Translations under genes and position numbers: made by a program
Assembly (NCBI GenBank): GCA_000092065.1
Contig: CP000587.1
Reading direction: 5' to 3' (one strand)
DNA length: 64,000 nt
From: Ostreococcus lucimarinus
Lineage: Eukaryota
The notes under the pieces: generated by a model
Databases searched by the model: none
What the model was told of the DNA's origin: nothing
What the model saw: only the letters and a program-made list of their open reading frames with translations
In this document: positions 1-64,000 of the stretch, piece by piece
Layout of the letters: every line of letters begins with the position of its first letter
How positions within the stretch are numbered: the first letter of the stretch is position 1

Positions 1-2
1 CG

Positions 3-110
3 GAGGAAGTACTCGAGCGCGTCATCGCGCAAGCCGAAAGCGTCGAAGACGCTATGAGTCACCAATCGCGGGCGCTTGGAAGCGGCGATTTCGAAATCGA
101 AGAGTGGTGA
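3..110 (+). CDS. C-terminal fragment of a gene that starts upstream of the window; unknown function
   Basis: Frame 3 is open from the window edge and translates to ...EEVLERVIAQAESVEDAMSHQSRALGSGDFEIEEW, ending in TGA at 108-110. A convergent gene's stop follows 78 bp downstream. Confidence 0.25.
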   Translation, partial: EEVLERVIAQAESVEDAMSHQSRALGSGDFEIEEW

Positions 111-139
111 TCAAGTGCCGATTCTTTATTCTTTATTCT

Positions 140-144
140 TTACA
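140..144 (-). promoter_or_regulatory. TGTAA putative poly(A) signal for the CCCH/FtsJ gene, 45 nt 3' of its stop
   Basis: Plus-strand ttaca at 140-144 lies within the ttctttattctttattctttacaaatg U-rich context. Confidence 0.4.
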
Positions 145-188
145 AATGCAACTCAAGCATCAAGCCATTCTTTATCAATCTTATACGT

Positions 189-1868
189 CTAATCCTTCCC
201 CTTACGTCGCGCAAACAGTGTTTTTTCCTCCGAACAATTCGAAAACAAGTGCTCGACGAACACATCATCGTACCCAGCATCACGACACTGCTCTATGCAC
301 GTGTCGATTACCTTTAACCAATTTTCTCGGCGTTTGCAAAAGTTCTTCGTCGACATAACCAACCAAGACTCCTTCATCGAGCTGAATTTTGTGGAAAAGT
401 CGAGTGCAATTCGCAAGCATGCCTCAGGGTGCATGTTTGCGTCGCATACGACTAATCGAAGCTCTCCACTTGCCGTCGATTGTAATCCTTCGCGCACGGT
501 TTCCACAGCGTCTTCAGCGAGCACTCGCAAGTGCGTCATAGTGGTCGGAAACGGGTTGAGCGTAATCTCTGCCGGGTCGATCGCCCATACGCAACCGGTC
601 GTCAAACGCTCGCTCAATACTTGCGTCCAACCGCCCGGAGCGGCACCGATGTCTACACAGTTCCAATCGCCTTCAATCGGCACGCGCCCGCGGAGCAACG
701 CTTCATGAAGTTTGAAGTACGCGCGACACAATGGCTTAACCTCGACGCGATAGTCTTGGAGCTTTAACGGGAAGTAAAACGCCAAATCGTCCATCGACGC
801 CTCGCCAGCCGGCGGCAATTGCGGGGCGTCTATTTCTGGTAGTACCTGCGTCGGCGCGCTCCCGGTCACCTCCATCGTCTCGTAAATCCCGCTCGTTTTC
901 CACACTCCTACGTAAGCGCGATCCCATAAGTTAACCGCATCGATGCAATGCGTACAGTCGCGAGTCGTTATACCGCCGCCCAAAGGCTTGCACGCGAGTG
1001 TGTCCCCTCGCGCATCGATAATGCGATCCATGGCGTCGTGAAGTCTTCCTTCGAGCCAGCGCGGCGCGGCGCGCACTCGCGCGTACACCGGCTTCTCTCG
1101 CGTCGCCCCAGACTCTTCGACGCACGCATCGATACACTTCTCTAACCACGCATCCATAGCGCGAATCGCTTCGTCATCCCACTCCAACCCCTCGAACGTC
1201 CTACTCCAACCACCCTCTCGCGGAAACACGAACGTCCGCTTCGTCTTCGCCATCCCGTACGGTTCCTCTCTATACAGCGCTCGCATCGCTCCCGCCGCGC
1301 CGAGCGCGTCACTTTTTATACATATCAGCGCATCCGTGTGTCTCGACAATTTGATTCGCCCCGCCTTAACCACGGCTCGCGGACCTAAAATTCTTCGCGC
1401 GCGCTCGACGTGTCGCGCCGCCATCTCCATGTCCACCATCAAGCACACATCCATCTCCCACGCCTCGCACGGTTCGTGCCTGAGCCAGCAATCGCGCGCG
1501 TCGCCGCGGTCACAAAATCCGTACTTTTCAAACGTCTCGCATCGCGGGCGCGACGGCACGTCGAGGTGCGCGCGCTGACAGTTTGGAAAGTCACAACTCT
1601 TGTCCCGGAGCATGAAGAGTTTACACAGCTCGCGTCCGTCGCTCGCGCGCGGCGTCCGCGGTTTACCAGCCGGCGGACGTATGCCCGCGATGGCGGCGTC
1701 GACGTACCGCGCGTCGTCGCACGGGCGCGACATCGCGCGCGACCGTGTGCGGCGGCGGCGGCGCCGGCCGCAAAAAGTGCGCTTCATCGCACCACCGCTC
1801 GGGACGGCGACCGCACAGCGCCGCGGCGGCATGGCGACGCGCGTCATCGCGCCCGGCGGTGCGCGCAT
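189..1868 (-). CDS. CCCH zinc-finger protein fused to an FtsJ/RrmJ-like SAM-dependent RNA 2'-O-methyltransferase domain
   Basis: The N-terminal half carries C-x8-C-x5-C-x3-H-like CCCH patterns (CDFPNCQRAH, CETFEKYGFCDRGDARDCWLRHEPC). The C-terminal half has FtsJ motifs (DIGAAPGGWTQVL, VVCDANMHPEA). The true start may be a downstream Met, e.g. the ATG at 1832-1830. Confidence 0.6.
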   Translation of the reverse strand: MRAPPGAMTRVAMPPRRCAVAVPSGGAMKRTFCGRRRRRRTRSRAMSRPCDDARYVDAAIAGIRPPAGKPRTPRASDGRELCKLFMLRDKSCDFPNCQRAHLDVPSRPRCETFEKYGFCDRGDARDCWLRHEPCEAWEMDVCLMVDMEMAARHVERARRILGPRAVVKAGRIKLSRHTDALICIKSDALGAAGAMRALYREEPYGMAKTKRTFVFPREGGWSRTFEGLEWDDEAIRAMDAWLEKCIDACVEESGATREKPVYARVRAAPRWLEGRLHDAMDRIIDARGDTLACKPLGGGITTRDCTHCIDAVNLWDRAYVGVWKTSGIYETMEVTGSAPTQVLPEIDAPQLPPAGEASMDDLAFYFPLKLQDYRVEVKPLCRAYFKLHEALLRGRVPIEGDWNCVDIGAAPGGWTQVLSERLTTGCVWAIDPAEITLNPFPTTMTHLRVLAEDAVETVREGLQSTASGELRLVVCDANMHPEACLRIALDFSTKFSSMKESWLVMSTKNFCKRRENWLKVIDTCIEQCRDAGYDDVFVEHLFSNCSEEKTLFARRKGKD

Positions 1869-2919
1869 TTATGCGCGACGCGCGCGCATCGCGCTCGTCG
1901 CGCGCGGCCGCGGCATCGCGCGATGCGCGGCGGTTGAAGATGAATCAGCGCTGAGCGCGAGCGCGAGTCCCGAGGCGTGCGCGCGGCGCGTGCGCGACGG
2001 CGACGCCACGCTGATTTGCGGCGAGGGCGACTTTTCCTTCGCGCTCGCGTTCGCCACGGCCGCGAGCGCGAACGCGCGCATCGTCGCCACTTCGCTCGCG
2101 GCGAGAGAGGAAGTCGTCGAGGCGTGGCGCGGCGGCGACAACGTGGACGCGCTGCGTAAGCGCCCGAACTGTCGAGTCGAACACGGCGTCGACGCGACGA
2201 CGCTCTCGACGACGTTCGCGAAAGAAACGTTCGATCGCGTGTTGTTTAATTTTCCGCACATTCCGGGGAAGGCGAAGATGGATAGGAATCGAGAGTTGTT
2301 GGCGGCGTATTTGCGCGAGGCGCTGCGCGTCGCGCCGAACGGCTTCGTGGAGTGCGCGTTGGCGCCCGGGCAAGGCGGAACGCTTGTGGACGGTGAAAAT
2401 AGGAGAGAGTATGGAAATTCATGGCAGTGTTACACGCACGGCGCGGAAAATGGCGCGTTGCTCGTGGAGGCGGTTCGGTTTGAAGACGCCGCGTGGCGCG
2501 CGCGAGGATACGAATCGCGCGGGCACTGGCGAGGCTTACGAGCGGAGCGCGGATTTCTCACCGAGGGCGGCGTCGTGCATGTATTTTGCGCTGAATCCCG
2601 CGCGCGCGAGCTTGGATTAGAGTGCGATCACTGCGTCCCGTTCACGCGCGACGTGAGCGTGTGGGCGAGCGCCGCCGACGACGATTCGGCTTTGACGGTT
2701 CGGCGCGCGTTCGAGCGCGCGTGCGGCGATTTCGACGCGCGCGTATCGAGCGTCGAACGCATCGATGAGTGGCGCGATGATAGCGGACGGACGAGCGAAA
2801 CGTTCCGAGTGGAGTACGCGTCGAGAACTATGGCTCTGACGCGAGCGCGCGTCAATGCGTGGAACGACGCGGCGCGAAACGCGCTCGGCGATCGACTGCG
2901 CGGGGTCGCCCCGACGTAA
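1831..2919 (+). CDS. BMT5-like (DUF2431) 25S rRNA (uridine-N3) methyltransferase family protein
   Basis: Diagnostic BMT5 motifs are ATLICGEGDFSFALAF and FDRVLFNFPHIPGK. The ORF-track start at 1600 overlaps the divergent upstream gene, so I moved the start to the ATG at 1831. TGTAA lies 21 nt after the stop. Confidence 0.6.
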   Translation: MATRVIAPGGARIYARRARIALVARGRGIARCAAVEDESALSASASPEACARRVRDGDATLICGEGDFSFALAFATAASANARIVATSLAAREEVVEAWRGGDNVDALRKRPNCRVEHGVDATTLSTTFAKETFDRVLFNFPHIPGKAKMDRNRELLAAYLREALRVAPNGFVECALAPGQGGTLVDGENRREYGNSWQCYTHGAENGALLVEAVRFEDAAWRARGYESRGHWRGLRAERGFLTEGGVVHVFCAESRARELGLECDHCVPFTRDVSVWASAADDDSALTVRRAFERACGDFDARVSSVERIDEWRDDSGRTSETFRVEYASRTMALTRARVNAWNDAARNALGDRLRGVAPT

Positions 2920-2939
2920 CGTTCTTTCGTTGTACTATT

Positions 2940-2944
2940 TGTAA
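2940..2944 (+). promoter_or_regulatory. TGTAA putative poly(A) signal for the BMT5-like gene, 21 nt 3' of its stop
   Basis: tactatttgtaacatt immediately follows the TAA stop at 2917-2919. Confidence 0.4.
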
Positions 2945-2986
2945 CATTACCCCTTCTGTCCGGTCGTATTAATCCTCGAAGCACCT

Positions 2987-3811
2987 TCATCTCGCCACGA
3001 GCGTCGGCGGAGCCGGAAGCCGATACGAGTAGTCGCCTTCGAGGTCTAAATCTCTCCCCCCCTCGCCGCCGTTCCGCACGCGCACCACTTCAATCTCAAA
3101 CAGCAACGGACCGTCGCGATAATTTTCCATCCGCCTCTTCGCCGCGAACGTGTCCGGCTGCGGAAAAACGTCGTCGTCGACCCATCCCAAGTTTGGAGGC
3201 ACCAGAATTCGCCGTATCCCGCCCTTACGCATCCCCACCACGCACGGCGTGACCGCTCGCGGAAGCTTCGTCGCCCCCAGCGTCGCCGTCTCGAAATCTC
3301 CCACGTCGTCCCTCCCCTCGTAGCCGTATCCGCGACCGTACAACAGAATCGGCGTCCCGCCGCTCGAAAACTTAAAGTACGCCCCCGACGACAGTCTGTA
3401 CACCTTGAACGCGAAATCGACGCGCGACCCCGCGACGGCTTCCTCGCCCTCCTCGCCCGCGGCGTACTCGCGATACCGCAACCCGGATCGAAGCGTCGTC
3501 GTCGGCGCGTCGTCGTCGAGCTCGGCGTCCTTTTCGTCTCGCATCGCCTCCGCGCGTCGCATCGCCGCGACGCGCGCGTCGTACGTCTCCCTGCTTCTCG
3601 CCGTCGACGTCGGCGGCGGTTTCCCGAGTCCGTACGCCTCCGCGCGCGGCGTCTCGAGCGCGCGCGTCACCGCGACCGTCGCCGCCGTCGTCATCAACCG
3701 TCGCCTCGACGCGCCTTCGCTCGCGCGCGTCGCCGCGCGCGTCGCCGCGCGCGTCGTCGAGCGTCGCGTCGACGCGCCCGCGTTCGTCCGCGACGCCGCG
3801 CGCGTCCGCAT
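2987..3811 (-). CDS. FKBP-type peptidyl-prolyl cis-trans isomerase with an Ala/Arg/Thr-rich N-terminal presequence (likely organellar or lumenal)
   Basis: The C-terminal FKBP domain reads ...[19 protein letters not shown]...[21 protein letters not shown]. The ORF-track model (2987..4210) runs antisense through LSm5, so I trimmed it to the ATG at 3811-3809 ([15 protein letters not shown]...). Confidence 0.6.
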
Positions 3812-3907
3812 CGCCGCGCGTCGCGCGCCGTCGTCTCGCGCGCGATCGAATCGTCGCGATCGATCGACGCCATTCCGTCGCGCGCGCGCGGATTCGACGC
3901 TCGAGCG

Positions 3908-4189
3908 ATGGCGCTCCCGGCCAAGGCGGCGAACGCGAACCCGTCGCTGGTGCTGCCGTCCGAGCTCGTCGAGCGGTGCGTCGGGAGCCCGCTGTGGGTG
4001 CTCATGAAGAGCGAGCGAGAGTTGGTCGGGACGCTGCGAGGCTTCGACGTGTACGTCAACATGGTGCTCGAGGACGTCACGGAGTACGAGACGACGGCGG
4101 AGGGACGGCGGGTGACGGGGCGGTTGGATCAGATCCTGCTGAACGGGAACAACATCGCGATGCTGGTGCCGGGGGGGGGGCCGGAGTAG
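3908..4189 (+). CDS. LSM5: U6 snRNA-associated Sm-like protein LSm5
   Basis: The 93-aa product ([46 protein letters not shown]...[20 protein letters not shown]) is collinear with LSm5 along its whole length. Confidence 0.85.
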
Positions 4190-4337
4190 GGACGGCGCGG
4201 CGGATCGCAAAGCGCGACGCGCGGAGTAGAGAAACGAACGGTAGATTTTAATCGGATGCGACGAGCGATCGATCGGATGCGTGGATTGGTTTCGTGACGA
4301 CGCGATGCGATGGCGTTACGCGGCGCGGTGTCGGACC

Positions 4338-7300
4338 TCAGGGGGGCGCGACGTCGGCGGCGAGCGGGACGCGCGCGCGGGCGTCGGACCAAATCGCGTC
4401 TGCGCTCTTGTTTGCCGCGGAATTTGATTTCCTGCACGCGACTTTGACTGTTTTTAGCCGCGCGTTGTTTCGATCGAACTCGCGCTCGACGCGTGTCGCG
4501 CGCGAGCGAATCGCCTCTAGAACCTTGAGCGCGGTGTCCACGCCGACGTTGGCCTCGCGCACTTCGCCCATGATGTCGCTCAGGCGTGTCTCCGCGGCTT
4601 CGAGCTGCGCTTTGAGCGAGCTCACCTTGCGTTCGCGACGCTCGGCGTTGCTCGTTTTCGTTTTGTGCTTGCGCTTGGCGATTTCCCACATGCGCAACGC
4701 CGCGGATTCCGCCGCCGACGCGTGCACGACTTTGTGCGACGTCATCGTCGCTTGCTCTTCTGTACTGAGCATTAAGCTCCGCATCTTGTTCTTGTTCGCT
4801 TCAATCTTTTCCAGTCGTTCGCGCTCGAACGGGGTCAGCACGTTCGTGATCTCGTCGCGCATCTTTTCCCACTCGACGCGTAAACCCGGGAAGTGCTTGC
4901 TGAGAATCTTTTGTTCCTTTTGCCGCCGCTCGCGACACGGTTCCCAGTTACACGGACACCCGAGTCCGTGAAGCTTACCACCGCTCTGAAGAAACTCATT
5001 TGTTCGTTCTTCTCTCTCACGGATCTCGCTGTACTCATCCACCCGCGTGCTTTGATTCGCCAGAGCGCCGTCGAGCGGCGTCAGAGACTCTTGCTCGTCG
5101 ACGGCTTCGACAGAGGATCCCGCGCGCGTTTCCGCAGCGTACACGCCGACGGGGCCTTTCGTGCCCTCAACTTTTGACGCAACTAAAACTGTATTTGTCT
5201 CCGCCTTGGCTACTGAAAACGCAGCGATTTCTGTCTTCGTCAGCGGAGTGCTGCAGCCCATCGGAAACGAATCGCGGCACTGCCAAACCTTGGATTTGCG
5301 CGCCTTTAACATTTGATCAAACGGAATCTCGCGCCATCGGTCGCAGACATCGCATGCGATCCAACTGTCGCGATAGTCTTCGCACGCCACTCGGTGAAGC
5401 CGGGTGGTGAGTTCGATGAACGGCGGGCTTTTCACGAATTTGCCGTCGACGGGAATGTTAAACTCGCCGGCGGCGTGGAATTCGTCGTGAAAGCGGCTAT
5501 AAATATCAGCCTGTTGCGGATGCGTTGGGGACACGATGCAAAACACACAAATCCCGAATCCTATCGGACAGTTCGAATAGTCTTTGAACTGCACCGCCTT
5601 GCGCCGCAGGTGAATGCGAGGAAAAGGCAGAAGGCGTTGGAAGTAGCTCGTGTCGGTAGAGTTTCGGCACACGAGGATGATGCCAGGGCAATGTTCCCAC
5701 TCCACTTCGTTGATCGCTCGATTGATAAACCGCCATTGCACCTGGGCTTCGTATGGAGGGTTCACCAAGACGTGATAACCTGCCCACGGGTTAGACATCT
5801 TCAGTCCATCGTCCTTCTTGTCGTAACATTTTTCTGCGGGAATGTTTGGCCTGAGATGCGAATTCGTGCACGGGTCGAGTAAACCTTTGATGAGCGGCGC
5901 TTCAATCGTAGGGAGATCGAGTCCAAACACTTTACACGCGCCGTGAACTATCCAATCTGGCGTTAATCCGACTTTCATCGACTCCAGCGCTTGTACATTT
6001 GCCTTGTTCGTCGCCTCGGCGTCCGACTCTTCGTCGCTCGACGAACTCGCATCCGATGTCGACCACGGATCGGACCATTCTTCAACTTCGGCCGCATCTG
6101 CGCACCGAAGCGCCTTCAGCGCGCTCCCACGTGATTTTCGTCTCGATGCGGACTCGTTATACCATAGTAGCATACCTTCGCGGTACGAAGATTGCCTTTG
6201 GGCGTCGTACGGCGCTAAATCTTCCTTGGACGCCCACTCAAAGCAGTTGCTACCGAATAACTTGACGAGAGCCAAACTGCCCTCGGGTTTGATGTCAAGA
6301 AGATCGTACGCGTTTGCGCACTGTCGAAGCTTCCACGTGCGACCGGGCCACCACTGTCCTTTGTGGGTCGAGCGCAATCGCACCCAAACAATCATACCGG
6401 GTGGGAATTCCGTCAACTCGGCGTCTCGGCGCTTGATAAAACGCGAATCCGGCCGGCGCTCTCGCCTGGGCTTTTGTGTGTTCGCCGCTCCACTCTGCAC
6501 CGATGACGGTGTCGTCGTCGCGGCCTTTTTCGGCGTCTTCGTGACTTTTTTAGTGTATTTGCTCTTAGGAGCGAGCGAGCCAGCGGAGCTCTGGTCCGGT
6601 ATCGGCGTCATCGGCGCCGGCGTCGCCGGCTCATCTACTACGCAGTCGGTCGATCCCGCCGCGCGCGCGCCAACTTTATCCTTTATCGTTGCCGGCGCGC
6701 TCCTCGTCGCCTCGTCCCCATCCATCGCCGGGACATCGACGCTCAACCCCATCGTCCTCGTCTTCGCCGGCGCCCGCCCCCCGCGCGGCGTCTCCCCAAC
6801 CGTCGCCGGCGCCGACTTTTCCATCCGTTTCGATCCCGCGTCCGACCTCTCCGCGCCGACCGCGATCGCTCGCGCCCTCATTTCTCCGCCCACCGCCGCC
6901 TCGCCGCGTCCATCACCCCCCCCCCGCGCCCGCTTCGTTCCGCTCGGCGTTCGCTCGCCGCGCTCGCGCTCGGCGCGTCGCCGCCTGCACGCTCGACTCT
7001 GCGCGTTCTTCTTCGCCCTCGCCAGCTCCCGCGCCGTCGCGCCGTCGTCATCGCGCGTCGTCGTCGTCACCGCGACCGCGTCGTCGTCGTCGCGCGTCCG
7101 CGCGCGCCCTCCCGAGCGCACGGCGACGCGCTGCGTCGGCCAGTGGAGGCGAAACGCGCGCGAGGGCGCGACGCCATCGGCGTCGTCGCGCGGCGCGCGC
7201 GCGCCCGCGGGCGGTCTCGACGCGCGAGACGCGCGGCCGTTGAGCTCGGCGTTGAGCGCGCGCGCGAGTTCGACGCTCGCGAGGTCGTCGGGCGACGCGC

Positions 7301-7394
7301 GCGCGGACATTCGCGCGCCGATGTGCGCCACGTCAGCGCGAGGCGACGAGTGGATGACGGAGGACGGCGCTCGAAAGTGTGGTGAAAAATACAA
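4338..7394 (-). CDS. Large chromatin-associated protein with a PWWP domain, an NPPY-motif methyltransferase-like region, a CW-type zinc finger and a C-terminal coiled coil
   Basis: PWWP: GMIVWVRLRSTHKGQWWPGRTW...LVKLFGSNCFEWASKEDLAPY. MTase-like: LLDPCTNSH...(38 aa)...HVLVNPPYEAQVQW. zf-CW: WIACDVCDRWREIPFD...KVWQCRDSFPMGCSTP. The N-terminal ~300 aa are low complexity. The start may be the downstream Met at 7313. Confidence 0.6.
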   Translation of the reverse strand: MYFSPHFRAPSSVIHSSPRADVAHIGARMSARASPDDLASVELARALNAELNGRASRASRPPAGARAPRDDADGVAPSRAFRLHWPTQRVAVRSGGRARTRDDDDAVAVTTTTRDDDGATARELARAKKNAQSRACRRRRAERERGERTPSGTKRARGGGDGRGEAAVGGEMRARAIAVGAERSDAGSKRMEKSAPATVGETPRGGRAPAKTRTMGLSVDVPAMDGDEATRSAPATIKDKVGARAAGSTDCVVDEPATPAPMTPIPDQSSAGSLAPKSKYTKKVTKTPKKAATTTPSSVQSGAANTQKPRRERRPDSRFIKRRDAELTEFPPGMIVWVRLRSTHKGQWWPGRTWKLRQCANAYDLLDIKPEGSLALVKLFGSNCFEWASKEDLAPYDAQRQSSYREGMLLWYNESASRRKSRGSALKALRCADAAEVEEWSDPWSTSDASSSSDEESDAEATNKANVQALESMKVGLTPDWIVHGACKVFGLDLPTIEAPLIKGLLDPCTNSHLRPNIPAEKCYDKKDDGLKMSNPWAGYHVLVNPPYEAQVQWRFINRAINEVEWEHCPGIILVCRNSTDTSYFQRLLPFPRIHLRRKAVQFKDYSNCPIGFGICVFCIVSPTHPQQADIYSRFHDEFHAAGEFNIPVDGKFVKSPPFIELTTRLHRVACEDYRDSWIACDVCDRWREIPFDQMLKARKSKVWQCRDSFPMGCSTPLTKTEIAAFSVAKAETNTVLVASKVEGTKGPVGVYAAETRAGSSVEAVDEQESLTPLDGALANQSTRVDEYSEIREREERTNEFLQSGGKLHGLGCPCNWEPCRERRQKEQKILSKHFPGLRVEWEKMRDEITNVLTPFERERLEKIEANKNKMRSLMLSTEEQATMTSHKVVHASAAESAALRMWEIAKRKHKTKTSNAERRERKVSSLKAQLEAAETRLSDIMGEVREANVGVDTALKVLEAIRSRATRVEREFDRNNARLKTVKVACRKSNSAANKSADAIWSDARARVPLAADVAPP

Positions 7395-7460
7395 CGCGCG
7401 CGGAGGTTCGAGCGCGTGATGCGGTGGTGTCGGCGCGCGAGCGAGCGCGCGGTGGGATGA

Positions 7461-8669
7461 CTACGGTCCGGGCGATGCGGACGACGACGAAGACGGCGTC
7501 GCGGCGGTGTCGGACGAAGGCTTTGCGGATTTACGGTCGCGGCGGCGATCCGCCGGCGGCGGCGACGGCGGACCGGCGCGCGAGCGAGCGCCGCGATCTT
7601 GACACCAGCAGTAGAATCGAGTCGTGTGCGCGGCGCCATCGTGGTCGACGGTGCGACGTAAGAGCTCGATACCGGCGTTGGGGTCGCTCGTGGCGTCGTC
7701 GGGGACGACGACGGGGCGGTCCTTGAGCGTGATGTCGAACCAGCGCTTCGCGACGCCGTGATCTCTGCGCTTCGCGGCTTGGTACAGGCGCATGGAGATT
7801 CTGGCGTCGACGCAAGGGTCGTGCGCCTCACCTTCTTCTTGAATTTTCTCTCCCAAGAATTGCTCGGCGAGCGCGCGAAGCTTGAACGGCAGGTGCGTGT
7901 GGCGAAGATAGAGTGGAAATTGCGCCGTGTCTCGCCGCATTCCCTTCTTCCATTTGATGTCCAATACCTCGAGATCGTGCTCGACGGAGTGACCAATCAA
8001 CAAGTGCTTGACACCGACGTGCTCTCGTCGAGTCTGAACCGCCTTGCCGAGCAAAATTTGCACCACTATCGCTCTCACGCGCTCGAGCGACGGCGCGTCG
8101 GCGAGCTTCTCTGGCGTCGCCCCCGTCAATTCTTCTCGATAATCCGTGACTTCTTCCCCGGGATTCACCCAAGTGTGAAGTAATATCTCACCACTAGATC
8201 CTACAACGCACACGCGCGCGCACGCGTGTTTTTCACCCGCCTCACCGACGCCCACGAATTCGCAATCGAGCGCCACGCACGGCCAGTCGTCCACGTCGTC
8301 GTCCGCGTCCTCCGTCTCGCGAAAGATGCACGCGTGACTCGCCGTCGCCTCATCATCTTGAAATATTTCATAGCACCTCTCACACCCTGCCCGCTTATAC
8401 GCCTCCGCACACGACGCCTTGGGCAAATTCCCGACCAAATGTTGTCTCAGCGTGTCGTACGACGGAAAGTGTCGTCCGCACGCGTTGCACACGGCGTCGT
8501 GCGCGCTGTGCTGCACCAGCTTCCAGTGCGCCTCCAACGCGGTCGAATCCGCAAAGAATTTATGACAACACGCGCACGGTTTCTTCTGCGTCCGTTTCGT
8601 CGCCACTTTAAGTCCACACGCACCGAAATGACTCGACACCTCCGCCACCGTCGCGTCCGCGTCGCCCAT
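7461..8669 (-). CDS. DEDDh-family 3'-5' RNA exonuclease (REX4/SDN-like) with N-terminal C2H2-type zinc fingers
   Basis: Exonuclease motifs are ALDCEFVGVG, GHSVEHDLEVL and HDPCVDARISMRLY. The N-terminus has C2H2-like pairs (CCHKFF...HWKLVQH and CNACGRHF...HLVG). Confidence 0.7.
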   Translation of the reverse strand: MGDADATVAEVSSHFGACGLKVATKRTQKKPCACCHKFFADSTALEAHWKLVQHSAHDAVCNACGRHFPSYDTLRQHLVGNLPKASCAEAYKRAGCERCYEIFQDDEATASHACIFRETEDADDDVDDWPCVALDCEFVGVGEAGEKHACARVCVVGSSGEILLHTWVNPGEEVTDYREELTGATPEKLADAPSLERVRAIVVQILLGKAVQTRREHVGVKHLLIGHSVEHDLEVLDIKWKKGMRRDTAQFPLYLRHTHLPFKLRALAEQFLGEKIQEEGEAHDPCVDARISMRLYQAAKRRDHGVAKRWFDITLKDRPVVVPDDATSDPNAGIELLRRTVDHDGAAHTTRFYCWCQDRGARSRAGPPSPPPADRRRDRKSAKPSSDTAATPSSSSSASPGP

Positions 8670-9111
8670 CCTTATCTGCTCGATTCGTCTCTCACGCGCC
8701 CTCTCCCGCGCTCGACCGCGTCTCGCGCGTCCGCGACCGCGCCGTCGCGCGCGTGCGCGTTCGACGCGTCTCCTCTCTCTCGCGCGCGCCGATCGACCGC
8801 GCGGTCGCGTCGCGCGGCGTCCGTTCGCGCGCGGTCGCGTCGCCGATCGGTCACCGGCGCGCTCGGCGTCGCGCGCGCGCGCGCGCGCGCCCGCGCGTCG
8901 GCGCCGCGCGGGCGTGCGCGTCGACGGCGACGCGACGGGACGCCGACGACGCCGACGACGCGCGCGCGCGCGTCAACGAATGCGGACCCGCGACGTGCTG
9001 TCGCCGTTCGGTCGAACAATCCGCAGAGCGCGACGACGCGTCCGCGCGACGCGAGACGAGTCGCGCGCGAAGAGACGCGCGCGAACGATCGCGCGCGAAG
9101 AGACGCGCTCG

Positions 9112-11562
9112 ATGACGTCGGCGATGCGGGACGCGAAGGCGTCGCTGCGTGACTTTTCGAGCGACGATTTCGATCGCGTGCGGTGGATTAACGAGCAAAC
9201 GCGCGCGCGAATCGGCGACGCGGGAGGGAGCGGGCGCGACGCGACGGCGCGGGATGGATCGGCGGTGGTGGCGCGCGCGGTCGGAGAGGGGACGCGAGGG
9301 ACGAGCGCGTCGCCGTTGGAACGATTTTTGGCGGATTTGGAACTGCAGCTGCAGTTGCTCGGCGAAGATCTGTCGATGTCGCTGGAAGAGCGCTCGCGCG
9401 AGGGTGTCGCGCGCGTGCCCAAGGCGGTGAAGGAGATAGAAGTCGTCGAGGGGCGGGTGAAGCGTCTGCACGAGGAAGTGCGAGGGATATTGGATCGATT
9501 GGACGAGGTGGAGTCGGAGTCGCGCGCGAGCGTGGAAGCGCTGCGACAGCTCGACGCGGCGAAACAACGCATGGAGAGCGCGCGAGAGACGCTGCAGGAG
9601 GCGAATGGACTAGCAGATTTGATGGCGAGTGTGGACGGGATCTTTGCGAGCGGGAATATTCGTAACATGTCCGAGTCGTTGGCGCGGATGAAGCGCGGTT
9701 TAGCCGTCGTGGGCGACGTGCCAGAATTCGCCGACGGGCAAGACAAGGTGAACGCGTTCGAGCACAAGCTCGAGGCGATCGTCAGACCGGCCTTGATCAC
9801 GGCGTTGGAGTCACAAAACAGCACGGCGGCTCGCGAACATCGCGACGTGTTGCGCACTACCGGCCGCGGTTCGGCGTTGGAGAGCATTTATGCGGACACG
9901 CGCGTGACGTCTCGCATGCTCAAGCAGTGGAAGTCGCGCGAGCGCGATGCGACGACGACTGACGCTGGGAGGCTGGACGCTTCGGTGCATATGATCGATG
10001 AATTCTTGAAGTATTGCGCCACCGCTCTCAAAGAGGAGATATCTTGGTGCTCGAGTACGTTCCCCGAAGACGCCGTGCTTTTGATTCCGTTGTCTTGGTG
10101 TTCGCTTCACACCACGCTCGAAACGTCCATCACGGAGAAGCTCAGCTCGCTAACGCTCGAGCAACTCGTCTCGGCTCGAAATTCGTTCCAAACGTACGTC
10201 GAAGACGTTGGGATAGCGTTTACAAAACTCGCCGGCGACGCTGCAGCGCACGCGAACGCCGACGCCGTCAAGGGCGCCATCGGCGACGCGTTGATGGCGA
10301 TTGTCGAGCCTTTCATCGCGGTTGAGCAGCGTTTCGGCCAGCTCGCGCTTGCAGACATACGAACTACTTTAGATTCTTCGGTAAACATCCCTGAGGCACA
10401 GTCTATTGCGACGTCGGACGACTTGACCGCAGTTATACAAAGCGTGCTCGCCACGCTGCCGAAAGCCATCGACGTCTTCGGCGTCGTCATAGACAGATGC
10501 GAGGCGATTACCGCTGGCGTTGAGACGATGACTTGCATTCATGCGATTGAAAGTGGAATGGAACACTACGTCGATTTAGTCGCGCTCGTCCTTCGTGACT
10601 TGAGAAACGCGGCCGGTTTGATTGACTCGACCGCGACGAACATGAACTCAAACACGACTTCCGCGGGCGAAGAATTCATCAGAGGATCGCTCAGTATGCT
10701 GGACATGATCAACGCCATCCCGAACGCACTGTTAGATTTCGAGTCCGATCTACGTGCAAAGCTTCTGAAGCTTCGAGCGACGCTGCGACCGGCTTTGGAT
10801 GTTACTTTGGAGCTTGGTGACGGACCAAAAAGCCGTACGCTCCTCGGTTTGAGCATCGCGGCGCACGCGGCGCGATCACGAAAGTTGGCCACGTTCCTTG
10901 ACAAGGTGGCGGATGCCGCGGTGAAGCACTCGCTCGATGGATCCATAATTCCGGTCGGTGCTGAGCACATGAACGCTCTGACTAGATCACTCGAAAAATT
11001 CGTGTACGACACTCTCCTCGGGCGGGTGTCGCTCGAACTCAAGGGAATCAGCACGTCTGAGGTTTGGAGCGCCAAACCTGCCGAGAGCGCGTATAAACTC
11101 CCGACGTTTAGCGCTTATCCGCAAGAGCGAATGACGAATGCAGGTGAATATCTGCTTTCATTGCCGCAGCATCTGGATAACATGCACGACGACGACTTGG
11201 CTCGCGCGACGTCGCTTTCGGGCGACTCGAATGCGGCGCAAGAGCCGGCGACTTCCGAGGCGTGGATTGCGAAAATCGCCGAAGCGAGTGCTGAGTTGCT
11301 CTTGAAAGAAGTGCGTGCCATCGCGTCGCTCACCGACCAAGGCGCTGCGCAGTTGTCGGCGGATTTGGAGTATTTTTCGAACATAGTTGCAGCGCTCTCA
11401 CTCGCGCCACCCAGCGCGCTCATCGCCTGGTACAAGTGCGCGAGCGCGCCTCGCGACGAATACGAAGATTTTGCACGCGCTGCGACTTCAGAGGGCATCG
11501 ACGTGCGCGTCGTGCGAGCCGCCGCGGCGACGCGAGGGATTAAGTTAAGTAGTTCTTTGTAA
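9112..11562 (+). CDS. COG7: Conserved oligomeric Golgi complex subunit 7
   Basis: The N-terminus (DFSSDDFDRVRWINEQ) matches COG7 DFSKFLADDFDVKEWIN. The C-terminus (AAQLSADLEYFSNIVAALSLAPP..., SLPQHLDNMHDDD) is collinear with the human COG7 C-terminus. I refined the start to the ATG at 9112, because the track start at 8914 lies in an Arg-rich low-complexity stretch. TGTAA overlaps the stop. Confidence 0.7.
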   Translation: MTSAMRDAKASLRDFSSDDFDRVRWINEQTRARIGDAGGSGRDATARDGSAVVARAVGEGTRGTSASPLERFLADLELQLQLLGEDLSMSLEERSREGVARVPKAVKEIEVVEGRVKRLHEEVRGILDRLDEVESESRASVEALRQLDAAKQRMESARETLQEANGLADLMASVDGIFASGNIRNMSESLARMKRGLAVVGDVPEFADGQDKVNAFEHKLEAIVRPALITALESQNSTAAREHRDVLRTTGRGSALESIYADTRVTSRMLKQWKSRERDATTTDAGRLDASVHMIDEFLKYCATALKEEISWCSSTFPEDAVLLIPLSWCSLHTTLETSITEKLSSLTLEQLVSARNSFQTYVEDVGIAFTKLAGDAAAHANADAVKGAIGDALMAIVEPFIAVEQRFGQLALADIRTTLDSSVNIPEAQSIATSDDLTAVIQSVLATLPKAIDVFGVVIDRCEAITAGVETMTCIHAIESGMEHYVDLVALVLRDLRNAAGLIDSTATNMNSNTTSAGEEFIRGSLSMLDMINAIPNALLDFESDLRAKLLKLRATLRPALDVTLELGDGPKSRTLLGLSIAAHAARSRKLATFLDKVADAAVKHSLDGSIIPVGAEHMNALTRSLEKFVYDTLLGRVSLELKGISTSEVWSAKPAESAYKLPTFSAYPQERMTNAGEYLLSLPQHLDNMHDDDLARATSLSGDSNAAQEPATSEAWIAKIAEASAELLLKEVRAIASLTDQGAAQLSADLEYFSNIVAALSLAPPSALIAWYKCASAPRDEYEDFARAATSEGIDVRVVRAAAATRGIKLSSSL
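11558..11562 (+). promoter_or_regulatory. TGTAA overlapping the COG7 stop codon (ttTGTAAcg)
   Basis: The stop TAA at 11560-11562 is embedded in TGTAA. The convergent AGPase gene has its own minus-strand TGTAA at 11595-11599. Confidence 0.4.
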
Positions 11563-11594
11563 CGATTAGCGTTTCGCTTACAGAGCTTGATTTG

Positions 11595-11599
11595 TTACA
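11595..11599 (-). promoter_or_regulatory. TGTAA putative poly(A) signal for ADP-glucose pyrophosphorylase, 72 nt 3' of its stop
   Basis: Plus-strand ttaca lies within gatttgttacaaagtt. Confidence 0.4.
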
Positions 11600-11673
11600 A
11601 AGTTCCGAATTCTAGAAGAATGTTGTGGTATTGCGCCGCGAGAGTTCTTGTGTCAACTTCTGAGACTGAAGAA

Positions 11674-13044
11674 TCAGATGACAGTGCCAGCCTTGATCAC
11701 GGCATCCTTGATGACGACAATGATGCCATCGCGGATGATGTAACCTTCGCTTTCGCAATCCTTATCCATGACGCCAGCCTCATTGAGGATTTGGCAGTTT
11801 TCACCAATGCGCGCGTTCTTGTCGATGATGGCTTTGCGAATCTTCGTGCCGGCGCCAATACCGATCGGCGTGCAGCCCGGAAGGCTAGCCGGGTCGCATT
11901 CTTCGAGGCTCTCGTAGTAATCAGCACCCATGACGAGTGTGTCCTCCAAATCACACCCTTCGTTGACCGTCGATCTCAAACCAACCATGACGTTTTTGAG
12001 CTTGGCTTGCTTGATGGTGCAGCCGTCGCCGATCGTGGAGCGCTCGATTTCGCAATCTTGCACCTTGCTCGGCGGCAAGAAGCGAGACTGGGTGTAGATC
12101 GGCGCGTTGCGATCGTAGAAACTGAACTTCGGGTTCGGGTCGTTGCACTCCAAGTTGGCGTGGAAAAACGCATCGACGGTACCGATGTCCTCCCAGTATC
12201 CGTCGTACAAGTGAGCGACCACCTTCATGCCCTTCTGAGCCGCCATCGGGATGATTTCACCACCGAAATCGTTCGCTTCCGGGAAATCATCTTGAAGCAC
12301 CTGCTCCATAGCCTTGGCGTTGAACACGTAGATACCCATCGAGGCAATGTACGGCATTTCCTTGGCGCGTTCCGCGTCCAAGCCTAAGATGGTGGTGTCG
12401 CATTGCATCGCCTTGAGAGCGTCACCCTTGGGCTTTTCGGAGAACTCGATGATGGTGGCGTGTTCGTTAATCTTCATCAAGCCGAAAGAGCTGGCTCGCT
12501 TCTCATCCGTCGGCAAAGCGGCGACGGTGATGTCGGCGTTCTTCGCGCGGTGGTCGCGAATAAACGGACGGTAATCCATGCGGTACAAGTGATCGCCCGA
12601 AAGAATCAAGTATTCCTCGCACCCGCTCTCGGCAAACAACCACAAGTATTGACGAACAGCATCCGCGGTACCTTGGAACCACGCCTTGTTGATCGGGCTC
12701 TGTTGAGCCGCGAGCACTTCGACGAATCCCTGACGCGTGTACGTCCCGATGTTCGTGTTGTACGCCTGGGACAAGTGTCTGTTCAAAGATGCGCTGTTAA
12801 ACTGCGTCAAGCAGTACACCTTGTTGATGTCAGAGTTGATACAGTTCGACACCGGGATATCGATCAAGCGGTAGTTCGCCCCCAACGGCACCGCCGGCTT
12901 CGCCCGCTTCTTCGTCAACGGGTACAATCGCGTCCCCGCGCCGCCGCCGAGAATGATGGACAACACGTTATCCATCGACGCATCGTGTTCCTTCTTCCCC
13001 TCGCTCTTCTCGTGCATCGCCGGCGACGTCGCATGAATCATCAC
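11674..13044 (-). CDS. Glucose-1-phosphate adenylyltransferase (ADP-glucose pyrophosphorylase) main exon; a 5' exon encoding the transit peptide is probably missing
   Basis: The AGPase match runs full length ([43 protein letters not shown]..., ...WEDIGT...). No plastid transit peptide is present. The frame stays open to 13136, where an ACTGAC...CAG acceptor sits (see findings). Confidence 0.85.
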
Positions 13045-13766
13045 CGCCGCCCGCGTCTCGACGCGTCGAATCGCGCGCGCATTCTTCGCCGCGCCTCTCG
13101 TCTTAATCGCCGCCGTCCCGCGCGCGCTCGCCCGCGCTGCGTTCGTCCAATCGCGATCCCGTCAGTCTTCCATCCTCGTCCCGCCCGCTTCGCGTCCTCC
13201 CGCGCGCGCGTCGCGTCCGCGTCGTCCACCACCGCGCGTTCGCGCGCGCCTCCGACGCGCGCGCGCGTCGTCGCGCGGCCCGCTTCGCGTCATCGCGTCG
13301 CCGCGCGTCGTCGACATCGAATCGAATCGAATCGATCGCGATCGTTCGTCCCGTCGTCGCGCGTCGAGGCGCGTCGTCGCGCCGCGCCGCGGTCGGCGTC
13401 GATCGTTCGCGCGCTCGTTCGATCGCGCACCCGTCATCGCGCGCGTCGTCGTCGTCGCGCGCATCGTCGTCGCCGTCGAAATGTGCGGCGTCGACGACGC
13501 GCGTCGACGCGCGATATCCGATCGCGCGCGCGCGCGCGCGTCGTGAGCCACTCGTTTCTTGGAACTGGTGATGGGTCTCGGAATGCGTCAAGTACGGGAA
13601 TTCGAGCGTTCGATCTTGGATTTATGCAACGCGCGAAACGTCGCGGGCGACGCGAACCGACTTATTTTAGGCGCGCGGAGGCGCGCGGTTGACTCGCGGG
13701 CGGCGCGCGGCAGAGCGCGGCCGGTGGCGCGCGACGTCGACGGGAGGGATCGAGCGCGCGCGTGAG

Positions 13767-16280
13767 ATGGTCGGACGCGTCGCGGTGTTCGCGCGGGTGC
13801 GGCCGAGGGATGGACGCGGGCGCGAGGAGGACGACGGCGAGGGCGCGGAGGCGGGCGGGGAGGACGGCGACGGCGCGGGACGGCGAGGGGCGTGGATCGA
13901 GGACGGACGCGTGGTGAGCGTGAAATCGACGACGTCGGTGAACGGCGTCACGCGGAGGTTCGCGGTGGACGGGGCGTTCGACGGGAGGGCGACGCAGCGG
14001 GAGGTGTACGCGGAGACGTGCGCGCCGGTGCTCGAGGCGGTGCGGAGCGGGTGTCGAGGATGCGTGCTCGCGTACGGACAGACGGGGTCGGGGAAGACGT
14101 ATTCACTACTGAATGGGGGTGGCGATCGAGCCGAACGCGAGGCGTCGACGAGCGAAGGTGGCAACGGGGGGCCGGGACTCGTGCCGAGAATCGCGGTGGA
14201 TTGTTTCGCGCGAGCGGCGAGCGACGCGAGGCACGCGTACGAGGTGTCGTGCGCGATGGCGCAGATTTATAACGAACAGGTCGATGATTTGGTAGCGAAA
14301 AAATCGGGATTACGTGTCGTTCCCGCGAGCGATGGCTCGGGGTGGGAGATTGAGAACTTATCGTGGACGCCGTGTCGAAGCGCCGAGGACGTTCTCGAGT
14401 GTTTTCGTCGCGGGCGATCGCGATTGGTGTACGCCGAGACGCATATGAACAAGCAGAGCTCGAGATCCCACTGTGTGTTTCAGATGAAAATCGAACGCAT
14501 CGAGCGACCGATCGAGGCGGATGTCGATCGCGACGAGGATGAGGATGAAGACGGAACCGCGCAGCTCGTCGCCGTGGAGAAGCGTCTCGGACTGCTCACC
14601 ATCGTCGACTTGGCCGGAAGTGAGCGACAGAAGAAGACGCAGAACGTCGGCGCGCGATTCAAAGAGGCGTTGAACATCAACACCAGCCTGCTCGCTCTAG
14701 GGAACGTCGTAAGTGCGCTCGCGGCGGGGCACAGGCACATCCCGTATCGTGATTCCACGCTTACGAAAATCTTAGAGCCGAGCCTGAACGGCAAGAGTCG
14801 CACGGTTCTGCTCGTGTGCGTCAGCTCCGAGATCGAGCACGCGAACGAAAGCGCGAATTCGCTCGACTTTGCCACGCGTGCGATGCGAATCGTGACTTCA
14901 CCCGAGGTTCGTTCGTCCTTAGTGGACATGGACCCTCGCAAACTGACGCAACAATTGCGCGGTCAATGCGACGACGAAGCGGTGGCGCGTCTGATGGATG
15001 AAGTCACTTCGCTTCGTCGCGCGCTCGCAAACGCGACGAAAAGTTCGGAGGATGACATTAACGCGATGAAAAAGTCGCGCGATTCGCTTCAACACGAGAT
15101 TTGCAGCGCGAGATTGGCGTTGGAGTCTTCGAAGAGGGCGCTCGAGCAAGCGAAGAGCGAGTCGACGACAAAGACGCGCGAGTTGGATGCGATTGAAAAT
15201 CAGCGTAGCGCGCTCGATTCGCGCGTACGCACGCTCGTGGTAAAGTTGAGCACGTCTTCGAATGAGCTGCAGAACGAGAGAGCAAAGTTCAAAGAGGAAT
15301 CAGCGCGACTTGTGGCGGACGCGCGGAAATTGGACGCGCAATTGAGCGCCGAGCGCGCGTCAGCTTCGCACACGCTCAAGCGCATGGAACATCTCAATAA
15401 GCTCGCGAGCGAGCTGAAGGTATCCAACGATTCCAATATCGTTGAGAACGCCAAGCTTAAAGCCGAAAATGTGCGGCTTCGGTCGACTGTTGGATCGCAG
15501 CGGATGGACAACGCGAGATTGATGCGCAGACACGCGGCGCTCGAATCGAAGCACGCCCTCGTCGTCGCCGAACGCGCCGAGCTCGTGTGCGAGTGCGAGT
15601 CCCTATTCATCGAGAACAAATTCATGGTCGTAATACGTGACGCTCTGGCGGCGGCTTGCGACGCAAAAATATCCGAAATGACTCGACGATATGTCAAGTT
15701 GGATGCGATTCGCGCGAGACATTCCATGGCCCGACGAGCGGCCGCTCGTCGATCGACCGAGCGCACGGCGATATTGATGGCTTTAGAGCGATCGAACAAG
15801 GGCGTATTGAAGCACGTGCGCGACTTAGAGAACCACAGGAGCGCCAGTGACGAGAGATACGCTCGAGAACTCGCGGCAGCGCGCGCCGAAGGCGACGCGC
15901 ATCGTCAGCGCGCCAAAGCCGCCGCGCGACTCCACGCTCTCTCCGCCGACCGTCAGCTCGAGCGAGGTTTAGTCTTAACCAAGCTCGCGCGCAATGGCAA
16001 GCGTTACGATCGACTTGTCCGCGTCGATCCATTCACCGGTGCGCTTGAGGCCGCGCAGTTGCCTCGCCGGTTCAAGAAAATCGCGCCGCGGCGCGCCGCG
16101 AGCGACGGCGCCCCGACCGCCGTCGACCGATCGCCGTCCCTCGCTATGACGCGAGACGACCAGCGCGACGTGGTTTCAATTTCTTTACAGAATCGCACGT
16201 TTGATATCGAGGCCACGCACGGCGCCGACCTCGTGTGGGGTCTCGCCCTCGCTCGCCGGTTTGGCGTTCGCGACGGCTGA
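13767..16280 (+). CDS. Kinesin-like protein with an N-terminal motor domain and a long coiled-coil tail
   Basis: Motor-domain motifs are the P-loop GQTGSGKTY, switch/neck-region NINTSLLALGNVVSAL and DLAGSERQ. The C-terminal ~450 aa are heptad-rich. I refined the start to the ATG at 13767. Confidence 0.8.
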   Translation: MVGRVAVFARVRPRDGRGREEDDGEGAEAGGEDGDGAGRRGAWIEDGRVVSVKSTTSVNGVTRRFAVDGAFDGRATQREVYAETCAPVLEAVRSGCRGCVLAYGQTGSGKTYSLLNGGGDRAEREASTSEGGNGGPGLVPRIAVDCFARAASDARHAYEVSCAMAQIYNEQVDDLVAKKSGLRVVPASDGSGWEIENLSWTPCRSAEDVLECFRRGRSRLVYAETHMNKQSSRSHCVFQMKIERIERPIEADVDRDEDEDEDGTAQLVAVEKRLGLLTIVDLAGSERQKKTQNVGARFKEALNINTSLLALGNVVSALAAGHRHIPYRDSTLTKILEPSLNGKSRTVLLVCVSSEIEHANESANSLDFATRAMRIVTSPEVRSSLVDMDPRKLTQQLRGQCDDEAVARLMDEVTSLRRALANATKSSEDDINAMKKSRDSLQHEICSARLALESSKRALEQAKSESTTKTRELDAIENQRSALDSRVRTLVVKLSTSSNELQNERAKFKEESARLVADARKLDAQLSAERASASHTLKRMEHLNKLASELKVSNDSNIVENAKLKAENVRLRSTVGSQRMDNARLMRRHAALESKHALVVAERAELVCECESLFIENKFMVVIRDALAAACDAKISEMTRRYVKLDAIRARHSMARRAAARRSTERTAILMALERSNKGVLKHVRDLENHRSASDERYARELAAARAEGDAHRQRAKAAARLHALSADRQLERGLVLTKLARNGKRYDRLVRVDPFTGALEAAQLPRRFKKIAPRRAASDGAPTAVDRSPSLAMTRDDQRDVVSISLQNRTFDIEATHGADLVWGLALARRFGVRDG

Positions 16281-16385
16281 GCCGCCGCCTCAGCCGCCGC
16301 CTCATTCCCCACCGGTCCTCACCGTCGTGATCGATCGCGTGCGGCGTCGCGTCGCCCGAGTGTGGAACAAACATCGACTCCGCGC

Positions 16386-16802
16386 ATGTCCGGCGGTCGC
16401 TCGCGGTCGCAGAAGCACCAAAACCGCGTGCCGTTCGTCGCCAAGCGGGACATCAAGCGCAACGAGGGCGACCGCGAGCGCGAGCTCGGCCTCCGTAACC
16501 TCGCCCTGCAGAACGTCTGCAAGCGATGTCAGCAAAAGATCGTCTGGCGCTTTCAAATGGGCAAGTATAAAGCGAAGAAACCGGGCACGCGCGGTCGGTG
16601 TAACAAGTGCGAGCAGAAGAGCGTGCGCATGGCGTACCGAAGCCTTTGCGACGCGTGCGGCAAGGCGCACGATTTGTGTCCGGGATGTCAGCACCCACCG
16701 AGCGAGGCGAACGCGAGTCGCGACGTGCCGGAAGCATGCGCGTCGTCCGGCTCAGATTCCGACGCTGAATCGGAACCAGCGTCCGACGGCGAGGAATCTT
16801 AG
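16386..16802 (+). CDS. C9orf85-homolog / DUF2039 family small zinc-binding protein
   Basis: RSRSQKHQN...CKRCQQKIVWRFQMGKYKAKKPG...CNKCEQKSV...CDACGK is collinear with human C9orf85 (SRPQKHQN...CQRCKEVLEWRVKYSKYKP...KCVKCLQKTV). TGTAA lies 24 nt after the stop. Confidence 0.6.
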   Translation: MSGGRSRSQKHQNRVPFVAKRDIKRNEGDRERELGLRNLALQNVCKRCQQKIVWRFQMGKYKAKKPGTRGRCNKCEQKSVRMAYRSLCDACGKAHDLCPGCQHPPSEANASRDVPEACASSGSDSDAESEPASDGEES

Positions 16803-16825
16803 TCGCCGCCAGGCGAACGCGTGAG

Positions 16826-16830
16826 TGTAA
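16826..16830 (+). promoter_or_regulatory. TGTAA putative poly(A) signal for the C9orf85-like gene, 24 nt 3' of its stop
   Basis: The sequence is gcgtgagtgtaacaaac. Confidence 0.4.
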
Positions 16831-16867
16831 CAAACATCTGTAGAGTAGTCTCCACTTTCCCGCGCGC

Positions 16868-18625
16868 ATGAGACGCGAGAGCAGCCCGTTGCTCGTGGAC
16901 GTCGTCGCGGACGATGATTTAGACGACGACGACCCGACGACGTCGTCTCTGGACGCGCGCGTCACCTTTACGCAGCTGTTATCGCTCGCGAAACGCGAGT
17001 GGGACACGTTACTCTTCGGGACACTCAGTCTGCTCGTTCGCCTGCCGTTCTCGGTGTCGATGCCGCATTTCACGAGCGTCGCGATCGGGGCGTCGATTGA
17101 CGGCGATGAAGCGCGATTTCGCGCCAACGTCACGCGGTTCCTGGTCGTTGGCGTGGTGAACGGAGTTTTAGACTTTAGCAATGTGTTCCTCTTTGCGTTG
17201 GCGCAGAGTCGCGTGGCGAGGCGGTTGCGGAATCGAGCGTTCGCGGCGACGCTGAGGAAAAATATGGCGTATTTTGATGCGAGAACGTCGGGTAAAATAA
17301 ATTCGACGGTGACGAACGATACGAGCGCGGTGAGCGCGAATTTGTCTTGGCTGTTACGCAGCTGCGTGGAAGCGGTCGTCAGGTGCGTCGGTGTCGGCGC
17401 ATATCTTTTGTTTTGGGTGAACTTCGAGCTCGGTGCGTTGGCGCTCGTCGTGATACCGATAACAAGCGTGGTCAATTACTTCTATGGCAAGTTATTGAGC
17501 GCTAACGCAGAGTCAGTGCAAGAGACGTTGGCGAAATCGAACGGCGTGGCGCAAGAAACTATTTCAAACATCGTCACGGTGCGATCGTTCGCGAACGAAC
17601 CGTTTGAACGCAGACGGTTCGGCGATGCCATAGATGAGTGGTACGAGCAGTCGTATCGCGCCGCGCAACTGTCAGGATGGTACTATTCGTTTATGTATTC
17701 GCTCGTGTCGGCGTGTTTCGTGCCGGCGGCAATTCTGTACGTAGGAGGTGGATTCGTCGTCGACGGCTCGATGCACGCCGAAAAGCTCGTTGCGACCATG
17801 CTTTATTCTGCGATTTTACAAGAGTATTTCGGGAATCTTTTGAGCTCTTTTACGAATTTGTTCGCCGCGCGAGGTGCAGCGGCGGAATTGTTCAAAGTTT
17901 TGGCCAAGAACGAGCGAGAAGACGACGACGCGGACAATGGCGCGACGCTACCCATCGACGACGTGAAGGGAGCAATATCGTTTTCAAACGTCTCCTTCTC
18001 GTATCCGACTCGACCGGATATTCCCGCGCTCTCGGGCGTGAGCTTCGATGTGTCGCCCGGCGAGATCATCGGCATCGTTGGTCGGAGTGGTTGCGGCAAG
18101 TCTACAGTGTTCGCACTGCTACAGCGTTTCTACACCGAATTTAGCGGCGACATCACACTCGACGGAGCGCGCATCGAGACGCTCTCGCCGAACTGGCTCC
18201 GGCGTCACTGCTTCGCGCTCGTTGGCCAAGAGCCAGTACTTTTCAACGGCACAATTCTTTCTAACATTGCGTACGCTCGTTTGGGCGCCGGAATCGATCG
18301 GGAGCGTGCGATTGAGTGCGCTAAGACTGCGCTGATCCACGACGTCATCGAAGACGAACTCGGCGGCTACGATACACACGTCGGAGAGCGGGGTTGTCAA
18401 TTGTCAGGCGGCCAAAAGCAGCGCGTCGCAATTGCTAGAGCGTTGTACTCGTCTCCGCGGGTGTTATTATTGGACGAACCCACGAGCGCTCTTGATTTAG
18501 AAGCCGAATCCATCGTTACCGCGGCTTTGCGAAAAGCCGCTCGCGGACGAACAACGATCGTCATATCACACACGCCCGTCGACTCGTTCGTCGACAGAAC
18601 TTTAGAACTCTCCCCTAGAACATAG
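16868..18625 (+). CDS. ABC transporter B-family half transporter (TMD-NBD), ATM/TAP-like
   Basis: An N-terminal 6-TM ABC membrane domain is followed by an NBD with Walker A GRSGCGKST, the signature LSGGQKQRVAIARAL and Walker B VLLLDEPTSALD. Confidence 0.85.
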   Translation: MRRESSPLLVDVVADDDLDDDDPTTSSLDARVTFTQLLSLAKREWDTLLFGTLSLLVRLPFSVSMPHFTSVAIGASIDGDEARFRANVTRFLVVGVVNGVLDFSNVFLFALAQSRVARRLRNRAFAATLRKNMAYFDARTSGKINSTVTNDTSAVSANLSWLLRSCVEAVVRCVGVGAYLLFWVNFELGALALVVIPITSVVNYFYGKLLSANAESVQETLAKSNGVAQETISNIVTVRSFANEPFERRRFGDAIDEWYEQSYRAAQLSGWYYSFMYSLVSACFVPAAILYVGGGFVVDGSMHAEKLVATMLYSAILQEYFGNLLSSFTNLFAARGAAAELFKVLAKNEREDDDADNGATLPIDDVKGAISFSNVSFSYPTRPDIPALSGVSFDVSPGEIIGIVGRSGCGKSTVFALLQRFYTEFSGDITLDGARIETLSPNWLRRHCFALVGQEPVLFNGTILSNIAYARLGAGIDRERAIECAKTALIHDVIEDELGGYDTHVGERGCQLSGGQKQRVAIARALYSSPRVLLLDEPTSALDLEAESIVTAALRKAARGRTTIVISHTPVDSFVDRTLELSPRT

Positions 18626-18645
18626 CGCATCAATCAAAATAGAAT

Positions 18646-20130
18646 CTAGGATGGTTTACGATCCATCAAGCCCCCACCCCACGCATCAGGAGACCAATCT
18701 GCGAGATTATCCGGCGGTACAAGAGTTCCCGCGCCTCCACCAATCAAACATCTCACCGCTTCGCTCTTCGTCACAGCGTAATGAAAGCGCGCGCTAAACC
18801 AATCCGCGAGGTGAGACTTCATCGTGTGTTTCGTCTCATCACAGGGTGCAGCGGCGTCTAACAAACGTTCTGTCGCTGCTTCCCACGTTAAACGATGGAT
18901 TTCATCATCCGTCATCGGTTTTGGCGTCGACGTTGTGACTTCTCTAATGCACTTTGCAAACTCATCCATATTGGAATACGTGCGACAATTTGGAAACGTG
19001 GCAAAGAACGCGTTGCTCGGATGTTCTGCGCACACGACGAATTTGCCCATCGCCAACGCCTCCGCGGACGTCGTCGCGACGACGTCAGACAGTGATGGAT
19101 TAATGAATACCTTGTAATCGAGAATTTTCTCATTCGCGTGATCCAGACGACCGAGCAAGCTCAGCGGCAGAGCCTTCTCAGCTACAGCTGCTTTCACGTC
19201 GGCAAAATCATCACCATCACCGTATACGTCCATTTCCAAGCGTTCTTTTGCACTTTTAGCGTACTTTTCGTTGAAATCGCCCACCACGTGCATCAACTCT
19301 GAGTATCCTTTCGCCCAAACGCACTTTCCGATGAAATACGCCCCGCGACTAAACGCCCCGCTGCCTTCCTTCTTGATTCGTTTCGCCTTCTCTCTACCAG
19401 CATCGATGAATCCATTTGACACACCGTGCACGTTTTGCGTGATCGACCGCGCAAACTCTTGTACCGCGTCCGACAATTTGATGACCTTGTGTGTGTGGCA
19501 TCGCGCCGTCAAATGATTAATCCAACGCAGTATCTGCTCCTTACGTTCACCATCCTCCTCTCGTCGCGCGTATTCCAAGTAATTTGTGTGAATGATTCCA
19601 ACCACATGCTTAAACCGCGACGTCCACCGCGCTCCGGGGTGATACCAGCACAAATGCTCCGGCTCCTCGAGTATCGCCACGTCTCTGCTCGCCTTCGGCA
19701 CGCGCAACGTGATATCCCCCACGGGCACGATGCTTCCCTTGTCCGTCGCGTACCTTCCCGGATACCACGCGATCAAAATTTTTGGCGCGAATCCCACGCG
19801 TTTTTTGGTCCAGTCCATGATGTACGCCTCTTGTTCGCTCGGCGTCTTGAACTCGACGCGCTTTGGGTAGACGATCCTCTGATCCTTTCTCGCCAACCAC
19901 GGTACTAAGAGCGTCACCTCGCGCGTGGTGTCTCCGTTCGCCAGATACACCGCTCGGAGCAACGGATTAACGCTCGTCCCCGTCATCCACGGCAGCGCGG
20001 CGGTGGTGACGATGACGAATTTACGTCCGGGCGCGCGCAGGTCCTTGGGGTTCGTTCGCGAGCGTTTCTTCGCTCGACGCTCGTTGAGATCGCCGAGCGA
20101 ACCGCGGCTGAACATGCGCTTGAGGACCAT
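18646..20130 (-). CDS. Digalactosyldiacylglycerol synthase (DGD1/DGD2 family GT4 glycosyltransferase)
   Basis: The match runs full length, e.g. KFVIVTTAALPWMTGTSVNPLLRAVYLAN and VVGIIHTNYLEYARRE. The GT4 C-terminal half reads FINPSLSDVVATTSAEALAMGKFVVC. Confidence 0.8.
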   Translation of the reverse strand: MVLKRMFSRGSLGDLNERRAKKRSRTNPKDLRAPGRKFVIVTTAALPWMTGTSVNPLLRAVYLANGDTTREVTLLVPWLARKDQRIVYPKRVEFKTPSEQEAYIMDWTKKRVGFAPKILIAWYPGRYATDKGSIVPVGDITLRVPKASRDVAILEEPEHLCWYHPGARWTSRFKHVVGIIHTNYLEYARREEDGERKEQILRWINHLTARCHTHKVIKLSDAVQEFARSITQNVHGVSNGFIDAGREKAKRIKKEGSGAFSRGAYFIGKCVWAKGYSELMHVVGDFNEKYAKSAKERLEMDVYGDGDDFADVKAAVAEKALPLSLLGRLDHANEKILDYKVFINPSLSDVVATTSAEALAMGKFVVCAEHPSNAFFATFPNCRTYSNMDEFAKCIREVTTSTPKPMTDDEIHRLTWEAATERLLDAAAPCDETKHTMKSHLADWFSARFHYAVTKSEAVRCLIGGGAGTLVPPDNLADWSPDAWGGGLMDRKPS

Positions 20131-20269
20131 TTTTATGCGCGTTCGTATTCCGCGCGCGCGCGCGCGATCGGGTCGCGCGCGGTAGAATGACGACCGACCG
20201 CTCCAACTGTCTTTCGAAACGCGAGTCGGCGAGTCAGACGCGGACGCGAGCGGGACGCCAGCGAGTGGT

Positions 20270-20274
20270 TTACA
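20270..20274 (-). promoter_or_regulatory. TGTAA putative poly(A) signal for the SAP/J-domain gene, about 78 nt 3' of its stop
   Basis: Plus-strand ggtttacagtgtaag carries ttaca at 20270-20274. A plus-strand TGTAA also occurs at 20276-20280. Confidence 0.35.
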
Positions 20275-20351
20275 GTGTAAGCGGTTACACAGCGATTACA
20301 TCGTCGAGCTAAGGTGAGTTGTCATACTCGCGGGCTAGTGCGATGGAGCGA

Positions 20352-22283
20352 TCACGGGGGGAGCTGCTGCCAGGCGTGGGTGAGCCACTTGGTGACCTCG
20401 TTCGCCAACGCCTGCTCGCGAATCGATTTTTGTCGCGCGCGGTCTGGGTGAAACTTTAACATCGCCTGGCGGTAGCTCTTTTGGAGCAAACGCTTGGTTG
20501 ATCGACCGTGTTGGTCGATGCTCACGCCGCAGCGGTAGAGGAACAGACGGAGGTCCGCGTGCATGGCCCAGATGGAGACTTGATGGACGGCTGCACGTTT
20601 GGCGTGATCCTCCTCTTCGCTCGCCTTCTTTGCTCTTTGTTTCGCTTCGACCGCCGCACGCTCTTCATCGCGCTTACGCTTCTTCTCGTTGAAGGCGGCT
20701 TGACCGGTGTCGCGCTTTTTCGTGAGCGCGTTGACGTAATCCTCTCGTTCGACGAGTGTCGAGACGTCGATACCCACATCCGTCGCGCACCTTCGCAGGT
20801 CCTTGATAGACATTTTCGTGGGATCAACACTGAGCAAAGTGTCCCATGCCTCGCACTCCGCATCAAAACGACTTTTCGTCGCCGCACTCGCGGTCGGTTC
20901 CTCAGGTTTTTGTCTCTGCTTCGACATCGGCGACGCCGCCGGCGACGCTGAGGCGTCGGCGCCTGTTCGCAATCCCTCGCACCGTTCCACTGTGCGGTGA
21001 AACAGTTTCAACGCATGTTGATACGAACTACGCGCTGCGGCGGCGGCGAATTGACTTTGCTGGTACTTCCCCGCGACCATTTGCAAGTTATCTTTGTGCC
21101 ATTGGCGGAGCGCGTAATCTGCTCCTCCGCGCATCGTGCGTTGGAAATCGAGCTGGCACTGCGCGAGTGTTTGTCGCATCGCCACCTCCGTGTTCAGCGC
21201 GGAGACGAGTTGTCTATGCGCTTGTTTCAGCGCAGTTCTCGCGTTTTGCAACTCCGTAGGATCGTCGGGTAATCCCTCCGGTGGACACGGCGGTATTCGC
21301 GCCGCCTCCGCTTGTTGGCGAGCCTCCTCGCGTCCCTGTTGCCCCCCCCACATGGACGGCTCTTCGCGGCGAGGCGGTTCGGCGTAGTCGTGCGGACACG
21401 TCTCCGCTTCGCGCGGAGGAAGGTTCGGCTTACCGTACCCTCGGGCTCGAGCCCAATTGATCGGGCAGTCCTTGTTCGATCGCGACTGTCTCGCCGCCTG
21501 CGAAGACGACGCCGTCGCCGGGCTCCCCTCTTCGCGTCGCCGCTTAGCGTGCGTCCAATCGTCATTCTCTACCTCGATGACATCGTCTTCTACCTCGTCG
21601 CCGTCTTCGTCGTCGACGTTCTCGTCCTTTGCGCTCGCCTCGGGCGCGCTCGCCTTTCTCGCGTTCCTCGCGCTTCGCCTCGTTCCCTCGCTCGTCGTCG
21701 TCGTCGTCGTCGACGACGGCGACGTCTTCCCGTGCACGCTACTCTCACGTCGCGTCTTTCTCGTCGCCGCCGCCGCCGCCTCCTCCGCTCGTTCGTTCGC
21801 CCCGTCTTCTCGCCGCCGTCTCGGCGTCCCGCTCGCGTCCTCCTCGCTCGCGATATCGATCACCTCCGCCGCTCCGCGTCCTCCTCCCGCCCCTTTCGCG
21901 CCGTCGTCCTCGCCTCCGCCGTCCCCGACGTCCAACACGTACCCGAACCTCGTCCCTCGCGCCTTGCTCCACGCGAAAAACAGCACCTCGCCTCGCTTCA
22001 GAAACGCCTTCGCCCGCGGCTTCAGCATCCGCAGCGCGCCGAATTTATCCTGCACGAACACCTCGCTCGCCGCCGTCCTGAGCTCGATCGCGCACTCCGG
22101 CGTCGTCACCAGCGCGACGGTCACGATGTGTCTCGGCAGCGTCGGGTCCGCGAATCCCAGCGCGCGCGCGTCGTTCAGTAATTCTTTCGGCGTCCCGAGA
22201 GGGTCGATGTCGATCCTCTTCGCCCCGCGCGGCGCCTGCACCGGTCGCAGGCTCGCGCGCGTCGCATCGCTCGTCGCGCGCAT
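20352..22283 (-). CDS. SAP-domain and C-terminal J-domain protein with an acidic low-complexity linker and an uncharacterised N-terminal domain
   Basis: The SAP-like motif is KMSIKDLRRCATDVGIDVSTLVEREDYVNAL. The C-terminal J domain reads LLQKSYRQAMLKFHPDRARQ (HPD tripeptide). The middle of the protein is a long D/E/S/T/R-rich stretch. Confidence 0.55.
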   Translation of the reverse strand: MRATSDATRASLRPVQAPRGAKRIDIDPLGTPKELLNDARALGFADPTLPRHIVTVALVTTPECAIELRTAASEVFVQDKFGALRMLKPRAKAFLKRGEVLFFAWSKARGTRFGYVLDVGDGGGEDDGAKGAGGGRGAAEVIDIASEEDASGTPRRRREDGANERAEEAAAAATRKTRRESSVHGKTSPSSTTTTTTSEGTRRSARNARKASAPEASAKDENVDDEDGDEVEDDVIEVENDDWTHAKRRREEGSPATASSSQAARQSRSNKDCPINWARARGYGKPNLPPREAETCPHDYAEPPRREEPSMWGGQQGREEARQQAEAARIPPCPPEGLPDDPTELQNARTALKQAHRQLVSALNTEVAMRQTLAQCQLDFQRTMRGGADYALRQWHKDNLQMVAGKYQQSQFAAAAARSSYQHALKLFHRTVERCEGLRTGADASASPAASPMSKQRQKPEEPTASAATKSRFDAECEAWDTLLSVDPTKMSIKDLRRCATDVGIDVSTLVEREDYVNALTKKRDTGQAAFNEKKRKRDEERAAVEAKQRAKKASEEEDHAKRAAVHQVSIWAMHADLRLFLYRCGVSIDQHGRSTKRLLQKSYRQAMLKFHPDRARQKSIREQALANEVTKWLTHAWQQLPP

Positions 22284-22393
22284 CGCGCGCTATCGCGCCA
22301 TCGCGTCGCGCCGCGCGCGCGTCGAGGTGTGCGGCGCGCCGGCGCGGAAAAGCGCCGCATTGCGGGACGCGCGTCGCATCGAATTCGTCGTCG

Positions 22394-23752
22394 ATGATGT
22401 CTTCGGCGCGCGCGCCTCGCGCGGGCGCGCGCGCGACGGGCCGCGGACGACGCGCGCGCGCGACGGCGGCGACGGCGGCGCGGCGCGCGACGTCCGCGGC
22501 GGCGCGCGGCGCGACGGGACGACGCGCGATCGGATCGGTGACGCGCGCGTCGGCGGCGGCGACGCGCGACGCGACGGCGGACTCGCGCGTGCCGGTGACG
22601 ATCCTCACCGGGTTCCTCGGCAGCGGGAAGACGACGCTGCTGAATCACGTGCTGAAGGCGGAACACGGGAAACGAATCGTGGTGATCGAGAATGAATTCG
22701 GCGAGGTGGACATCGACGGCGAACTCGTGGCGTTTCGCGAGAGCGGGGACGAGGACATCATGCTGCTGAACAACGGATGCCTGTGCTGCACGGTGAGGAG
22801 TGATTTGGTGGAGATGCTGATGAGACTGGTGAAGGAGAAGAAGGGAATGTTCGATCACATTCTCATCGAGACGACGGGGTTGGCGAACCCGGCGCCGATT
22901 ATTCAGACGTTTTATTTGGAGCCGGCGCTGTTGGATTCGTTGAGGTTGGACGGGGTCGTCACGCTCGTCGACGCGAAGCACGCGGAGCTGCATTTGGATG
23001 AAGTGAAACCGGCGGGGGTGGTGAACGAATCGCTGGAGCAGGTGGCGTTCGCGGATCGAATCGTCTTGAATAAGACTGATTTGGTGACGGACGCGCAAGC
23101 CAACGCGTTGGAGTATCGGTTACGGACGATTAACGACTTGGCGAAGATCGGTCGAGCGTCGATGGCTAAGGTAGATTTGGACTTCGTGCTCGGCGTCGGT
23201 GGGTTCGATTTAGAGCGCGTGCAAGATCAAGTCTTACCCGACGAACCGAAAAAGACAGAGGCGCATGATCACGGCCACTCGCACGCCGCCGGCGAGGAAT
23301 CGTGCGAAAAGTGCGATCACGACGACGGCCACAGCCACTCGCACGGCGAAGAGCATTCCCACTCACACGCGCACTCTCACGGTGTCGAAGCGGACGCCGA
23401 TTGCGAGGTTTGCGGTGAACACGGCCATTCGCACTCGCACCACGTGCACGACGACGCCGTCGGAAGCGTCTCCCTCTCCCTCGACGGTGACCTCGATCTC
23501 GATCTCGTCAACGATTGGCTCGGTTTACTCTTAAACGAGCGTTGGGAAGACTTATACCGCATGAAGGGCGTCCTCGCCATTCAAGGTTGCGACGAGCGTT
23601 ACGTCTTCCAGGGCGTCCACGCGTTATTCGAGGGCATGCCCGACCGCGCGTGGAAAGCCGACGAGACGCGTTCGTCCAAGCTCGTCTTCATCGGCAAAGA
23701 TCTCGACCGCGCCGAGTTACAGCGCGACTTCGAGGCGTGTCTCAGCCGTTAA
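22394..23752 (+). CDS. COG0523/CobW-family zinc-regulated GTPase metallochaperone (ZNG1-like) with an internal His-rich metal-binding insert
   Basis: G1 loop ILTGFLGSGKTTLLNHVL, CxCC motif GCLCCTV and G3-region TTGLANPAP are present. The His-rich insert is HDHGHSHAAGEESCEKCDHDDGHSHSHGEEHSHSHAHSHG...HGHSHSHHVHDD. The CobW C-terminal domain follows. The N-terminal Arg/Ala/Thr-rich stretch looks like a presequence. Confidence 0.8.
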   Translation: MMSSARAPRAGARATGRGRRARATAATAARRATSAAARGATGRRAIGSVTRASAAATRDATADSRVPVTILTGFLGSGKTTLLNHVLKAEHGKRIVVIENEFGEVDIDGELVAFRESGDEDIMLLNNGCLCCTVRSDLVEMLMRLVKEKKGMFDHILIETTGLANPAPIIQTFYLEPALLDSLRLDGVVTLVDAKHAELHLDEVKPAGVVNESLEQVAFADRIVLNKTDLVTDAQANALEYRLRTINDLAKIGRASMAKVDLDFVLGVGGFDLERVQDQVLPDEPKKTEAHDHGHSHAAGEESCEKCDHDDGHSHSHGEEHSHSHAHSHGVEADADCEVCGEHGHSHSHHVHDDAVGSVSLSLDGDLDLDLVNDWLGLLLNERWEDLYRMKGVLAIQGCDERYVFQGVHALFEGMPDRAWKADETRSSKLVFIGKDLDRAELQRDFEACLSR

Positions 23753-23881
23753 TCCCACATTTTTTCCCACCGCCTCGCATCGCGCGCTCGTTCATTTATA
23801 ATATCCATCCGAGACGCCCGCGCGCTCGCGCTCGCCCGCGCGATCGATCCAACATCCGTCGTCATTCTCAGACTCCAGACC

Positions 23882-25048
23882 ATGTTCGCCTCGCGCGCGC
23901 GCTCGATCGCGCGCGCGTTCACCCGCGCGCGCGCGCTCATCGCGCTCGCGTGCGTCGCGCGCGTCGCGCTCGCGCGCGCCGACGAAACGGCGCAAGATGT
24001 CGACGCGCACGCGACGTGGCTCCGACGCGAATTGCCGCGGTATCGCGCGCGCGCGGCGTCGTGCGTCGCGTGCCAGCGCGTGCTCGCGCACTTTGACGAA
24101 CACCTCGTGCTCGCGCTTCAAGACATCACGAACGCGGAGCGACGGAAGGCGACGAGCGCGACGGGGGAAAGGCGATTCGACGCGGCGCGGTACGGCGCGT
24201 ACGAGAGCGTCATCGAAGAGGCGGTGCCGCGAGCGTGCGCGACGACGAGCGTGGCGTTGAATCGAACGCTGCGCGTCGCGTGCGAGAGGATGATCGAAAG
24301 AAGCGAGGATGAGGTGGTGAAGTTGTATTACGAGGTCGGGAAGGCTATGGAAAGAGGAGAGAAGGAAGCGGATTTGGGGGAGGCGCTGTGCGGGGCGAAC
24401 GGCGCGATGGGCGGCGCGTGCGAGGACGCGGAGACGGCGGCGTGGACGGTGTCGGAGTTGGAGGCGCTGGAGACGGCGGCGATGAAGGTTTCGAGGGAAG
24501 ACTTGAATCCGTGGGACACCGCGCCGGGACACGAGGGCGAGTTCCTGAGCGAGCCCGAGTACGCGGCGCCGAAGAAGGGGGAGGTGGCCAGAATCGTTGC
24601 GTCGGATTTTTATAAGCGCATCATTTTGGAGAGAGACATCGACGCGGTGGTGTACTTTTCGTATCCGACGAAGGCCAAGGAGTTTCACGAGGCGTATGAG
24701 CAGACGCACGCGCTTCTCGCCGAAGTCCTGGAGGATGCGAAAGATTTGATCATCGCCCAAATAGACGTCGAGAAGAACGACGTGCCACCTCCGTACGCCG
24801 ACATGGCGACGACGCCGTGCGTGCTGTTGTACCGGGCGAAAAAGAAGGAGAACCCGAGATGGGTCCCCTTGCGCACGGAGGCGGGAGAGTACATCACGGG
24901 CGAGTCTGCGCCCACACTCGCAGACGTGTTGACCATGGTGAGCAAGAACGCAAAAACAAAGAAGACAAAACGCGAAGCCGACAAAGCCTTGGTCGAGGCC
25001 TCGGCGGAGGAATTGCACTCGAATCGCGCGAAGGATGATGAACTGTAG
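23882..25048 (+). CDS. Putative ER-lumenal protein with a signal peptide, a saposin-like Cys pattern, a thioredoxin-fold-like C-terminal domain without CxxC, and a C-terminal DDEL retention motif
   Basis: A hydrophobic N-terminus (ALIALACVARVALARA) is followed by paired cysteines (CVACQRV...C...C). The C-terminal part (VVYFSYPTKAKEFHEAYEQTHALLAEVLEDAKDLIIAQIDVEKND...TTPCVLLY) resembles a PDI b-type/ERp29-like fold. The protein ends ...RAKDDEL. Confidence 0.4.
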   Translation: MFASRARSIARAFTRARALIALACVARVALARADETAQDVDAHATWLRRELPRYRARAASCVACQRVLAHFDEHLVLALQDITNAERRKATSATGERRFDAARYGAYESVIEEAVPRACATTSVALNRTLRVACERMIERSEDEVVKLYYEVGKAMERGEKEADLGEALCGANGAMGGACEDAETAAWTVSELEALETAAMKVSREDLNPWDTAPGHEGEFLSEPEYAAPKKGEVARIVASDFYKRIILERDIDAVVYFSYPTKAKEFHEAYEQTHALLAEVLEDAKDLIIAQIDVEKNDVPPPYADMATTPCVLLYRAKKKENPRWVPLRTEAGEYITGESAPTLADVLTMVSKNAKTKKTKREADKALVEASAEELHSNRAKDDEL

Positions 25049-25402
25049 AACTGTATTTTAATTGCATACATGTGCTGGCGGTGTGTAGCCGCGTTCAAGC
25101 AAGAACGGTAGGATGAACTCGCAAAACGTGTTCCATGTCGTGGAAGTCGAAATCGATTGTCCGCGCGAGATTCCCGTCGTGTCGGCAGCGTACGTGATGG
25201 AAGATTCGACCAACGCACGTCTTGGCTCGTTGGTCGCCGCGTGTGCGAGCGTGCAAAGCGCACAAATTACGGCGAGTCTTAATTGCAATTGCGTGGACAT
25301 GAAACGCGCGCGTGGAATTGAGACCTGGCCTCGGCGCCCCAAACATTCACATGACGTTCGTTTGCGCGATAGTTTGGATCAATTGACAAATTATTTTAAT
25401 GT

Positions 25403-27731
25403 TTAAACAAGCGCCGATGCACGGCACTGCGCGTGCGCGTTTAATGCAGTTTGAGCCTGCTCAACCTCGGCTCGTGAACGAACGCTATGTGCCCATTCGG
25501 TGACGGAAGTCGCCGCTTTCGTACCCTCCGCGGCGCTCGCAAGCGACTTCGCCGCGTGCATCAATTCTCCGTTTGCTAAGTGAGTTTCCGCCTTGGCGAT
25601 GGCGCCTTCAATACCCTGCGCGCCTTCGTCGGATGTATCCTTCACGCGAAGCAGTGAAGCGGCGTACGCTAAACCGTGCGCTAACATACCGCCACCGTCT
25701 TGCGGAACCAACGACAACTTTCTCGCCGTGTCCCGAACGCGTTCCAGCTGTTCCGCCAATTGCAAGCGCGTGGGAACGCCTCGCTTTGCCATATCTTGAT
25801 CCAAGCCTTGAATGATGGTGGCGATGAACGGATCCTTTTTTGCGCACGTGTTGAGCAGCGCTAGTGCGTCTTCGAAGGCTTCGCCGTTCTCCACGCGAGA
25901 TCCGAAATCCATGACGGCGAGCTCAAAGCTTTGCACTGCGTGCGCTCGCTCGAGCGCTTCGCGGCGCTTCGTCAGCACTTGTCTCAAAGCTCCCATGCGG
26001 ATGCGCTCTTCATCTAGCGCCTTGATTCGCTCGATGCGTTCAGCGACCAGAAAGTCTGCGTGCTCTGCTTTCAATTTTTTCTCTTGCGTCTTCAGAGCGC
26101 GTTCTTTATCGACGACGGCGCGCTCCTTTTCTCTTTCGAGTTGACGAGAGGCGTCCTCGGCGCGCTGCTCCAAGACGTTGATCGCAGCGATGAGCTCGTC
26201 CGTAACCGATCGCTCGGCACTGACGACAGTTTCGAAGTTTTGAACCATCGACGAGGATAACTCGCTGAAAATTTTCATGTCGGATTCGGATTGAACCTTC
26301 ATGCCGTCCCTTAACGCCGCCTTTTCGTCGTCGCTCAGAGTTTCTCCGAGTGTTTTGACGGCTTCTTCGAGCAGCCGCGCCGCGCTCAGAGATTTCGAAG
26401 CGTTCATAATGCTGACATTTTCTCGCGCGGGCGGTTTCGGTACGTTCACTTTCGCGAGCACTTCAGGTTCCTTTTGATCCGGTTCGTCTTGCGGCACCTG
26501 CGAGCGAAAGACGCGCCGTCAGTACGAGTAAATCTTCGAGTTAATTGCGAATGAAAGATGTCGGCTGGCTCACAGGAACGAGGCGAGGTAAAGCCACGAG
26601 CCTTAGAACTCCAGCGGCGCTTGACGCGCGGTTTGCATGCGTGCGCGCCAAGCTAGCATTTAATGTTGGCCCTTGATAGGTCCGGCGCGGCACCGAGAAG
26701 CCGCGACAGATGAGTATAAGGCCCCGAGAATAAGCGTCACAAAAATACGAAATGTTGCGTACCTCTACGTTGGCGAGGAAGTCCGCGGTCGCGCTGAACG
26801 CGTCCGACAGTTCATCTTTCGCCGTTTCTTTGCCATCCTTCTTCGACTCGGTTGTGGCTTTCTTCGAGTTCGTCAACTCTTTCGCGTCGGGCTGCTTGAC
26901 GATTTCGATTTGCACCTCGACGTCTTTCCGCGCCGCCGCCGCCTTTGGTTTCGCCCGTCGCGGCGGCGGAGGCCTATCTTCCTCGTCCACGACGCTCATG
27001 GAATACGCTAAAAGCGCCGCGATCCCAGCACCGGCGGCGGCTAGAAGCGCCGTGCGATTCGACCCGCTTTCCTCCGTCGGCGTCGCGTTCGCCGCCGCGG
27101 GCGGCGCCGTCGCCGCCGCGCCCGCCGGCTTCGATAACGGCTCCCTCAACACCGTCCCTTTCGTCGCCATCGACTTCGCCTCCGCCAACACCGATTCATG
27201 CAGCGGAAACGTCGCCGCCTTCGCGTGCGGCATCACCCTATTGCCGCTCGTCGGCGGCGGCGCCGCCGTCGCCCGCGCCCGCGCCGTCGCCCGCGCCGCC
27301 GCCGTCGCGTCCCCCATCGTCGCCTTATACGTCCTCGGATCCCCCAACACCGATTCATGCAGCGGAAATTTCTTCGCCGCCGCGTGCGGCACCGCGCGAA
27401 TCTTCCCGATCGGCGGTTTCTTCTTCCTCGACGTCTTCGCCTTCGCCGGCGCCGCGCGCGCCGTCCCCGTCCCCGTCTTCGCCTTCGCCCGCCCCTTTCC
27501 ACCGCCCCTCGCCGTCGCCGTCGCCGCGCCATCCCCCGACGTCGACTTCGTCGTCGTTTTCGTCGTTTTCGTCGCGTATCCGCGTCCGAGCGCGTCCGCG
27601 CGCGCCGCGCGCGTCGCCGACGCCGCGATCCACGCCCGCGCGGTCGTCCCCACGGACGCGCTCGCGCCGCTCCCTCGCGCCGCCATCGCGTCGAGCGCCG
27701 CCGCGCACGCGCGCGCGCGACGCGTCGTCAT
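25403..27731 (-). CDS. MIC60: MICOS complex subunit MIC60 (mitofilin), two exons (26763..27731 and 25403..26497) joined across a 265-nt intron
   Basis: Exon 2 ends with a mitofilin C-terminal domain (AKAETHLANGELMHAAKSLASAAEGT...VTEWAHSVRSRAEVEQAQTALNAHA) that matches the human IMMT C-terminus pattern. Exon 1 supplies a presequence, one TM helix (ALLAAAGAGIAALLAYSMSVV) and a Lys-rich region. The exons are joined by GAG|GTACGC ... TACTGAC-N21-CAG|GTG in phase 0. Confidence 0.65.
26498..26762 (-). other. Spliceosomal intron of MIC60 (GT-AG, 265 nt, ACTGAC branch-like motif 21 nt upstream of the acceptor)
   Basis: Donor gag|gtacgcaac on the minus strand (plus 26762-26761). Acceptor ctttcgctcgcag|gtgccgcaagac (AG at plus 26499-26498). 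The in-ORF sequence between them (RNISYFCDAYSRGLILICRG...) is AT-richer and has no coding character. Confidence 0.6.
27187..27400. repeat. Diverged tandem duplication (period ~159 bp = 53 codons) inside MIC60 exon 1
   Basis: The core caacaccgattcatgcagcggaaa occurs at 27187-27210 and again at 27346-27369. On the minus strand this encodes the repeated peptide (V/M)PHA(A/K)A(K/T)(K/F)PLHESVL. Confidence 0.7.
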
Positions 27732-27863
27732 CCCGCGCGCGCGCTCGGGCGTCCGCGCGCGCGACGACGCGATGCGCGACGCGCTGTGCCGTCGCGCGCG
27801 CGACGACGCGCGTCGCCGTCACTTCCGCGCGCGACCCGACGTCGCGCCGGCGACGCGCGCGCG

Positions 27864-28631
27864 ATGTCGACGCCCCGGGCGAGCGTCGCGGCGTTGACCG
27901 CGCCCGCGCGCGTCGGCGCGCGCGCCGCGAGCGCGCGCGGGCGCGACGCGACGCCGTTTCGTCGCGCCGCCGCCGCCCCGCGACGACGCGCGGCGACGGT
28001 CGTCGCCATGGCGCACCCGCGGCGCGTGCAAAAGGTCCAGCAGCAGATGCGACGAGAGATTTCGAGCATGATGCAGAGCGATAAGAACCTGCGAGCGATG
28101 ATCTCGCCCGAGGAACGCATGGGGGTGGATCACATGCTGAGCGTCATGGCGACGGTGGCGGACGTCGAGGTGAGCAACGATTTGCAAGTGGTCAAGGTGT
28201 ACGTGAGCATCCTGGGAGACGAGCGAGGGAAGAATAACGCGATAAAGGGGATGAAACGAATGGAGCAGTACGTGCGAAGGAAGATCGGACGGAGGATGAG
28301 CTTGCGGTTGACGCCGGAGATTCGGTTCATTTACGACGACTCGTTCGAGCGAGGGCAAAAGGTGAGCGCGTTGTTGGATGAGATTCGTTTGGAGAATAGG
28401 AATAAGACGGCGAAAAAGTACGGGAAGGACGCGTTGATGTCGGTGGAGGACGTGATCGCGGAACGGGGGGAAGTGGAGGATGAAGATGAGTCGGAATGGG
28501 GGATGGACGACGACGCGGTGTGGGACGAGATGCTGGACGGCGTCGAGGACGCGTTGAATGACTTTGACGACGACGACGAAGACGACGAAGACGACGAAGA
28601 CGATGAGTCCATTCGCATCATCGACGTGTAA
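27864..28631 (+). CDS. RBFA: Ribosome-binding factor A, organellar type (plastid-like presequence), with an acidic C-terminal tail
   Basis: RbfA core: RRVQKVQQQMRREISSMMQSDKNLRAMISPEERMGVDHMLSVMATVADVEVSNDLQVVKVYVSILGDERGKNNAIKGMKRMEQYVRRKIGRRMSLRLTPEIRFIYDDSFERG. I refined the start to the ATG at 27864 (MSTPRASVAALTAP...). The tail is DDDEDDEDDEDDE. TGTAA overlaps the stop. Confidence 0.8.
   Translation: MSTPRASVAALTAPARVGARAASARGRDATPFRRAAAAPRRRAATVVAMAHPRRVQKVQQQMRREISSMMQSDKNLRAMISPEERMGVDHMLSVMATVADVEVSNDLQVVKVYVSILGDERGKNNAIKGMKRMEQYVRRKIGRRMSLRLTPEIRFIYDDSFERGQKVSALLDEIRLENRNKTAKKYGKDALMSVEDVIAERGEVEDEDESEWGMDDDAVWDEMLDGVEDALNDFDDDDEDDEDDEDDESIRIIDV
28627..28631 (+). promoter_or_regulatory. 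TGTAA overlapping the RbfA stop codon (gacgTGTAAatttaatta)
   Basis: The stop TAA at 28629-28631 is embedded in TGTAA and followed by an A/T-rich stretch. Confidence 0.4.
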
Positions 28632-28690
28632 ATTTAATTATTAGTTGAGAGACTGGTGTTTTAATTCTACTGCTATTTTTCCACTTTGCC

Positions 28691-29836
28691 TCACAGCGTC
28701 GACAACACGTTTTGCGCCTTCGACGCCAGGATCTTCACAGCCTCCTTGAAAATCGTGCCGGGCGCCATCTGCCCGATCGTTTCGATGGTAAAAATGAAGT
28801 GGTCCTTACGTTTGCGCACGGCAATCTTATCCGCCCACCCTGGTTCACCCGTAAGCTCGCGCACGCGCTCGACGCAAAAGTCGCACCCGCGCGACTCGAC
28901 CACCTTGACCGTCTTTTTATCACCCTTTCCTTCGCACGCGTAACACTTGTGCGTCTCGCTAAAGTTTGCACACTTTTTCATGAACTCATCCGCGTCCGCG
29001 CCCGTGATGGGCTCTAAAATCGTAATCTCCGGCACCATCTTGTACCAACACGTGCCCACGGGCGACCACTTCGCGTGCTCCTGTCCGATGCCCTTGACGC
29101 AGTGGCATTCGAGTTCCACCTCTTGACCGGGCGCGAGTTTCACGAGCAAAATATCGTCGTGCACGCATCCAAGCTCTTGATCGCCGACGACTTCCTTCTG
29201 TGAGCGCTTAAAATCGGAATACTTTGCCCCGTTCTCCTCCGGAAGCTGACTCCCCTCCGGACACCACGTCAACGCGTTCGAGTACACCGACCGATTCACA
29301 ACCTCACCGAGCGTGCCGTCGGGATTCCGTTCCTTATGACACCGCACGTGCATCTTCAGCACGATCGTATTCGTCTCGTTCGCCGCGTCACCCTCCCCTC
29401 GATACTCAAACATCGCCGGATCCGCCTTAATCGGCACCAAACCGAGTCGATGCGCGAAAACCTCGTCCGCGACGACGCTCGTATTATTCACCACGAACAC
29501 CTTCTCAATCGCCATCGTCGGCACCTCACTGAGTATGATCCTCCGAAACGCGTTCGCAAACGCCGGCGAGCACCCCTCGAGCTCGAACACGCACCGCTCC
29601 TCGTCGCTCGTCGTCAGCGTCAGCGCGAACGTCTCTCGAAACCGCTCCGCGCTGAACGCGAAATCCTTCCCCACGCTCGCGTACGCCCCCCCGTACGCCA
29701 CCTCGTTCACGTTCGCGTTGTGCTCCGCTCCCGCGCGCACGTAGTGCCTCTGCTCTTCCAATCGCTCGAGCATCCGTCGCATCTGCGCCGAGACGTCGTC
29801 GTCGCGCGTCGCGCGCGCCGCCGCCGCCTTGCCCAT
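28691..29836 (-). CDS. RPAC1: DNA-directed RNA polymerases I and III subunit RPAC1 (AC40)
   Basis: ANAFRRIILSEVPTMAIEKVFVVNNTSVVADEVFAHRLGLVPI is near-identical to the RPAC1/POLR1C signature. The RPB3-like dimerisation fold holds along the full length. Confidence 0.8.
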   Translation of the reverse strand: MGKAAAARATRDDDVSAQMRRMLERLEEQRHYVRAGAEHNANVNEVAYGGAYASVGKDFAFSAERFRETFALTLTTSDEERCVFELEGCSPAFANAFRRIILSEVPTMAIEKVFVVNNTSVVADEVFAHRLGLVPIKADPAMFEYRGEGDAANETNTIVLKMHVRCHKERNPDGTLGEVVNRSVYSNALTWCPEGSQLPEENGAKYSDFKRSQKEVVGDQELGCVHDDILLVKLAPGQEVELECHCVKGIGQEHAKWSPVGTCWYKMVPEITILEPITGADADEFMKKCANFSETHKCYACEGKGDKKTVKVVESRGCDFCVERVRELTGEPGWADKIAVRKRKDHFIFTIETIGQMAPGTIFKEAVKILASKAQNVLSTL

Positions 29837-30300
29837 CGCGTCGTCGCGATTCGTTCGCGATTCGTTCGCCTCTCGTTCGCCTCTCGCGGTTCGCCGCTCG
29901 ATCGACGCGCGTTCGATCGCCGAAGTGCGTCGCCGTCGCCGCCGCCGCCGTCGTCGTCGGCGCGTCGCGCGCTCGCGCCGTCGCGCGCGCGCGCGCGTCG
30001 CGGCGAATTCTCGTTGCGTCGTCCGTGTGTGTCTTCACCATCAAAGTATCACTACATAGTCACTCACGCCATCTGTATACGTTACCTACTATCGTATAGA
30101 AACACGTTCGACGCCCAGTATCGAGCACACGCGCGACGCGTTCGAACGCCCGGCGACGCGCGCACTTCGCGGCGCGTCGACGCGGCGCGCGACGCGTGCG
30201 CGCGCCGACGCGCGACGCGCGGTGACGTGAAATCGCGACGCGCGACGATAGCGCGCGCGCGACGATCGAGCGCGGCGAGAGCGCGCGACGAGAGCGCGCG

Positions 30301-33300
30301 ATGGATTTCGACGACGGCGCGGACGACGACGACGCGTTCGCCGCGATCGACGTCGACAGCGTCGTGCGAGGCGCGCGCGCGGCGAGAGACGCGTCAAACG
30401 AGACGCGCGCGACGTCTCGGGGAAGCGCGGGCGGGAAGGGCGCGGAAGGAGGACGACGGCGGGAGGGATGGGACGCGAAGGAGAACGCGGGGCGCGACGA
30501 AGACGCGACGCCGGCGGCGAGGCGGGACGCGATGCGCGCGGGCGCGAACGCGCGGGAGGAGGGGACGGGGAATCAGTTGACGGTGACGTCGATGTTTGCC
30601 GCGGCGGCGGGGGCGCGGGCGCGACCGACGACGGTGCTCGGGGAGGTTCGGGAACGGTTGGCGCGCGCGCCGGAGACGACGACGACGACGACGGGGATCG
30701 GGCGGGAGAAGAAGCGAAAAGAAAGCGCGCCGGCGAAGAGGAAGCATCAGGGGACGCTGCCGAAGGAGTTGATGATTCGTAAGTGTCCGGACAAGGCCCG
30801 GGAGCTGGAGGCGTTGATGACGAATTTGGCGCCGGACGCGCTGGGCGCGAGAGACGCTTCGGGCTTGACGCGGTGCGATTCCGCGGGCGGACCCGAGGGG
30901 TTGCCCATGGATCCGGAAGCGATTCAAACGTACGTCTATCCGGCGCAGATTTCGCGGCGTGATTATCAGTTTGACATGGCGCGTAACGCCCTGCTGACGA
31001 ACTCACTGGTATGCCTGCCCACGGGTTTGGGCAAGACGCTCATCGCGGCGGTGGTGATGTACAACTATTACCGATGGTTTCCCACGGGGAAGATTATTTT
31101 TATGGCGCCCACGCGACCTTTAGTGGATCAACAGATGTCAGCGTGTCACACCGTGGTGGGGATTCCCGCCTCTGACACCATCGTATTGATGGGAAGCACG
31201 AAGAAGGACGACAGCGGATCGAGACGAGACTTTTGGCGAGAGAAACGTCTCTTCTTTTGCACCCCGCACACGGTAGCGAACGATTTGGAAAGCGGCGATT
31301 TGGACGCCAAACAAATCGTGTGCGTCGTCGTCGATGAAGCGCACCACGCGCGAGGACAGTACGCTTCCGCGGAAGTGCTTCGTTTACTTCACGAACGAAA
31401 AGTGAGATTTCGTTTATTGGCGCTCACGGCGACGCCGGGGCAAGGATTGGACGAAGTTCAAAAAGTCGTCGAGACGCTGCGCATCGGACGTATCGATTTC
31501 AGAAGCGACCAAGACCCCGATGTTTCGCGTTACACGCACAAGCGCGAGATGACTGTGGAAAAGGTCAAGCCCGATCAGGCGATGTCTCACGTGCAGGACA
31601 TGCTGTGCGAGCTACTGCGCCCGTGCTGCGCGCAACTCGTCAACATGGGCGCGCTCGGCGAAGCGGGCTTTCGAATGTTGACGTTTATTAAAAATAAAGC
31701 CACAAACGGGGCATCGCGCGTCGAACCACCGGCGTGGTTCACGCTGCAATCCGCACAGCAGGCGATATATAGAAATCAGCACCAAGTGCGCGCCAGAGGG
31801 CAAGCGTTAGGCTTGCTCGAGACCGCGATGGAACTCAGTAAGGCGTACGAGCTTTTGCTCAAGTACGGCGCCAAGAGCGCGTACGATTACATCGATAAGC
31901 GCGGTCGAGACAAGAGCAACACGCTCGTTCATCGCAGCGACCCAGTATCAGTAGAGTTGGTGGATTTGATTCGTTCGATGTCGTCAAACGGCGCACATCA
32001 CTCGCCAAAACTCGACAGATTGACGTCGATTCTAAAGCAACACTTCAGAGACGCTACGGCGGATACGCGAGTGATCATTTTCACATCGTACCGTGAAAGC
32101 GTCAAGGACATCGTTCAAGCCCTTCGCGAGGTCCCCGCTGGCGAGGACACCGCGTGCAAGATTAAAGTTGCAGAGTTCGTCGGTCAGGGCGATACGGGCG
32201 CGACGGGTAAGAAACGGGCGCCTGGTGCTACCTCGCGCGGTACTAAGGGACAGACGCAAAAAGAACAAAAGCAGACGCTGGACGATTTCAGAGCCGGAAC
32301 GCTGAACACACTCGTGGCGACATCCATCGGAGAAGAGGGATTGGACATTCCGAGCGTAGATTTGATTTTTTTCTTTGACGTCGTTGATACCATTCGTGCC
32401 ATTCAACGAATGGGTCGAACTGGTCGAGCGCGCGATGGCAAAGTCGTCATTCTCGCGACGGAGGGTAAAGAATACGCCAAGTTTACGAGCGAGCAGAAAA
32501 AGTACGAAACTTTGATGACGTGCCTACGAATGCCAGAAACGCACTTTCGGCTCGACAAAAAGTGTCCTCGCATCGTTCCAGATGGCGTGACACCGGTATG
32601 TCAACTCGCTATGATCGAACCATCTCCTGCGGAGAAGAAGACCAAGTCCAAAATGAGCGAACAAGCGGAAGTGGCGAAGCCAAAGAAGCCAAAGAAAGCG
32701 ATGGGTGCGAAAGCTCTTTTGAATGCGGCGAACAAGCTCAACGATACTCCTCTTGATGCGGCGAGCAAGGCCATTCTTTATGCGTACGAATACCAGGGAA
32801 GTGCGATGGAAGATCTCGATTTTTCGGCGTCCACGCCGTTTCTTTCGCGCCCGCATCCGGTGTACGCAATCGAGCATAGTGACTTGACCCGCGCGTTCAT
32901 CGGTGTGATGGCGGATTTGCAAGACATGCCACGCGTCGATGCTACTGGGAGTGCCCTTTTGAATGGACCATGCGCCGAAAGTCGGCTCAAGCAAACATCA
33001 GCACCAAACTTGATCGAGCCAGAGCTGCAACGAGACGAGTCGAACGCGCCGACTGTTGTTGAGGCAATTGATGTCGAAGAATTCCCCGTCAATGACGATT
33101 TCCAAGACGACTGGGGCAACGACTGGCCTGCAACATCACAAGACGGTCCTGCGTACGAGGCGGCGATCAAAACGAGTCAAGAAGTTTTGGAGGAATTCAC
33201 GCAGTTGAGCGATGCGGTTCCGCGGCGCATTTCCATGCACAGCGCCTCGCCGGCGCAGCGACCTTTGCAATCATCTGTTCTCGACTCATCCCCGCACGAC

Positions 33301-34395
33301 TCGCAAGAGCTCGAAGATACGAAGGGCGATGGAAATGATGGTGATGACGATGATGATGATTACGAAGAAACGTTGGGTGACATGCTCTTCACCAAGAAGC
33401 AGCAGAGATTGGCGCGCGAACTGAGACTCAGCTCTTCCAGCGACAAAGTCGAAGAAAAACGCAAGAGTCAAGATCGACTGTCGATGCCTCCGCCTCCGCC
33501 TCGCATGACACCTCAGAGCACTGGTAAGGCGTCCGACGCCGCGCAATCATCAGGTGGAAGCGAGCTGAACTTCAAGCGTCACGTGCGTAAGACCAACGCG
33601 CGCGTGCTCATGTCGCAAGAAATTTCACCCATCATCGGCGACGGTCCCGAGGAAGCGCAAAACGATGGCGGCGAAGACGACGACGATGACGACATCGAAT
33701 TCATCGGCGAGGAACCCGCTTCTCGCCCGCGTCGTCAGCAGCGTGTGCGCGCACAGCCTGCGTTCAACCCTCGGAAGAGGCGGAACTGTTTCATCGACGA
33801 CGAGGCGGATGCGAGCGAAGAAGAGGACGGCGAAGAGGACGGCGATATGTCATCCGGCGACGAGAGATTCATCGCAAATTCCCAGGGAGACGACGCTATT
33901 GCTGAGCATCCGGGAGCGCGTTTCGCCGAAGCGACTCCCGATGAAGCGCCATGGCAACGCGTCACGCGAGATGCTCCAGCTGGAGTCGATTTGGCGCAGA
34001 CTTTTGCCGCGTTGGGACCACGTGAACGGCACGCTGTGCAAGACACGCCAAGCCCGACCCAACGATGGGGTGGAAGTGGCGAAACGCGGTCTTCGAGTAA
34101 ATATGATTCGAGTTTCATAGATGACGGCTCTGACGCTGGCTTGGATGATTCCGTCCAGCGACCGGCTCGTCAACCCGACGTCGTCGAAATTGACCCAGAA
34201 CCTGTCCCCCGCGTTGAACAAACTGCGGAAGATATGTGGGCCGAATTCGATGACGATGGCATAGAAGATTGGGATGACGACGGGTGGAGTGCTGGCGATG
34301 CGCAGCCCGTTGCGGATACGAACGTGAATGACGATGGGTGGGGCGTCGCGAGTCAACAAAACCAAAACGCGGGCGCGAGCGATGACGACTGGTAA
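30301..34395 (+). CDS. FANCM: FANCM/Mph1-family DEAH-box DNA helicase with a long acidic C-terminal tail
   Basis: YQFDMARNALLTNSLVCLPTGLGKTLIAAVVMYNYYRWFPTGKIIFMAPTRPLVDQQ matches the FANCM/Hef motif I region. The DEAH box is VVVDEAHHARG. The helicase C region reads LVATSIGEEGLDIPSVDLIFFFDVVDTIRAIQRMGRTGR. There is no ERCC4 nuclease domain, as in plant FANCM. Confidence 0.8.
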   Translation: MDFDDGADDDDAFAAIDVDSVVRGARAARDASNETRATSRGSAGGKGAEGGRRREGWDAKENAGRDEDATPAARRDAMRAGANAREEGTGNQLTVTSMFAAAAGARARPTTVLGEVRERLARAPETTTTTTGIGREKKRKESAPAKRKHQGTLPKELMIRKCPDKARELEALMTNLAPDALGARDASGLTRCDSAGGPEGLPMDPEAIQTYVYPAQISRRDYQFDMARNALLTNSLVCLPTGLGKTLIAAVVMYNYYRWFPTGKIIFMAPTRPLVDQQMSACHTVVGIPASDTIVLMGSTKKDDSGSRRDFWREKRLFFCTPHTVANDLESGDLDAKQIVCVVVDEAHHARGQYASAEVLRLLHERKVRFRLLALTATPGQGLDEVQKVVETLRIGRIDFRSDQDPDVSRYTHKREMTVEKVKPDQAMSHVQDMLCELLRPCCAQLVNMGALGEAGFRMLTFIKNKATNGASRVEPPAWFTLQSAQQAIYRNQHQVRARGQALGLLETAMELSKAYELLLKYGAKSAYDYIDKRGRDKSNTLVHRSDPVSVELVDLIRSMSSNGAHHSPKLDRLTSILKQHFRDATADTRVIIFTSYRESVKDIVQALREVPAGEDTACKIKVAEFVGQGDTGATGKKRAPGATSRGTKGQTQKEQKQTLDDFRAGTLNTLVATSIGEEGLDIPSVDLIFFFDVVDTIRAIQRMGRTGRARDGKVVILATEGKEYAKFTSEQKKYETLMTCLRMPETHFRLDKKCPRIVPDGVTPVCQLAMIEPSPAEKKTKSKMSEQAEVAKPKKPKKAMGAKALLNAANKLNDTPLDAASKAILYAYEYQGSAMEDLDFSASTPFLSRPHPVYAIEHSDLTRAFIGVMADLQDMPRVDATGSALLNGPCAESRLKQTSAPNLIEPELQRDESNAPTVVEAIDVEEFPVNDDFQDDWGNDWPATSQDGPAYEAAIKTSQEVLEEFTQLSDAVPRRISMHSASPAQRPLQSSVLDSSPHDSQELEDTKGDGNDGDDDDDDYEETLGDMLFTKKQQRLARELRLSSSSDKVEEKRKSQDRLSMPPPPPRMTPQSTGKASDAAQSSGGSELNFKRHVRKTNARVLMSQEISPIIGDGPEEAQNDGGEDDDDDDIEFIGEEPASRPRRQQRVRAQPAFNPRKRRNCFIDDEADASEEEDGEEDGDMSSGDERFIANSQGDDAIAEHPGARFAEATPDEAPWQRVTRDAPAGVDLAQTFAALGPRERHAVQDTPSPTQRWGGSGETRSSSKYDSSFIDDGSDAGLDDSVQRPARQPDVVEIDPEPVPRVEQTAEDMWAEFDDDGIEDWDDDGWSAGDAQPVADTNVNDDGWGVASQQNQNAGASDDDW

Positions 34396-34483
34396 TGTGA
34401 CTGGGCAAATCAGAACATTAGAGGATTTGAATACAAACATAGGCGTAACAATCATTTTGGAGCACGCGAATACATAAAATACG

Positions 34484-35875
34484 TTACGCGGCGGACGGCG
34501 AAGAAGGTGGCAACGAGCCCAGAGGCGCGGTCGCACCGTCGAGATGCAATTCAATCTTTGGCGGCGGTTTCCTGCGGCGCCGTGACGGAGGCGTCGGCGG
34601 AAGGGCGAGAACCGGTTTCCGAAGTCGTTGCAGTAATTCTTCAATGTGGCGAAGCGTTCGTTGCGATGACAGTCGACCGAAATGGGTGGCGATGTCGCTC
34701 CACTTTTCGGGAACGTTCGTGGCGTCGTCGCTTGAAGCAAACAATCGTCGAGCCGTTTCGGCTCGTTCATGTCCTTCTTTCGTCGCCTCGTTGAAACATT
34801 TCGGGCACACGCATTGACGATCGCACAACAAGTACACGTACATCTTCAAACAATCTTCACACGAACACGTTTCGGCAAAGAAATCGTAGCCCACAATGCC
34901 GTCGATGTCGGTGTGAAGTTTGAGCGCTTCTTCGCACGCGCACGAGTGGTACATTGGCGAATTAGGATGATCGATTACCGAGTGGAGCACGTCTTTGTGC
35001 GTTTCCAAACCAACGTCGTGATCCAGACGATTGCGCTGATACTGTCGCATGATGTCTCGCAACGCCTTCGTCGCGTCTTCGCAGCGCGCGTCGAGCGATT
35101 CGTGCGAATTAGACATGAACAAAGTCAATTCCCAGTGCGCCTTTTCGACGCGTTCGACTCTGCGACGAATGAACCGTCTACCCTTACCTTTTGCGGTGTG
35201 CTTCGGCTTTGTCGCGATGTCGATCCACTTTAGCGGTGGCAACGGCAACTTGTCTTGCTTTTGCGATGGCGCCAAAGCGATCGACGGCGTCGCCGGCAAA
35301 GGCTTCGGCAGCGCGGGATACTCCTCCTCCGCCGCCGAATCGGCGAACGAAGGTTGCGGCAGCGCCGAGGGCGACGGCGGCGCGGTATCCGGTGACGATG
35401 TCCCGGGAGACGGCGATGAAGAACATCCCATCACGGTACGTCCGGAACCCGACGTGTGACTCTTCTTCGGCGACGACCTTTTCGACGTAGATCTCCGCGT
35501 CGCCCCTCGCCGAGTCGGTTTGCCGATTCGCGTCGGCGACGCCGATCCCGCGCCTCGCATCATCAGCATCCCCGCCGCCACTCGACTCGCCTCCATCGCC
35601 GCGCACATCGCCATCTCGCGCTCTCGCATCGCCTTCATCGCGTCCCTTCGCGTCGCGATCAACGCCTCGCGCATTTCATCGTCCAAAATCTCCGCGACGA
35701 CGACGATCGAATCGGCGGCGCGCGCCGTCGACAACACCGCCACCAATCCCAACCCACTCACCGCCACGAACCGCGTCGCGTGCGCCGGCGCGCGCGCGTG
35801 CGCGATCGGCACCGTCGGCATCGGCGCTCCCGCGCCCCACGCCCCTCCCCGCACGCCCTCGAACGCGCCGCGCAT
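34484..35875 (-). CDS. Hypothetical protein with a C-terminal Cys/His-rich putative zinc-binding module
   Basis: The only conserved-looking block is HSCACEEALKLHTDIDGIVGYDFFAETCSCEDCLKMYVYLLCDRQCVCPKCFNE. The N-terminus is low complexity, and the start codon and exon structure are uncertain. Confidence 0.3.
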   Translation of the reverse strand: MRGAFEGVRGGAWGAGAPMPTVPIAHARAPAHATRFVAVSGLGLVAVLSTARAADSIVVVAEILDDEMREALIATRRDAMKAMREREMAMCAAMEASRVAAGMLMMRGAGSASPTRIGKPTRRGATRRSTSKRSSPKKSHTSGSGRTVMGCSSSPSPGTSSPDTAPPSPSALPQPSFADSAAEEEYPALPKPLPATPSIALAPSQKQDKLPLPPLKWIDIATKPKHTAKGKGRRFIRRRVERVEKAHWELTLFMSNSHESLDARCEDATKALRDIMRQYQRNRLDHDVGLETHKDVLHSVIDHPNSPMYHSCACEEALKLHTDIDGIVGYDFFAETCSCEDCLKMYVYLLCDRQCVCPKCFNEATKEGHERAETARRLFASSDDATNVPEKWSDIATHFGRLSSQRTLRHIEELLQRLRKPVLALPPTPPSRRRRKPPPKIELHLDGATAPLGSLPPSSPSAA

Positions 35876-36084
35876 GACGTTTCGACCCCCCTCGCGCGTC
35901 GCGTCGAGTGCCCCGATCCCTTCGACGCCGCGCGTCGTCCTCGTTCCCGTCCCGCGCGCCCGCTCGTCGCGCGCCGCGCGCGCCGAAGCGCGTCACCGCG
36001 CGCGCGCCGCCCGCCCGGCGCGCCCGCCCGCGCGACGACGCGTCGTCGCGTCGTCGCCCCGCGCGACGCGCAGTGCCGACTTCG

Positions 36085-36284
36085 CCGACCGCGCGATCGC
36101 GCGATCGAGGTTCGTCGACGACCCTCGCGCGAGGTTCGACGCGCGCGATCGAACCTCGCGATTTCGGGGTCGATCGACGCGCGCGCCGACCGACGGCGAT
36201 CGCGCGATCGAGGTTCGTCGACGACCCTCGCGCGAGGTTCGACGCGCGCGATCGAACCTCGCGATTTCGGGGTCGATCGACGCG
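36085..36284. repeat. Tandem duplication of a ~103-bp unit with internal inverted repeats, in the intergenic region between the Cys-rich gene (minus strand) and ATP synthase subunit d
   Basis: The unit gatcgcgcgatcgaggttcgtcgacgaccctcgcgcgaggttcgacgcgcgcgatcgaacctcgcgatttcggggtcgatcgacgcgcgcgccgacc occurs twice back-to-back (36085-36181 and 36188-36284). Within each unit gaggttcg occurs twice and its complement cgaacctc once. Confidence 0.85.
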
Positions 36285-36693
36285 CGCGCCGACCGCGCGA
36301 TCGCGCCGACCGCGTCAGAACACCGCGCGCGTCGACGACCGTCATGCTGCGCGCGCTCGCGAGACGAGAGGTGCGAGGCGACGACGCGAGGCGACGCGAG
36401 GCGACGACGACGACGCGCGCGCGCGAGGCGAGGCGACGACGACGCGCGCGCGCGAGGCGACGCGCGAGACGTTCGTAGGGTTGGCGAACGATCGATCGCG
36501 GGGCGCGAGGGACGACGGCGACGCGCGACGGCGACGCGCGACGGCGACGCGAGGGCGAGGGCGAGGACTGACGGAGACGCGGTGTGGTTTCGGGGGGTAG
36601 GTTGGGGCGTTCGCGCGCGCGGCGCGACGGACGTACGCGGGGGACGCGGCGGCGCCGGCGACGGGGAGCTGGGACGCGATCAAGACGGAGGCG

Positions 36694-37119
36694 TTGTCCG
36701 ACGCCTCGCACAAGGAGCTCATGGCGCTGCAAAAGGCTGTCGCTGATATGCGCGATGCGGTCGCGCGCGCGGCGTATAAGGGACCGGAACCGGATTTCGC
36801 GGCGATGCGCAAGGATACGAAGATGCCGGAAATCGTGGACGAGTTTGAGAAGGCGTACAAGGGCGTGACCAAGCCGGATGCGAAGAGCCCGGAAATCGAG
36901 GCTTTGCGATCGTCGTTCGTGGAGATCGAAGCCGAAGCGAAAGCGCACGCGGAGCACGCGACGAAGCGCATTGCTGAACTCGATCTCGAGCTCAAGGCCA
37001 TCGAAGAGCAACGCTCCAAGCTCGGGTCGATCACCATGGACGAATACTTCCAAACCAATCCGGAGCTGAAGAAGAAGATTGACGACAGGATCAAGAACGA
37101 TCAGTGGTTCGAGGTCTAA
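36694..37119 (+). CDS. Mitochondrial ATP synthase subunit d (plant ATPQ type)
   Basis: The C-terminus ITMDEYFQTNPELKKKIDDRIKNDQWFEV is collinear with plant subunit d ...MTADEYFEKHPELKKKFDDEIRNDNWGY. The length (141 aa) and Lys/Glu-rich helical character fit. Confidence 0.7.
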   Translation: MSDASHKELMALQKAVADMRDAVARAAYKGPEPDFAAMRKDTKMPEIVDEFEKAYKGVTKPDAKSPEIEALRSSFVEIEAEAKAHAEHATKRIAELDLELKAIEEQRSKLGSITMDEYFQTNPELKKKIDDRIKNDQWFEV

Positions 37120-37253
37120 TCTCGATCGTCTGTTCGTGTATTTCCCCTTAGCAGAGCGTCACGCAAGTTGTGATTATAGATTTTTCTGAAACTTATCGAG
37201 TCCCGCCGACTTCAGAGTTTGACTCTCGCCGGTCGCCGTCGCGCGACCGGACC

Positions 37254-38666
37254 ATGGCGACGTCGCTCGATGAACCCGCGCGCGGTCGCACGAGTGGCGT
37301 TGATTCGACTTCCAACGCGCGGTTGAACTCGCAAGACGTCGAGGAACGCTCGACGGAGCGCGCGGACTCGCGAAGCGCGTTGACCGCGGTGGACCGCGCT
37401 CGAGGACGCGCGGGTGTCGCGCGAGAGAGCTCGCAACCATGCCGCCCGAGAGCGGTGCGGTTCGCGACGACGATGCCGAACACAATCACGCATAGTATTA
37501 TGCTCGCTCGCGGCTGGAGCGAGGTCTCGCCCACGGACTCGAATTGGGATTTGTTTTACGCGGACGTCGGTTGGATACACGAAAACGTGCCTTACAAGAG
37601 CGGCGCGCACATGGCGGAGCACCAACGCGTGAACCATTTCGCTAATCACGTGGAGCTGACGCGCAAGGATTTGATGGCGAAGAATTTGAACCGGGCGAAG
37701 AGACAAGCCGCGAAGAAAGGGGGAACTGAGGCGGCGAAATGTTTTGATATTTTACCCCTCACGTACGTGATGCCGCACGAGGCGTTGATGATGCAGCGCG
37801 CTTTCCGTGATCACGGTGGCTTGTGGATCATGAAACCGATCGGACGCGCGCAGGGTAAAGGAATTTTCATGGTCCATAAACTCTCTCAAATCACCAAGTG
37901 GCTCGCCGAGCGCGAGAAGAGTGGTGCGGAGAATATATGCATCGACAACTACGTCGCGCAGCGATACATTTCCAATCCGTATTGCGTCGGCGGTAGAAAA
38001 TTTGACATGCGCTTGTACGTGTTGGTTCTTTCATATCGCCCGCTTCGGGCGTATTTATATCGCGAAGGATTCGCAAGATTCACCGCGGCGCGGTACACGT
38101 GCGACAAGGAGTCGTTGGGAGATGAAATGGTGCACTTGACGAATCACTCGGTGCAAAAGCGAGACGCGAATTACGACGCTTCCAAGTGCGATTTGCGATG
38201 GAGCGCGCGTAGTGTTCGCCAGTACATCGCCGCGAAGCACGGCACGGCGACTTCGGACGCGCTCATAGAAGAGATTACCAAACTCATCATCAACTCTTTG
38301 CTTTCCGTGGCGCCAGTGATGATAAACGATCGACATTGTTTTGAAATGTACGGGTACGACGTCATGTTGGACGAAAATTTGCGACCGTGGCTCATCGAAG
38401 TAAACGCGTCACCATCGATGAGCGTCGATAGCGCGAGCGATAGAGCGTTGAAAACGGCACTCTTCGAAGATGTGCTAAACGTGGTCGACATGGAGAAGCA
38501 ATTCGATCGAACGAGTGACACCGCGAAACGCGTTGGGGGCTTTGATTTAATACACGACGGCGTCGTCGTCGAAGAAAATCTACGCCTACTCGGGGCACTG
38601 AATGACGATAGAGAATCATCTTTGGCGCGAACGCAAATGGTTTATGATGAAAAAATGGCGATGTGA
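37254..38666 (+). CDS. Tubulin-tyrosine ligase-like (TTLL) family protein, probable tubulin polyglutamylase
   Basis: TTL-domain motifs are NHFANHVELTRKDLMAKNL, LWIMKPIGRAQGKGIFMV, QRYISNPYCVGGRKFDMRLYVLVLSYRPLRAYLYREGFARF and WLIEVNASPSM. I refined the start to the ATG at 37254. Confidence 0.8.
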   Translation: MATSLDEPARGRTSGVDSTSNARLNSQDVEERSTERADSRSALTAVDRARGRAGVARESSQPCRPRAVRFATTMPNTITHSIMLARGWSEVSPTDSNWDLFYADVGWIHENVPYKSGAHMAEHQRVNHFANHVELTRKDLMAKNLNRAKRQAAKKGGTEAAKCFDILPLTYVMPHEALMMQRAFRDHGGLWIMKPIGRAQGKGIFMVHKLSQITKWLAEREKSGAENICIDNYVAQRYISNPYCVGGRKFDMRLYVLVLSYRPLRAYLYREGFARFTAARYTCDKESLGDEMVHLTNHSVQKRDANYDASKCDLRWSARSVRQYIAAKHGTATSDALIEEITKLIINSLLSVAPVMINDRHCFEMYGYDVMLDENLRPWLIEVNASPSMSVDSASDRALKTALFEDVLNVVDMEKQFDRTSDTAKRVGGFDLIHDGVVVEENLRLLGALNDDRESSLARTQMVYDEKMAM

Positions 38667-38671
38667 TCGAT

Positions 38672-39220
38672 TTAAACGTCGTACTGCTCGTCTTCATCTT
38701 GCGGTTCATCCTTCAAAATCGGTTTCCCTTCGGCGTCGAGCGGCCAAGGATTCCCGTCCACGTCGACGGGCACGTCGAGTTTCATCAACGTCGGCACGCT
38801 CCACGGGTATCGTTTCACCATCCCATACTCGATCGGTCTGCCAAAGTTTTTCTGCGCGCGCGAAATGAAAATCATATCGTCAGTCCCTCGCCTCGATCGC
38901 GTCGACGTCTCGAACGACTCGCCTTGAAATTTTCTTGAAAAATTCTCTGCGCCTCCTTGAACTCCGGCGTCGTGAACGACAACCGCGGATCCTCAAACTC
39001 GCGCATCTTCTCTAACTTCTCCGTGTGTTGCTTCATCTGTTCCAGCAAGTCCATCTGTTCCTTGTCGTTCGGATCGACGCGTCGTTCAAAGTCCTCGAGC
39101 TTGGCTCTGTCCTCCTGCGCGTCGTCGTTCGTCGCCGTCAGTCACCGCGCGCGTCTTTCGCGCGCGTCACCGCACCTCGGCCGCCGCCGCGCCTCCCGTC
39201 CATCTCGCCGCGCCCGACAT
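38672..39220 (-). CDS. Small conserved hypothetical protein, proposed three-exon model (39176..39220, 38923..39114, 38672..38851)
   Basis: Two abutting minus-strand ORFs in different frames (38872..39054 and 38672..38875) can be joined by a 71-nt GC-AG intron (AAG|GCGAGT ... ACTGAC-N25-CGCAG|AAA). A further upstream 61-nt GT-AG intron (GAG|GTGCGG ... ACTGAC-N21-CGCAG|GAG) links a 15-codon first exon. All junctions are phase 0. No confident family assignment. Confidence 0.4.
38852..38922 (-). other. Putative 71-nt GC-AG spliceosomal intron of the small three-exon gene
   Basis: On the minus strand the sequence reads ttcaag|gcgagtcgttcgag...gggactgacgatatgattttcatttcgcgcgcgcag|aaaaactttggc. Splicing joins ...QENFK to KNFGRPIEYG... 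in phase 0. Confidence 0.4.
39115..39175 (-). other. Putative 61-nt GT-AG intron of the small three-exon gene
   Basis: On the minus strand the sequence reads gccgag|gtgcggtgacgcgcgcgaaagacgcgcgcggtgactgacggcgacgaacgacgacgcgcag|gaggacaga. The in-frame TGA inside the intron is bypassed. Confidence 0.35.
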
Positions 39221-39371
39221 CGCGTCTCCCGCGCGTCGTCGCGCCTTCGTGTGTCGTCCCGCGCGCGCGTCCCCGCGCGCCTCGTTCGTAACGCTCGTGC
39301 GTTTTTCGAGCGAAAACGACGAAAAAATTCAAAAAGAGTGATTATTATGCAACAGCCCGTCGAAAGTCGGT

Positions 39372-40631
39372 ATGTTTTCCGTCGACGCGCGAAATTCGTT
39401 GACGAGCGATTCGTCCGCCGGCGCGCGCGCGCGCTTACGGGCGGGCGGCGGCGGCACACCGCGCCGTCTCGCGCGAGCGCCGCACATGGTGCGCGCGGGC
39501 GCGCAGATATTCTTCGCGAGCGTGCGCGCGGTGCTGGAAATATTCTGCGTCGGCGCCGTCGGCGTCCTGGGCGCGCGCCGAGGCTGGCTCGACCGCAAGA
39601 CGTGCAAGACGCTGTCGACGTTTAATGGAAACTTTTTCCTGCCGGCGCTGCTTTGGGTGTCGCTGAGCCGCTCGGTGAGCGCGAGCGCGCTGCGAAAGCT
39701 GTGGTTACTGCCGGTGACGTGCGTCGCGCACGTGACGCTCGGACTGGCGCTCGGGCTGGGCGTCGTGCGCTGGGCGCCGGTGAAGCCGGGCTTCAGAACC
39801 GTCGCGTTGATGTCGAGCGGATTCGGCAACTCGCTGGCTTTGCCGGTGGTCGTGGCGAGGGCGATCATCAAGAACCCGAGGATTGGGAATTTGACGTTCA
39901 CGAGCGATGATAACGATCGAGCGGTGTTGTATCTGTCGTCGTACGTGGTCGTGCTGAGCGGGCTGATGTGGACTCTCGGACCGTTTTTGTTCAGACGACG
40001 CGTAGCCGCGAAAGTTTCGCTCGAGGGAGGGGATGGGGGGGAGATGAGCGAACAGGCGGAACGCGATCGAACGCTGATGCGACAGCGTTCTTTCGCGAAT
40101 AGGACTTTAGATTTTACGCGGACGTTTTTCAATCCCGCGATCGCCTCGTGCGTGTTGGGCGTCGCGACTGGGATGGCGCCGCCGGTGCGAGACATAATTT
40201 TTAACCCCGGGCGCGCGCTGAGTTGGATCGGTGGATCCGCGGAAATGTTAGCCGACGCGGCGATTCCTTCGATTTTACTCGTTATCGGGGCGTCGTTGGC
40301 GTACGGTCCCGATTACAGCTTGGCGGATCGAAAGACGTCTCTCGCCATCGTCGGAGTGCGATTCGCAATAATACCATTCTTTACGATTGGGCTGTATTAT
40401 GCCTTTCGCAACGTCAGTGGGATCGCGCCCGACGATAAAACGTTTTGGCTCGTCTTCTTGATGCTCGGCACGACGCCGACGGCGAACAACATGATGCTTC
40501 AAGCTCAAATGTTCCACGACGACGATCGCGCGGGCGCCGGCGTGGGCACGTTGCTGTTTTGGCAATACCTCGCGTGTCCGGTGTTTCTCACCGCATTCGT
40601 GTCGTGGTACTTAGCCATGATCGATCGGTGA
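39372..40631 (+). CDS. Auxin efflux carrier family / PIN-LIKES (PILS)-type membrane transport protein
   Basis: Two 5-TM bundles flank a hydrophilic loop. The C-terminal block reads ...LVFLMLGTTPTANNMMLQAQMFHDDDRAGAGVGTLLFWQYLACPVFLTAFVSWYL, typical of the Mem_trans fold. Confidence 0.7.
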   Translation: MFSVDARNSLTSDSSAGARARLRAGGGGTPRRLARAPHMVRAGAQIFFASVRAVLEIFCVGAVGVLGARRGWLDRKTCKTLSTFNGNFFLPALLWVSLSRSVSASALRKLWLLPVTCVAHVTLGLALGLGVVRWAPVKPGFRTVALMSSGFGNSLALPVVVARAIIKNPRIGNLTFTSDDNDRAVLYLSSYVVVLSGLMWTLGPFLFRRRVAAKVSLEGGDGGEMSEQAERDRTLMRQRSFANRTLDFTRTFFNPAIASCVLGVATGMAPPVRDIIFNPGRALSWIGGSAEMLADAAIPSILLVIGASLAYGPDYSLADRKTSLAIVGVRFAIIPFFTIGLYYAFRNVSGIAPDDKTFWLVFLMLGTTPTANNMMLQAQMFHDDDRAGAGVGTLLFWQYLACPVFLTAFVSWYLAMIDR

Positions 40632-40710
40632 TCGTCTCGATTACAGTCGCCGCGCCGCGGTTGTTTGTTATTTACTTTCTAGTCTTAGGCGACGTCGAAA
40701 CGTCCACTTA

Positions 40711-41460
40711 TTATTGATTCGCGATGCGCAAACCATTCTGAATCGTCTTCGAGTACTCGCCAACCGCCTGCACGATGAGCTCATCTTCTTCCATGCGCTC
40801 GGCGCGTTCTTTTTGAAGGCCGAGTTTCAGAGTCCCGAGCTCCTCGAGCACGACGGCGTGGAAGTCGCCTTCGCCCGCGGCGCTCTGGTGTCGCACCTCC
40901 TCCACCACCGACGCCAACTTCCCCACCGCGCTCTCCCGCGTGTTCCTCTCCGCCTCCACCTTCGTTCGCAATTCGTTCACCTCCTGTCCGACGCGCGCGA
41001 TCATCTCCGCCTCGCGCTCCAGTCTCGCCAACCGTTCGTCGTCCAACGCCGCGCCGAAGTCCTCCACCCGTCGACTCAAACTCGTCGTCATCGTCTCCAC
41101 CTCCATCGTCCTCTGTTCTTTCTCCGCGCTCAGCGCCTCGTGCACGCTCTCGATCGCCGTCGTCAGCGCCGTCACGCTCGCGCTCAACCGTTCCTCGACC
41201 GCCGTCGCCCGCGCGCTCAGCGTCGCCTCCGTCTCCCGCAGCATCCGTTCCAACCGTCCCGCGCTCTCCGCGCGCGCCTTTTTCTCCGCCTCGCTCGCGC
41301 GTTTCAATTCGCCCTCGAGCGCGTCCAGCCTTCCCTCGATCGCGTGCATGCGATCGCTCTCGAGCGCGCGCCGGTGCGTCTTTTCTTGTTCCAAATCGCC
41401 GTAGAAGGATTGAAACCGTTCGTTCAATCGCGCCAGTTTCGTCGCCGCGCGCGACGTCAT
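40711..41460 (-). CDS. SFA: SF-assemblin (striated fiber assemblin / beta-giardin family) flagellar-root coiled-coil protein
   Basis: The 249-aa protein is almost entirely coiled coil. The head LARLNERFQSFYGDLEQEK and the tail EDELIVQAVGEYSKTIQNGLRIANQ match the green-algal SF-assemblin termini as I recall them (..LDRISERFQTF.., ..DEIVQAVNDYTKALQDGLRIV..). Confidence 0.6.
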   Translation of the reverse strand: MTSRAATKLARLNERFQSFYGDLEQEKTHRRALESDRMHAIEGRLDALEGELKRASEAEKKARAESAGRLERMLRETEATLSARATAVEERLSASVTALTTAIESVHEALSAEKEQRTMEVETMTTSLSRRVEDFGAALDDERLARLEREAEMIARVGQEVNELRTKVEAERNTRESAVGKLASVVEEVRHQSAAGEGDFHAVVLEELGTLKLGLQKERAERMEEDELIVQAVGEYSKTIQNGLRIANQ

Positions 41461-41591
41461 CGCGAATTCGCGACGCCGCGCGACGCGAAATCGATCGAGT
41501 CGACGCCTCGCGCGCGCTGAGCCGGCGTCGCGGCGACGCGCGGATGAATGACGACGGATGACGAATCGCCGCGCGGTACCTCGTCCTCACA

Positions 41592-42440
41592 ATGTCGCGC
41601 GCGGTCGCGTCGCGCGCGGCGCGCGCGCTGCTGCGCGCGCGCGGCGCGCGCGTCGCGGACGCCGCGTCGGCGACGGGCGCGACGGCGCGCGCGCGCGGCG
41701 CGGCGGCGACGCGCGCGGTGACGCATCGAGCGCGACCGTCGACGTCGGCGCGAGGCTTCGCGGCGAGCGCGAACGCGCCGAAGCGACCGAGAGGCGCGGA
41801 CGCGGACGACGCGAACGCAGACTTCGCGAAATACCTGTTCGCGCTCGTCGTCGGCGTCGTCGGGGCGACGTACGCGTCGGTGCCGCTGTATAGAATGTTT
41901 TGTCAAGCCACCGGGTTCGGCGGGACGACGCGCCGAGCGACGCTCGAGGATAAATTAAAGAGCGATGCGTGGAGCGAAGCGCGAAGAGACGAGGCGCGAG
42001 GACGAGAGATAACGATATACTTTAACGCCGACGTCGCGGAAGGGATGCCGTGGCGATTCACGCCGACGCAGAAGAGTATCAAAGTGAGACCGGGAGAGTC
42101 GGCGTTGGCGTTTTACACGGCGAAGAATTTGACGAAGACGCCGGTGACGGGCGTGGCGACGTATAACGTGCAGCCGAATAAGTGTGGGGCGTACTTCAAT
42201 AAGGTGCAGTGTTTCTGTTTCGAGGAACAGCGATTGCGAGGGAAGGAGGAGGTGGATATGCCGGTGTTGTTTTACATCGATCCCGAATTCGCGAGCGACC
42301 CAAACATGCGAGACGTGAAGAGTTTGATTCTCTCCTACACGTTTTTCAAGAGCGATGATTTCGAAGACGACGTCGACCAAGACGATGAGAAACCATCGGG
42401 CGTTCGCGTGCACGGTCCTGGGGTCGTCGCCGCGAGTTAG
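41592..42440 (+). CDS. COX11: Cytochrome c oxidase assembly protein COX11 (CtaG), mitochondrial
   Basis: A presequence is followed by one TM helix (LFALVVGVVGATYASVPLY), then RMFCQATGFGGTTRR and the copper-binding CFCFEEQRL region. The match runs full length. Confidence 0.85.
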   Translation: MSRAVASRAARALLRARGARVADAASATGATARARGAAATRAVTHRARPSTSARGFAASANAPKRPRGADADDANADFAKYLFALVVGVVGATYASVPLYRMFCQATGFGGTTRRATLEDKLKSDAWSEARRDEARGREITIYFNADVAEGMPWRFTPTQKSIKVRPGESALAFYTAKNLTKTPVTGVATYNVQPNKCGAYFNKVQCFCFEEQRLRGKEEVDMPVLFYIDPEFASDPNMRDVKSLILSYTFFKSDDFEDDVDQDDEKPSGVRVHGPGVVAAS

Positions 42441-42565
42441 ATGCATTGTGATAGATTTTAGTTTCGCTGCGTTTAAAACGTCCCAGAGCTGTCGTCGCGT
42501 CGCGCGCGCTTCCGCACACCTCGACGCGCGTCGGCGCGCCTCGGCGCCGTCGACCGCGCCGCGCG

Positions 42566-44119
42566 ATGACGACGGTACCCGAAGCATCGTCACCGCGTCC
42601 AGGCGACGCCCTCGACGCGCTGCGCGCGCAACTCACCTGTCCGCTCTGTCGCGATGTCTTCACCGACCCGACGACGCTGCCGTGCAATCACACCCACTGC
42701 TTCGAGTGCGTCGCTCGCGCGCTCGGAGGCAAATCGTGGGACGCCAGCGCGTGCCCGGAGTGCGCGGCACCGACGGTGATGAAGGATTTGAGCGTGAACA
42801 TGACGCTGAAGAGTTTCGTGGAGAATTTTAAGAGCGTCGACGCGGAGCTGCGCGAGGCGTTAGGGGCGATGCGAGAGTTGGGAGGCACGGAAGCGATGGA
42901 TTGCGATGGTGATGATGGAGACGACGTCGGTGCGGGCGATCGTGGTGGAACGCTGGCCGACGGGGGCGTGATGGAGGGCGACGACGCGCGCGAGCGCGAG
43001 GCAAAGGCGTGCGAGAAGCTCGCCGAAACCATTCGCGCGATCGACGCCACGCTGGCCGTGATCGACAAGAAATTAGCGGTGTACAAGGCGAAGGATGAAG
43101 CGTTAGAGTCACACACACAGCCGCGGACGCAGACGCAGCCGGGGACGCAAGGGACGTTGGATATTGAGTCGATGACGTTGTCCGAGTTGCGGCGCCTGTA
43201 TCGCAACGTCTTAGGCAGATCTGCGGCGTCGACTCGGAAGAAACCGTGGTTCGTCAAAGAGTTGTCGCAGTACGATCGAGACGTCATGGCCGCGGCGATG
43301 GCGGCGACGCAGCCCGAATCTCCTAAAGTCGTCGTGGCGTATAGCTCGAGCGCGCTACGATGCGGCGGAAGCCAGGATGAAAAGTTTGCCGAAGTCGAAC
43401 GCGTCATAAAGTCCATCGACGCCGGCGCAGTGTTCATGGGCATGAAAGATCTGACGTCCGAGTGCACGCATTTGATCATGGACACCGGATCCAAAGATCG
43501 GGTGGTGAGAAAAAGAACGGTCAAATACGTCGACGCCATCGCTCGAGGGTTGTACGTCGTGCACGAGGACTGGCTCGCCGATTGCGCGGAGCGCGGGAGT
43601 TTTTCAAACGAAGAGGCCTTCGAATTAAAAGACGGTACGGGTACAGGCTCAGATGGCGCATCGCATAGCTTCGCGGACGGTCCTCGCCGCGCGCGAGTGT
43701 GCCGCGAGACGAATCAAAGACGGCTCTTTGAAGGCATTCGCGTGCGCGTCCAATGTTGCGGCGACGCGCTCCCCGCGTCGGCGTTGGAGAACATCTTAAG
43801 GCTCGCGGGTGCCATCATCGAGCCCGCGTCGCCGAAAACGCCGCGTAGATCATCTCGCCGACATAGTTCGGCGGTACGAGATCACGACGCGGTTCCGGAT
43901 AGCGAGGACGAAGCCGACGACTCGCGCGAAACCGATTCCGTCGTCGAGGACGTCGCCGGCGATGGAGAAGACGAGGACGATGTGGTCGTGACTTTAGTGG
44001 ACGATTTAACCCCTCGCTCGACTTTCAAATCGATCTCTAAACCGGTGAATTGGAAATGGGCGCTCGAGTGCGTCACGCGTTGGGAACTGTTGCCCACGCT
44101 AAAGTGGCTCAAGCGATGA
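42566..44119 (+). CDS. RING-finger plus tandem-BRCT protein, BRCA1/BARD1-like
   Basis: The N-terminal C3HC4 RING is CPLCRDVFTDPTTLPCNHTHCFECV...CPEC. Two BRCT repeats follow (..AVFMGMKDLTSECTHLIMDTG...YVDAIARGLYVVHEDWLADC.. and ..IRVRVQCCGDALP...LRLAGAIIE.., with WKWALECVTRWELLP at the C-terminus). TGTAA lies 41 nt after the stop. Confidence 0.65.
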   Translation: MTTVPEASSPRPGDALDALRAQLTCPLCRDVFTDPTTLPCNHTHCFECVARALGGKSWDASACPECAAPTVMKDLSVNMTLKSFVENFKSVDAELREALGAMRELGGTEAMDCDGDDGDDVGAGDRGGTLADGGVMEGDDAREREAKACEKLAETIRAIDATLAVIDKKLAVYKAKDEALESHTQPRTQTQPGTQGTLDIESMTLSELRRLYRNVLGRSAASTRKKPWFVKELSQYDRDVMAAAMAATQPESPKVVVAYSSSALRCGGSQDEKFAEVERVIKSIDAGAVFMGMKDLTSECTHLIMDTGSKDRVVRKRTVKYVDAIARGLYVVHEDWLADCAERGSFSNEEAFELKDGTGTGSDGASHSFADGPRRARVCRETNQRRLFEGIRVRVQCCGDALPASALENILRLAGAIIEPASPKTPRRSSRRHSSAVRDHDAVPDSEDEADDSRETDSVVEDVAGDGEDEDDVVVTLVDDLTPRSTFKSISKPVNWKWALECVTRWELLPTLKWLKR

Positions 44120-44159
44120 ACGTGAACGATTATTTGACTGGCGCGCATTGATTGAAAAT

Positions 44160-44164
44160 TGTAA
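44160..44164 (+). promoter_or_regulatory. TGTAA putative poly(A) signal for the RING-BRCT gene, 41 nt 3' of its stop
   Basis: The sequence is attgaaaattgtaacgatatc. Confidence 0.4.
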
Positions 44165-44232
44165 CGATATCGCGCGCGCGCGCTGTAGTACAAAAAAACA
44201 CGAAAACACGAAAACGAGCCCGAACGCCGCGA

Positions 44233-44826
44233 TCACGGACCCGGGTACGTGCAAATCCCCACCTGCGCCACGGGTCGGCACGACGCGCCCTTCGGACATC
44301 CTCCGTTCGGCGCGTCGTCTCTCGGATTACACACCAACGCGCATCGGTTCGGTTTATCGCTCCCCGGCGTCTGCAGCACGCACATCCCTCGCGCCGTCGC
44401 CCCTCGATACGGATCTTTCGGGCACGGCGACGCCACCGAGCACGACGGCGAGCAGAAATCTCCCGGCACGCCCTGAATCTGCACCTTCATCTCCGTCGCC
44501 AGGCACGCCCGCCTCGCGGGATCGCCGTACGGCTTCGACCGCCCTCTCGGTTTCGGTCCCGGCGCCGCGAGCGCGCCGACCGCGTCCATGATCTCCGCCG
44601 CCGTCTTCGCGAGCGCACCGAGCGCGCCGAGCGCGTCCGCGCGCGTTCGCGCGCCGTCGAGCGCGCGCGCTGGATCCGCGTTCGCCATCGCGTCGTCGTT
44701 CAGCGCGACCGTCGTCGCGGTCGCGGTCGCGGTCGCGGTCAGCGTCAGCGTCAGCGTCAGCGTCAGCGTCAGCGCGAGCGCGCGGACCGTCGCGCGGGCG
44801 CGCGTCGCGCGGCGTCGCGTCGGCAT
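44233..44826 (-). CDS. Putative small cysteine-rich (possibly secreted) protein whose N-terminus contains a hexanucleotide-repeat-encoded (LT)n(TA)n tract
   Basis: The C-terminal 90 aa hold 11 Cys in an EGF/PSI-like spacing (CSPSCSVASPCPKDPY...CVLQ...CALVCNPRDDAPNGGCPKGASCRPVAQVGICTY). The N-terminus is encoded by a (GTCGCG)4(GTCAGC)6 microsatellite. The locus sits between two plus-strand genes, so the model is weak. Confidence 0.25.
   Translation of the reverse strand: MPTRRRATRARATVRALALTLTLTLTLTLTATATATATTVALNDDAMANADPARALDGARTRADALGALGALAKTAAEIMDAVGALAAPGPKPRGRSKPYGDPARRACLATEMKVQIQGVPGDFCSPSCSVASPCPKDPYRGATARGMCVLQTPGSDKPNRCALVCNPRDDAPNGGCPKGASCRPVAQVGICTYPGP
44713..44773. repeat. Compound hexanucleotide microsatellite (GTCGCG)4(GTCAGC)6
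   Basis: The sequence gtcgcggtcgcggtcgcggtcgcggtcagcgtcagcgtcagcgtcagcgtcagcgtcagc is read directly. Confidence 0.9.
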
Positions 44827-45020
44827 CGCCGTCGTCGTCGCCGAGTGCGGGCCGGCGCGTCTTCGCTCTCATATTTCTATTTCGAAACCTACCTCGTGAT
44901 AATACGCGATGCTCGATCGTACTGTGGAGCCCGACTAACTAAGTAACCCTTCGAAGTCTTTCGGGCGCCGGTGTCGCATCATATTCCGCCTCGCGCGACC
45001 CGCGCGCGAGTTTCGCGAGG

Positions 45021-45803
45021 ATGACGTCGATCGAAGCCTTCGCGGCGAAGAACGCGAGGTTGGACGCGATACGAAAAGAGCGCGACGCCGCGTGCGGGTG
45101 GCGCATGTGGTTCGCGTGCGCCGTCTTCTCGTTTCTGCTCGTCGGGCCGGTGGTCTCGCTGGTGCCCATGATGCGAGGCGCGGGACCGGCGTACGTGGCG
45201 ATCGAGCTCGCGATGATCGCGATGATCGCGTGGTGCGCGGTGGAATACGGGCACAGAAGGGCGGTTTGGTTCATTTGCATCGCGCGGGGAGTGTGCGTGA
45301 CGTTCGAGAAGACGGAAGGCTTTCGAGCTTGGGCGACGCGGGCTCCGATGACGTTTGCCATCGTTTTCGTCGCGTTGCACGGTTTCATCACGTACCTGGG
45401 GTTAGATCCGACGTTATCGAAAGGAGAGCTGGCGGACATTCTTCTCGCTGTATTATCGATACTGGCGGTCATGTTTGTACTGCTGATGACGAAGAATTTG
45501 TGCGACATCGAGGGCGCGAATGCGCTGCTGACGGTGCCCATGTTTGTCTATTTTTTCGACGATGACGACATCTTAGTCGAGCGCGGTTTCGCCACGGTTT
45601 CTTTCGCTGTTTTGGCCAAGTACGTGCTGATCGATCGCAAAGATGAAAAGATGGCTCTGCAGAAATTTTCGTGGAATGAAATTCACGCGTTACACGGCGA
45701 ATCGGCGAATACAGACGGTGACTCGGCGTATCGGCGACCCACGCTCATCGATGGGATCCGCTTGGTGGCTTTTTTGAAAATTTACAAAGATTTGGAATCT
45801 TAA
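45021..45803 (+). CDS. Hypothetical multi-pass membrane protein
   Basis: Five to six hydrophobic helices are present (WFACAVFSFLLVGPVVSLV, YVAIELAMIAMIAWCAV, MTFAIVFVALHGFITYL, ILLAVLSILAVMFVLLM, ...). No recognisable family motif. Confidence 0.4.
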   Translation: MTSIEAFAAKNARLDAIRKERDAACGWRMWFACAVFSFLLVGPVVSLVPMMRGAGPAYVAIELAMIAMIAWCAVEYGHRRAVWFICIARGVCVTFEKTEGFRAWATRAPMTFAIVFVALHGFITYLGLDPTLSKGELADILLAVLSILAVMFVLLMTKNLCDIEGANALLTVPMFVYFFDDDDILVERGFATVSFAVLAKYVLIDRKDEKMALQKFSWNEIHALHGESANTDGDSAYRRPTLIDGIRLVAFLKIYKDLES

Positions 45804-45834
45804 CACGCGCTACGCTAGTTGTTGCATGTTCGAG

Positions 45835-46779
45835 CTAATCACTGAGCTGCAATTCGCCGCATGCAGTGATGGCGACTTGGCCGAGAGGTTGACCCGATTC
45901 GGTTCCGACGGCTTCACACGCGGCGACGACATCCATACCTTCTAATACGCGTCCGAACACCACGTGCTTGTCATCCAAGCTCGGCGCTGGCGCGGTTGTG
46001 ATGAAAAATTGCGATCCATTCGTGTTTGGTCCCCGATTAGCCATGGACAACACACCTGCGTCGTCGTGTGATATCCCAAACGCCTCGTCGTCGAAATCTT
46101 CGCCGTACACGCTCTCACCTCCTTGTCCGTTCTGCAGCGTGAAATCTCCACCCTGACACACGAACCCTTTGACTATTCTATGCAAACACGACCCTTCGTA
46201 CGTTAATTTCTTTCCACTCTTCGCGCTCAGACCCTTCTCTCCCGTGCAAAGCGCTCTAAAATTTTCCACCGTCTTTGGCGCGTGCTTTCCGTACAACCCA
46301 AACACGATTCGCCCTCTCGCCTTTCCATTCACGCTGACGTCAAAGTAACACTTACACGTCACCGTGACGTCTCCCGGGGGTGGTAAATCGCTCTCTAACA
46401 CTTTCTCCCACGCGTCGTATCGGTTCGCCTTTTCCAACGTCACCGTCACGCGCTCGAGCTCTTTCTCCCAGTAGCACCCGTCGACGTCCACCGCGCTCGG
46501 AAACGCGCCCTCGACGACGGCGACGCCGTCATCCAGCGTGCAAACGCGCATGTGATCGCTGAAAATCTTCACGTCGAGCACCGCGCGCGGGATGTCGCGC
46601 GGGAGAGTGATTTCGAGCTCGACTTCGGAATGTCCCGGTGGCGCTTTGACTTTGACGCGCACGTCGTCGACGTGTCTCAACAGCGCCTCGGCGGCGCGCG
46701 AGAGTGAGCGGTGACGATGGTTCGACGCCCGAGATGCGCTCGCACGGAGCGCGCGTGGGACGTCGTGGGGACGCAACAT
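45835..46779 (-). CDS. Cyclophilin-type peptidyl-prolyl isomerase with an N-terminal CS (p23/HSP20-like) domain
   Basis: The C-terminal cyclophilin domain reads GRIVFGLYGKHAPKTVENFRALCTGEKG...HRIVKGFVCQGGDFTLQNGQGGESVYG...GVLSMANRGPNTNGSQFFITT...HVVFGRV. The N-terminal ~120 aa resemble a CS domain (VKVKAPPGHSEVELEITLPRD...CYWEKELERVTVTLEKAN). Confidence 0.75.
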   Translation of the reverse strand: MLRPHDVPRALRASASRASNHRHRSLSRAAEALLRHVDDVRVKVKAPPGHSEVELEITLPRDIPRAVLDVKIFSDHMRVCTLDDGVAVVEGAFPSAVDVDGCYWEKELERVTVTLEKANRYDAWEKVLESDLPPPGDVTVTCKCYFDVSVNGKARGRIVFGLYGKHAPKTVENFRALCTGEKGLSAKSGKKLTYEGSCLHRIVKGFVCQGGDFTLQNGQGGESVYGEDFDDEAFGISHDDAGVLSMANRGPNTNGSQFFITTAPAPSLDDKHVVFGRVLEGMDVVAACEAVGTESGQPLGQVAITACGELQLSD

Positions 46780-46825
46780 GGAGGGACGAGTTGTGCGGAG
46801 ACGGCTGCGCAGAAGAGGGAGTGAT

Positions 46826-46830
46826 TTACA
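46826..46830 (-). promoter_or_regulatory. TGTAA putative poly(A) signal for VPS35, 9 nt 3' of its TAG stop
   Basis: Plus-strand gtgatttacaaatgcgcgg, which is ccgcgcatttgtaaatcac on the minus strand. Confidence 0.35.
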
Positions 46831-46839
46831 AATGCGCGG

Positions 46840-49341
46840 CTAAACGACGAGCGTGCTGTACCTATCCGCGGTGCCGTCCTCTACTTTGTGTTTCTGCTGT
46901 CGGATATGTGTGAGGGTGTTCGCGTACGATTGTTCGACGTCGCGTAAGGCGCCGATGGATTCGGCGTTGCGAACGTCGCCCACGCTCGACAGCTCGGTGT
47001 TGATCATGTCGATGAGCGCTTGCAATGCCTCGACGGTGACGGAAGTACATCCCTCAGGAGTTTTATCGTAAAAGTACAGGTATTTGTTCAGGATGCCGAC
47101 GTAGAGCCCGAGAGCTTCGATTCGGTTCGCCGCGTTGCCGCCAAAGGTGTCTCGCACGGCGTTGGCTATTTTCACCGATTTCTTCAAGCACGACGCCACG
47201 GAATCGCTATCTTTCACCGTCTCGGTCCAAAATAAGTGTGCGCACGTGTACGCTCCCACGCATTGATCTGGTTTCTTCAGCAAACGCGCGCTATAGCCTG
47301 TAGTTTTGTGCACCAAAGATTCGCGGCTGTCGGCACCAAAGACATTCACTTTGTGCAACGTGCCGATAATTATGAAGAGCAAATTCACCTGTTTCTTCGT
47401 ATCGGTGATGTTTTCTTCGTAAAGTACGAAAGCGCGTTCGAAGAACTCGTACGCGATGGACTCTAAGTTTGCCACCGCGGCAAGTTGTGCGGCTTCGAGG
47501 AAGAGCTTCAGCGCCTTTTCGTGACGTCCGGCCACCTCCGTGAGCGCGGTGATGCTCTTGTGCACAAAGTGAAGCGACTTCTTTAGCCACGGTGACTTGA
47601 CCTCTATCGGCGTCGTAAATGAAATCGCTTCTTTGTCGTCATTGTTCGCATCGGCGGGCACCTCGTCGTCATCCTTCAAAGCCGCAGCCTTTTCTGAAGG
47701 CTTTTCGGCGCGCTCGGCTAGGACAATATCTCTCCCACAAGCGATGCCCGCAAACACGAGCGCGGGAAATGTGTGACGAATTCGCCGAGGTCCGCCTTTC
47801 AGCAAAATGTCGTACGCGGTGTTCAGCATTTCGAGTTGAAGCTCGTGATTATCTTCGGGAGCCTTGATCAAATGTACCACGCGTGCCACGACGTTTTGTT
47901 CCTCGGCAATCGCGGCGCTTCGCTCTTTCTCGACATCTTCCATCGCCTGTGAAGCTTCCTTTGCATCCGCGGACACGACACAGTCTATGAAGTCGTAAAG
48001 CATTTTCACGTGATCCACCGTCGTCAGCGTGCTTCTATTCTTCACCAAAGTTTGCACCACGCCGAGTGCGACTTTTTTCTTCGTGTCTTCGTCCAGCAGC
48101 GCGATGACTTTCGGATACGACTTCAACGAGAGTACGACGGACAGCTCGCACGATTCTAATGGATCGCTAAGTAACGTTGAAAGCTGCTGCGCGACCTCTG
48201 GATCCGTGATTGGAAGTTTACTCTGCAAGGAGTTCGCCAGTGCGAGCAAAATGTCGTCCAAAGTACCCGCTTCGGTGATTTGCAGCTTTCTCGCAAACGC
48301 CATCAACGCCGCGTACATGCCTATAATTTCCTTCGCCGGTACGTCATCGTGTGCTCCAATGATCGCTTGGCAGCATTCAAACGATTTCGGGAACACATCC
48401 GCGGCCTCAAACTCTGACTTTGCCTCGGGAGTTTCCTCGGCGTAACTCAGCAACCGCCCAAGAAGCGCGTTGAGAATCGAACCGACTCGCACATTCGCGC
48501 GCAACATCGACATCGTGGAGAACACTTCTTCGAACGTCGCCAGGTGATATTCGTCCGGAAACACCTGGATGAGTACGTCCAACAAGTACGGCTGTGCGAG
48601 CTCGTCCTTGCAATTCACGACCTGTTCCAGAATGCGCGGTAACACTGTCTCGCGATACAGCTGCAAATCCACGCCCTCGAGCTGAGACAGCGCGAGCAAG
48701 TTCTTCCCCACGAGATCTCGTAGCTCTTCCCGCTCGCCCTCTCGACGCTTCTTCCCGTTTGACGGTCCGATGTGTTGCATACGAACCCACAACTTGTTCA
48801 TCTCGGTGAAATTTTGCAACAAAAACTCCACCGCGTCGTCGATGTTCCCTCCCTCGCCTTCGTACCGCGATCCTTTATCCGGCAACAACCCCTTACTCAT
48901 CTGACTCAAATACGCTCTCAAGAACAACCCGTGCATCGGTTGCTGCACCCCGCGCGTCATCTCCACCAAATCCATCAACACGTCCCTCGCGCTCCCCTCT
49001 CCCAGCTCCACGTACGTCGCCCCAACCGTGATCAGCAGGTACAATCGCGGCAGTATGTTCCCCGCGTGTTGCACTAACTCGTACAACTCCACGCACGACC
49101 GTCCGTGTCGAGACTTATCCCCAAAGAACCGTCGCAGGTGCATCAACTCGTCGCTCGCCGCGATGTACAGCTCGTAGTACCCGCGCGGCGCCGGCGTCGT
49201 CGCCCGCAGTTCGCCCAGCATCAAGCTCGCGCACTTCAGCGCCTCGCGCAGGTTATCCTCGTCCTGATCCATCGCGATCCGATCGTCGTCGTCGTCAGTC
49301 GTCGTCGAGCGCGCGTCGCCAGTCGCGTCGCGTCGAATCAA
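46840..49341 (-). CDS. VPS35: Vacuolar protein sorting-associated protein 35 (retromer subunit)
   Basis: YYELYIAASDELMHLRRFF...CVELYELVQHAGNILPRLYLLITVGATY...MTRGVQQPMHGLFLRAYL and a full-length alpha-solenoid are collinear with VPS35. TGTAA lies 9 nt after the stop. Confidence 0.85.
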   Translation of the reverse strand: MIRRDATGDARSTTTDDDDDRIAMDQDEDNLREALKCASLMLGELRATTPAPRGYYELYIAASDELMHLRRFFGDKSRHGRSCVELYELVQHAGNILPRLYLLITVGATYVELGEGSARDVLMDLVEMTRGVQQPMHGLFLRAYLSQMSKGLLPDKGSRYEGEGGNIDDAVEFLLQNFTEMNKLWVRMQHIGPSNGKKRREGEREELRDLVGKNLLALSQLEGVDLQLYRETVLPRILEQVVNCKDELAQPYLLDVLIQVFPDEYHLATFEEVFSTMSMLRANVRVGSILNALLGRLLSYAEETPEAKSEFEAADVFPKSFECCQAIIGAHDDVPAKEIIGMYAALMAFARKLQITEAGTLDDILLALANSLQSKLPITDPEVAQQLSTLLSDPLESCELSVVLSLKSYPKVIALLDEDTKKKVALGVVQTLVKNRSTLTTVDHVKMLYDFIDCVVSADAKEASQAMEDVEKERSAAIAEEQNVVARVVHLIKAPEDNHELQLEMLNTAYDILLKGGPRRIRHTFPALVFAGIACGRDIVLAERAEKPSEKAAALKDDDEVPADANNDDKEAISFTTPIEVKSPWLKKSLHFVHKSITALTEVAGRHEKALKLFLEAAQLAAVANLESIAYEFFERAFVLYEENITDTKKQVNLLFIIIGTLHKVNVFGADSRESLVHKTTGYSARLLKKPDQCVGAYTCAHLFWTETVKDSDSVASCLKKSVKIANAVRDTFGGNAANRIEALGLYVGILNKYLYFYDKTPEGCTSVTVEALQALIDMINTELSSVGDVRNAESIGALRDVEQSYANTLTHIRQQKHKVEDGTADRYSTLVV

Positions 49342-49569
49342 TCAATCGAATCAATCGCGCAATCATCGCGTCGCCGTCGCGCGTCGCGTCGCGCACCGCC
49401 GCCCGTTTCATGCGAAACGCGTGCTCTTTCACCGACGCCTTCGCCTCGTCCAACCACCGCGCCGCGCGCGCCGGATCGGCGTCGCGCGCGTCCGCGCGCT
49501 GCATCGTCGAGGAGTGCGGCGTCGTCGGCACTCCACCGCGCGACGCGACGACTCGCGACGACGGCGACG

Positions 49570-49580
49570 ATGGCGCTCGC

Positions 49581-49611
<31 letters not shown>

Positions 49612-50586
49612 CGCGCGCTCGCCGCGCGCGGGCGCGTCGCGCGCGACCGTCGCGCGCGCGCGACGACGCGACGCGACGGTTTATCCATCGGCGCGGCGAC
49701 GACGACGCCGCGCGCGCGCGCGGCGTCGACGACGCGCGTCTCGAGCGCGCGCGCGCGCGCGACGGTCGTCGTGAGCGCGCGCGCGAGGTCGCGAACGACG
49801 GCGCGCGCGGCGGAGGGCGCGGCGGCGGCGCCGAGCCCGAGCGGCGCCGAGGGTAAGGCTGGGTTCGACTTGGGCGCGCGCGTCAGAGCGATCGCGTTCT
49901 TCGTCACGTCCTTCTCTCTCGCCGTGCCGCTGATATGCATCATGGCGATGCTGTTTCCGCTGTGCTGGGTGTTCGATCGCACGCGGAGGAGCGCGCTGAG
50001 CTTTTGTAACGACGTGTGGGCGACGGTGTCGACGGCGCTCTTCTTCCCAATCGTCGTGGAGGGACGGGAACACCTGCCGCGTCACGATGAGGCGGCGGTG
50101 TACGTCGCGAATCACGCGTCGTTTATGGACATTTACTCGATGTTTCATCTGCGACGGCCGTTTAAGTTTATCTCGAAGACGAGCAACTTTTTGATTCCCG
50201 TCGTCGGGTGGTCGATGTTTCTCACGGGGCACGTACCGTTGAAGCGCATGGAGCGTCGCTCGCAGATGGAGACGCTGAAGAAGTGTCGGGAGATGCTCGC
50301 CGATGGGGGTTCGGTGTTATTCTTTCCCGAAGGCACGCGAAGCGCGACTGGGAAGATGGCGGCGTTTAAAAAGGGCGCGTTTAGCGTCGCCGCCAAGGAA
50401 AACGTGCCAGTCATCCCCGTCACCATCGTCGGCGCCCACGAAGCCATGGCGAGCGGGAAGGAGTACGAGTTGCACAACGCCGGCATCAAGGTCATCGTGC
50501 ACCCGCGAATACAATCCACCGACGCCGACGATCTGTGTGCGCGTTCGGAAAAGATCATCAAGGAGGCGCTCGTGAACAACTCGTGA
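49570..50586 (+). CDS. 1-acyl-sn-glycerol-3-phosphate acyltransferase (LPAAT/PlsC family), plastid-type with a Thr/Ala-rich transit peptide
   Basis: Acyltransferase motifs are ANHASFMDIY (NHxxxxD), FISKTSNFLIPVVGW, FPEGTRS and VPVIPVTIVG. I refined the start to the ATG at 49570 (MALAAAATTTTTTTRALAARG...). Confidence 0.8.
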
Positions 50587-50819
50587 GCGGACGACGCGTC
50601 CGCGACTCGACGACGAGCGCCCCGATTCACCTTTCCCTCGCGCGCGGCGAGGGCGCCAAAATTGTAATACATCAAAAAGCCGTAGTAGGCGTCGAGCGCG
50701 CGCGCCGAGCGCCGCGCGCTGCGCGCCGTCGCCTTCGCGGGCGTCCCGCCTCGCGTCTCGTCGCCGCCGCGCGCGTCCGCAGACGCGGTCGCGCGCGCGA
50801 GGCGCCGCGTCGTCGCGAC

Positions 50820-52541
50820 ATGCCGCTCCCGCTCGATGTCACCGCGCGCGTCGCCGTCGCGCGCGCCGTCTCGGACGTCGACGCGCGCGCCGTCGTCGCG
50901 TTCGCCCTCGCGTTCGCCCTCGTCGTCGCCCTCGTCGTCGTCGCGCGCGCGCGGCGCGTCCTCGCGCGCGCGAACGTCGCCGCCGTGCGCTGGCGACCAA
51001 AGTTCTTGTGGCGGTTGTACCAGCGAAGCGCGCGGTCGCTGCTTCGGCGGGTGGAGGACAGGTTCTCGAGGACGGCGCGCGACGGCGGCGGCTCGGGACG
51101 ACGCGCGTTCGGCGCCGTCGTCGGCGCGTGCCCGTTCGTGCACGTGGGAGAAGCGAAATTGGCGAGGGACGTGCTTCGAGGAACGACGGTGAAATCGCCG
51201 CTGTATCACGCGTTCGAGGCGTTTTCGGGGACGGGGATATTCACCGCCGAGGGCGAGGATTGGGAAGGGAAGCGCGGCGAGGTGTTGCGGGCGTTTCACG
51301 CGGTTGGATTGCAGGCGTTGAGAGATCGCGCGGTGGAAGAAAGCGCGAGAATCGTTCGTGGGATGAAGCTAGAGCTCGAGCGGGGCGGGACGAGGGAGAT
51401 GGAGACGCTCGCGTTGCCGACGCTTCAGCGCTTGGCGTTGCGAGTGACGTTCGGGTATCTCACGGGGAATTCTCTCGCCGAGGCGTGCGCCGAGGTGGGA
51501 CGCGCGCAGGCGGACGTGGAGTCCGAGTATTTAGCCGCCGCGACGACGTTGAGGCATTTGATTCCCGCGCGCGCGCGGAGCATTTGGATATTTAGTGATT
51601 TTTTATACGGGTTGACACCGGTGGGTCGGCTCGAGGCGAAAAATATTAGGACGACCCGCATGTTGTCGAGCTTGGCGCTGCGAACGGCGAAGAAAGACTC
51701 TCCGCTCGGGATGTTACGAGGAGGTGAGATGCATCTGCGCGAACGAGCGGTTCGCGTCGGCGACGACGAGTTCCCCAAGGGACTCCTCGACGAGACGACG
51801 ACGCTTTTGTTCGCCGGTCACGACACGCAGAGCGCGACGTTATCTTGGGGTCTTCTGCGGCTCGTAGACAACGAGAAAATTCAGAACGAATTGCGCGTGA
51901 GTTTATTTGACGATGTGATCGTCGAAGCGTTGGGTCTACCGTCGAAGCGTCGGAAAAAACGCGCGTCGTCAGACGGTAAAAAAGCGGCGTGGGCCACGTC
52001 CGCGTTCGCTCCGATGCTCGAATCCGTGATTCGGGAGACGCTTCGTCTGCACCCAGTAGCGCCGCTCGTCGTGCGTATGCTTTCGGCAGACGTTAGTAGC
52101 GCCGAGATGACGATCCCGAAAGGTTGTGCGGTGGGCGTGTGGCTGAGTTCGGTGCACCGCGACGACGCGGTGTGGGATCGACCGGAGGAGTTCGACCCAA
52201 AGCGATGGACTGCAACTTCGCACGCGCGAACGGGTTCGACGGGTAGTTTCACGGAAGATAGCGAAGAAGATTCGAGTCTGGGGCCGGCATCAGGTAAGCC
52301 CGCGAGCGGGCTCAAGCATAAGGGCGTCGGGTACATGCCGTTCGCGTACGGTCCTCGTTCGTGCGTCGGGCAACACTTAGCTCAAGTCACGATGCGCGTC
52401 GCGCTCGCGCATCTCATCGAGGCGTTCGAGTTCGCGCCGAGCGCGGACGTTGACGCGTCGACACCGTCTGTGGGTTTCACGGTCACGCCGAGCACGGGCG
52501 CACCCTTACGAATTCGACTGGCGACGAAAATTGATCCATAG
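50820..52541 (+). CDS. Cytochrome P450 monooxygenase
   Basis: Helix I is FAGHDTQSATLSW, the ExxR motif is ETLRLHP, the PERF region is FDPKRW and the heme-binding loop is FAYGPRSCVGQHLA. The N-terminus has a membrane anchor and an Arg-rich stretch. I refined the start to the ATG at 50820. Confidence 0.8.
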   Translation: MPLPLDVTARVAVARAVSDVDARAVVAFALAFALVVALVVVARARRVLARANVAAVRWRPKFLWRLYQRSARSLLRRVEDRFSRTARDGGGSGRRAFGAVVGACPFVHVGEAKLARDVLRGTTVKSPLYHAFEAFSGTGIFTAEGEDWEGKRGEVLRAFHAVGLQALRDRAVEESARIVRGMKLELERGGTREMETLALPTLQRLALRVTFGYLTGNSLAEACAEVGRAQADVESEYLAAATTLRHLIPARARSIWIFSDFLYGLTPVGRLEAKNIRTTRMLSSLALRTAKKDSPLGMLRGGEMHLRERAVRVGDDEFPKGLLDETTTLLFAGHDTQSATLSWGLLRLVDNEKIQNELRVSLFDDVIVEALGLPSKRRKKRASSDGKKAAWATSAFAPMLESVIRETLRLHPVAPLVVRMLSADVSSAEMTIPKGCAVGVWLSSVHRDDAVWDRPEEFDPKRWTATSHARTGSTGSFTEDSEEDSSLGPASGKPASGLKHKGVGYMPFAYGPRSCVGQHLAQVTMRVALAHLIEAFEFAPSADVDASTPSVGFTVTPSTGAPLRIRLATKIDP

Positions 52542-52670
52542 CGCGGCACTAGTAGCAAAAACAATTCTTTCCATAAAATTAATACTTGTTTAACACGAAA
52601 CCACACGCTCACGAGCGGTCCCATCGCGCGCGCGCTAAGTTGCTACGCTAAATGCACCAGAACGACGCCA

Positions 52671-53225
52671 TCAATCCCATTTCGTCTCGAATCCCGCGGC
52701 CGTCAATCGTCTGCGAAGCTCTAACGCCCGCTTCGGCGTCGTCGGATACAACGCCGTGTGTTCGTCGATGTCCACGTAACTCACCCCAGCCTCATCCGCG
52801 ACGGCTTTTGCGTCGTGATAACGCACGCGACTCTTCAACTCTTGACTCATCCGTCCATCGCCGTACTTCGCGTCGCCCGCGCGCGGCACCTTCCAGTTGC
52901 CCACGAGATACCACCTTTGCTCGCCTTGATCCTCCGCGTAGTACAAATCGCTCACGTCGATCCCGCGCGCGGCGCAATCCTCGAGCGCTCGATCGACGTC
53001 CGATCCCTGTTTCGCCTTCCCCAGCCCCAGCGCGGCGACGCGCGCGCCAAAGACGATGAAACCGGCTTTGATGCCCGAGTCGAGCGTCACGATTTCGGAT
53101 AATCCGGAGGATTCAACCGCGCGTCGCGGCGCGCACACCGCGCGTCGACCGCGCGATGCGACGCGGTTCGACGACGCGCGACCGCACGCGAGTTCGCGCG
53201 CGTTGGCGCACCGCGCGGACGCCAT
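52671..53225 (-). CDS. Hypothetical protein (no confident family assignment)
   Basis: The 184-aa ORF reads more like real protein than low-complexity frame noise (IVTLDSGIKAGFIVFGARVAALGLGKAK...RWYLVGNWKVP...YVDIDEHTALYPTTPKRALELRRRL). It sits divergently from CCDC25. Confidence 0.3.
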   Translation of the reverse strand: MASARCANARELACGRASSNRVASRGRRAVCAPRRAVESSGLSEIVTLDSGIKAGFIVFGARVAALGLGKAKQGSDVDRALEDCAARGIDVSDLYYAEDQGEQRWYLVGNWKVPRAGDAKYGDGRMSQELKSRVRYHDAKAVADEAGVSYVDIDEHTALYPTTPKRALELRRRLTAAGFETKWD

Positions 53226-53269
53226 GACGCCACAATCTGACGCATCGCGTCGCGCCCATCCGTCCCCGC

Positions 53270-53926
53270 ATGGTGCTGTACTACACCCCCGCGGACGCGG
53301 CGACGACGGGGCACGTCATCTACGTCGGCAGGGACAAGGTGGAGAACGAGGACTTGATAAAATATGGCCTCGAGCACGACGTGTGGTTTCACGTCGATAA
53401 GCTCTCGAGCGCGCACGTGTACCTGAGGATGCGACCGGGACAGACGATGGATGACATCACTGCCGAAGAGTTGCGCGACTGCGCGCAGCTCGTCAAGGCG
53501 AATTCGATCGCGGGGAACAAACAGAACGATTTGCACGTGATTTACACGCCGTGGGGGAATCTGCTGAAGCGAGGGGACATGGACGTCGGACAGGTGTCGT
53601 TCAAGGATGAGTCGAACGCGCTCGTGCGGCGGGTCAAGGTGAAGACGCGCGATAACGAAATCGTGAACCGATTGAATAAGACGAAGGTGGAGGCGTATCC
53701 GGACTTGCACGCGGAGCGGGAGGCTTTCGAGGAGAGCGTGCGACAGGCGAAGAAGGAGGCGTATAGGATCGAGGAGGCGAAGCGATTGGAGGAGGAGCGC
53801 GCGAGAAAAGCCGACATCGAAGCGCGAGACTACAAGCACATCATGGTCGACGAAAAGATGAAATCTAACAAGGAAATGGCGAAGAAGTACGAATCTTACG
53901 AGGATGCCGAGGATGACTTCATGTAG
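53270..53926 (+). CDS. CCDC25: Coiled-coil domain-containing protein 25 (NFACT-R_1/DUF814 family)
   Basis: MVLYYTPADAATTGHVIYVGRDKVENEDLIKYGLEHDVWFHVDKLSSAHVYLRM...CAQLVKANSIAGNKQNDLHVIYTPWGNLLKRGDMDVGQVSF is collinear with human CCDC25 over the whole length, including the terminal ...DDFM. Confidence 0.8.
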   Translation: MVLYYTPADAATTGHVIYVGRDKVENEDLIKYGLEHDVWFHVDKLSSAHVYLRMRPGQTMDDITAEELRDCAQLVKANSIAGNKQNDLHVIYTPWGNLLKRGDMDVGQVSFKDESNALVRRVKVKTRDNEIVNRLNKTKVEAYPDLHAEREAFEESVRQAKKEAYRIEEAKRLEEERARKADIEARDYKHIMVDEKMKSNKEMAKKYESYEDAEDDFM

Positions 53927-54113
53927 GTAGCGTAGCTTTTTAATTTTTCAGTATGTCTCATAACACTCGATATTTCACTTTGTGCGCGAACCGGGCTAAT
54001 GGATGGCTCTGAAAAGCGAGAGCGCACGAGTTTGGATTTAATGCACGTGCAGTAGGACAGCGGAACTGGCCGCTCTGTCGCGAAGCTTCATCTCTACTAT
54101 GGAGGCTTGCACC

Positions 54114-55355
54114 TTAGATGAGATCGGCGACGTTGGAGGGAAGTTCCTCGATGACCGTTTGGTAGAAACGTTGGATGTCTTGGAGGAGACGTTCGTCTTC
54201 GGCGGTAACAAAGTTGATGGAAACACCCTTACGACCGAAACGACCGGAACGACCGATACGGTGAAGGTAGTTTTCGGGTTGCGTGGGCAAGTCATAGTTG
54301 ATGACCAAGGAAACTTGCTGGACGTCGATACCACGGGCGAGTAAATCGGTGGTGATCAACACGCGGGAAGAACCAGAGCGGAACTCGCGCATAATGACGT
54401 CACGAGTGTTTTGGTCCATGTCACCGTGCGTGGCGGAGACGGTGAAATCGCGGGCTCGCATGTTATCCGTGAGCCAGTCGACCTTGCGGCGGGTGTTGGC
54501 GAAGATGACGGACTGCGTAATCGCGAGCGTCTCGTACAAGTCGCACAACGTGTCCAACTTCCATTGTTCCTTGTCGACGTTGACGTAGAACTGCTTGATA
54601 CCTTCAAGGGTGAGCTCATCACGCTTGACCAAAATGCGCACCGGCTTGGTCATGAACTTGCGCGTGATCTCGAGCGCTTCCGGCGGGAGCGTCGCGGAGA
54701 AAACACCAACTTGCACCTTCGGCGGGAGCAAGGTGAAAATGTCGTAAATTTGATCCTTGAAACCGCGGGAAAGCATTTCATCGGCTTCATCGAGAGCGAA
54801 AATCTTGATAGAATCGCTCTTCAACGCGCGTCGACGAAGCATATCGTACACCCGACCCGGGGTACCGACGATGACGTGCACACCGGCTTGAAGGATGCGG
54901 GTGTCTTCGCGGACGGAGGTACCACCGACGCACGCGTGGCACTTGACTTGAAGGTAGTCGCCCAAGGCGCGCATAACCTTTTCAATCTGCTGCGCCAACT
55001 CGCGGGTCGGCGCCAAAACGAGCGCTTGGCACTCGTGAACGGAGTAATCCAAGCTTTGCAAGATACCAGCGCAGAAAGTCGCCGTCTTACCCGTACCGGA
55101 TTGCGCTTGCTGAATGACGTCGAAGCCCTTCGAAAACGGCACGATGCCCCGTTGCTGAATAGCAGACGGCTTTTCGAAACCATACGCGTAGATCCCGCGC
55201 AACAAGTTCTCTTGCAAGTTCATCGTATCGAACGTTTCGTGCACCTCGGTCCACTCCGTGATGCCACCCTCTCCGTTCTCATCCTGGTCATCCTTGAGGA
55301 GTTCCTCCATGCCGCGATCGTAGTTCGCGTCGTCGAATCCGCCTTCTCCAGACAT
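54114..55355 (-). CDS. EIF4A: Eukaryotic translation initiation factor 4A (DEAD-box helicase)
   Basis: Full-length eIF4A with Q motif, [21 protein letters not shown] and [13 protein letters not shown]. An ACTGAC-N27-AG acceptor 23 nt upstream of the ATG indicates a 5'UTR intron. Confidence 0.95.
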
Positions 55356-55958
55356 GATTTATGCGTTTCTTTCGTGTGCTGTCGATCGAGTACGTCACGG
55401 ACACCGTCAGTCTTCATTCACCGCGTCTTCATCCCCCCCCCCCAGCCGTCGTTCGACGCCCCGCGTCCGAGACCTCGATCGCTAAGATTGACTCCGATGG
55501 AATCCATCCCGCGGCGGCGCCATCGCCGCCATCGCATTCGCCCCGTCGACGCCGTCACCGATCGCGCCTCGCCGCCGTCGACGCCGCGCGACGATCGCGA
55601 AATCCACTCCCGATCGTTCGCCGCGCGAGCGCGCGCGAACGTCCGATCGCGCGCGCGCGATCGCGCGCATTCGCGACGCGCCGCCGCATCGCGATGCGAT
55701 GCGCGGATTCGCGCGCATCTTCTCGCGTCTTCGCGCGTCGCGCGACGCGGTCGCGGTCGCGCGCGCGCGCGTCCGCGCGCGATCGAAATCGACGAACCTT
55801 TTGTGGGTGCGTTAGGGTGCGGTCGTGCGTTTCAAACGCGACTGTGTGCGGTCGTCGCGTCGCGCGCAGGGCTTGCGCGCGCGGGCGATAAGACGCAGAT
55901 TTCGCGCCTCGTTATTTAGGGTTTATGTTGATACATGTATTTTGTGTTTATATATGTA

Positions 55959-56789
55959 ATGTCGGCGACCGCGACGACGCGACGACGCGCGCGCGCGCGC
56001 ACACGCCCGCGCGCGCGCGACGCGTCGAGCGATCGCGAGCGCGCGATGTCGGCGTCGCGTTCGACGTTCGCGACCGGCGCGACGCGCGGGATCGCGCGCG
56101 CGGACGCGCGGCGAAGGCGGACGGGGACGGGGACGGGACGCGCGAGGACGACGACGACGCGCGCGCTGTTCACGGGATTGGTCCAGGGGAAGGCGCGCGT
56201 GGAGTCGTTTGAAAATTTGAACGATGAGTTCGCGCGGTTGACGCTGCGGTTCCCGGGGAACGCGCTCGAGGGGATCTCGCTCGGGGCGTCGGTGGCGGTG
56301 AACGGGACGTGCCTGACGGTGACGGCGGTCGACGGGGACGCGGCGAGCTTTGATTTGATCGTCGAGACGCTCAGGGCGACGAATTTGGGGAAGTTGATCG
56401 TGGGGTCGGAGGTGAATTACGAGCGGAGCGCGCGCGTGGGAGACGAGATCGGGGGTCACACGGTGAGCGGACACGTGCACTGCACGGCGGAAATCGTGGA
56501 GGTGGTCGATAGCGAACACAATCGAAAGGTGGTGTTCGAGACGAGCGATCGGGCGCTGATAAAGTACGTGTTGCCCAAGGGATTCATCGCCATCGATGGG
56601 TGCAGTCTGACCGTGGGGGACGTGGACAAGGCGACGGGGCGATTCAACGTTTGGCTCATCCCGGAGACGCTGCGCGTCACGGTGTTCGGCGCGAAGTCCA
56701 TCGGCGACACCGTCAACGTGGAGATTGAGTCGCAGACGCAAGTCATCGTGGACACGATCGAACGGTACATGACCGAAAGAGGGCTCTAG
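55959..56789 (+). CDS. Riboflavin synthase alpha chain (RibC/RibE-type lumazine-binding repeats) with an organellar presequence
   Basis: FTGLVQGKARVESFE...LGASVAVNGTCLTVTAV...FDLIVETLRATNLG and the second repeat ...IAIDGCSLTVGDVD...FNVWLIPETLRVTVFG match the riboflavin synthase signature. I refined the start to the ATG at 55959. Confidence 0.8.
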   Translation: MSATATTRRRARARTRPRARDASSDRERAMSASRSTFATGATRGIARADARRRRTGTGTGRARTTTTRALFTGLVQGKARVESFENLNDEFARLTLRFPGNALEGISLGASVAVNGTCLTVTAVDGDAASFDLIVETLRATNLGKLIVGSEVNYERSARVGDEIGGHTVSGHVHCTAEIVEVVDSEHNRKVVFETSDRALIKYVLPKGFIAIDGCSLTVGDVDKATGRFNVWLIPETLRVTVFGAKSIGDTVNVEIESQTQVIVDTIERYMTERGL

Positions 56790-56904
56790 ATGCTAATTTT
56801 TTAGATGTATTAAAACAACAACCATATGCCAGACTTATTTCTTGAAAATTTTTCCTTCTCTATTCCGAGGCGAGACTTGCAAAGGTGCCCTCGCGTAACG
56901 CGTA

Positions 56905-58623
56905 TCATAGGATACCCTTCATGTAACGCACGCCGCACGCGTTGCACAACGTCTTCTTACCCTCGGGTCCCATGCGCCACTGCGGCGTTTTAACGGTCCC
57001 ACAGTGCAAGCAACCTCGACGCATCTTCTTGCCGTTGGCCATGACGTAGACGTCGGTGGCGCACACGCCCTTGTCCTTTTTAATCTTCTTGTACGCCTTG
57101 GCGCGGCGACCACGCCCATCCGGACGGCGCTTACGCTTCGTCGTCGAGCCCGCGATGAGCTTGGGCGACTTCTTCGCGCTGTGAGCGACGAGATCGGCGT
57201 CGGAATCTTCGCTATCCGTCAACCCTCGATGGTTCGCGCTATCCTCGACGTTGGCGCGTTCGCTCGACGACGGCGTCACGAGAGCGCTGGAGACGCGAAA
57301 GACGCGCCCATCCGCGGCGGTGGCGAAATGTTCCTGGAACTCGTACGCCGATTCATCCGCCATCGCGCTGCAATCTTGCCCGCTAAAATCATCCTCTTCC
57401 TCGTCGCCACACAGCAGCGCGCTCTTCACCGCAAAGTCGATGGCTGGCTCGCGCGCGTCTCGCGCGAGCGCCCGCGCCTCGCGCCTCGCCGCGAAAGCCT
57501 CGGGTTCGGTGATAAAATCCACCGGCGCATCAACGGTGCGCATGAACTCATCTTCATCATCGAGCAAAAAAGAGCTACTCTCGCGCATGGCTTTAGTAAA
57601 CCGATGCGCGTCGCCCTCGTCCTCGTCCTCGTCTTCGTTATCGCTCACGCCATCCTCGACGTCCCCGTTCGGACGCTCGAGCCACTCCGGCGCGATGTAC
57701 GGCACCGAATGCGCGCCGCCGTACGCGAAACAATCCATCTCATCCTCCTTACACGTCATGATATCCCCCCCCACGCTCGGCAAAGAGTTGAGCACCTCCC
57801 AAGCGTAATCGCGCGCCGGCGCGCGCGCCTCGACTTCGTCCCACGCGCGCGCGAGCGCGTCCCAATCATCCGCCGCCGCCCGCCCCTCGCGCGCCTCGCG
57901 CGTTGCCGCCGCTCTCACCGCGTCGCCCTCGCGCCCGCCGTCGATCGTCGCGCGCTTCTCGCCCTCGCCCTCGCCCTCGTCGCCGCTCGCGAAATCAACC
58001 CGAAACAAATCCTCCAGCGCGAAATCTCGGGTGCTCGGTTTCGCGCCCAAAAAGTCGCCAGGTGCCGCGCGCGCGCGCGCGTGCCCACCCATCGCGCGCG
58101 CGCCCGTCGTCGCCCGCGCGCGCCGCGCGATCGCGCGATCGCGCGCGAACGACGTTAAATGTGCGCCCTCCGCGCGCGCCCTCGCGCGCGCCCTCGCGCG
58201 CGCCGTCGTCGCGTCCTCGCCCGCGCCGACGCGCGCGACGCGCGCGGTCGCGACGCGCGCGCGGTCAACGCCCGCGCCGACGCGCGCGCCGCGCCCTCGC
58301 GCGCCCGATCGCGCCGCGCGCGCGACGCGCGCGCGCGCGATATTCTTCCCCATCGCCCGCGCCCCGCCCGACCCCGCGCTCGCGCGCGCGCGCGTCGCCG
58401 TCGCGCCCCGATCGTCGACGACGACGTCGCCGCGACGCCGTAAAGGCGTTTTCGTCGTCGCGCGCGATCGCGCGGGCCGTCGCGCGCGCGTCGCCACCAT
58501 CGCGCGCGCGGCGAGCGTCGTCGCGCGCGAGAAAACCCTCGTCGCGGCGCGCGTCGCGAGCGCGTCGCGAACGCGCCGTCGTCGTCGCGCGTCGAGGTGT
58601 GCGACGCGCGCGCGCTTCGACAT
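56905..58623 (-). CDS. GATA-type zinc-finger transcription factor with a long low-complexity N-terminus
   Basis: The C-terminus ...[33 protein letters not shown] is a canonical C-x2-C-x17-C-x2-C GATA finger. The rest is Ala/Arg/Asp-rich, and the start is uncertain. Confidence 0.6.
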
Positions 58624-59085
58624 CCGTCATCGTCCGACCGGCACGCGCGCGCCGAGCACGCGCCGGAGGTTTTCCGCGTGCGGGGACTCGCGACGAGTCA
58701 CGACTCGAGAGGCCCACGCGCGCGCGCGACCGATCGACCGGGTGTACTTTTTCGCGCGCGCGCGTTTCGGCGGGAAAACGAGATTCCGTAGTGCGGCGTT
58801 CGCGAGCGCCATGTATCTTTCGCGCGTCCCGTCGCGCGGCGCGCGCGCGCGCGAAACCGAAACGTCGTTCGCGGCGTCGGTCGCGGGCGTTCGCCGGTGG
58901 AGGGCGTTCGCCGGTGGAGGGCGTTTCGGCGCGCGCGGCGCCGCGCGATCGCGCGCGATCGACTCGAGTGCGCGGCGCGCCGACGCGACGAACGCGCGAC
59001 GCGCGACGCGCGAGCGACGGCGACGCGCGACGACGCGCGACGCGCGACGTCAGGGCGCGCGACGACGCGCGGGCGCGACGCGCGC

Positions 59086-59109
59086 GACGACGACGACGAC
59101 GACGACGAC
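59086..59109. repeat. (GAC)8 trinucleotide microsatellite in the GATA/CNOT1 divergent intergenic region
   Basis: gacgacgacgacgacgacgacgac lies immediately upstream of the CNOT1 ATG region. Confidence 0.8.
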
Positions 59110-59155
59110 GGCGTGATCCGCGAACGTGACGGGACGCGGCGTCGGGGCGCGCGCG

Positions 59156-62100
59156 ATGGGCGATGGGTCGTCCAAGGGAGACGTGGACGCGCAGAGGTTA
59201 GCGTCGGTGGCGTCCACGGCGGAGGCGATGGAGGAGCTCGGGTACGCGTGCGCGCACGCGAAAGATTCATTGATTGAAATTCTAGGGAAATTGCCAAAGT
59301 TGGACGACGCGGGGTTGGCGAAAGTGGTCGGGATGATCGCGAGGACGAGCTCTGGGAAGTTAGAAACGTCGAGGGGGGAGGCTGCGTTGGTGTCGTTGGC
59401 GAAAAGCGCCGGGATCGCGGCGCCGAGCGCGGAGGCGTTGCGATTGACGACGTGGAACGGGGACGTCGTGGTGGACGCCGTCAACGCGACGTATAAGGAT
59501 TTAAATTGGGAGAACGCGATGGAAAAGCTCGATCAACCCGAGTTTGGATGTCCGGACGCGAGTTCGTTTCAGTTGATCTGCGACATGTACTCACGAGCGA
59601 CTGGGAAGAGCTTCCCGGCGAAGGCTTTGTGCGCGGCGCCGTGGGGAAAGAATCAGGCGGGTCAGATTGAGGCGCTGCGACAACTCTTAGGTTCGCCGCA
59701 GGAGTCGTGCGATTGGGGGAGTTTGAAGCATGTCGACGTTGAAGGGACGTTAGCGGGGCCTTGGGGGTGTTTGGATTTGATGTCGACGCTTTGCTCGTTG
59801 AGCGAAACCGGACACCGAGACGCGGCGAGGGGGGCGCTCGAGCCGGGCGCCGGGCGGTCTCCGGAGACGGTGTGCATCACTCTCGCGCAAGTTTGCGACG
59901 AACACAACGCGCTCGCGCGCGATGCTTTCGGTGCGTTATTGCCTCCGTACGTGGCGACGTCACACCCTAAGTCGGGGTTGGTTTTGAGCAACGTGTGGGG
60001 GCGTCACTCGGTGGCGGTGATTCGCGCCATGGTTGACGCGCACACGTCATCACCGGCCGCGGCCGATCGTATCTTTGACGTTTGTCAAGAGTTGAACGCC
60101 TTGCAAGTTATCATCGATCGATCGCCGTTTCCCTTGGCGATTGAGATGGTTTCTATCGCCTCCGTCCGCGCGGGCGTAAACTTGGAGCAGTGGCTGCAAG
60201 AGAAGATCAAAGCCAACGGTGGCGCGTTTGTGAGCGCGTGCATGCGGTTCTTGCGCGCGAAGGCGACGCAAGAGGGTGGAGATAAGGGTGCCACGCCGCT
60301 CAAGCCAGAGGTTTTGCAGACTTTCTTGAAGGTTTTACAAGGCGCGCAGCAGACGATGCCGCCCGATTTGCAGGCGGAGCTTCGCCAACTCGTCGCGCAG
60401 ATTCAAAACTCGCCAAACAAAGGTCGAGATTCGAGCGCGGCTTCGGACGATTTGTCCGTGCAAGCCGGCACCGCGCAAGGTTTCACGCCGGACGTGGAAG
60501 AAGAGGCCAACCGCTACTTCCAGCGCGTGTATTCTATGCAGCAGTCCATCGGGGAGTTGGTCGAGGTGCTGCGCGCTTTCAGAGTGAGCCAAGTGCAACG
60601 CGAACGCGATGTGTTCTCGTGCATGGTGCACAACTTGTTTGATGAATACAAGTTCTTCCCGAAGTATCCAGAAAAGGAGTTGAGAATCACAGCTGTGCTC
60701 TTCGGTCAGCTCATCTTCCACAATCTCGTGAGTAACATCACTCTCGGCGTTGCTTTGCGTTGCGTCTTGGACGCGCTTCGCAAGCCGCAAGGATCAAAGA
60801 TGTTTGCCTTCGGGTCGGATGCTCTCGAGCAATTCAAGCGTCGACTCACTGAGTGGCCACAATACTGCCAGCACTTGGCGCAGATTCCGAATCTCGCGCA
60901 GGCACACCCTGATTTGTTGCACCTATTCTCTAAAGGTAACGATCAAACCGTGGCGCTCGGTCGAAGCGAACCGAGCATGAACACCGCGGCGAATGCCGAC
61001 GCACAACTTGCCGCTGGAGTCGCGGGAATGCGTATCGGTGGTGGCGACAGTGGAGGTGAAGGAAACCACCCACCTTTACCTCGATCACTGTCTTCCGGGA
61101 TGAACTTACCGCCTCAACCACCGGGACCTCCTCCAGCGGGAGAGTCGGCGCCCGCGCCGGCGGCCAGTCGTCTGACGACACGCGGTATGAGTACGCCAGA
61201 GATTGGTCAGATCGCTCGCGTGTCGAGCGGTGGACAAATCGCCGCGGCGGCATCCGGTGCGCCCAGCGGCTTCGCTACGTCTTTGAACATCGACACCTTG
61301 GTCGCCGCCAGCGCCGAAGCAAAGCAGCCAGACGCGGCGACAGCGGACAAGGTTCACTTTTTGGTGAACAATCTGTCGGCGGAGAACATGGAAGAAAAGG
61401 CGGCTGAAGTCAAGTCCAAGGTGAGCGCAGATCTGTACGAATGGTTTGCCGGTTATCTCGTGGTGAAGCGTGCGTCGATTGAACCAAACTACCACGCGCT
61501 TTACCTCGAGCTTCTCGAGAAGGTTGGCGACAAGAATTTGTACGCCGCGATTTTGCAGGCCACGTACCGAAACATCAAGGTTTTGTTGTCAAGCGGTAAG
61601 GTCAAGACGAACAGCGGCGAGCGCAGCTTGTTGAAGAATCTCGGCTCGTGGCTCGGTCAACTCACCATCTCGAAGCGTAAGCCCGTGCTTCAGCGTGACT
61701 TGGACCTCAAGGAGCTGATTTTGGAAAGCTACGAATCCGGTCGCATGATCGGCGTCGTGCCCTTCGTCGCCAAGGTGCTCGAACCGGCTAAAGACAACAT
61801 GATCTTTAAACCGCCGAATCCTTGGACGGTGGCCATTTTGTCGTTGTTGTGCGAAATCTATAACGAACGCGACTTGAAGCTGAACCTGAAGTTTGAGATG
61901 GAACGGCTGTTCAAGCATTTGGACGTCAACATTAAGGACATCGAGCCTTCGATGTTGCTCGCGTCTCGAATGCGCGAGCGCCAAAACAACCCCGACTTTG
62001 TCGCGGACAAGAATTTTGCAGCGCCGGTACCGTTGCAATCGGCCGCATCAGAAGGGTCGCTTCAGCAGCACGGCGTTGTCGGTCGTAGTATGGATGAGGA

Positions 62101-64000
62101 AGAGAAGACTCGTTTGCAAACGCAAAGCCTCGAGGGCGCGTTGCCAAACATGCAAGCTCACGTGCGCGTCGCGGCGGCGCCAAACTTGCCAGAATCTACT
62201 CGAGCCGCGCTCTTGCGTCTCCTCCCTGTGGCTTTGACGCAAGGTATTCGGGAGATCGTCGCGCCCGTTGTCGAACGTTCCGTGACCATCGCTTGCAAAA
62301 CATCGCAAGAGTTAGTCCGCAAGGATTTCGCCACCGAGGCTGACATCAACCGCGTGCGCAAGGCGGCGCATCTCATGGTGTCTTCGCTCGCCGGCTCGCT
62401 CGCCTTGGTGACTTGCCGAGAGCCTCTCAAGGCGAGTGTTGCGAATCAGCTTCGTGCGCTTTTGCAGCAGTCAGGTGCCGGCGCCGGCTCGGAGGCATCC
62501 GCCCTCGAAGCCGCGGTGCAATCTGCGACGGTTGACAATCTCGAATTGGGTTGCGCGCTCATTGAAAAGGCGGCGTCCGAGAAGGCGATTCGAGACATCG
62601 ATGAATCTCTCGCCGCGGCTGTGATTGTGCGTCAAAAGCATCGTGAGTCTGGTATCAATCAGCCGTTCTTTGATGCGGCCATCATGCAAGGTCGATACCC
62701 GGCGGCGCTTCCGGAGTCGCTCAGACCGCGACCTGGACAGCTCCCCACCGCCGCTCTTCGCATCTACGACGACTTTGCGCAGCTTCCTCGCGCACCGTCG
62801 GGACCGCCGCCGCCCTCGGGCGCGCCGCCGGCTTTCGCGAGACAGCCACCTTTCGGACAACCACAGCCACCGCCACCGCCTGTGGCGTATCCAGGCATGC
62901 CGCCGCCGCCACCTCCAGGTGCGCCGCCACCGCTGCCGCCGGATGTTCCGTCTGAGGGCGTCGCCGACGGCGCGCAAGACGCCGGCAAGGATTCGGCCAA
63001 GGGTCCTCCGTCTGGTGCGCATCCGCACGGTCAACCCGATCCCGCGGGCTTGCGCGAAAAGGTTGCGGCGCACTTCGACGAATGGGCTCGAGTGCAAGAT
63101 TTGCCCGTCACCGACGCGGCGAACGTGGCGTTCATGCAGCGACTCGTGGAGTCGCGTCTGCTCGCAGAGGACACCCAAGAACGCTTCTTGCGCATCTTGG
63201 TTGAACTCGCCGTCACTCACTGTCTCGGCAGCGAAGTGCCGAGCGCGACGCCTCAAGCGAGCTCGCAGCTTTCTTTCGCTGCGATCGACGCGTACGTTCG
63301 CCTCGTCACGCGATTGGTTCGTCGTCAAGAAGAACCGCTGGCGTCGAGGTTGGCATTTTTCGGCCGCGCCTTGGTCGCCGTCGTCCGCACGGCGATGCGC
63401 GACACGGATGAACGTAACGTTGCGTTTAACGCGCGACCTTACTTCCGCGCGCTCGCTGGTTTGCTCAACGAGATGCACGCCCCAGATAACGCCTTGGACT
63501 CCTCGCATCCTCAAGTTCTCGCGGCGTTTGCCTCCGCTTTTTTGGCGTTGCAACCGCTTCGCGTGCCGGGCTTTGCATTTGCCTGGCTTGAACTCGTCTC
63601 CCATCGCTGCTTCATGCCTCGTCTCTTGATCGACCACGAACAAAAGGGTTGGCCTTTGTTGCAACGATTGCTGACGGCCATCCTACGCTTCATGGAACCG
63701 CACTTGCGGACGGCAGATCTCTCTGAACCGATCAAGTTGCTGTACAAGGGCATGCTTCGCATGTTTCTCGTCTTGCTGCACGACTTCCCGGAGTTTTTGT
63801 GCAACCATCATGTCAACTTCTGCGACATCATCCCGCCCAACTGCATCCAGTTGCGCAACTTGGTGTTGTCGGCATATCCGCGCAATATGCGACTACCCGA
63901 TCCGTTCACTCCAAACTTGAAGGTGGACTTACTTCCGGAGACGCAGCAAGCGCCGAGAATCAACGCCGACGCCGACCACGCCTTCCGCTCCTCGCCCATG
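59156..64000 (+). CDS. CNOT1: CCR4-NOT transcription complex subunit 1 (CNOT1/NOT1), 5' part; it runs off the window end and so is absent from the ORF track
   Basis: My own translation from the ATG at 59156 in frame +2 stays open to the last base of the window and carries CNOT1 blocks: MIFKPPNPWTVAILSLLCEIYNE (around 61802) and, at the end, NLVLSAYPRNMRLPDPFTPNLKVDLL (NOT1 superfamily homology domain). Confidence 0.7.
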   Translation, partial: MGDGSSKGDVDAQRLASVASTAEAMEELGYACAHAKDSLIEILGKLPKLDDAGLAKVVGMIARTSSGKLETSRGEAALVSLAKSAGIAAPSAEALRLTTWNGDVVVDAVNATYKDLNWENAMEKLDQPEFGCPDASSFQLICDMYSRATGKSFPAKALCAAPWGKNQAGQIEALRQLLGSPQESCDWGSLKHVDVEGTLAGPWGCLDLMSTLCSLSETGHRDAARGALEPGAGRSPETVCITLAQVCDEHNALARDAFGALLPPYVATSHPKSGLVLSNVWGRHSVAVIRAMVDAHTSSPAAADRIFDVCQELNALQVIIDRSPFPLAIEMVSIASVRAGVNLEQWLQEKIKANGGAFVSACMRFLRAKATQEGGDKGATPLKPEVLQTFLKVLQGAQQTMPPDLQAELRQLVAQIQNSPNKGRDSSAASDDLSVQAGTAQGFTPDVEEEANRYFQRVYSMQQSIGELVEVLRAFRVSQVQRERDVFSCMVHNLFDEYKFFPKYPEKELRITAVLFGQLIFHNLVSNITLGVALRCVLDALRKPQGSKMFAFGSDALEQFKRRLTEWPQYCQHLAQIPNLAQAHPDLLHLFSKGNDQTVALGRSEPSMNTAANADAQLAAGVAGMRIGGGDSGGEGNHPPLPRSLSSGMNLPPQPPGPPPAGESAPAPAASRLTTRGMSTPEIGQIARVSSGGQIAAAASGAPSGFATSLNIDTLVAASAEAKQPDAATADKVHFLVNNLSAENMEEKAAEVKSKVSADLYEWFAGYLVVKRASIEPNYHALYLELLEKVGDKNLYAAILQATYRNIKVLLSSGKVKTNSGERSLLKNLGSWLGQLTISKRKPVLQRDLDLKELILESYESGRMIGVVPFVAKVLEPAKDNMIFKPPNPWTVAILSLLCEIYNERDLKLNLKFEMERLFKHLDVNIKDIEPSMLLASRMRERQNNPDFVADKNFAAPVPLQSAASEGSLQQHGVVGRSMDEEEKTRLQTQSLEGALPNMQAHVRVAAAPNLPESTRAALLRLLPVALTQGIREIVAPVVERSVTIACKTSQELVRKDFATEADINRVRKAAHLMVSSLAGSLALVTCREPLKASVANQLRALLQQSGAGAGSEASALEAAVQSATVDNLELGCALIEKAASEKAIRDIDESLAAAVIVRQKHRESGINQPFFDAAIMQGRYPAALPESLRPRPGQLPTAALRIYDDFAQLPRAPSGPPPPSGAPPAFARQPPFGQPQPPPPPVAYPGMPPPPPPGAPPPLPPDVPSEGVADGAQDAGKDSAKGPPSGAHPHGQPDPAGLREKVAAHFDEWARVQDLPVTDAANVAFMQRLVESRLLAEDTQERFLRILVELAVTHCLGSEVPSATPQASSQLSFAAIDAYVRLVTRLVRRQEEPLASRLAFFGRALVAVVRTAMRDTDERNVAFNARPYFRALAGLLNEMHAPDNALDSSHPQVLAAFASAFLALQPLRVPGFAFAWLELVSHRCFMPRLLIDHEQKGWPLLQRLLTAILRFMEPHLRTADLSEPIKLLYKGMLRMFLVLLHDFPEFLCNHHVNFCDIIPPNCIQLRNLVLSAYPRNMRLPDPFTPNLKVDLLPETQQAPRINADADHAFRSSPM

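Follow-up and report, generated by a model that had tools for sequence, protein, structure and literature searches.

ACTGAC-bearing introns in a 64-kb nuclear stretch of Ostreococcus lucimarinus

The introns of Ostreococcus lucimarinus have been described as strongly constrained. The hexamer ACTGAC is present in 87% of the EST-confirmed introns outside chromosome 2 (Irimia and Roy, PLoS Genet 2008; PMC2483917), so this pattern has been known for the species since 2008. The same study reported the extended form GACTGACG, a preference for CGCAG at the acceptor, a branch-to-AG distance of 20–35 nt and the donor GTGCGTG. We analyzed 64,000 nt of nuclear DNA from O. lucimarinus CCE9901 (the window), part of a 783,246-bp contig; this size and the GC content of 57–67% throughout the window fit a standard chromosome. 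The strain is indicated by an exact protein match to its eIF4A, together with clusters that include its AGPase and ATP synthase d models. Seven spliceosomal introns were identified, spread over six of about 46 genes. They come from the same organism and share with the published introns ACTGAC/GACTGACG, the CGCAG preference, the 20–35-nt spacing and the GTGCG donor (PMC2483917). The seven are members of the constrained set, and nothing essential differs. The window adds very short first exons missing from public models, one GC-AG intron and one 5'-UTR intron. It also adds orthologous introns that switch between ACTGAC, ACTAAC and TCTGAC from one Ostreococcus lineage to another.

The seven introns and their genes

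Six of the sites had been named in a preliminary description of this DNA; the seventh, in VPS35, is an addition. All six carry ACTGAC on the sense strand of the gene, at 13161–13166(−), 26518–26523(−), 36567–36572(+), 38879–38884(−), 39137–39142(−) and 55406–55411(−). The intron ends given there (26498–26762, 38852–38922, 39115–39175 and the acceptors at 55379 and 13137) were right to the base. The introns and three short first exons are the following (^ marks the splice junction; N, number of nucleotides between motif and AG or acceptor).

13431–13464, minus strand: coding part of exon 1 of AGPase (glucose-1-phosphate adenylyltransferase), MRATTTTRAMT plus one base, 11 codons
13137–13430, minus strand: AGPase intron, 294 nt, phase 1, from sequence reading and geometry; donor ACGG^GTGCGCG, gaagACTGACggg at 13166–13161, N22, acceptor ACGCAG
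26498–26762, minus strand: MIC60/mitofilin intron, 265 nt, phase 0; donor AGAG^GTACGCA, cgtACTGACggc at 26523–26518, N18, acceptor TCGCAG
36344–36370, plus strand: coding part of ATP synthase subunit d exon 1, MLRALARRE, 9 codons
36371–36600, plus strand: ATP synthase subunit d intron, 230 nt, phase 0; donor AGAG^GTGCGAG, gaggACTGACgga at 36567–36572, N26 to AG, acceptor TAG
39115–39175, minus strand: intron 1 of a small three-exon gene, 61 nt, phase 0; donor CGAG^GTGCGGT, ggtgACTGACggc at 39142–39137, N20, acceptor GCGCAG
38852–38922, minus strand: intron 2 of the same gene, 71 nt, phase 0, GC-AG type; donor CAAG^GCGAGT, agggACTGACgat at 38884–38879, N25, acceptor GCGCAG
49397–49504, minus strand: coding part of VPS35 exon 1, 36 codons, MQRADARDADPARAARWLDEAKASVKEHAFRMKRAA
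49264–49396, minus strand: VPS35 intron, 133 nt, phase 0, not in the preliminary description; donor GGCG^GTGCGCG, gacgACTGACgac at 49299–49294, N28, acceptor ATCAG
55379–55797, minus strand: eIF4A 5'-UTR intron, 419 nt, with comparative support; donor AAAG^GTTCGTC, gaagACTGACggt at 55411–55406, N25, acceptor GACAG, 23 nt before the ATG

The geometry is uniform across the seven introns. Termini are GT-AG in six and GC-AG in one, and the donor starts with GTGCG in four, the others having GTACG, GTTCG and GCGAG. ACTGAC is present in all, as ACTGACG in 6/7 and in the extended form GACTGACG in 5/7, and it is followed after 18–28 nt by the first AG, which places the putative branch A 22–32 nt from the 3' splice site. 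Acceptors are CAG in six introns and TAG in one, with a CGCAG ending in four, and a polypyrimidine tract is absent. This spacing is a small correction to the 21–30 nt proposed earlier. The TAG belongs to the ATP synthase d intron, whose motif had been noticed; it begins at 36567 rather than 36571, with N25-TAG after it.

Three introns, including the GC-AG one, are confirmed by the identity of their spliced products with UniProt entries of Ostreococcus sp. 'lucimarinus', which are probably translated transcripts. The remaining four are backed by intron-less or orthologous relatives and a Pfam profile. Three introns are removed, and three more must be removed to yield the conserved protein. A search of the protein collection found no exact entry for the spliced AGPase (498 aa), VPS35 or MIC60 proteins.

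The spliced ATP synthase d product of 181 aa shows full identity with the Ostreococcus sp. 'lucimarinus' entry UniRef100_A0A7R9T0V0 ('ATP synthase subunit d, mitochondrial'). The interior of its intron consists of short GC-rich tandem repeats. In O. tauri, the orthologous gene shares this exon 1 and shows a GTGCGT donor together with GACTGACG. In the small gene, exons 39220–39176, 39114–38923 and 38851–38672 encode a 138-aa product identical to UniRef100_A0A7R9SZ14. Only splicing at the GC of AAG^GCGAGT (38922–38921) gives this protein, which confirms the GC donor noted previously; a nearby GT (38918–38917) has no matching AG that restores the reading frame.

Splicing of the AGPase transcript joins the 34-nt exon 1 in frame to an ORF that is open back to the acceptor. 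Exon 1 provides the start codon and the beginning of an N-terminus resembling a plastid transit peptide. The position and phase of the intron are common to three other Ostreococcus lineages, two with ACTGAC (L019, L020) and one with ACTAAC (L021). The AGPase site had been assigned to a 5' region and the ATP synthase d site to upstream sequence; both proved to be introns of the coding sequence, behind first exons of 11 and 9 codons, respectively. In MIC60, three intron-less relatives with continuous ORFs (P0070, P0073, P0075) align straight across the junction ...ADFLANV(E/P)^(V/E)P..., and nine lineage variants of the orthologous intron carry ACTGAC, ACTAAC or TCTGAC 13–26 nt before the AG. 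For VPS35, the match to the Pfam Vps35 profile begins at position 1 when exon 1 is included (822.7 bits) and at position 21 when it is left out (799.3 bits). The O. tauri locus (L017) shares this exon 1, which ends there in ...MRRAA^GTGCGTT and is followed by GACTGACG and a TAG acceptor.

The eIF4A intron is the least directly supported of the seven, and conserved signals suggest that it is real. At O. tauri-type eIF4A loci (L008, L009), the upstream exon, an AAG^GTTCGT donor and GACTGACG are conserved; on reading, the interior differs and the acceptor shifts from CGCAG to TAG.

As had been suggested, the motif serves as a tag for finding introns: it recovered first exons of ATP synthase d, AGPase and VPS35 that the ORFs or the public models lack. 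Of the seven introns, five fall in the 5' UTR or no later than codon 36.

Three public gene models lack the first exon. The AGPase model XP_001418959 (433 aa) begins only at MDNVLS, without the transit peptide, a point preceded by 50–75 residues in relatives. The ATP synthase d model XP_001418739 is a 'partial' one of 141 aa without exon 1.

ACTGAC as the likely branch site

We consider, with a probability of about 0.93, that these are ordinary spliceosomal introns of U2 type and belong to the constrained class that characterizes O. lucimarinus outside chromosome 2. From its position and consensus, here and in the published set (PMC2483917), we infer that ACTGAC is the branch site. Splicing would use a G^GTGCG-like donor (in one case AAG^GCGAGT), a near-invariant (G)ACTGAC(G) whose penultimate A would be the branch nucleotide, and the first AG 18–28 nt 3' of the motif, usually inside CGCAG. 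The O. tauri U2 snRNA contains GTGTAGTATCTGTTC and its U1 begins with ATACTTACCTG, both canonical (PMC7671301, Supplementary File 2). Judged on these O. tauri snRNAs rather than on those of O. lucimarinus, ACTGAC could pair with the U2 GUAGUA box through A-U, C-G, U-A, a G.U wobble, a bulged branch A and C-G. Pairing with canonical U2 does not explain the flanking G's of GACTGACG. The strictness of the motif may result from strong selection acting on the signals for splicing in a genome with few introns, the explanation given by Irimia and Roy (2008; PMC2483917).

Comparison between lineages bears on the same point. Other Ostreococcus lineages retain an NCTRAC element (ACTGAC, ACTAAC or TCTGAC) at the corresponding place in orthologous introns that otherwise diverge. 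The toggling between these forms in the MIC60 orthologs is what would be expected of a CTRAC branch site. The preliminary view, that a genome poor in introns follows a strict branch-point consensus specific to its lineage, is supported by ACTGAC in 7/7 introns and by these conserved forms.

The real signal is the placement of ACTGAC and not its overall abundance. The window contains 12 bare hexamers, against 19.4 ± 4.2 in dinucleotide shuffles and 10.3 estimated from a fourth-order Markov model, and is thus not enriched. The pattern ACTGAC-N18-32-YAG has nine matches against 4.6 ± 2.1, a marginal, roughly twofold enrichment reached by 4/100 shuffles. Two of the matches, at 17482–17517 and 40392–40418, run antisense to coding sequence and correspond to no intron. 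Such figures are compatible with a chance co-occurrence, in which ACTGAC followed by an AG 20–30 nt on is simply frequent at 61% GC and the examples were picked near ORF breaks. This reading is, however, already contradicted by the placement and is very improbable. The sense strand of the introns, 1,473 nt or 1.2% of the sequence counted by strand, contains seven of the 12 copies against 0.14 expected (binomial 2e-11, a partly circular figure, since the introns were found with help from the motif). The five remaining copies lie in coding sequence, two of them in sense and three in antisense orientation. Every independently established intron has a sense-strand copy of the motif at a uniform distance, its position is conserved in orthologs despite the diverging intron around it, and its published genome-wide frequency is 87% (PMC2483917).

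Two other explanations of the motif were considered. It could have been inherited as the end of a common repeat, the introns being mobile copies like the introners documented in the related alga Micromonas. Several interiors do look alike at first sight, with GC-rich GACG/CGCG repeats, and gaagACTGACgg is common to two introns. However, an all-against-all comparison of the seven introns yielded matches of at most 21 nt, all in low-complexity repeats, with no alignable body. Their lengths range from 61 to 419 nt, and the composition of the MIC60 intron is entirely different. Furthermore, O. tauri and other lineages have introns at these same positions, so that the introns are old, and an introner origin is very improbable. 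Alternatively, GACTGACG might chiefly be a 5'-proximal regulatory element of transcription or translation, its place near intron ends being secondary. The strong 5' bias, with 5/7 copies within about 130 nt of the start codon, is in line with this proposal, but in genomes with few introns a bias towards 5' ends is the rule. Moreover, the motif of MIC60 and that of intron 2 in the small gene lie deep inside coding regions. The distance to the used AG is always 18–28 nt whereas that to the ATG is not fixed, and the motif conforms to the universal CTRAC consensus of branch sites and to the GUAGUA box of U2. We regard a primarily regulatory role as very unlikely, and a branch site remains our reading of ACTGAC.

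An H/ACA-like RNA candidate in the MIC60 intron

One intron contains a second conserved feature.

26556–26725, minus strand: H/ACA-like RNA candidate, conserved 170 nt inside the MIC60 intron

Between O. lucimarinus and O. tauri, identity is 86% in this core, 35–37% in the rest of the intron and 66–74% in the flanking exons. The candidate folds into three hairpins, with a hinge ACAUUA at 26666–26661 and an ACA at 26561–26559, 3 nt short of the point where conservation stops. Within hairpin 1, the top of an 8+8-nt internal loop is separated from the H box by 14 nt, and the candidate carries a 13-nt invariant loop, ACGCAUGCAAACC. AAAUUG replaces the H box in the L024/L043 lineage.

In O. tauri, 72 of 131 snoRNAs are intronic (Bousquet et al., NAR Genom Bioinform 2020; PMC7671301). 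The candidate resembles the intronic H/ACA snoRNAs of that species in its hinge ANANNA box, its putatively terminal ACA and the 14-nt spacing between putative pocket and H box, and differs in having three hairpins instead of two (PMC7671301). Six of its 11–12-mers were searched for in the sequence supplement listing the 131 O. tauri snoRNAs, and none was found (PMC7671301). Rfam yielded nothing across the window at its gathering threshold, nor any hit with E ≤ 10 in 26400–26850. We propose, tentatively and with more doubt than confidence, that the MIC60 intron might be retained across Ostreococcus as the host of an Ostreococcus-specific three-hairpin H/ACA-like small RNA absent from Rfam.

Comparison with other intron systems

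U12-type introns likewise have a highly conserved branch-site box near the 3' end and no polypyrimidine tract. Their RTATCCTT donor and their TCCTTAAC box 10–15 nt from the acceptor are both absent from the seven introns.

The introners of Micromonas, a related picoalga of the Mamiellales, are also introns with a recognizable common sequence. They are alignable along their length and are often lineage-specific insertions, whereas the introns of the window share only splice signals and a low-complexity composition, and are positionally conserved across Ostreococcus species.

Apart from the constrained O. lucimarinus set itself, the hemiascomycete yeasts, with their invariant TACTAAC box, offer a further parallel. 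Both systems are intron-poor and combine a near-invariant branch hexamer with a strong donor consensus; in both, introns lie mostly at the 5' ends of genes and the first downstream AG is the acceptor. The fourth position of the Ostreococcus hexamer is G instead of A (ACTGAC), hence the G.U wobble with U2, and the donor is GTGCG as against GTATGT in yeast. Since the two lineages are unrelated, their likeness reflects convergence, as argued by Irimia and Roy (2008; PMC2483917).

Intron Inventory of the Window

Seven introns, distributed among six genes, share the same 3′ end organization.

13137-13430 (-), AGPase intron, 294 nt, donor GTGCGCG, ACTGAC-N22-AG
26498-26762 (-), MIC60 intron, 265 nt, donor GTACGCA, ACTGAC-N18-AG
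36371-36600 (+), ATP synthase d intron, 230 nt, donor GTGCGAG, ACTGAC-N26-AG with a TAG acceptor
39115-39175 (-), intron 1 of the small three-exon gene, 61 nt, donor GTGCGGT, ACTGAC-N20-AG
38852-38922 (-), intron 2 of the small three-exon gene, 71 nt, donor GCGAGT, ACTGAC-N25-AG
49264-49396 (-), VPS35 intron, 133 nt, donor GTGCGCG, ACTGAC-N28-AG
55379-55797 (-), eIF4A 5′ UTR intron, 419 nt, donor GTTCGTC, ACTGAC-N25-AG

The preliminary description had recognized six of these ACTGAC sites from the sequence alone. Each lies in its gene on the sense strand, and the intron boundaries given there are exact to the base. The seventh intron, at the 5′ end of VPS35 and of the same build, was found by inspecting the context of the six ACTGAC copies that had not been named. 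In all seven introns, the acceptor is the first AG at least 18 nt past ACTGAC. Four of them end in CGCAG, and a polypyrimidine tract is absent, the stretch from motif to acceptor being 35-67% pyrimidine. The five ACTGAC copies outside introns all lack a usable acceptor downstream. The proposed use of the motif as a tag for missed introns holds in the window, where seven of seven were recovered with a sense-strand filter.

The window has a GC content of 57-67% throughout and contains about 46 tightly packed genes, according to ORF scoring and Pfam. We searched its non-coding stretches for CTGAC, CTAAC, and ACTAAC, a search that very short or UTR introns lacking CTRAC would escape, and found neither further introns nor motif-less ones. 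TCTGAC-N24-CAG at 20237 (-) was discarded as an intron end, as no donor lies between this site and the upstream stop codon. GCTGAC at 16532 and 16691 (-) is antisense to a small intron-less gene (16387-16802, +). A long ORF at 2987-4315 (-) was also rejected: it overlaps, on the opposite strand, a gene at 3911-4189 (+) encoding a 92-aa LSM-domain protein (Pfam LSM, 7e-19), which lies antisense inside this spurious ORF. Long antisense ORFs are frequent in this GC-rich window and mislead gene maps based on ORF length.

Evidence for Splicing and Corrected Gene Models

The spliced products of two genes, the 138-aa protein of the three-exon gene and the 181-aa ATP synthase d, are identical to UniRef100_A0A7R9SZ14 and UniRef100_A0A7R9T0V0, respectively, both from Ostreococcus sp. 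'lucimarinus'. We take these entries, by their accession series, to be translated transcriptome sequences, which is our reading and not a statement of the database. These identities settle three introns, including the GC-AG one; the GC donor predicted in the preliminary description is therefore real. GC-AG introns are a familiar minority class. The three-exon gene itself (38672-39220, -) encodes an acidic product with no Pfam match.

The spliced products of MIC60 (in five start variants), AGPase, and VPS35 had no exact entry, probably because the start codons or the public models differ, and we therefore relied on homology. For MIC60, three relatives with uninterrupted ORFs (proteins P0070, P0073, and P0075) align without gaps over the splice junction. 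Because the Ostreococcus tauri model (P0063) reads through the intron, it has an insert at precisely this junction. With its 36-codon first exon added, VPS35 matches positions 1-725 of the Pfam Vps35 profile, instead of 21-725 without it, and in the O. tauri locus the exon end, donor, GACTGACG, and acceptor are all as in O. lucimarinus. The 11-codon first exon of AGPase joins in phase 1 to a downstream ORF whose open frame reaches back as far as the acceptor, giving a transit-peptide-like N-terminus. This intron occurs at the same position and phase in three other Ostreococcus lineages, twice with ACTGAC and once with ACTAAC.

For the eIF4A 5′ UTR intron, the support is comparative. Contigs of the O. 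tauri type retain the upstream UTR exon, the AAG|GTTCGT donor, and GACTGACG, with a shifted acceptor and an intron interior that, judged by reading, differs from that of the window; this conservation suggests that the intron is real. Seven metagenomic contigs with an identical eIF4A protein were set aside as evidence of conservation, since their intron is also about 97-100% identical and they come from the same species. The 413-aa eIF4A ORF corresponds by exact look-up to XP_001418972/ABO97265 of O. lucimarinus CCE9901, encoded on a 783,246-bp contig. A G-run in the intron (55431-55441, -) varies from 9 to 11 residues among otherwise near-identical environmental O. lucimarinus contigs (L001-L007).

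The motif restored the N-terminal exons of three proteins; the public models or the plain ORFs do not include these exons.

13431-13464 (-), first coding exon of AGPase (small subunit), 11 codons + 1 nt, missing from the public model
36344-36370 (+), first coding exon of ATP synthase d, 9 codons, missing from the public model XP_001418739 ('partial')
49397-49504 (-), first coding exon of VPS35, 36 codons

For ATP synthase d and AGPase, the public O. lucimarinus model is truncated, that of AGPase (XP_001418959, 433 aa) being without a transit peptide. The 90% clusters of both proteins include these CCE9901 models, XP_001418959 and XP_001418739. The intergenic region that separates the ATP synthase d start from the divergent upstream gene contains a 103-nt unit in 2.2 tandem copies (36083-36306, 96% matches). 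The practical value of the motif lies in annotation, as it exposes introns overlooked by ORF-based or older gene models.

Placement, Pairing, and Drift of the Presumed Branch Motif

Taken over the whole window, the hexamer shows no enrichment: both strands of the window contain 12 copies of ACTGAC, against 19.4 ± 4.2 expected from dinucleotide shuffling and 10.3 from a higher-order Markov model. The extended pattern ACTGAC-N18-32-YAG, which the MIC60 site (N17 before CAG) just misses, gave nine matches for 4.6 ± 2.1 expected; two of eight such sites are antisense to coding sequence. The signal therefore lies in placement. The sense strand of the introns, 1,473 nt in all, holds seven of the 12 copies against an expectation of 0.14 (binomial 2e-11, a value that is partly circular because the introns were located in part through the motif). 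A depletion of ACTGAC outside introns, suggested by the dinucleotide shuffles (5 vs. 19), disappeared under the Markov expectation of 10.3 for all 12 copies.

These results confirm the observation and support its interpretation as a branch consensus, which has been in the literature since 2008 and is rediscovered here from one window. Irimia and Roy (2008; PMC2483917) devoted a section to it, 'The peculiar case of Ostreococcus'. They found ACTGAC in 87.2% and GACTGACG in 66.5% of 319 O. lucimarinus introns that were confirmed by ESTs and lie outside chromosome 2, with a donor consensus GTGCGTG, a preference for CGCAG as acceptor, and a broad peak of branch-to-AG distances at 20-35 bp. What retains value here is gene-model repair and an intronic RNA lead.

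Pairing of ACUGAC with the U2 element GUAGUA would involve one G·U wobble and a bulged A. Co-evolved snRNAs were rejected for O. tauri, a congener of O. lucimarinus, as its U2 (...CAGATCAAGTGTAGTATCTGTTC...) and U1 (ATACTTACCTG...; Bousquet et al. 2020, sequence supplement, PMC7671301) are both canonical, and U1 shows no change matching the unusual GTGCG donor. The seven introns could also owe their common ends to descent from introner elements. Their longest mutual matches, at most 21 nt, correspond to GC-rich low-complexity repeat, and the lack of an alignable shared body rules this origin out. Nine lineage variants of the orthologous MIC60 intron carry ACTGAC, ACTAAC, or TCTGAC 13-26 nt upstream of the AG. 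Among close Ostreococcus lineages, one group has ACTAAC and the other GACTGACC (MIC60 intron 3′ ends of L012/L027 vs. L023/L034/L044), indicating motif turnover inside the CTRAC consensus. By these comparisons, the element behaves like a CTRAC branch site with drift in its precise sequence.

A Conserved RNA Candidate in the MIC60 Intron

The MIC60 intron is unlike the other six. O. lucimarinus and O. tauri share 86% identity in its central 170 nt (26725-26556, -), against 35-37% in the rest of the intron and 66-74% in the flanking exons. Conservation of this core far above the flanking exons extends across Ostreococcus lineages (orthologous loci L011, L012-L016, and L022-L044). A metagenome scan matched only Ostreococcus MIC60 introns, with no match elsewhere or in other genera. 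Rfam gave no match in the window, and none of six 11-12-mers of the RNA occurs in the published supplement that lists the 131 O. tauri snoRNAs. Over ten distinct sequences, the RNA folds into three hairpins with 39 consensus pairs, four showing compensatory changes and very few broken. We consider it a modest lead for cataloguers of picoalgal snoRNAs. The candidate looks like an H/ACA snoRNA: an 8+8-nt internal loop has its top 14 nt away from the hinge, ACAUUA, and conservation ends 3 nt past an ACA. However, it differs from H/ACA snoRNAs by its three hairpins and by the replacement of the hinge box by AAAUUG in one lineage.

Follow-up and report, generated by a model that had tools for sequence, protein, structure and literature searches.

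Two tight convergent gene junctions of Ostreococcus lucimarinus whose mRNA tails almost certainly overlap, very probably as a product of neutral compaction

Ostreococcus lucimarinus is among the most gene-dense free-living eukaryotes. The compaction of the O. tauri genome (Derelle et al. 2006) and an average intergenic distance of less than 200 bp in Ostreococcus are both quoted in Lanier 2008 (PMC2367439). EST data from O. lucimarinus indicate that convergent transcripts overlap genome-wide (Lanier 2008, PMC2367439) and, as the same paper relays from Palenik 2007, 148 of 1647 EST clusters were merged, with small intergenic regions spanned by opposite-strand transcripts. In Micromonas, convergent overlapping pairs (COPs) have been described, the 3' UTR overlap being backed by ESTs and RNA-seq (van Baren 2016, PMC4815162). 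The near-upstream poly(A) element lies approximately 10-35 nt before the cleavage site; in O. lucimarinus, UGUAA is used by only 30.4% of the poly(A) sites, UUUAA is the second commonest near-upstream variant (10.5%), and about 60% of the sites use any listed variant and about 40% none (Zhao 2019).

The window, the whole stretch of 64,000 nucleotides analysed here (GenBank assembly GCA_000092065.1, contig CP000587.1), is nuclear DNA of O. lucimarinus CCE9901, probably chromosome 7. Its coding fraction is approximately 0.86 and its GC content approximately 0.60. In a gene map drawn from ORFs and codon bias, where a few starts and small exons may be wrong and the stops are more reliable, the 13 gaps between convergent coding sequences measure 5, 20, 31, 59, 67, 79, 88, 111, 113, 115, 129, 187 and 354 bp, with a median of 88 bp; tandem neighbours have a median gap of 131 bp and divergent neighbours one of 252 bp. 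The 5-bp and 20-bp junctions, to which a preliminary description had drawn attention, are the low tail of this continuous distribution, and about 12 of the 13 convergent pairs lie near enough for overlap. There is no support for regarding the arrangement as unusual: tight convergent gaps are normal in this genome, and in sister species some are tighter still, down to overlap of the coding sequences. A third tight junction, absent from the preliminary description, has a spacer of 31 bp (45804-45834) between a gene for an unknown protein of 260 aa (45021-45803, plus strand) and a cyclophilin/CS-domain gene (45835-46779, minus strand).

Some neighbouring features were described earlier as well. 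The head-to-head spacer of 132 bp upstream of the RbfA gene (27864-28631, plus strand, RBFA match) was found as reported, at 27732-27863. The tandem spacers that separate the kinesin gene (13767-16280), the DUF2039 (C9orf85-like) gene (16386-16802, plus strand) and the ABC transporter gene had been given as 106 and 66 bp and are 105 and 65 bp in the sequence. The proposed gene names ABC, DGDG synthase, TTL, kinesin, C9orf85-like and RbfA agree with Pfam matches or homologues. The label 'MIC60' of the minus-strand gene at 26541-27731, on the other side of the head-to-head spacer, is unconfirmed, with no Pfam Mitofilin match even at E<=1. A hidden non-coding RNA at the junctions was considered and rejected: the Rfam search returned nothing in the whole window, and hence no family at either junction; the single tRNA found by ARAGORN in the window lies far from both.

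At both junctions, two protein-coding genes meet tail to tail with no gene between them. The left partner of the ABC/DGD junction is a gene of an ABCB-type half-transporter (16868-18625, plus strand, ORF of 585 aa, TAG stop at 18623-18625), which comprises a transmembrane domain followed by an ATP-binding domain (Pfam ABC_membrane, 1.1e-45; ABC_tran, 3.6e-31). Its orthologues in four other Ostreococcus lineages share 65-68% identity and keep the C-terminal ...VDRTLEL, and the tail beyond it differs in length, with the stop directly after TLEL in some lineages versus after TLELSPRT in others. The right partner, DGDG synthase (DGD; 18646-20130, minus strand, ORF of 494 aa, TAG stop at 18646-18648, cta on the plus strand), matches Pfam Glyco_trans_1_4, and its homologues carry the name digalactosyldiacylglycerol synthase. 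Residues 1-427 are identical to O. lucimarinus XP_001418961.1, a partial NCBI model of 427 aa. The C-terminus reads GGLMDRK(PS), and GGLMDRK followed by 0-2 residues is kept across Mamiellales homologues, down to 59-61% identity.

The two stops are separated by an AT-rich spacer of 20 bp (18626-18645, cgcatcaatcaaaatagaat, GC 0.30); this length had been read correctly in the text of the preliminary description, and the 21 bp of its title was an error. The spacer sequence is unchanged in two environmental O. lucimarinus-like contigs (L014, L015). Two independent assemblies, the Logan contigs L001 and L002, are 100% identical to window positions 9172-23984, which span the junction, and L001 also yields an identical 585-aa ABC gene call; the contigs cover nine genes without an informative intron, so an RNA origin is indistinguishable from a DNA origin. 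Both contigs stop at 9172, just past a repeat with a 14-nt period (9050-9119); this shared end is probably a break in assembly.

The second junction joins a tubulin-tyrosine-ligase-like (TTL-family) gene and a small three-exon gene. The TTL coding sequence, counted from its first ATG, occupies 37254-38666 on the plus strand and ends with a TGA stop at 38664-38666; the ORF is open from 37152, upstream of that ATG, and the Pfam TTL match is 6.9e-81. The small gene (38672-39220, minus strand, 138 aa) was modelled by manual splicing of exons 39220-39176, 39114-38923 and 38851-38672, with introns of 61 nt (GT-AG) and 71 nt (GC-AG) and a TAA stop at 38672-38674 (tta on the plus strand). Its product, a conserved green-algal protein of unknown function with no Pfam family match, matches UniRef A0A7R9SZ14, a transcriptome-derived protein of Ostreococcus sp. 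'lucimarinus' (P0191), with 100% identity across 138 aa. The NCBI model of the small gene has 128 aa and covers only 57% of the true protein. The gap of 5 bp that had been reported between the stops is present in the sequence as tcgat (38667-38671). The tail-to-tail order of TTL orthologue and small gene recurs in O. tauri and in three further lineages.

The mRNA tails almost certainly overlap at both junctions, as indicated by the geometry, the spacing of the near-upstream element and the genome-wide ESTs. Since this element precedes cleavage by 10-35 nt (Zhao 2019), the two mRNAs cannot both end inside a 5-bp or 20-bp spacer without overlap. The earlier proposal that the 3' ends overlap or that the poly(A) sites lie inside the neighbouring coding sequence is therefore almost forced. 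A 24-mer across the spliced exon 2-exon 3 junction of the small gene had no matches in JGI metagenome and metatranscriptome contigs. Short ENA contigs with homologous sequence (L098, L099) were considered as RNA evidence and set aside because they are unspliced, carry no poly(A) tail and belong to a different lineage.

The preliminary description had also remarked that neither tail-to-tail spacer contains TGTAA. The motif scan agrees: TGTAA is also missing from the 400 nt that follow each of the four stops, and the ABC/DGD spacer holds no listed variant. The absence carries little meaning, given that the motif serves only the 30.4% of sites mentioned above and that about 70% of the genes in the window lack it near the stop (about 11 of 37 have it no more than 100 nt from the stop). 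Only the TTL mRNA, of the four, has a listed variant within approximately 70 nt past the stop (TTTAA, +5). It is part of the palindrome TTTAAA (38671-38676), which presents UUUAA on both strands and overlaps the TAA of the small gene, so it may act as a signal shared by both genes. The small gene itself has the variant TGTAT at +118; in O. tauri and in one other lineage (L012), its TGTAA falls inside the TTL coding sequence, at +24 and +58. For the DGD mRNA, the candidate signal is UGUGA (18566-18570, minus strand), which lies within the ABC coding sequence, 76 nt beyond the DGD stop, and for the ABC mRNA the first listed variant, also a putative signal, is UGAAA (18782-18786, plus strand) at +157, antisense within the DGD coding sequence. 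Sister lineages have UGUAG inside the ABC/DGD spacer, at +3 to +19 from the ABC stop. A conserved poly(A) element at the junctions was considered and rejected: the comparison of motifs between lineages revealed only TGTGA, found at +68 to +76 in four of five lineages, and this motif is antisense to the Ser-His codons of ABC ...VISHT..., so its conservation is explained by the coding constraint on them.

In O. lucimarinus the coding sequences of the partners do not overlap, lying 5 bp and 20 bp apart. Across five Ostreococcus lineages, the ABC/DGD spacer measures 20, 30, 24, 19 and 12 bp; two Ostreococcus lineages have no ABC gene at the site. The TTL/small-gene distance varies more widely, with values of +5, +38, +145, -10 and -35 bp. 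The negative values are overlaps of coding sequences, one of 10 bp in lineage L095-97 and one of 35 bp in the NCBI annotation of O. tauri (ranges 4001-4586 and 4552-5943, L094). This series at one orthologous junction shows that stops and spacers drift freely under compaction. A dual coding constraint was likewise considered and rejected: beside the ABC/DGD junction, third codon positions have an identity of 0.44-0.53 over the final 20-100 codons versus 0.52-0.57 in the rest of each gene, which reveals no extra synonymous-site conservation in a comparison of 5-7 lineages and few codons.

Neutral compaction is the explanation that is considered highly probable as a whole: the spacers would have shrunk, and the overlap of the mRNAs would be tolerated rather than used, with no siRNAs formed. 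As no promoter is needed between convergent genes, deletion bias or selection for compactness could reduce their spacers to tens of bases. With the near-upstream element at its usual distance from cleavage, each mRNA would have to extend across the spacer and run antisense to the last codons of its partner, which would produce a convergent overlapping pair. The overlap would probably amount to tens of nucleotides and possibly to more than 100. The 3'-end signals would be degenerate, lineage-specific and embedded in the coding sequence of the partner, and the drift of stops and spacer lengths between sister species suggests that the overlap is merely endured.

The overlap would disappear if a stop were mis-assigned, through a sequencing error or an overlooked intron near the 3' end, or if ultra-short 3' UTRs ended within the spacer. 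The NCBI models of two of the four genes, DGD and the small gene, are flawed, so annotation is error-prone here, and a wrong stop was a weak point that the preliminary description itself had named. However, all four stops are supported by Pfam matches, conserved C-termini or the transcriptome-derived protein, and the assignments hold. The C-terminus of DGD is kept out to relatives at 59-61% identity, the small-gene product equals its UniRef counterpart through the last residue, and in sister lineages the ABC and TTL ORFs end no more than a few codons away. A sequencing error at the ABC/DGD junction is countered by the identity of both Logan assemblies, and two UTRs cannot fit in 5 bp, and the element sits 10-35 nt before cleavage. 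For the stops this alternative is largely refuted, and as a whole it is very improbable.

Neutral compaction is also to be weighed against proposals in which the overlap has a function. In plants and animals, the production of nat-siRNAs requires Dicer-like and Argonaute proteins. The preliminary description had suggested that the overlaps may supply siRNA substrates, and a functional cis-natural antisense pair of this kind would form dsRNA whose siRNAs silence one partner. Where one cell transcribes both genes, spacers of 5 and 20 bp do guarantee that the 3' ends are complementary, and convergence is kept, for ABC-DGD in five Ostreococcus lineages and for TTL-small gene across the Mamiellales; such synteny is, however, expected anyway in highly syntenic genomes (Lanier 2008). 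Both O. tauri and O. lucimarinus are reported to be without Dicer and Argonaute (Pombert 2014), as is O. tauri in a further report (Kato 2023), so a locus of this type would lack the encoded proteins it needs and the overlaps would yield no siRNAs. The variation between lineages in candidate signals, in the position of the stops and in the length of the spacers, the absence of the ABC gene from the site in two Ostreococcus lineages and the absence of excess synonymous conservation beside the ABC/DGD junction also argue against it, and the suggestion is scarcely credible. Reciprocal regulation independent of RNAi, by polymerase collision or read-through or by dsRNA-dependent decay or masking, with partners expressed in anti-phase, for example between day and night, is a further proposal. 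It was raised for the Micromonas COPs in a paper that also notes rhythmic expression in Ostreococcus (van Baren 2016, PMC4815162), and interference is physically plausible at such close spacing. On the other side, it has no sequence support, nothing obvious connects the partners functionally, and the junctions drift without restraint from species to species. An effect open to about 12 of the window's 13 convergent pairs would also be genome-wide, not pair-specific; such regulation is unlikely. A bolder version, in which the tightest junctions would be shared bidirectional 3'-end modules, exemplified by TTTAAA at 38671-38676, and the overlap would couple the partners through collision or dsRNA decay, for example in diel anti-phase, in an RNAi-free cell, is judged quite improbable.

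The closely spaced convergent genes at both junctions are real and ordinary, and overlap of convergent transcripts has already been published for this species. If measured, overlap at the two loci would provide two concrete examples of a documented property of Mamiellales and would raise no new question. It matters for annotation, where UTR overlap leads transcript assemblers to fuse adjacent genes, and for engineering, in the choice of terminators and of safe insertion sites in Ostreococcus.

Among the known systems, the cis-natural antisense pairs of plants and animals likewise bring together convergent protein-coding genes whose 3' ends are complementary, but their siRNAs depend on Dicer-like and Argonaute proteins, both of which are reported missing from Ostreococcus. 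Many transcripts in parasitic and endosymbiotic genomes reportedly span several genes, an observation attributed to Williams 2005. The logic is the same there, as lost intergenic DNA pushes start and end signals into the neighbours and overlapping transcripts result, although Ostreococcus, unlike those organisms, is free-living. The COPs of Micromonas, a sister genus within the Mamiellales, are likewise protein-coding genes that meet tail to tail, but they were highlighted in a low-GC region with distant upstream neighbours (PMC4815162), whereas here the GC content is normal (about 0.60) and the upstream spacers are short too. The overlaps published for Ostreococcus are genome-wide statistics that do not single out the ABC/DGD and TTL/small-gene junctions, and the overlapping convergent units they describe (Lanier 2008) represent the same phenomenon, in the same species, as the overlap predicted for both junctions.

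The ABC half-transporter gene (ABC, 16868-18625, plus strand) ends with the TAG at 18623-18625, and the digalactosyldiacylglycerol synthase gene (DGD, 18646-20130, minus strand) ends at 18646-18648 (cta in the plus strand), as read directly from the sequence and the ORF table. The spacer, 18626-18645, is exactly 20 bp; the preliminary description gave this value in its text, and the 21 bp of its title is incorrect. Pfam matches of the ABC product are ABC_membrane (1.1e-45) and ABC_tran (3.6e-31), and DGD is recognised as a group-1 glycosyltransferase whose homologues carry the name digalactosyldiacylglycerol synthase. Two Logan contigs match the window at 9172-23984 with 100% identity. The DGD C-terminus GGLMDRK, followed by 0-2 residues, is kept among homologues with identity as low as 59%. 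The O. lucimarinus CCE9901 protein XP_001418961.1 is a partial model of 427 aa, identical to residues 1-427 of the DGD ORF, including the serine that separates strain CCE9901 from the common environmental variant, and is devoid of the conserved C-terminal 67 residues (the 18646-18846 side). The ABC tail VDRTLEL is common to four other Ostreococcus lineages, two of which stop immediately after it, while O. lucimarinus reads on through four extra codons (SPRT) to the next TAG (18611-18625); the stop codon is thus genuine, though evolutionarily mobile. The SPRT codons occupy what is spacer in the sister lineages ending with TLEL, and they narrow the gap.

At the second junction, the tubulin-tyrosine-ligase family gene (TTL, plus strand; Pfam match 6.9e-81) ends with the TGA at 38664-38666 by the same direct reading, and the terminal exon of a small gene on the minus strand ends with the TAA (tta) at 38672-38674, leaving the 5 bp reported earlier (38667-38671). 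The small gene has three exons (39220-39176, 39114-38923 and 38851-38672). Its intron 2 (38852-38922) begins with GC, not GT, and is a GC-AG intron (GCGAGT...CAG) that is also found in O. tauri and is missing from two other lineages (L012 and L095). Splicing yields a 138-aa product that matches the transcriptome-derived UniRef protein A0A7R9SZ14 of Ostreococcus sp. ‘lucimarinus’ over its full length with 100% identity. This match confirms the stop codon as well as the splice model; only 57% of the 138-aa protein is covered by the annotated NCBI model (128 aa). The NCBI O. lucimarinus models for both DGD (18646-18846) and the small gene (38672-39220) look incomplete. The end of the TTL ORF is matched to within a few codons by O. 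tauri and two other lineages. The stop-codon assignments of all four genes hold, since the DGD, ABC and TTL ends recur in relatives and the small gene corresponds to a transcriptome-derived protein. The 138-aa protein has no match in Pfam. Two of its trebouxiophyte UniRef homologues are named ‘ATP synthase subunit d, mitochondrial’, and the gene at 36721-37119, upstream of TTL, has a Pfam Mt_ATP-synt_D match (1.4e-11); the label may be a naming artefact, or related subunits may flank TTL.

The window is nuclear DNA of O. lucimarinus, which is among the most gene-dense free-living eukaryotes; this origin follows from the DGD match to XP_001418961.1, from the Logan contigs and from the position of the O. 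tauri counterpart of the second junction on chromosome 7. An ORF-based gene map relying on codon bias placed about 38 genes in the window, with a coding fraction of about 0.86. The 13 convergent pairs have CDS-CDS gaps of 5, 20, 31, 59, 67, 79, 88, 111, 113, 115, 129, 187 and 354 bp, the median being 88 bp, compared with 131 bp for tandem and 252 bp for divergent pairs. The 31-bp gap (45804-45834), where a cyclophilin/CS-domain gene faces an unknown gene of 260 aa, had been omitted from the preliminary description. Mean lengths of O. lucimarinus cDNA clusters and of their longest ORFs are 1358 and 1059 nt (Lanier et al. 2008, PMC2367439), which amounts to about 300 nt of UTR in each message and brings nearly every convergent pair in the window near enough to overlap. 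The 5-bp and 20-bp junctions are not unusual; such spacing is normal for convergent genes in Ostreococcus and nothing special to these loci. Kinesin, DUF2039 (the ‘C9orf85-like’ gene) and RbfA were also assigned by Pfam. The tandem spacers separating kinesin, the DUF2039 gene and ABC are 105 and 65 bp, one less than the 106 and 66 bp described previously, and the head-to-head spacer between the supposed MIC60 gene and RbfA is indeed 132 bp. The MIC60 label itself (26541-27731, minus strand) was not confirmed: a Mitofilin match is absent in Pfam even at E<=1, and the best match, to an unrelated family, is not significant (E = 0.024). Elsewhere, ARAGORN predicts a tRNA-Leu (GAG) at 7212-7289 (plus strand) inside the 5′ end of a long minus-strand ORF (4338-7310), so that one of the two must be wrong, the tRNA prediction or the start codon chosen for the ORF. 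A GC-rich tandem repeat with a 14-nt period (CGCGCGAAGAGACG-like) lies at 9050-9119 in the 5′ coding part of the gene 8980-11562, and two independent Logan assemblies both break just downstream of it, at 9172.

Orthologous loci were retrieved through proteins homologous to DGD and to the small gene's product. Five Ostreococcus lineages have the ABC/DGD junction, and their spacers measure 20, 30, 24, 19 and 12 bp. ABC does not adjoin DGD in more distant genera, and in two other Ostreococcus lineages it is missing from this slot, DGD facing DUF2039 instead. The latter arrangement also occurs in a more distant relative with 56% DGD identity (loci concerned: L006, L019, L021-L025, L039). Judging from this distribution, ABC was either inserted at, or lost from, the exact slot between DUF2039 and DGD within the genus. 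ABC orthologues have diverged more (65-68% identity) than those of DGD (79-84%). TTL and the small gene are convergent throughout the relatives, at distances of +5 (window), +38, +145, -10 and -35 bp. The CDSs overlap by 10 bp in one Ostreococcus lineage (L095-L097, 4300-4309) and by 35 bp in O. tauri (L094, GCA_000214015.2, chromosome 7, 4552-4586), where the NCBI annotation itself overlaps them (4001-4586 and 4552-5943). Given the O. tauri value, the 5 bp of O. lucimarinus is not even extreme for this junction.

The lack of TGTAA at both junctions, previously treated as meaningful, is uninformative. UGUAA is the main near-upstream element in O. lucimarinus ESTs, about 10-35 nt upstream of cleavage, yet it accounts for only 30.4% of sites, or 59.6% together with its one-base variants (UUUAA, 10.5%; UGAAA, UGUAU, UGUUA, UGUGA and UGCAA) (Zhao et al. 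2019); in the window, about 11 of 37 genes have TGTAA no more than 100 nt from the stop, in agreement with that frequency. The palindrome TTTAAA (38671-38676) provides UUUAA in both strands; it sits at +5 relative to the TTL stop and overlaps the stop codon of the small gene itself. Downstream of the other stops, listed variants occur only within the partner CDS: UGUGA at +76 (DGD), UGAAA at +157 (ABC) and UGUAU at +118 (small gene). The ABC message of sister lineages carries UGUAG inside the spacer, and in O. tauri and L012 the UGUAA of the small gene sits inside the TTL CDS. Among the lineages compared, no poly(A) signal is conserved save UGUGA, and its conservation is explained by coding constraint, as it is antisense to the Ser-His codons of the ABC motif VISHT.

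By the geometry of both junctions, 3′ ends that overlap, or poly(A) sites that fall within the neighbouring gene, would be almost unavoidable. This earlier proposal fits the 5-bp and 20-bp spacers and agrees with published ESTs of O. lucimarinus. The spliced exon 2-exon 3 junction of the small gene was not found in a scan of JGI metagenome and metatranscriptome contigs, and short contigs carrying homologues had no poly(A) tail. A conserved function of the overlap would predict unusually conserved synonymous sites in the last codons. In codon alignments of seven DGD and five ABC orthologues, third-position pairwise identity at invariant residues over the last 20-100 codons was 0.44-0.46 for DGD and 0.50-0.53 for ABC, against 0.55-0.57 and 0.52-0.53 elsewhere in the same genes, that is, with no excess synonymous conservation. 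Rfam gave no family match anywhere in the window. The suggestion that the overlaps supply siRNA substrates conflicts with the reported absence of Dicer and Argonaute from O. tauri and O. lucimarinus (Pombert et al. 2014, PMC4014436) and from O. tauri (Kato et al. 2023, PMC9871001). An RNAi-independent role, such as transcriptional interference or diel anti-phase expression, is conceivable, and nothing found supports it. The tight junctions are a real, ordinary and already described consequence of genome compaction: ‘convergent overlapping pairs’ were defined in Micromonas (van Baren et al. 2016, PMC4815162) by overlapping 3′ UTRs, like the arrangement that O. lucimarinus would have.

Follow-up and report, generated by a model that had tools for sequence, protein, structure and literature searches.

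A two-exon MIC60 gene of Ostreococcus lucimarinus with a conserved, probably H/ACA-type RNA core in its intron

One nuclear MIC60 (mitofilin) gene was located on the minus strand of the window, a stretch of 64,000 nt from Ostreococcus lucimarinus (assembly GCA_000092065.1, contig CP000587.1), with exon 1 (27731..26763) joined to exon 2 (26497..25403). The two-exon gene, its 265-nt intron and an H/ACA-type structured RNA in the intron core form one joint explanation, which we consider highly probable. The single-gene status of MIC60 in O. lucimarinus is not new, as the public annotation has it already, and the finding as first written, that two ORFs belong to one gene, changes little. The features of the locus are listed in the table.

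Table. Features of the MIC60 locus, in window coordinates and in the order of transcription
Feature	Position	Strand	Details
MIC60 exon 1	26763..27731	-	969 nt, 323 codons; ATG at 27731; collinear with intronless orthologs
Exon 1 content			presequence-like N-terminus, duplicated PHxxAxKFPLHESVL motif, one transmembrane helix, Lys/Glu-rich linker
Hydrophobic segment, residues ~226-247 (TALLAAAGAGIAALLAYSMSVV)	26991..27056	-	Kyte-Doolittle 19-residue maximum 1.85
Spliceosomal GT-AG intron	26498..26762	-	265 nt, phase 0
Donor GTACGC after GAG	26757..26762	-	G of GT at 26762; same position in six lineages (GAG^GTRNGY; ^, splice junction)
Conserved intronic RNA core, candidate H/ACA-type snoRNA	26556..26729	-	~170 nt, same strand as MIC60
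Hairpin 1	26668..26723	-	lower stem GGCC/GGCC; upper stem UCUG-CGCGGC/GCCGCG-CGGA
H-box-like ACAUUA (ANANNA)	26661..26666	-	single-stranded hinge
Hairpin 2	26619..26653	-	11-bp stem, invariant 13-nt loop ACGCAUGCAAACC
Hairpin 3	26564..26615	-	lower stem GCUGG/CCAGC; internal loops with invariant AGUUCUAAGG and CUGUGAG
GTGAGC inside hairpin 3	26568..26573	-	public-model donor; 76-nt intron 26573..26498
Invariant ACA	26559..26561	-	2 nt after hairpin 3 stem; conservation stops 1-3 nt downstream
Branch-site-like TACTGAC	26518..26524	-	A at 26519, 21 nt upstream of acceptor G
Acceptor CAG	26498..26500	-	first AG downstream of branch motif
MIC60 exon 2	25403..26497	-	364 codons and TAA (25405..25403); GTG CCG CAA at 26497
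Exon 2 content			long-helix region, then C-terminal mitofilin domain

The gene was split across two ORF entries because ORF calling was prokaryote-style. A sequence-only reading had proposed that both ORFs are exons of MIC60, and judged from the alignments below they are one gene. Splice signals were found in the order GAG^GTACGC ... TACTGAC-N(20)-CAG^G with an in-frame junction. The donor that had been placed at plus 26762 was confirmed, the coordinates of TACTGAC, 21 nt before the acceptor CAG at 26498, were verified on the minus strand, and the acceptor does abut GTG CCG CAA (VPQ) in phase 0, with exon 2 beginning at 26497 and exon 1 being 969 nt long. The spliced product is 687 aa in length; the earlier figure of about 688 aa includes the stop codon. 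The same reading had described the end of the upstream ORF as AT-rich frame noise. The GC content of the intron is 0.55, and AT-richness holds against exon 1 (0.70) and not against exon 2 (0.56). The supposed noise is instead the most conserved DNA of the entire locus.

The intron was compared across 30 loci (the window and 29 fetched loci) from six intron-bearing lineages, together with two intronless lineages. The donor position, after ...FLxxxE, was identical in all six intron-bearing lineages, and all six had a CAG acceptor with a CTRAC branch motif (CTGAC or CTAAC) 19-30 nt upstream of the acceptor AG. Intron lengths were 246, 257, 265, 278, 301 and 317-320 nt, covering all three residues modulo 3; within a single population, variants of 317, 319 and 320 nt shift the frame. 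The intronless orthologs are single ORFs, P0008 of 707 aa and P0099 of 792 aa, both collinear with the spliced model, and they read through the predicted junction: FLAKVE-VPEEQ of P0099 aligns with FLANVE-VPQDE of the spliced window product. Alignment of the spliced protein with these orthologs thus bore out the single gene, with no separate N-terminal gene in the two intronless lineages. P0099 was obtained with an ortholog profile that was used to search for Micromonas or Bathycoccus MIC60 proteins and gave Ostreococcus-like proteins only. All six ortholog loci with fetched flanks had the gene order RPAC1 - RBFA - MIC60 - unnamed ORF - CobW, and the downstream part of this neighbourhood was also seen in further fetched sequence. 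Proteins encoded next to MIC60 in the window are exact matches to O. lucimarinus CCE9901. In a collection of 15 billion proteins the 687-aa spliced protein had no exact match, and a junction-spanning 148-aa fragment matched only exon-2 ORFs and no junction-spanning protein.

Purifying selection on the core of the intron, as a structured RNA, was very likely stronger than on the exons. The DNA identity of the core between lineages was 85-89%. The corresponding values were 67-72% in exon 2, 56-64% at the end of exon 1 and 44-59% in the parts of the intron that flank the core, which proved unalignable. The core was found in 30 loci, always in the MIC60 intron and in single copy, and all six intron-bearing lineages have it. 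Owing to one-nucleotide indels at five alignment columns within the core, the species differ in reading frame there. In both intronless lineages the core was absent within 12.6 kb (L153) and 22 kb (L154) around the gene, and a search of viral contigs with the core pattern gave none. Across the eight lineages intron and RNA are either both present or both absent without exception, which would make the locus a small, clear-cut case of an intron kept as a carrier of noncoding RNA in a strongly compacted genome.

In its predicted fold the core consists of a hairpin, the ACAUUA hinge, two hairpins and ACA followed by 3 nt. In the consensus fold 98.6% of cells were paired, compared with 35-40% in slid controls. 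There were 4 compensatory pairs in all, and the observed covariation score was reached by 0 of 500 shuffles. The fold z-score was −2.5 on the sense and −1.1 on the antisense strand, and invariant G.U pairs were present; both favour the strand of the gene. Hairpin 2, in which 100% of cells were paired, contributed three of the compensatory pairs (U-A to C-G and similar), and the upper stem of hairpin 3 one (G-C to A-U). Hairpin 1 had no compensatory changes, showing G.U-compatible changes and a few mismatches only. Its pocket is an internal loop with near-invariant strands (U)AUACUCA and CCU(A/U)UCA(A/C). The 3' strand of this pocket differs in O. lucimarinus, being CCUAUCAA against CCUUUCAC, a variant which is unexpected if the RNA guides a conserved site. 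Of 13 distinct sequences, 11 have the H box ANANNA, in the form ACAUUA or AAAUUA, while the L010/L029 lineage has an imperfect AAAUUG. The canonical distance from pocket to box in H/ACA RNAs is 14-16 nt. In hairpin 1 the distance to the H box, measured at the pocket top, is 14 nt; in hairpin 3, given its predicted upper stem, the distance to the ACA box is 12-13 nt and below this range. Conservation drops sharply at the base of hairpin 1 and again at ACA+3, and ACAUCU is the predicted 3' end of the RNA.

These properties suggest that the intron core is probably a new intronic snoRNA-like RNA. O. tauri has 131 snoRNAs, of which 72 are intronic (Bousquet et al. 2020, PMC7671301), and its H/ACA snoRNAs carry an ACAUYAA hinge and end in ACAUUU, ACAUUC or ACAUCU (PMC7671301). 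The core shares with the intronic members a sense orientation inside an intron of a protein-coding gene, and with the O. tauri H/ACA snoRNAs in general the ACAUYAA hinge box, a predicted 3' end of the ACAUUC/ACAUCU form, internal-loop pockets with invariant strands and a size inside the Ot-HAsno range of 140-205 nt. It differs from them in the added middle hairpin with its invariant 13-nt loop, which makes three hairpins against the canonical two of H/ACA RNAs, in having no predicted target found, and in a host gene that is mitochondrial and not of ribosome biogenesis. The core is not among the 131 published O. tauri sequences; when 17 substrings were searched, the sole match was in the unrelated Ot-HAsno23. 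Rfam 15 gave no match on the locus at E<=10 and none in the whole window at gathering thresholds.

Candidate targets were sought in several RNAs. No site of at least 9 bp for the core pockets occurred in O. tauri U1, U2, U4, U5 or U6, and the sole match of at least 9 bp among six O. tauri RNAs was in U3 snoRNA, at a non-canonical site of 6+3 bp that is unconvincing. The rDNA scan used 120 eukaryotic rDNA stretches found as contaminants in bacterial and archaeal assemblies, not Ostreococcus rDNA; the viral collection added two rDNA matches, both fragmentary. One rDNA locus (L092) considered as Mamiellales was discarded, as it was without the chlorophyte signature. The best match of hairpin 1 in this contaminant rDNA, 18S GARAGG-UC-UGGGUA with 6+6 bp, was weak, and it was rejected as a target: the site falls within a variable region, is not conserved, was seen in few loci only and pairs less well with the guide variant of O. 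lucimarinus. To the same rDNA stretches, the hinge and the loops of hairpins 2 and 3 showed no more than short G.U-rich complementarity. H/ACA snoRNAs of the snR30/U17 type act in processing and not in the guiding of modification, and carry the motifs m1 (AUAUUCCUA) and m2 (AAACCAU). With these the core shares an H/ACA frame with extra conserved elements that are not evidently pseudouridylation guides, a resemblance only; identity with snR30/U17 was rejected, since m1 and m2 are not in the right places and neither SNORA73 nor snR30 was matched in Rfam. A C/D box snoRNA was likewise dismissed, neither C nor D boxes being seen by eye on either strand, and so was a telomerase RNA, the core being without a telomere template.

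The core might alternatively be a cis-acting element of the MIC60 pre-mRNA, bound by a protein or controlling splicing, and not a stable trans-acting snoRNA. Its confinement to the MIC60 intron in single copy, the target scans that gave none, the three hairpins that match no Rfam family and the conserved GUGAG within hairpin 3, which resembles a 5' splice site, are all consistent with this. Against it, the H box and the predicted ACA+3 end are placed exactly as an H/ACA RNA requires and in the form typical of the species, the abrupt end of conservation at both edges of the core, the foot of hairpin 1 and ACA+3, is what a trimmed stable RNA would show, and the intronless orthologs manage without such an element in MIC60. 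We therefore regard a cis-acting element as unlikely.

For the snoRNA-like reading, a route can be modelled on the 72 intronic snoRNAs of O. tauri, which serve as the example for debranching and trimming (PMC7671301). The lariat of the spliced MIC60 intron would be debranched and then trimmed by exonucleases to an H/ACA-type snoRNP, and the released RNA would have a role in trans, either in pseudouridylation or in the processing of pre-rRNA. It is possible, with chances that we judge to be even, that the core is an uncatalogued RNA of the whole genus Ostreococcus, an H/ACA frame with an extra hairpin and an invariant 13-nt loop, which was missed by the O. tauri survey because it is annotated as protein. 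The need for the RNA would then keep the intron in extremely compact genomes, the intronless lineages would either carry the RNA at another site or no longer have it, and its function may be an orphan one other than rRNA pseudouridylation. The published O. tauri screen left out loci under annotated CDS by design (PMC7671301). Since a snoRNA-like gene under an annotated CDS would have been excluded from that screen, similar cases may exist elsewhere.

The public model of O. lucimarinus CCE9901 (XP_001418964.1/A4S0F6) is one MIC60 gene of 735 aa. It starts at the in-frame ATG 27686, and its donor, GTGAGC, lies 189 nt deeper in the intron; join(27686..26574, 26497..25403) yields the 735-aa protein exactly. 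If this model were right, exon 1 would be 189 nt longer, the donor would be CCT^GTGAGC at 26573, the intron would be 76 nt and the protein would carry a 63-aa insertion. In O. lucimarinus and some members of the L002 group the extension can be read in frame without a stop, and GTGAGC is a good donor consensus and invariant. The exon-1 frame, however, meets a stop or goes out of frame before this GTGAG in O. tauri, the L005 group, L006, L001, L016 and L027, and is shifted by the 317-, 319- and 320-nt variants of one population. The amino acids of the first half of the extension are not conserved though the DNA is, the intronless orthologs are without any insertion, and the insertion interrupts the Pfam alignment. 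The invariance of GUGAG is accounted for by its place in hairpin 3. GTGAGC at 26573 is probably not a real donor, and the public model is very improbable. The comparison of loci favours the donor of the 265-nt intron because its position is conserved, the intron lengths fall in all classes modulo 3, the 189-nt extension is broken in most lineages and the intronless orthologs are continuous.

In O. tauri the gene is annotated as 'myosin class II heavy chain' (713 aa), which is a misnomer for MIC60. This protein and XP_001418964.1 represent the same gene with the same acceptor and exon 2, and both models retain intron as CDS, 189 nt in O. lucimarinus and 156 nt in O. tauri. The O. tauri model treats the core as a cassette coding exon, with a 40-nt intron, a 156-nt exon with the peptide 'LICRGYQYRERTFHGPTLNAS...' and an 82-nt intron, an arrangement that reproduces the C-terminal 701 of the 713 residues of O. 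tauri P0001. This reading is already contradicted by the comparative data and hardly tenable: the indels at the five core columns shift its frame, several lineages have stops, the peptide lacks conservation despite 85-89% DNA identity, and the intronless orthologs are without a homologous peptide. The reference protein models of both picoalgae thus probably carry translated intron, 63 residues in O. lucimarinus and 52 in O. tauri. In O. lucimarinus the 189 nt could be translated because the core is GC-rich and stop-free in that species. The MIC60 models would be mis-extended because a probable snoRNA-like gene lies hidden under annotated CDS, and the extended models have spread into UniProt, EukProt and orthology sets.

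In all metagenome contigs, prokaryote-style callers split the locus into an unknown repeat protein (26541..27731) and a MIC60 truncated at its N-terminus (25403..26497). That these are two separate genes has next to no probability given that continuous ORFs in two intronless lineages span both parts, that the second ORF is without an ATG at its start, a targeting signal or a membrane anchor, and that the Pfam profile alignment crosses the junction. In that alignment, positions 192-613 of 614 of the Mitofilin profile (PF09731) matched residues 260-679 of the spliced protein. The alignment likewise crossed the junction in an intronless ortholog, and ended at the insertion in the public 735-aa model. 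Exon 2 alone matched PF09731 at profile positions 292-613 of 614 (E=1.3e-37), in agreement with the mitofilin C-terminal domain that had been assigned to this ORF.

The spliced MIC60 would consist of a presequence-like N-terminus, a transmembrane anchor, a long helical region, putatively of coiled-coil type, and the mitofilin domain. That the upstream ORF supplies the transmembrane helix was upheld: the hydrophobic segment is single, every other 19-residue Kyte-Doolittle window being at or below 1.3, and Lys-rich stretches are present. The first 60 aa contain 10 K+R and 2 D+E and are rich in Ala, Thr and Arg, which is a matter of composition alone, with the start codon at 27731 or 27686. The AF2 model of exon 2, of low confidence (pLDDT 60), was all-helical, with helices 56-140 and 144-203 (85 and 60 residues) followed by a bundle of shorter helices. 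Yeast Fcj1/Mic60, human IMMT and Chaetomium Mic60 share with it the PF09731 C-terminal domain, a long middle region predicted here as helical, the single N-proximal transmembrane anchor and a basic N-terminus. Sequence similarity to solved Mic60 structures was marginal (7pv1, E=0.13). Compared with known MIC60, the O. lucimarinus protein has about 225 residues ahead of the transmembrane helix, within which the PHxxAxKFPLHESVL motif occurs twice, with no Pfam match. The canonical topology claimed earlier therefore stands for the single anchor before the soluble part, with the qualification that the helix lies about 225 residues from the N-terminus, comparable to Chaetomium Mic60, in which the soluble part begins at residue 208 (PMC5460017). 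The exon 2 ORF clusters with XP_001418964.1/A4S0F6, which UniProt names 'MICOS complex subunit MIC60'.

MIC60 is encoded on the minus strand of the window in two exons, which are separated by a 265-nt GT-AG intron with a phase 0 junction, and the predicted spliced product is 687 aa. The sequence-only reading had proposed this split, and its donor, branch-like TACTGAC, acceptor and VPQ start of exon 2 were all located at the proposed minus-strand sites, which confirms the observation. The AT-richness that it ascribed to the intron holds against exon 1 (GC 0.55 versus 0.70) but not against exon 2 (0.56, equal), and was over-read.

Features of the MIC60 locus and DNA identity of its parts to other lineages
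Feature	Position	Strand	Detail	DNA identity, window vs other lineages
Exon 1	27731..26763	minus	ATG at 27731; 969 nt, 323 codons	56-64% (last 300 nt)
Intron donor GAG/GTACGC	G of GT at 26762	minus	sequence read	
Intron core	26729..26556	sense	~170 nt	85-89%
Intron flanks				44-59%, essentially unalignable
Branch-like TACTGAC	26524..26518	minus	its A 21 nt before 3' splice site	
Intron acceptor CAG	26500..26498	minus	first AG past TACTGAC	
Exon 2	from 26497 (GTG CCG CAA) to TAA 25405..25403	minus	sequence read	67-72%

The protein features assigned to each exon were also recovered. Exon 2 matched Pfam Mitofilin (E=1.3e-37). Exon 1 had a basic, acid-poor N-terminus, Lys-rich stretches and a single hydrophobic segment (residues ~226-247). 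The predicted spliced protein matches the layout described for Mic60 (PMC5460017), with a putative targeting sequence, a transmembrane anchor, a putative coiled coil and the mitofilin domain. The AF2 model of exon 2, which has low confidence (pLDDT 60), consists entirely of helices, two of them very long and the rest bundled after them. About 225 residues lie before the predicted transmembrane helix. They include a duplicated motif, (R/N)(A/V)xPHAxAxxFPLHESVL (also written PHxxAxKFPLHESVL), at residues 108-131 and 162-184 (window 27339-27410 and 27180-27248, minus), for which no Pfam match was found. Both copies were kept in the Ostreococcus-type orthologs inspected, including the intronless P0008, and the intronless P0099 had one degenerate copy. 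In one lineage (P0010 and P0017; locus L005, about 4400-4750) an insertion of ~100 aa, YRVRQYRMVESRRYDEAALATADAG...FLEEFAAKAEGQ, separates the two repeats; it is missing from the other lineages.

Two neighbouring proteins of the window matched the public collection exactly, one being O. lucimarinus CCE9901 XP_001418736.1 and the other clustering with XP_001418965.1. The exon-2 ORF fell in the cluster of XP_001418964.1/UniProt A4S0F6, 'MICOS complex subunit MIC60' (735 aa), so public annotation already treats the locus as a single MIC60 gene. Joining minus-strand segments 27686..26574 and 26497..25403 gave exactly the 735-aa protein. This public model uses the same acceptor with a CCT/GTGAGC donor at 26573, which leaves a 76-nt intron and translates 63 added residues. 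In the O. tauri model, 156 nt of the corresponding region, belonging to the intronic RNA core, form a separate exon with a 40-nt intron before it and an 82-nt intron after it. NCBI and UniRef list that ortholog (L003 4001-6396, RCC1115, KZ155778.1) as 'myosin class II heavy chain', and a further annotated intron removes 44 of its N-terminal codons.

To compare the two donors, orthologous loci were collected both via encoded proteins and via a DNA pattern. A donor directly after ...FLxxxE, with CTGAC/CTAAC 19-30 nt before the CAG acceptor, was common to six intron-bearing lineages. Their intron lengths (246, 257, 265, 278, 301 and 317/319/320 nt) cover all residues modulo 3, and one population alone shows three of them. 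The 317-, 319- and 320-nt introns (metagenome contigs L002, L008, L016 and L027, one lineage) owe their different lengths to small indels, which fall in a T-rich tract of the intron 5' flank, about 40-60 nt past the donor and outside the RNA core. When the exon-1 frame was run on to GTGAG, stops or a frame mismatch appeared in O. tauri, the L005 group, L006, L001, L016 and L027. Owing to 1-nt indels, the first half of the extension peptide was wholly different between species despite ~86% identical DNA. In two intronless lineages the gene is one uninterrupted ORF (P0008, 707 aa, in one and P0099, 792 aa, in the other) that is collinear with the spliced products; at the junction P0099 reads FLAKVE-VPEEQ and the spliced window protein FLANVE-VPQDE. 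In P0008 and in the spliced model, where it covers residues 260-679, the Pfam alignment runs across the junction; in the 735-aa model it begins only past the insertion. Donor conservation, free lengths, stops, intronless orthologs and Pfam span therefore point to the 265-nt intron as the conserved solution. As judged from these comparisons, one spliced MIC60 with this intron is supported, the extension in the public model is very probably an artefact, and the sequence-only model is more accurate than the reference annotation. Searches of the protein collection gave no transcript-level evidence for either donor. The MIC60 finding itself is ordinary; the added value lies in the corrected gene model and a probable new intronic snoRNA-like RNA.

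The starting clue to this RNA was a peptide within the intron shared by run-on translations of several orthologs. The core was the best-conserved DNA of the locus. It occurred once per locus, each time in this intron, in 30 loci including the window, as 13 distinct sequences in five groups; the 301-nt-intron lineage, counted separately by intron, shares its core group with the 317-320-nt population. RNAalifold predicted three hairpins. Standard pairs filled 98.6% of cells on this structure versus 35-40% with partners slid, compensatory changes were found in four pairs (three of them in hairpin 2), and none of 500 shuffles equalled the real alignment in covariation score or in percentage paired. 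These controls fall short of proof, since the sequences are related and the structure was itself predicted from them. The RNA is assigned to the gene strand by its invariant G.U pairs and by the fold z-score, which is better in sense (−2.5) than in antisense (−1.1). We consider it highly likely that the core is a functional structured RNA.

Several features resemble H/ACA snoRNAs. The hinge past hairpin 1, ACAUUA, fits ANANNA and lies 14 nt from the hairpin 1 loop; an invariant ACA stands 2 nt past hairpin 3, conservation stops 1-3 nt beyond it, and the internal loops of hairpins 1 and 3 have near-invariant strands. Published O. tauri H/ACA snoRNAs have the same local form, with hinges ...AACAUUAA... 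or ...ACAUCAA... and 3' ends ACAUUU, ACAUUC or ACAUCU; their lengths range from 140 to 205 nt, and introns house 72 of the 131 snoRNAs (PMC7671301). The core differs from a canonical H/ACA guide, however, in an extra middle hairpin with the invariant loop ACGCAUGCAAACC, a hairpin 3 pocket that lies rather close to ACA (12-13 nt), an H box replaced by AAAUUG in one lineage, and a different guide strand in O. lucimarinus. A scan of O. tauri snRNAs gave no target, which also counts against a canonical guide. The locus search gave no Rfam family match for the core, nor was it found among the published O. tauri snoRNA sequences (PMC7671301). That screen dropped candidates 'mapping on or close to CDS regions' (PMC7671301), and the core was presumably filtered out because it is a CDS exon in the O. 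tauri annotation. On balance, membership of the H/ACA class is the likelier assignment.

Sequence signals, comparative constraints, structure support and box motifs are the observed basis of a possible pathway, whose steps we infer. The MIC60 pre-mRNA would be spliced at 26762/26498, and the excised intron would be debranched and trimmed to a protein-protected core, which may work in trans as an H/ACA-type RNP. The intron would then be kept as the carrier of this RNA. The core was not found in the DNA fetched around the intronless genes (12.6 kb for L153, 22 kb for L154), and its absence at the locus in both lineages fits either joint loss or relocation.

A published O. tauri 'H/ACA snoRNA', Ot-HAsno66 (PMC7671301 Supplementary File 3), contains CCCTAAACCTAAACC, which resembles a template for telomere repeats of the plant type (TTTAGGG); this RNA is a possible telomerase RNA candidate.

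The gene order RPAC1, RBFA, MIC60, an unnamed ORF of ~390 aa and CobW (window 23882-29836) was constant in six flank-fetched ortholog loci (L002-L005, L007 and L154), one of an intronless lineage; in the window, the ~390-aa ORF encodes a thioredoxin-domain protein. Its downstream part was also present in L006 and L153, and a DEAD/Helicase_C gene lies upstream wherever the flank extends that far. Between the divergent MIC60 (ATG 27731) and RBFA-domain gene (ATG 27864) lies a 132-nt spacer (27732-27863), around which GC is 0.81-0.86 in 150-nt windows; the spacer presumably serves both genes as a bidirectional promoter. Among species-representative assemblies of bacteria and archaea, including Streptomyces, Collinsella and Saccharibacteria MAGs, more than 120 contigs (L033-L152) contained an exact 29-nt motif specific to eukaryotic 18S rRNA. 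These contigs are eukaryotic rDNA contamination, and about 27 of them bear a chlorophyte/plant signature.
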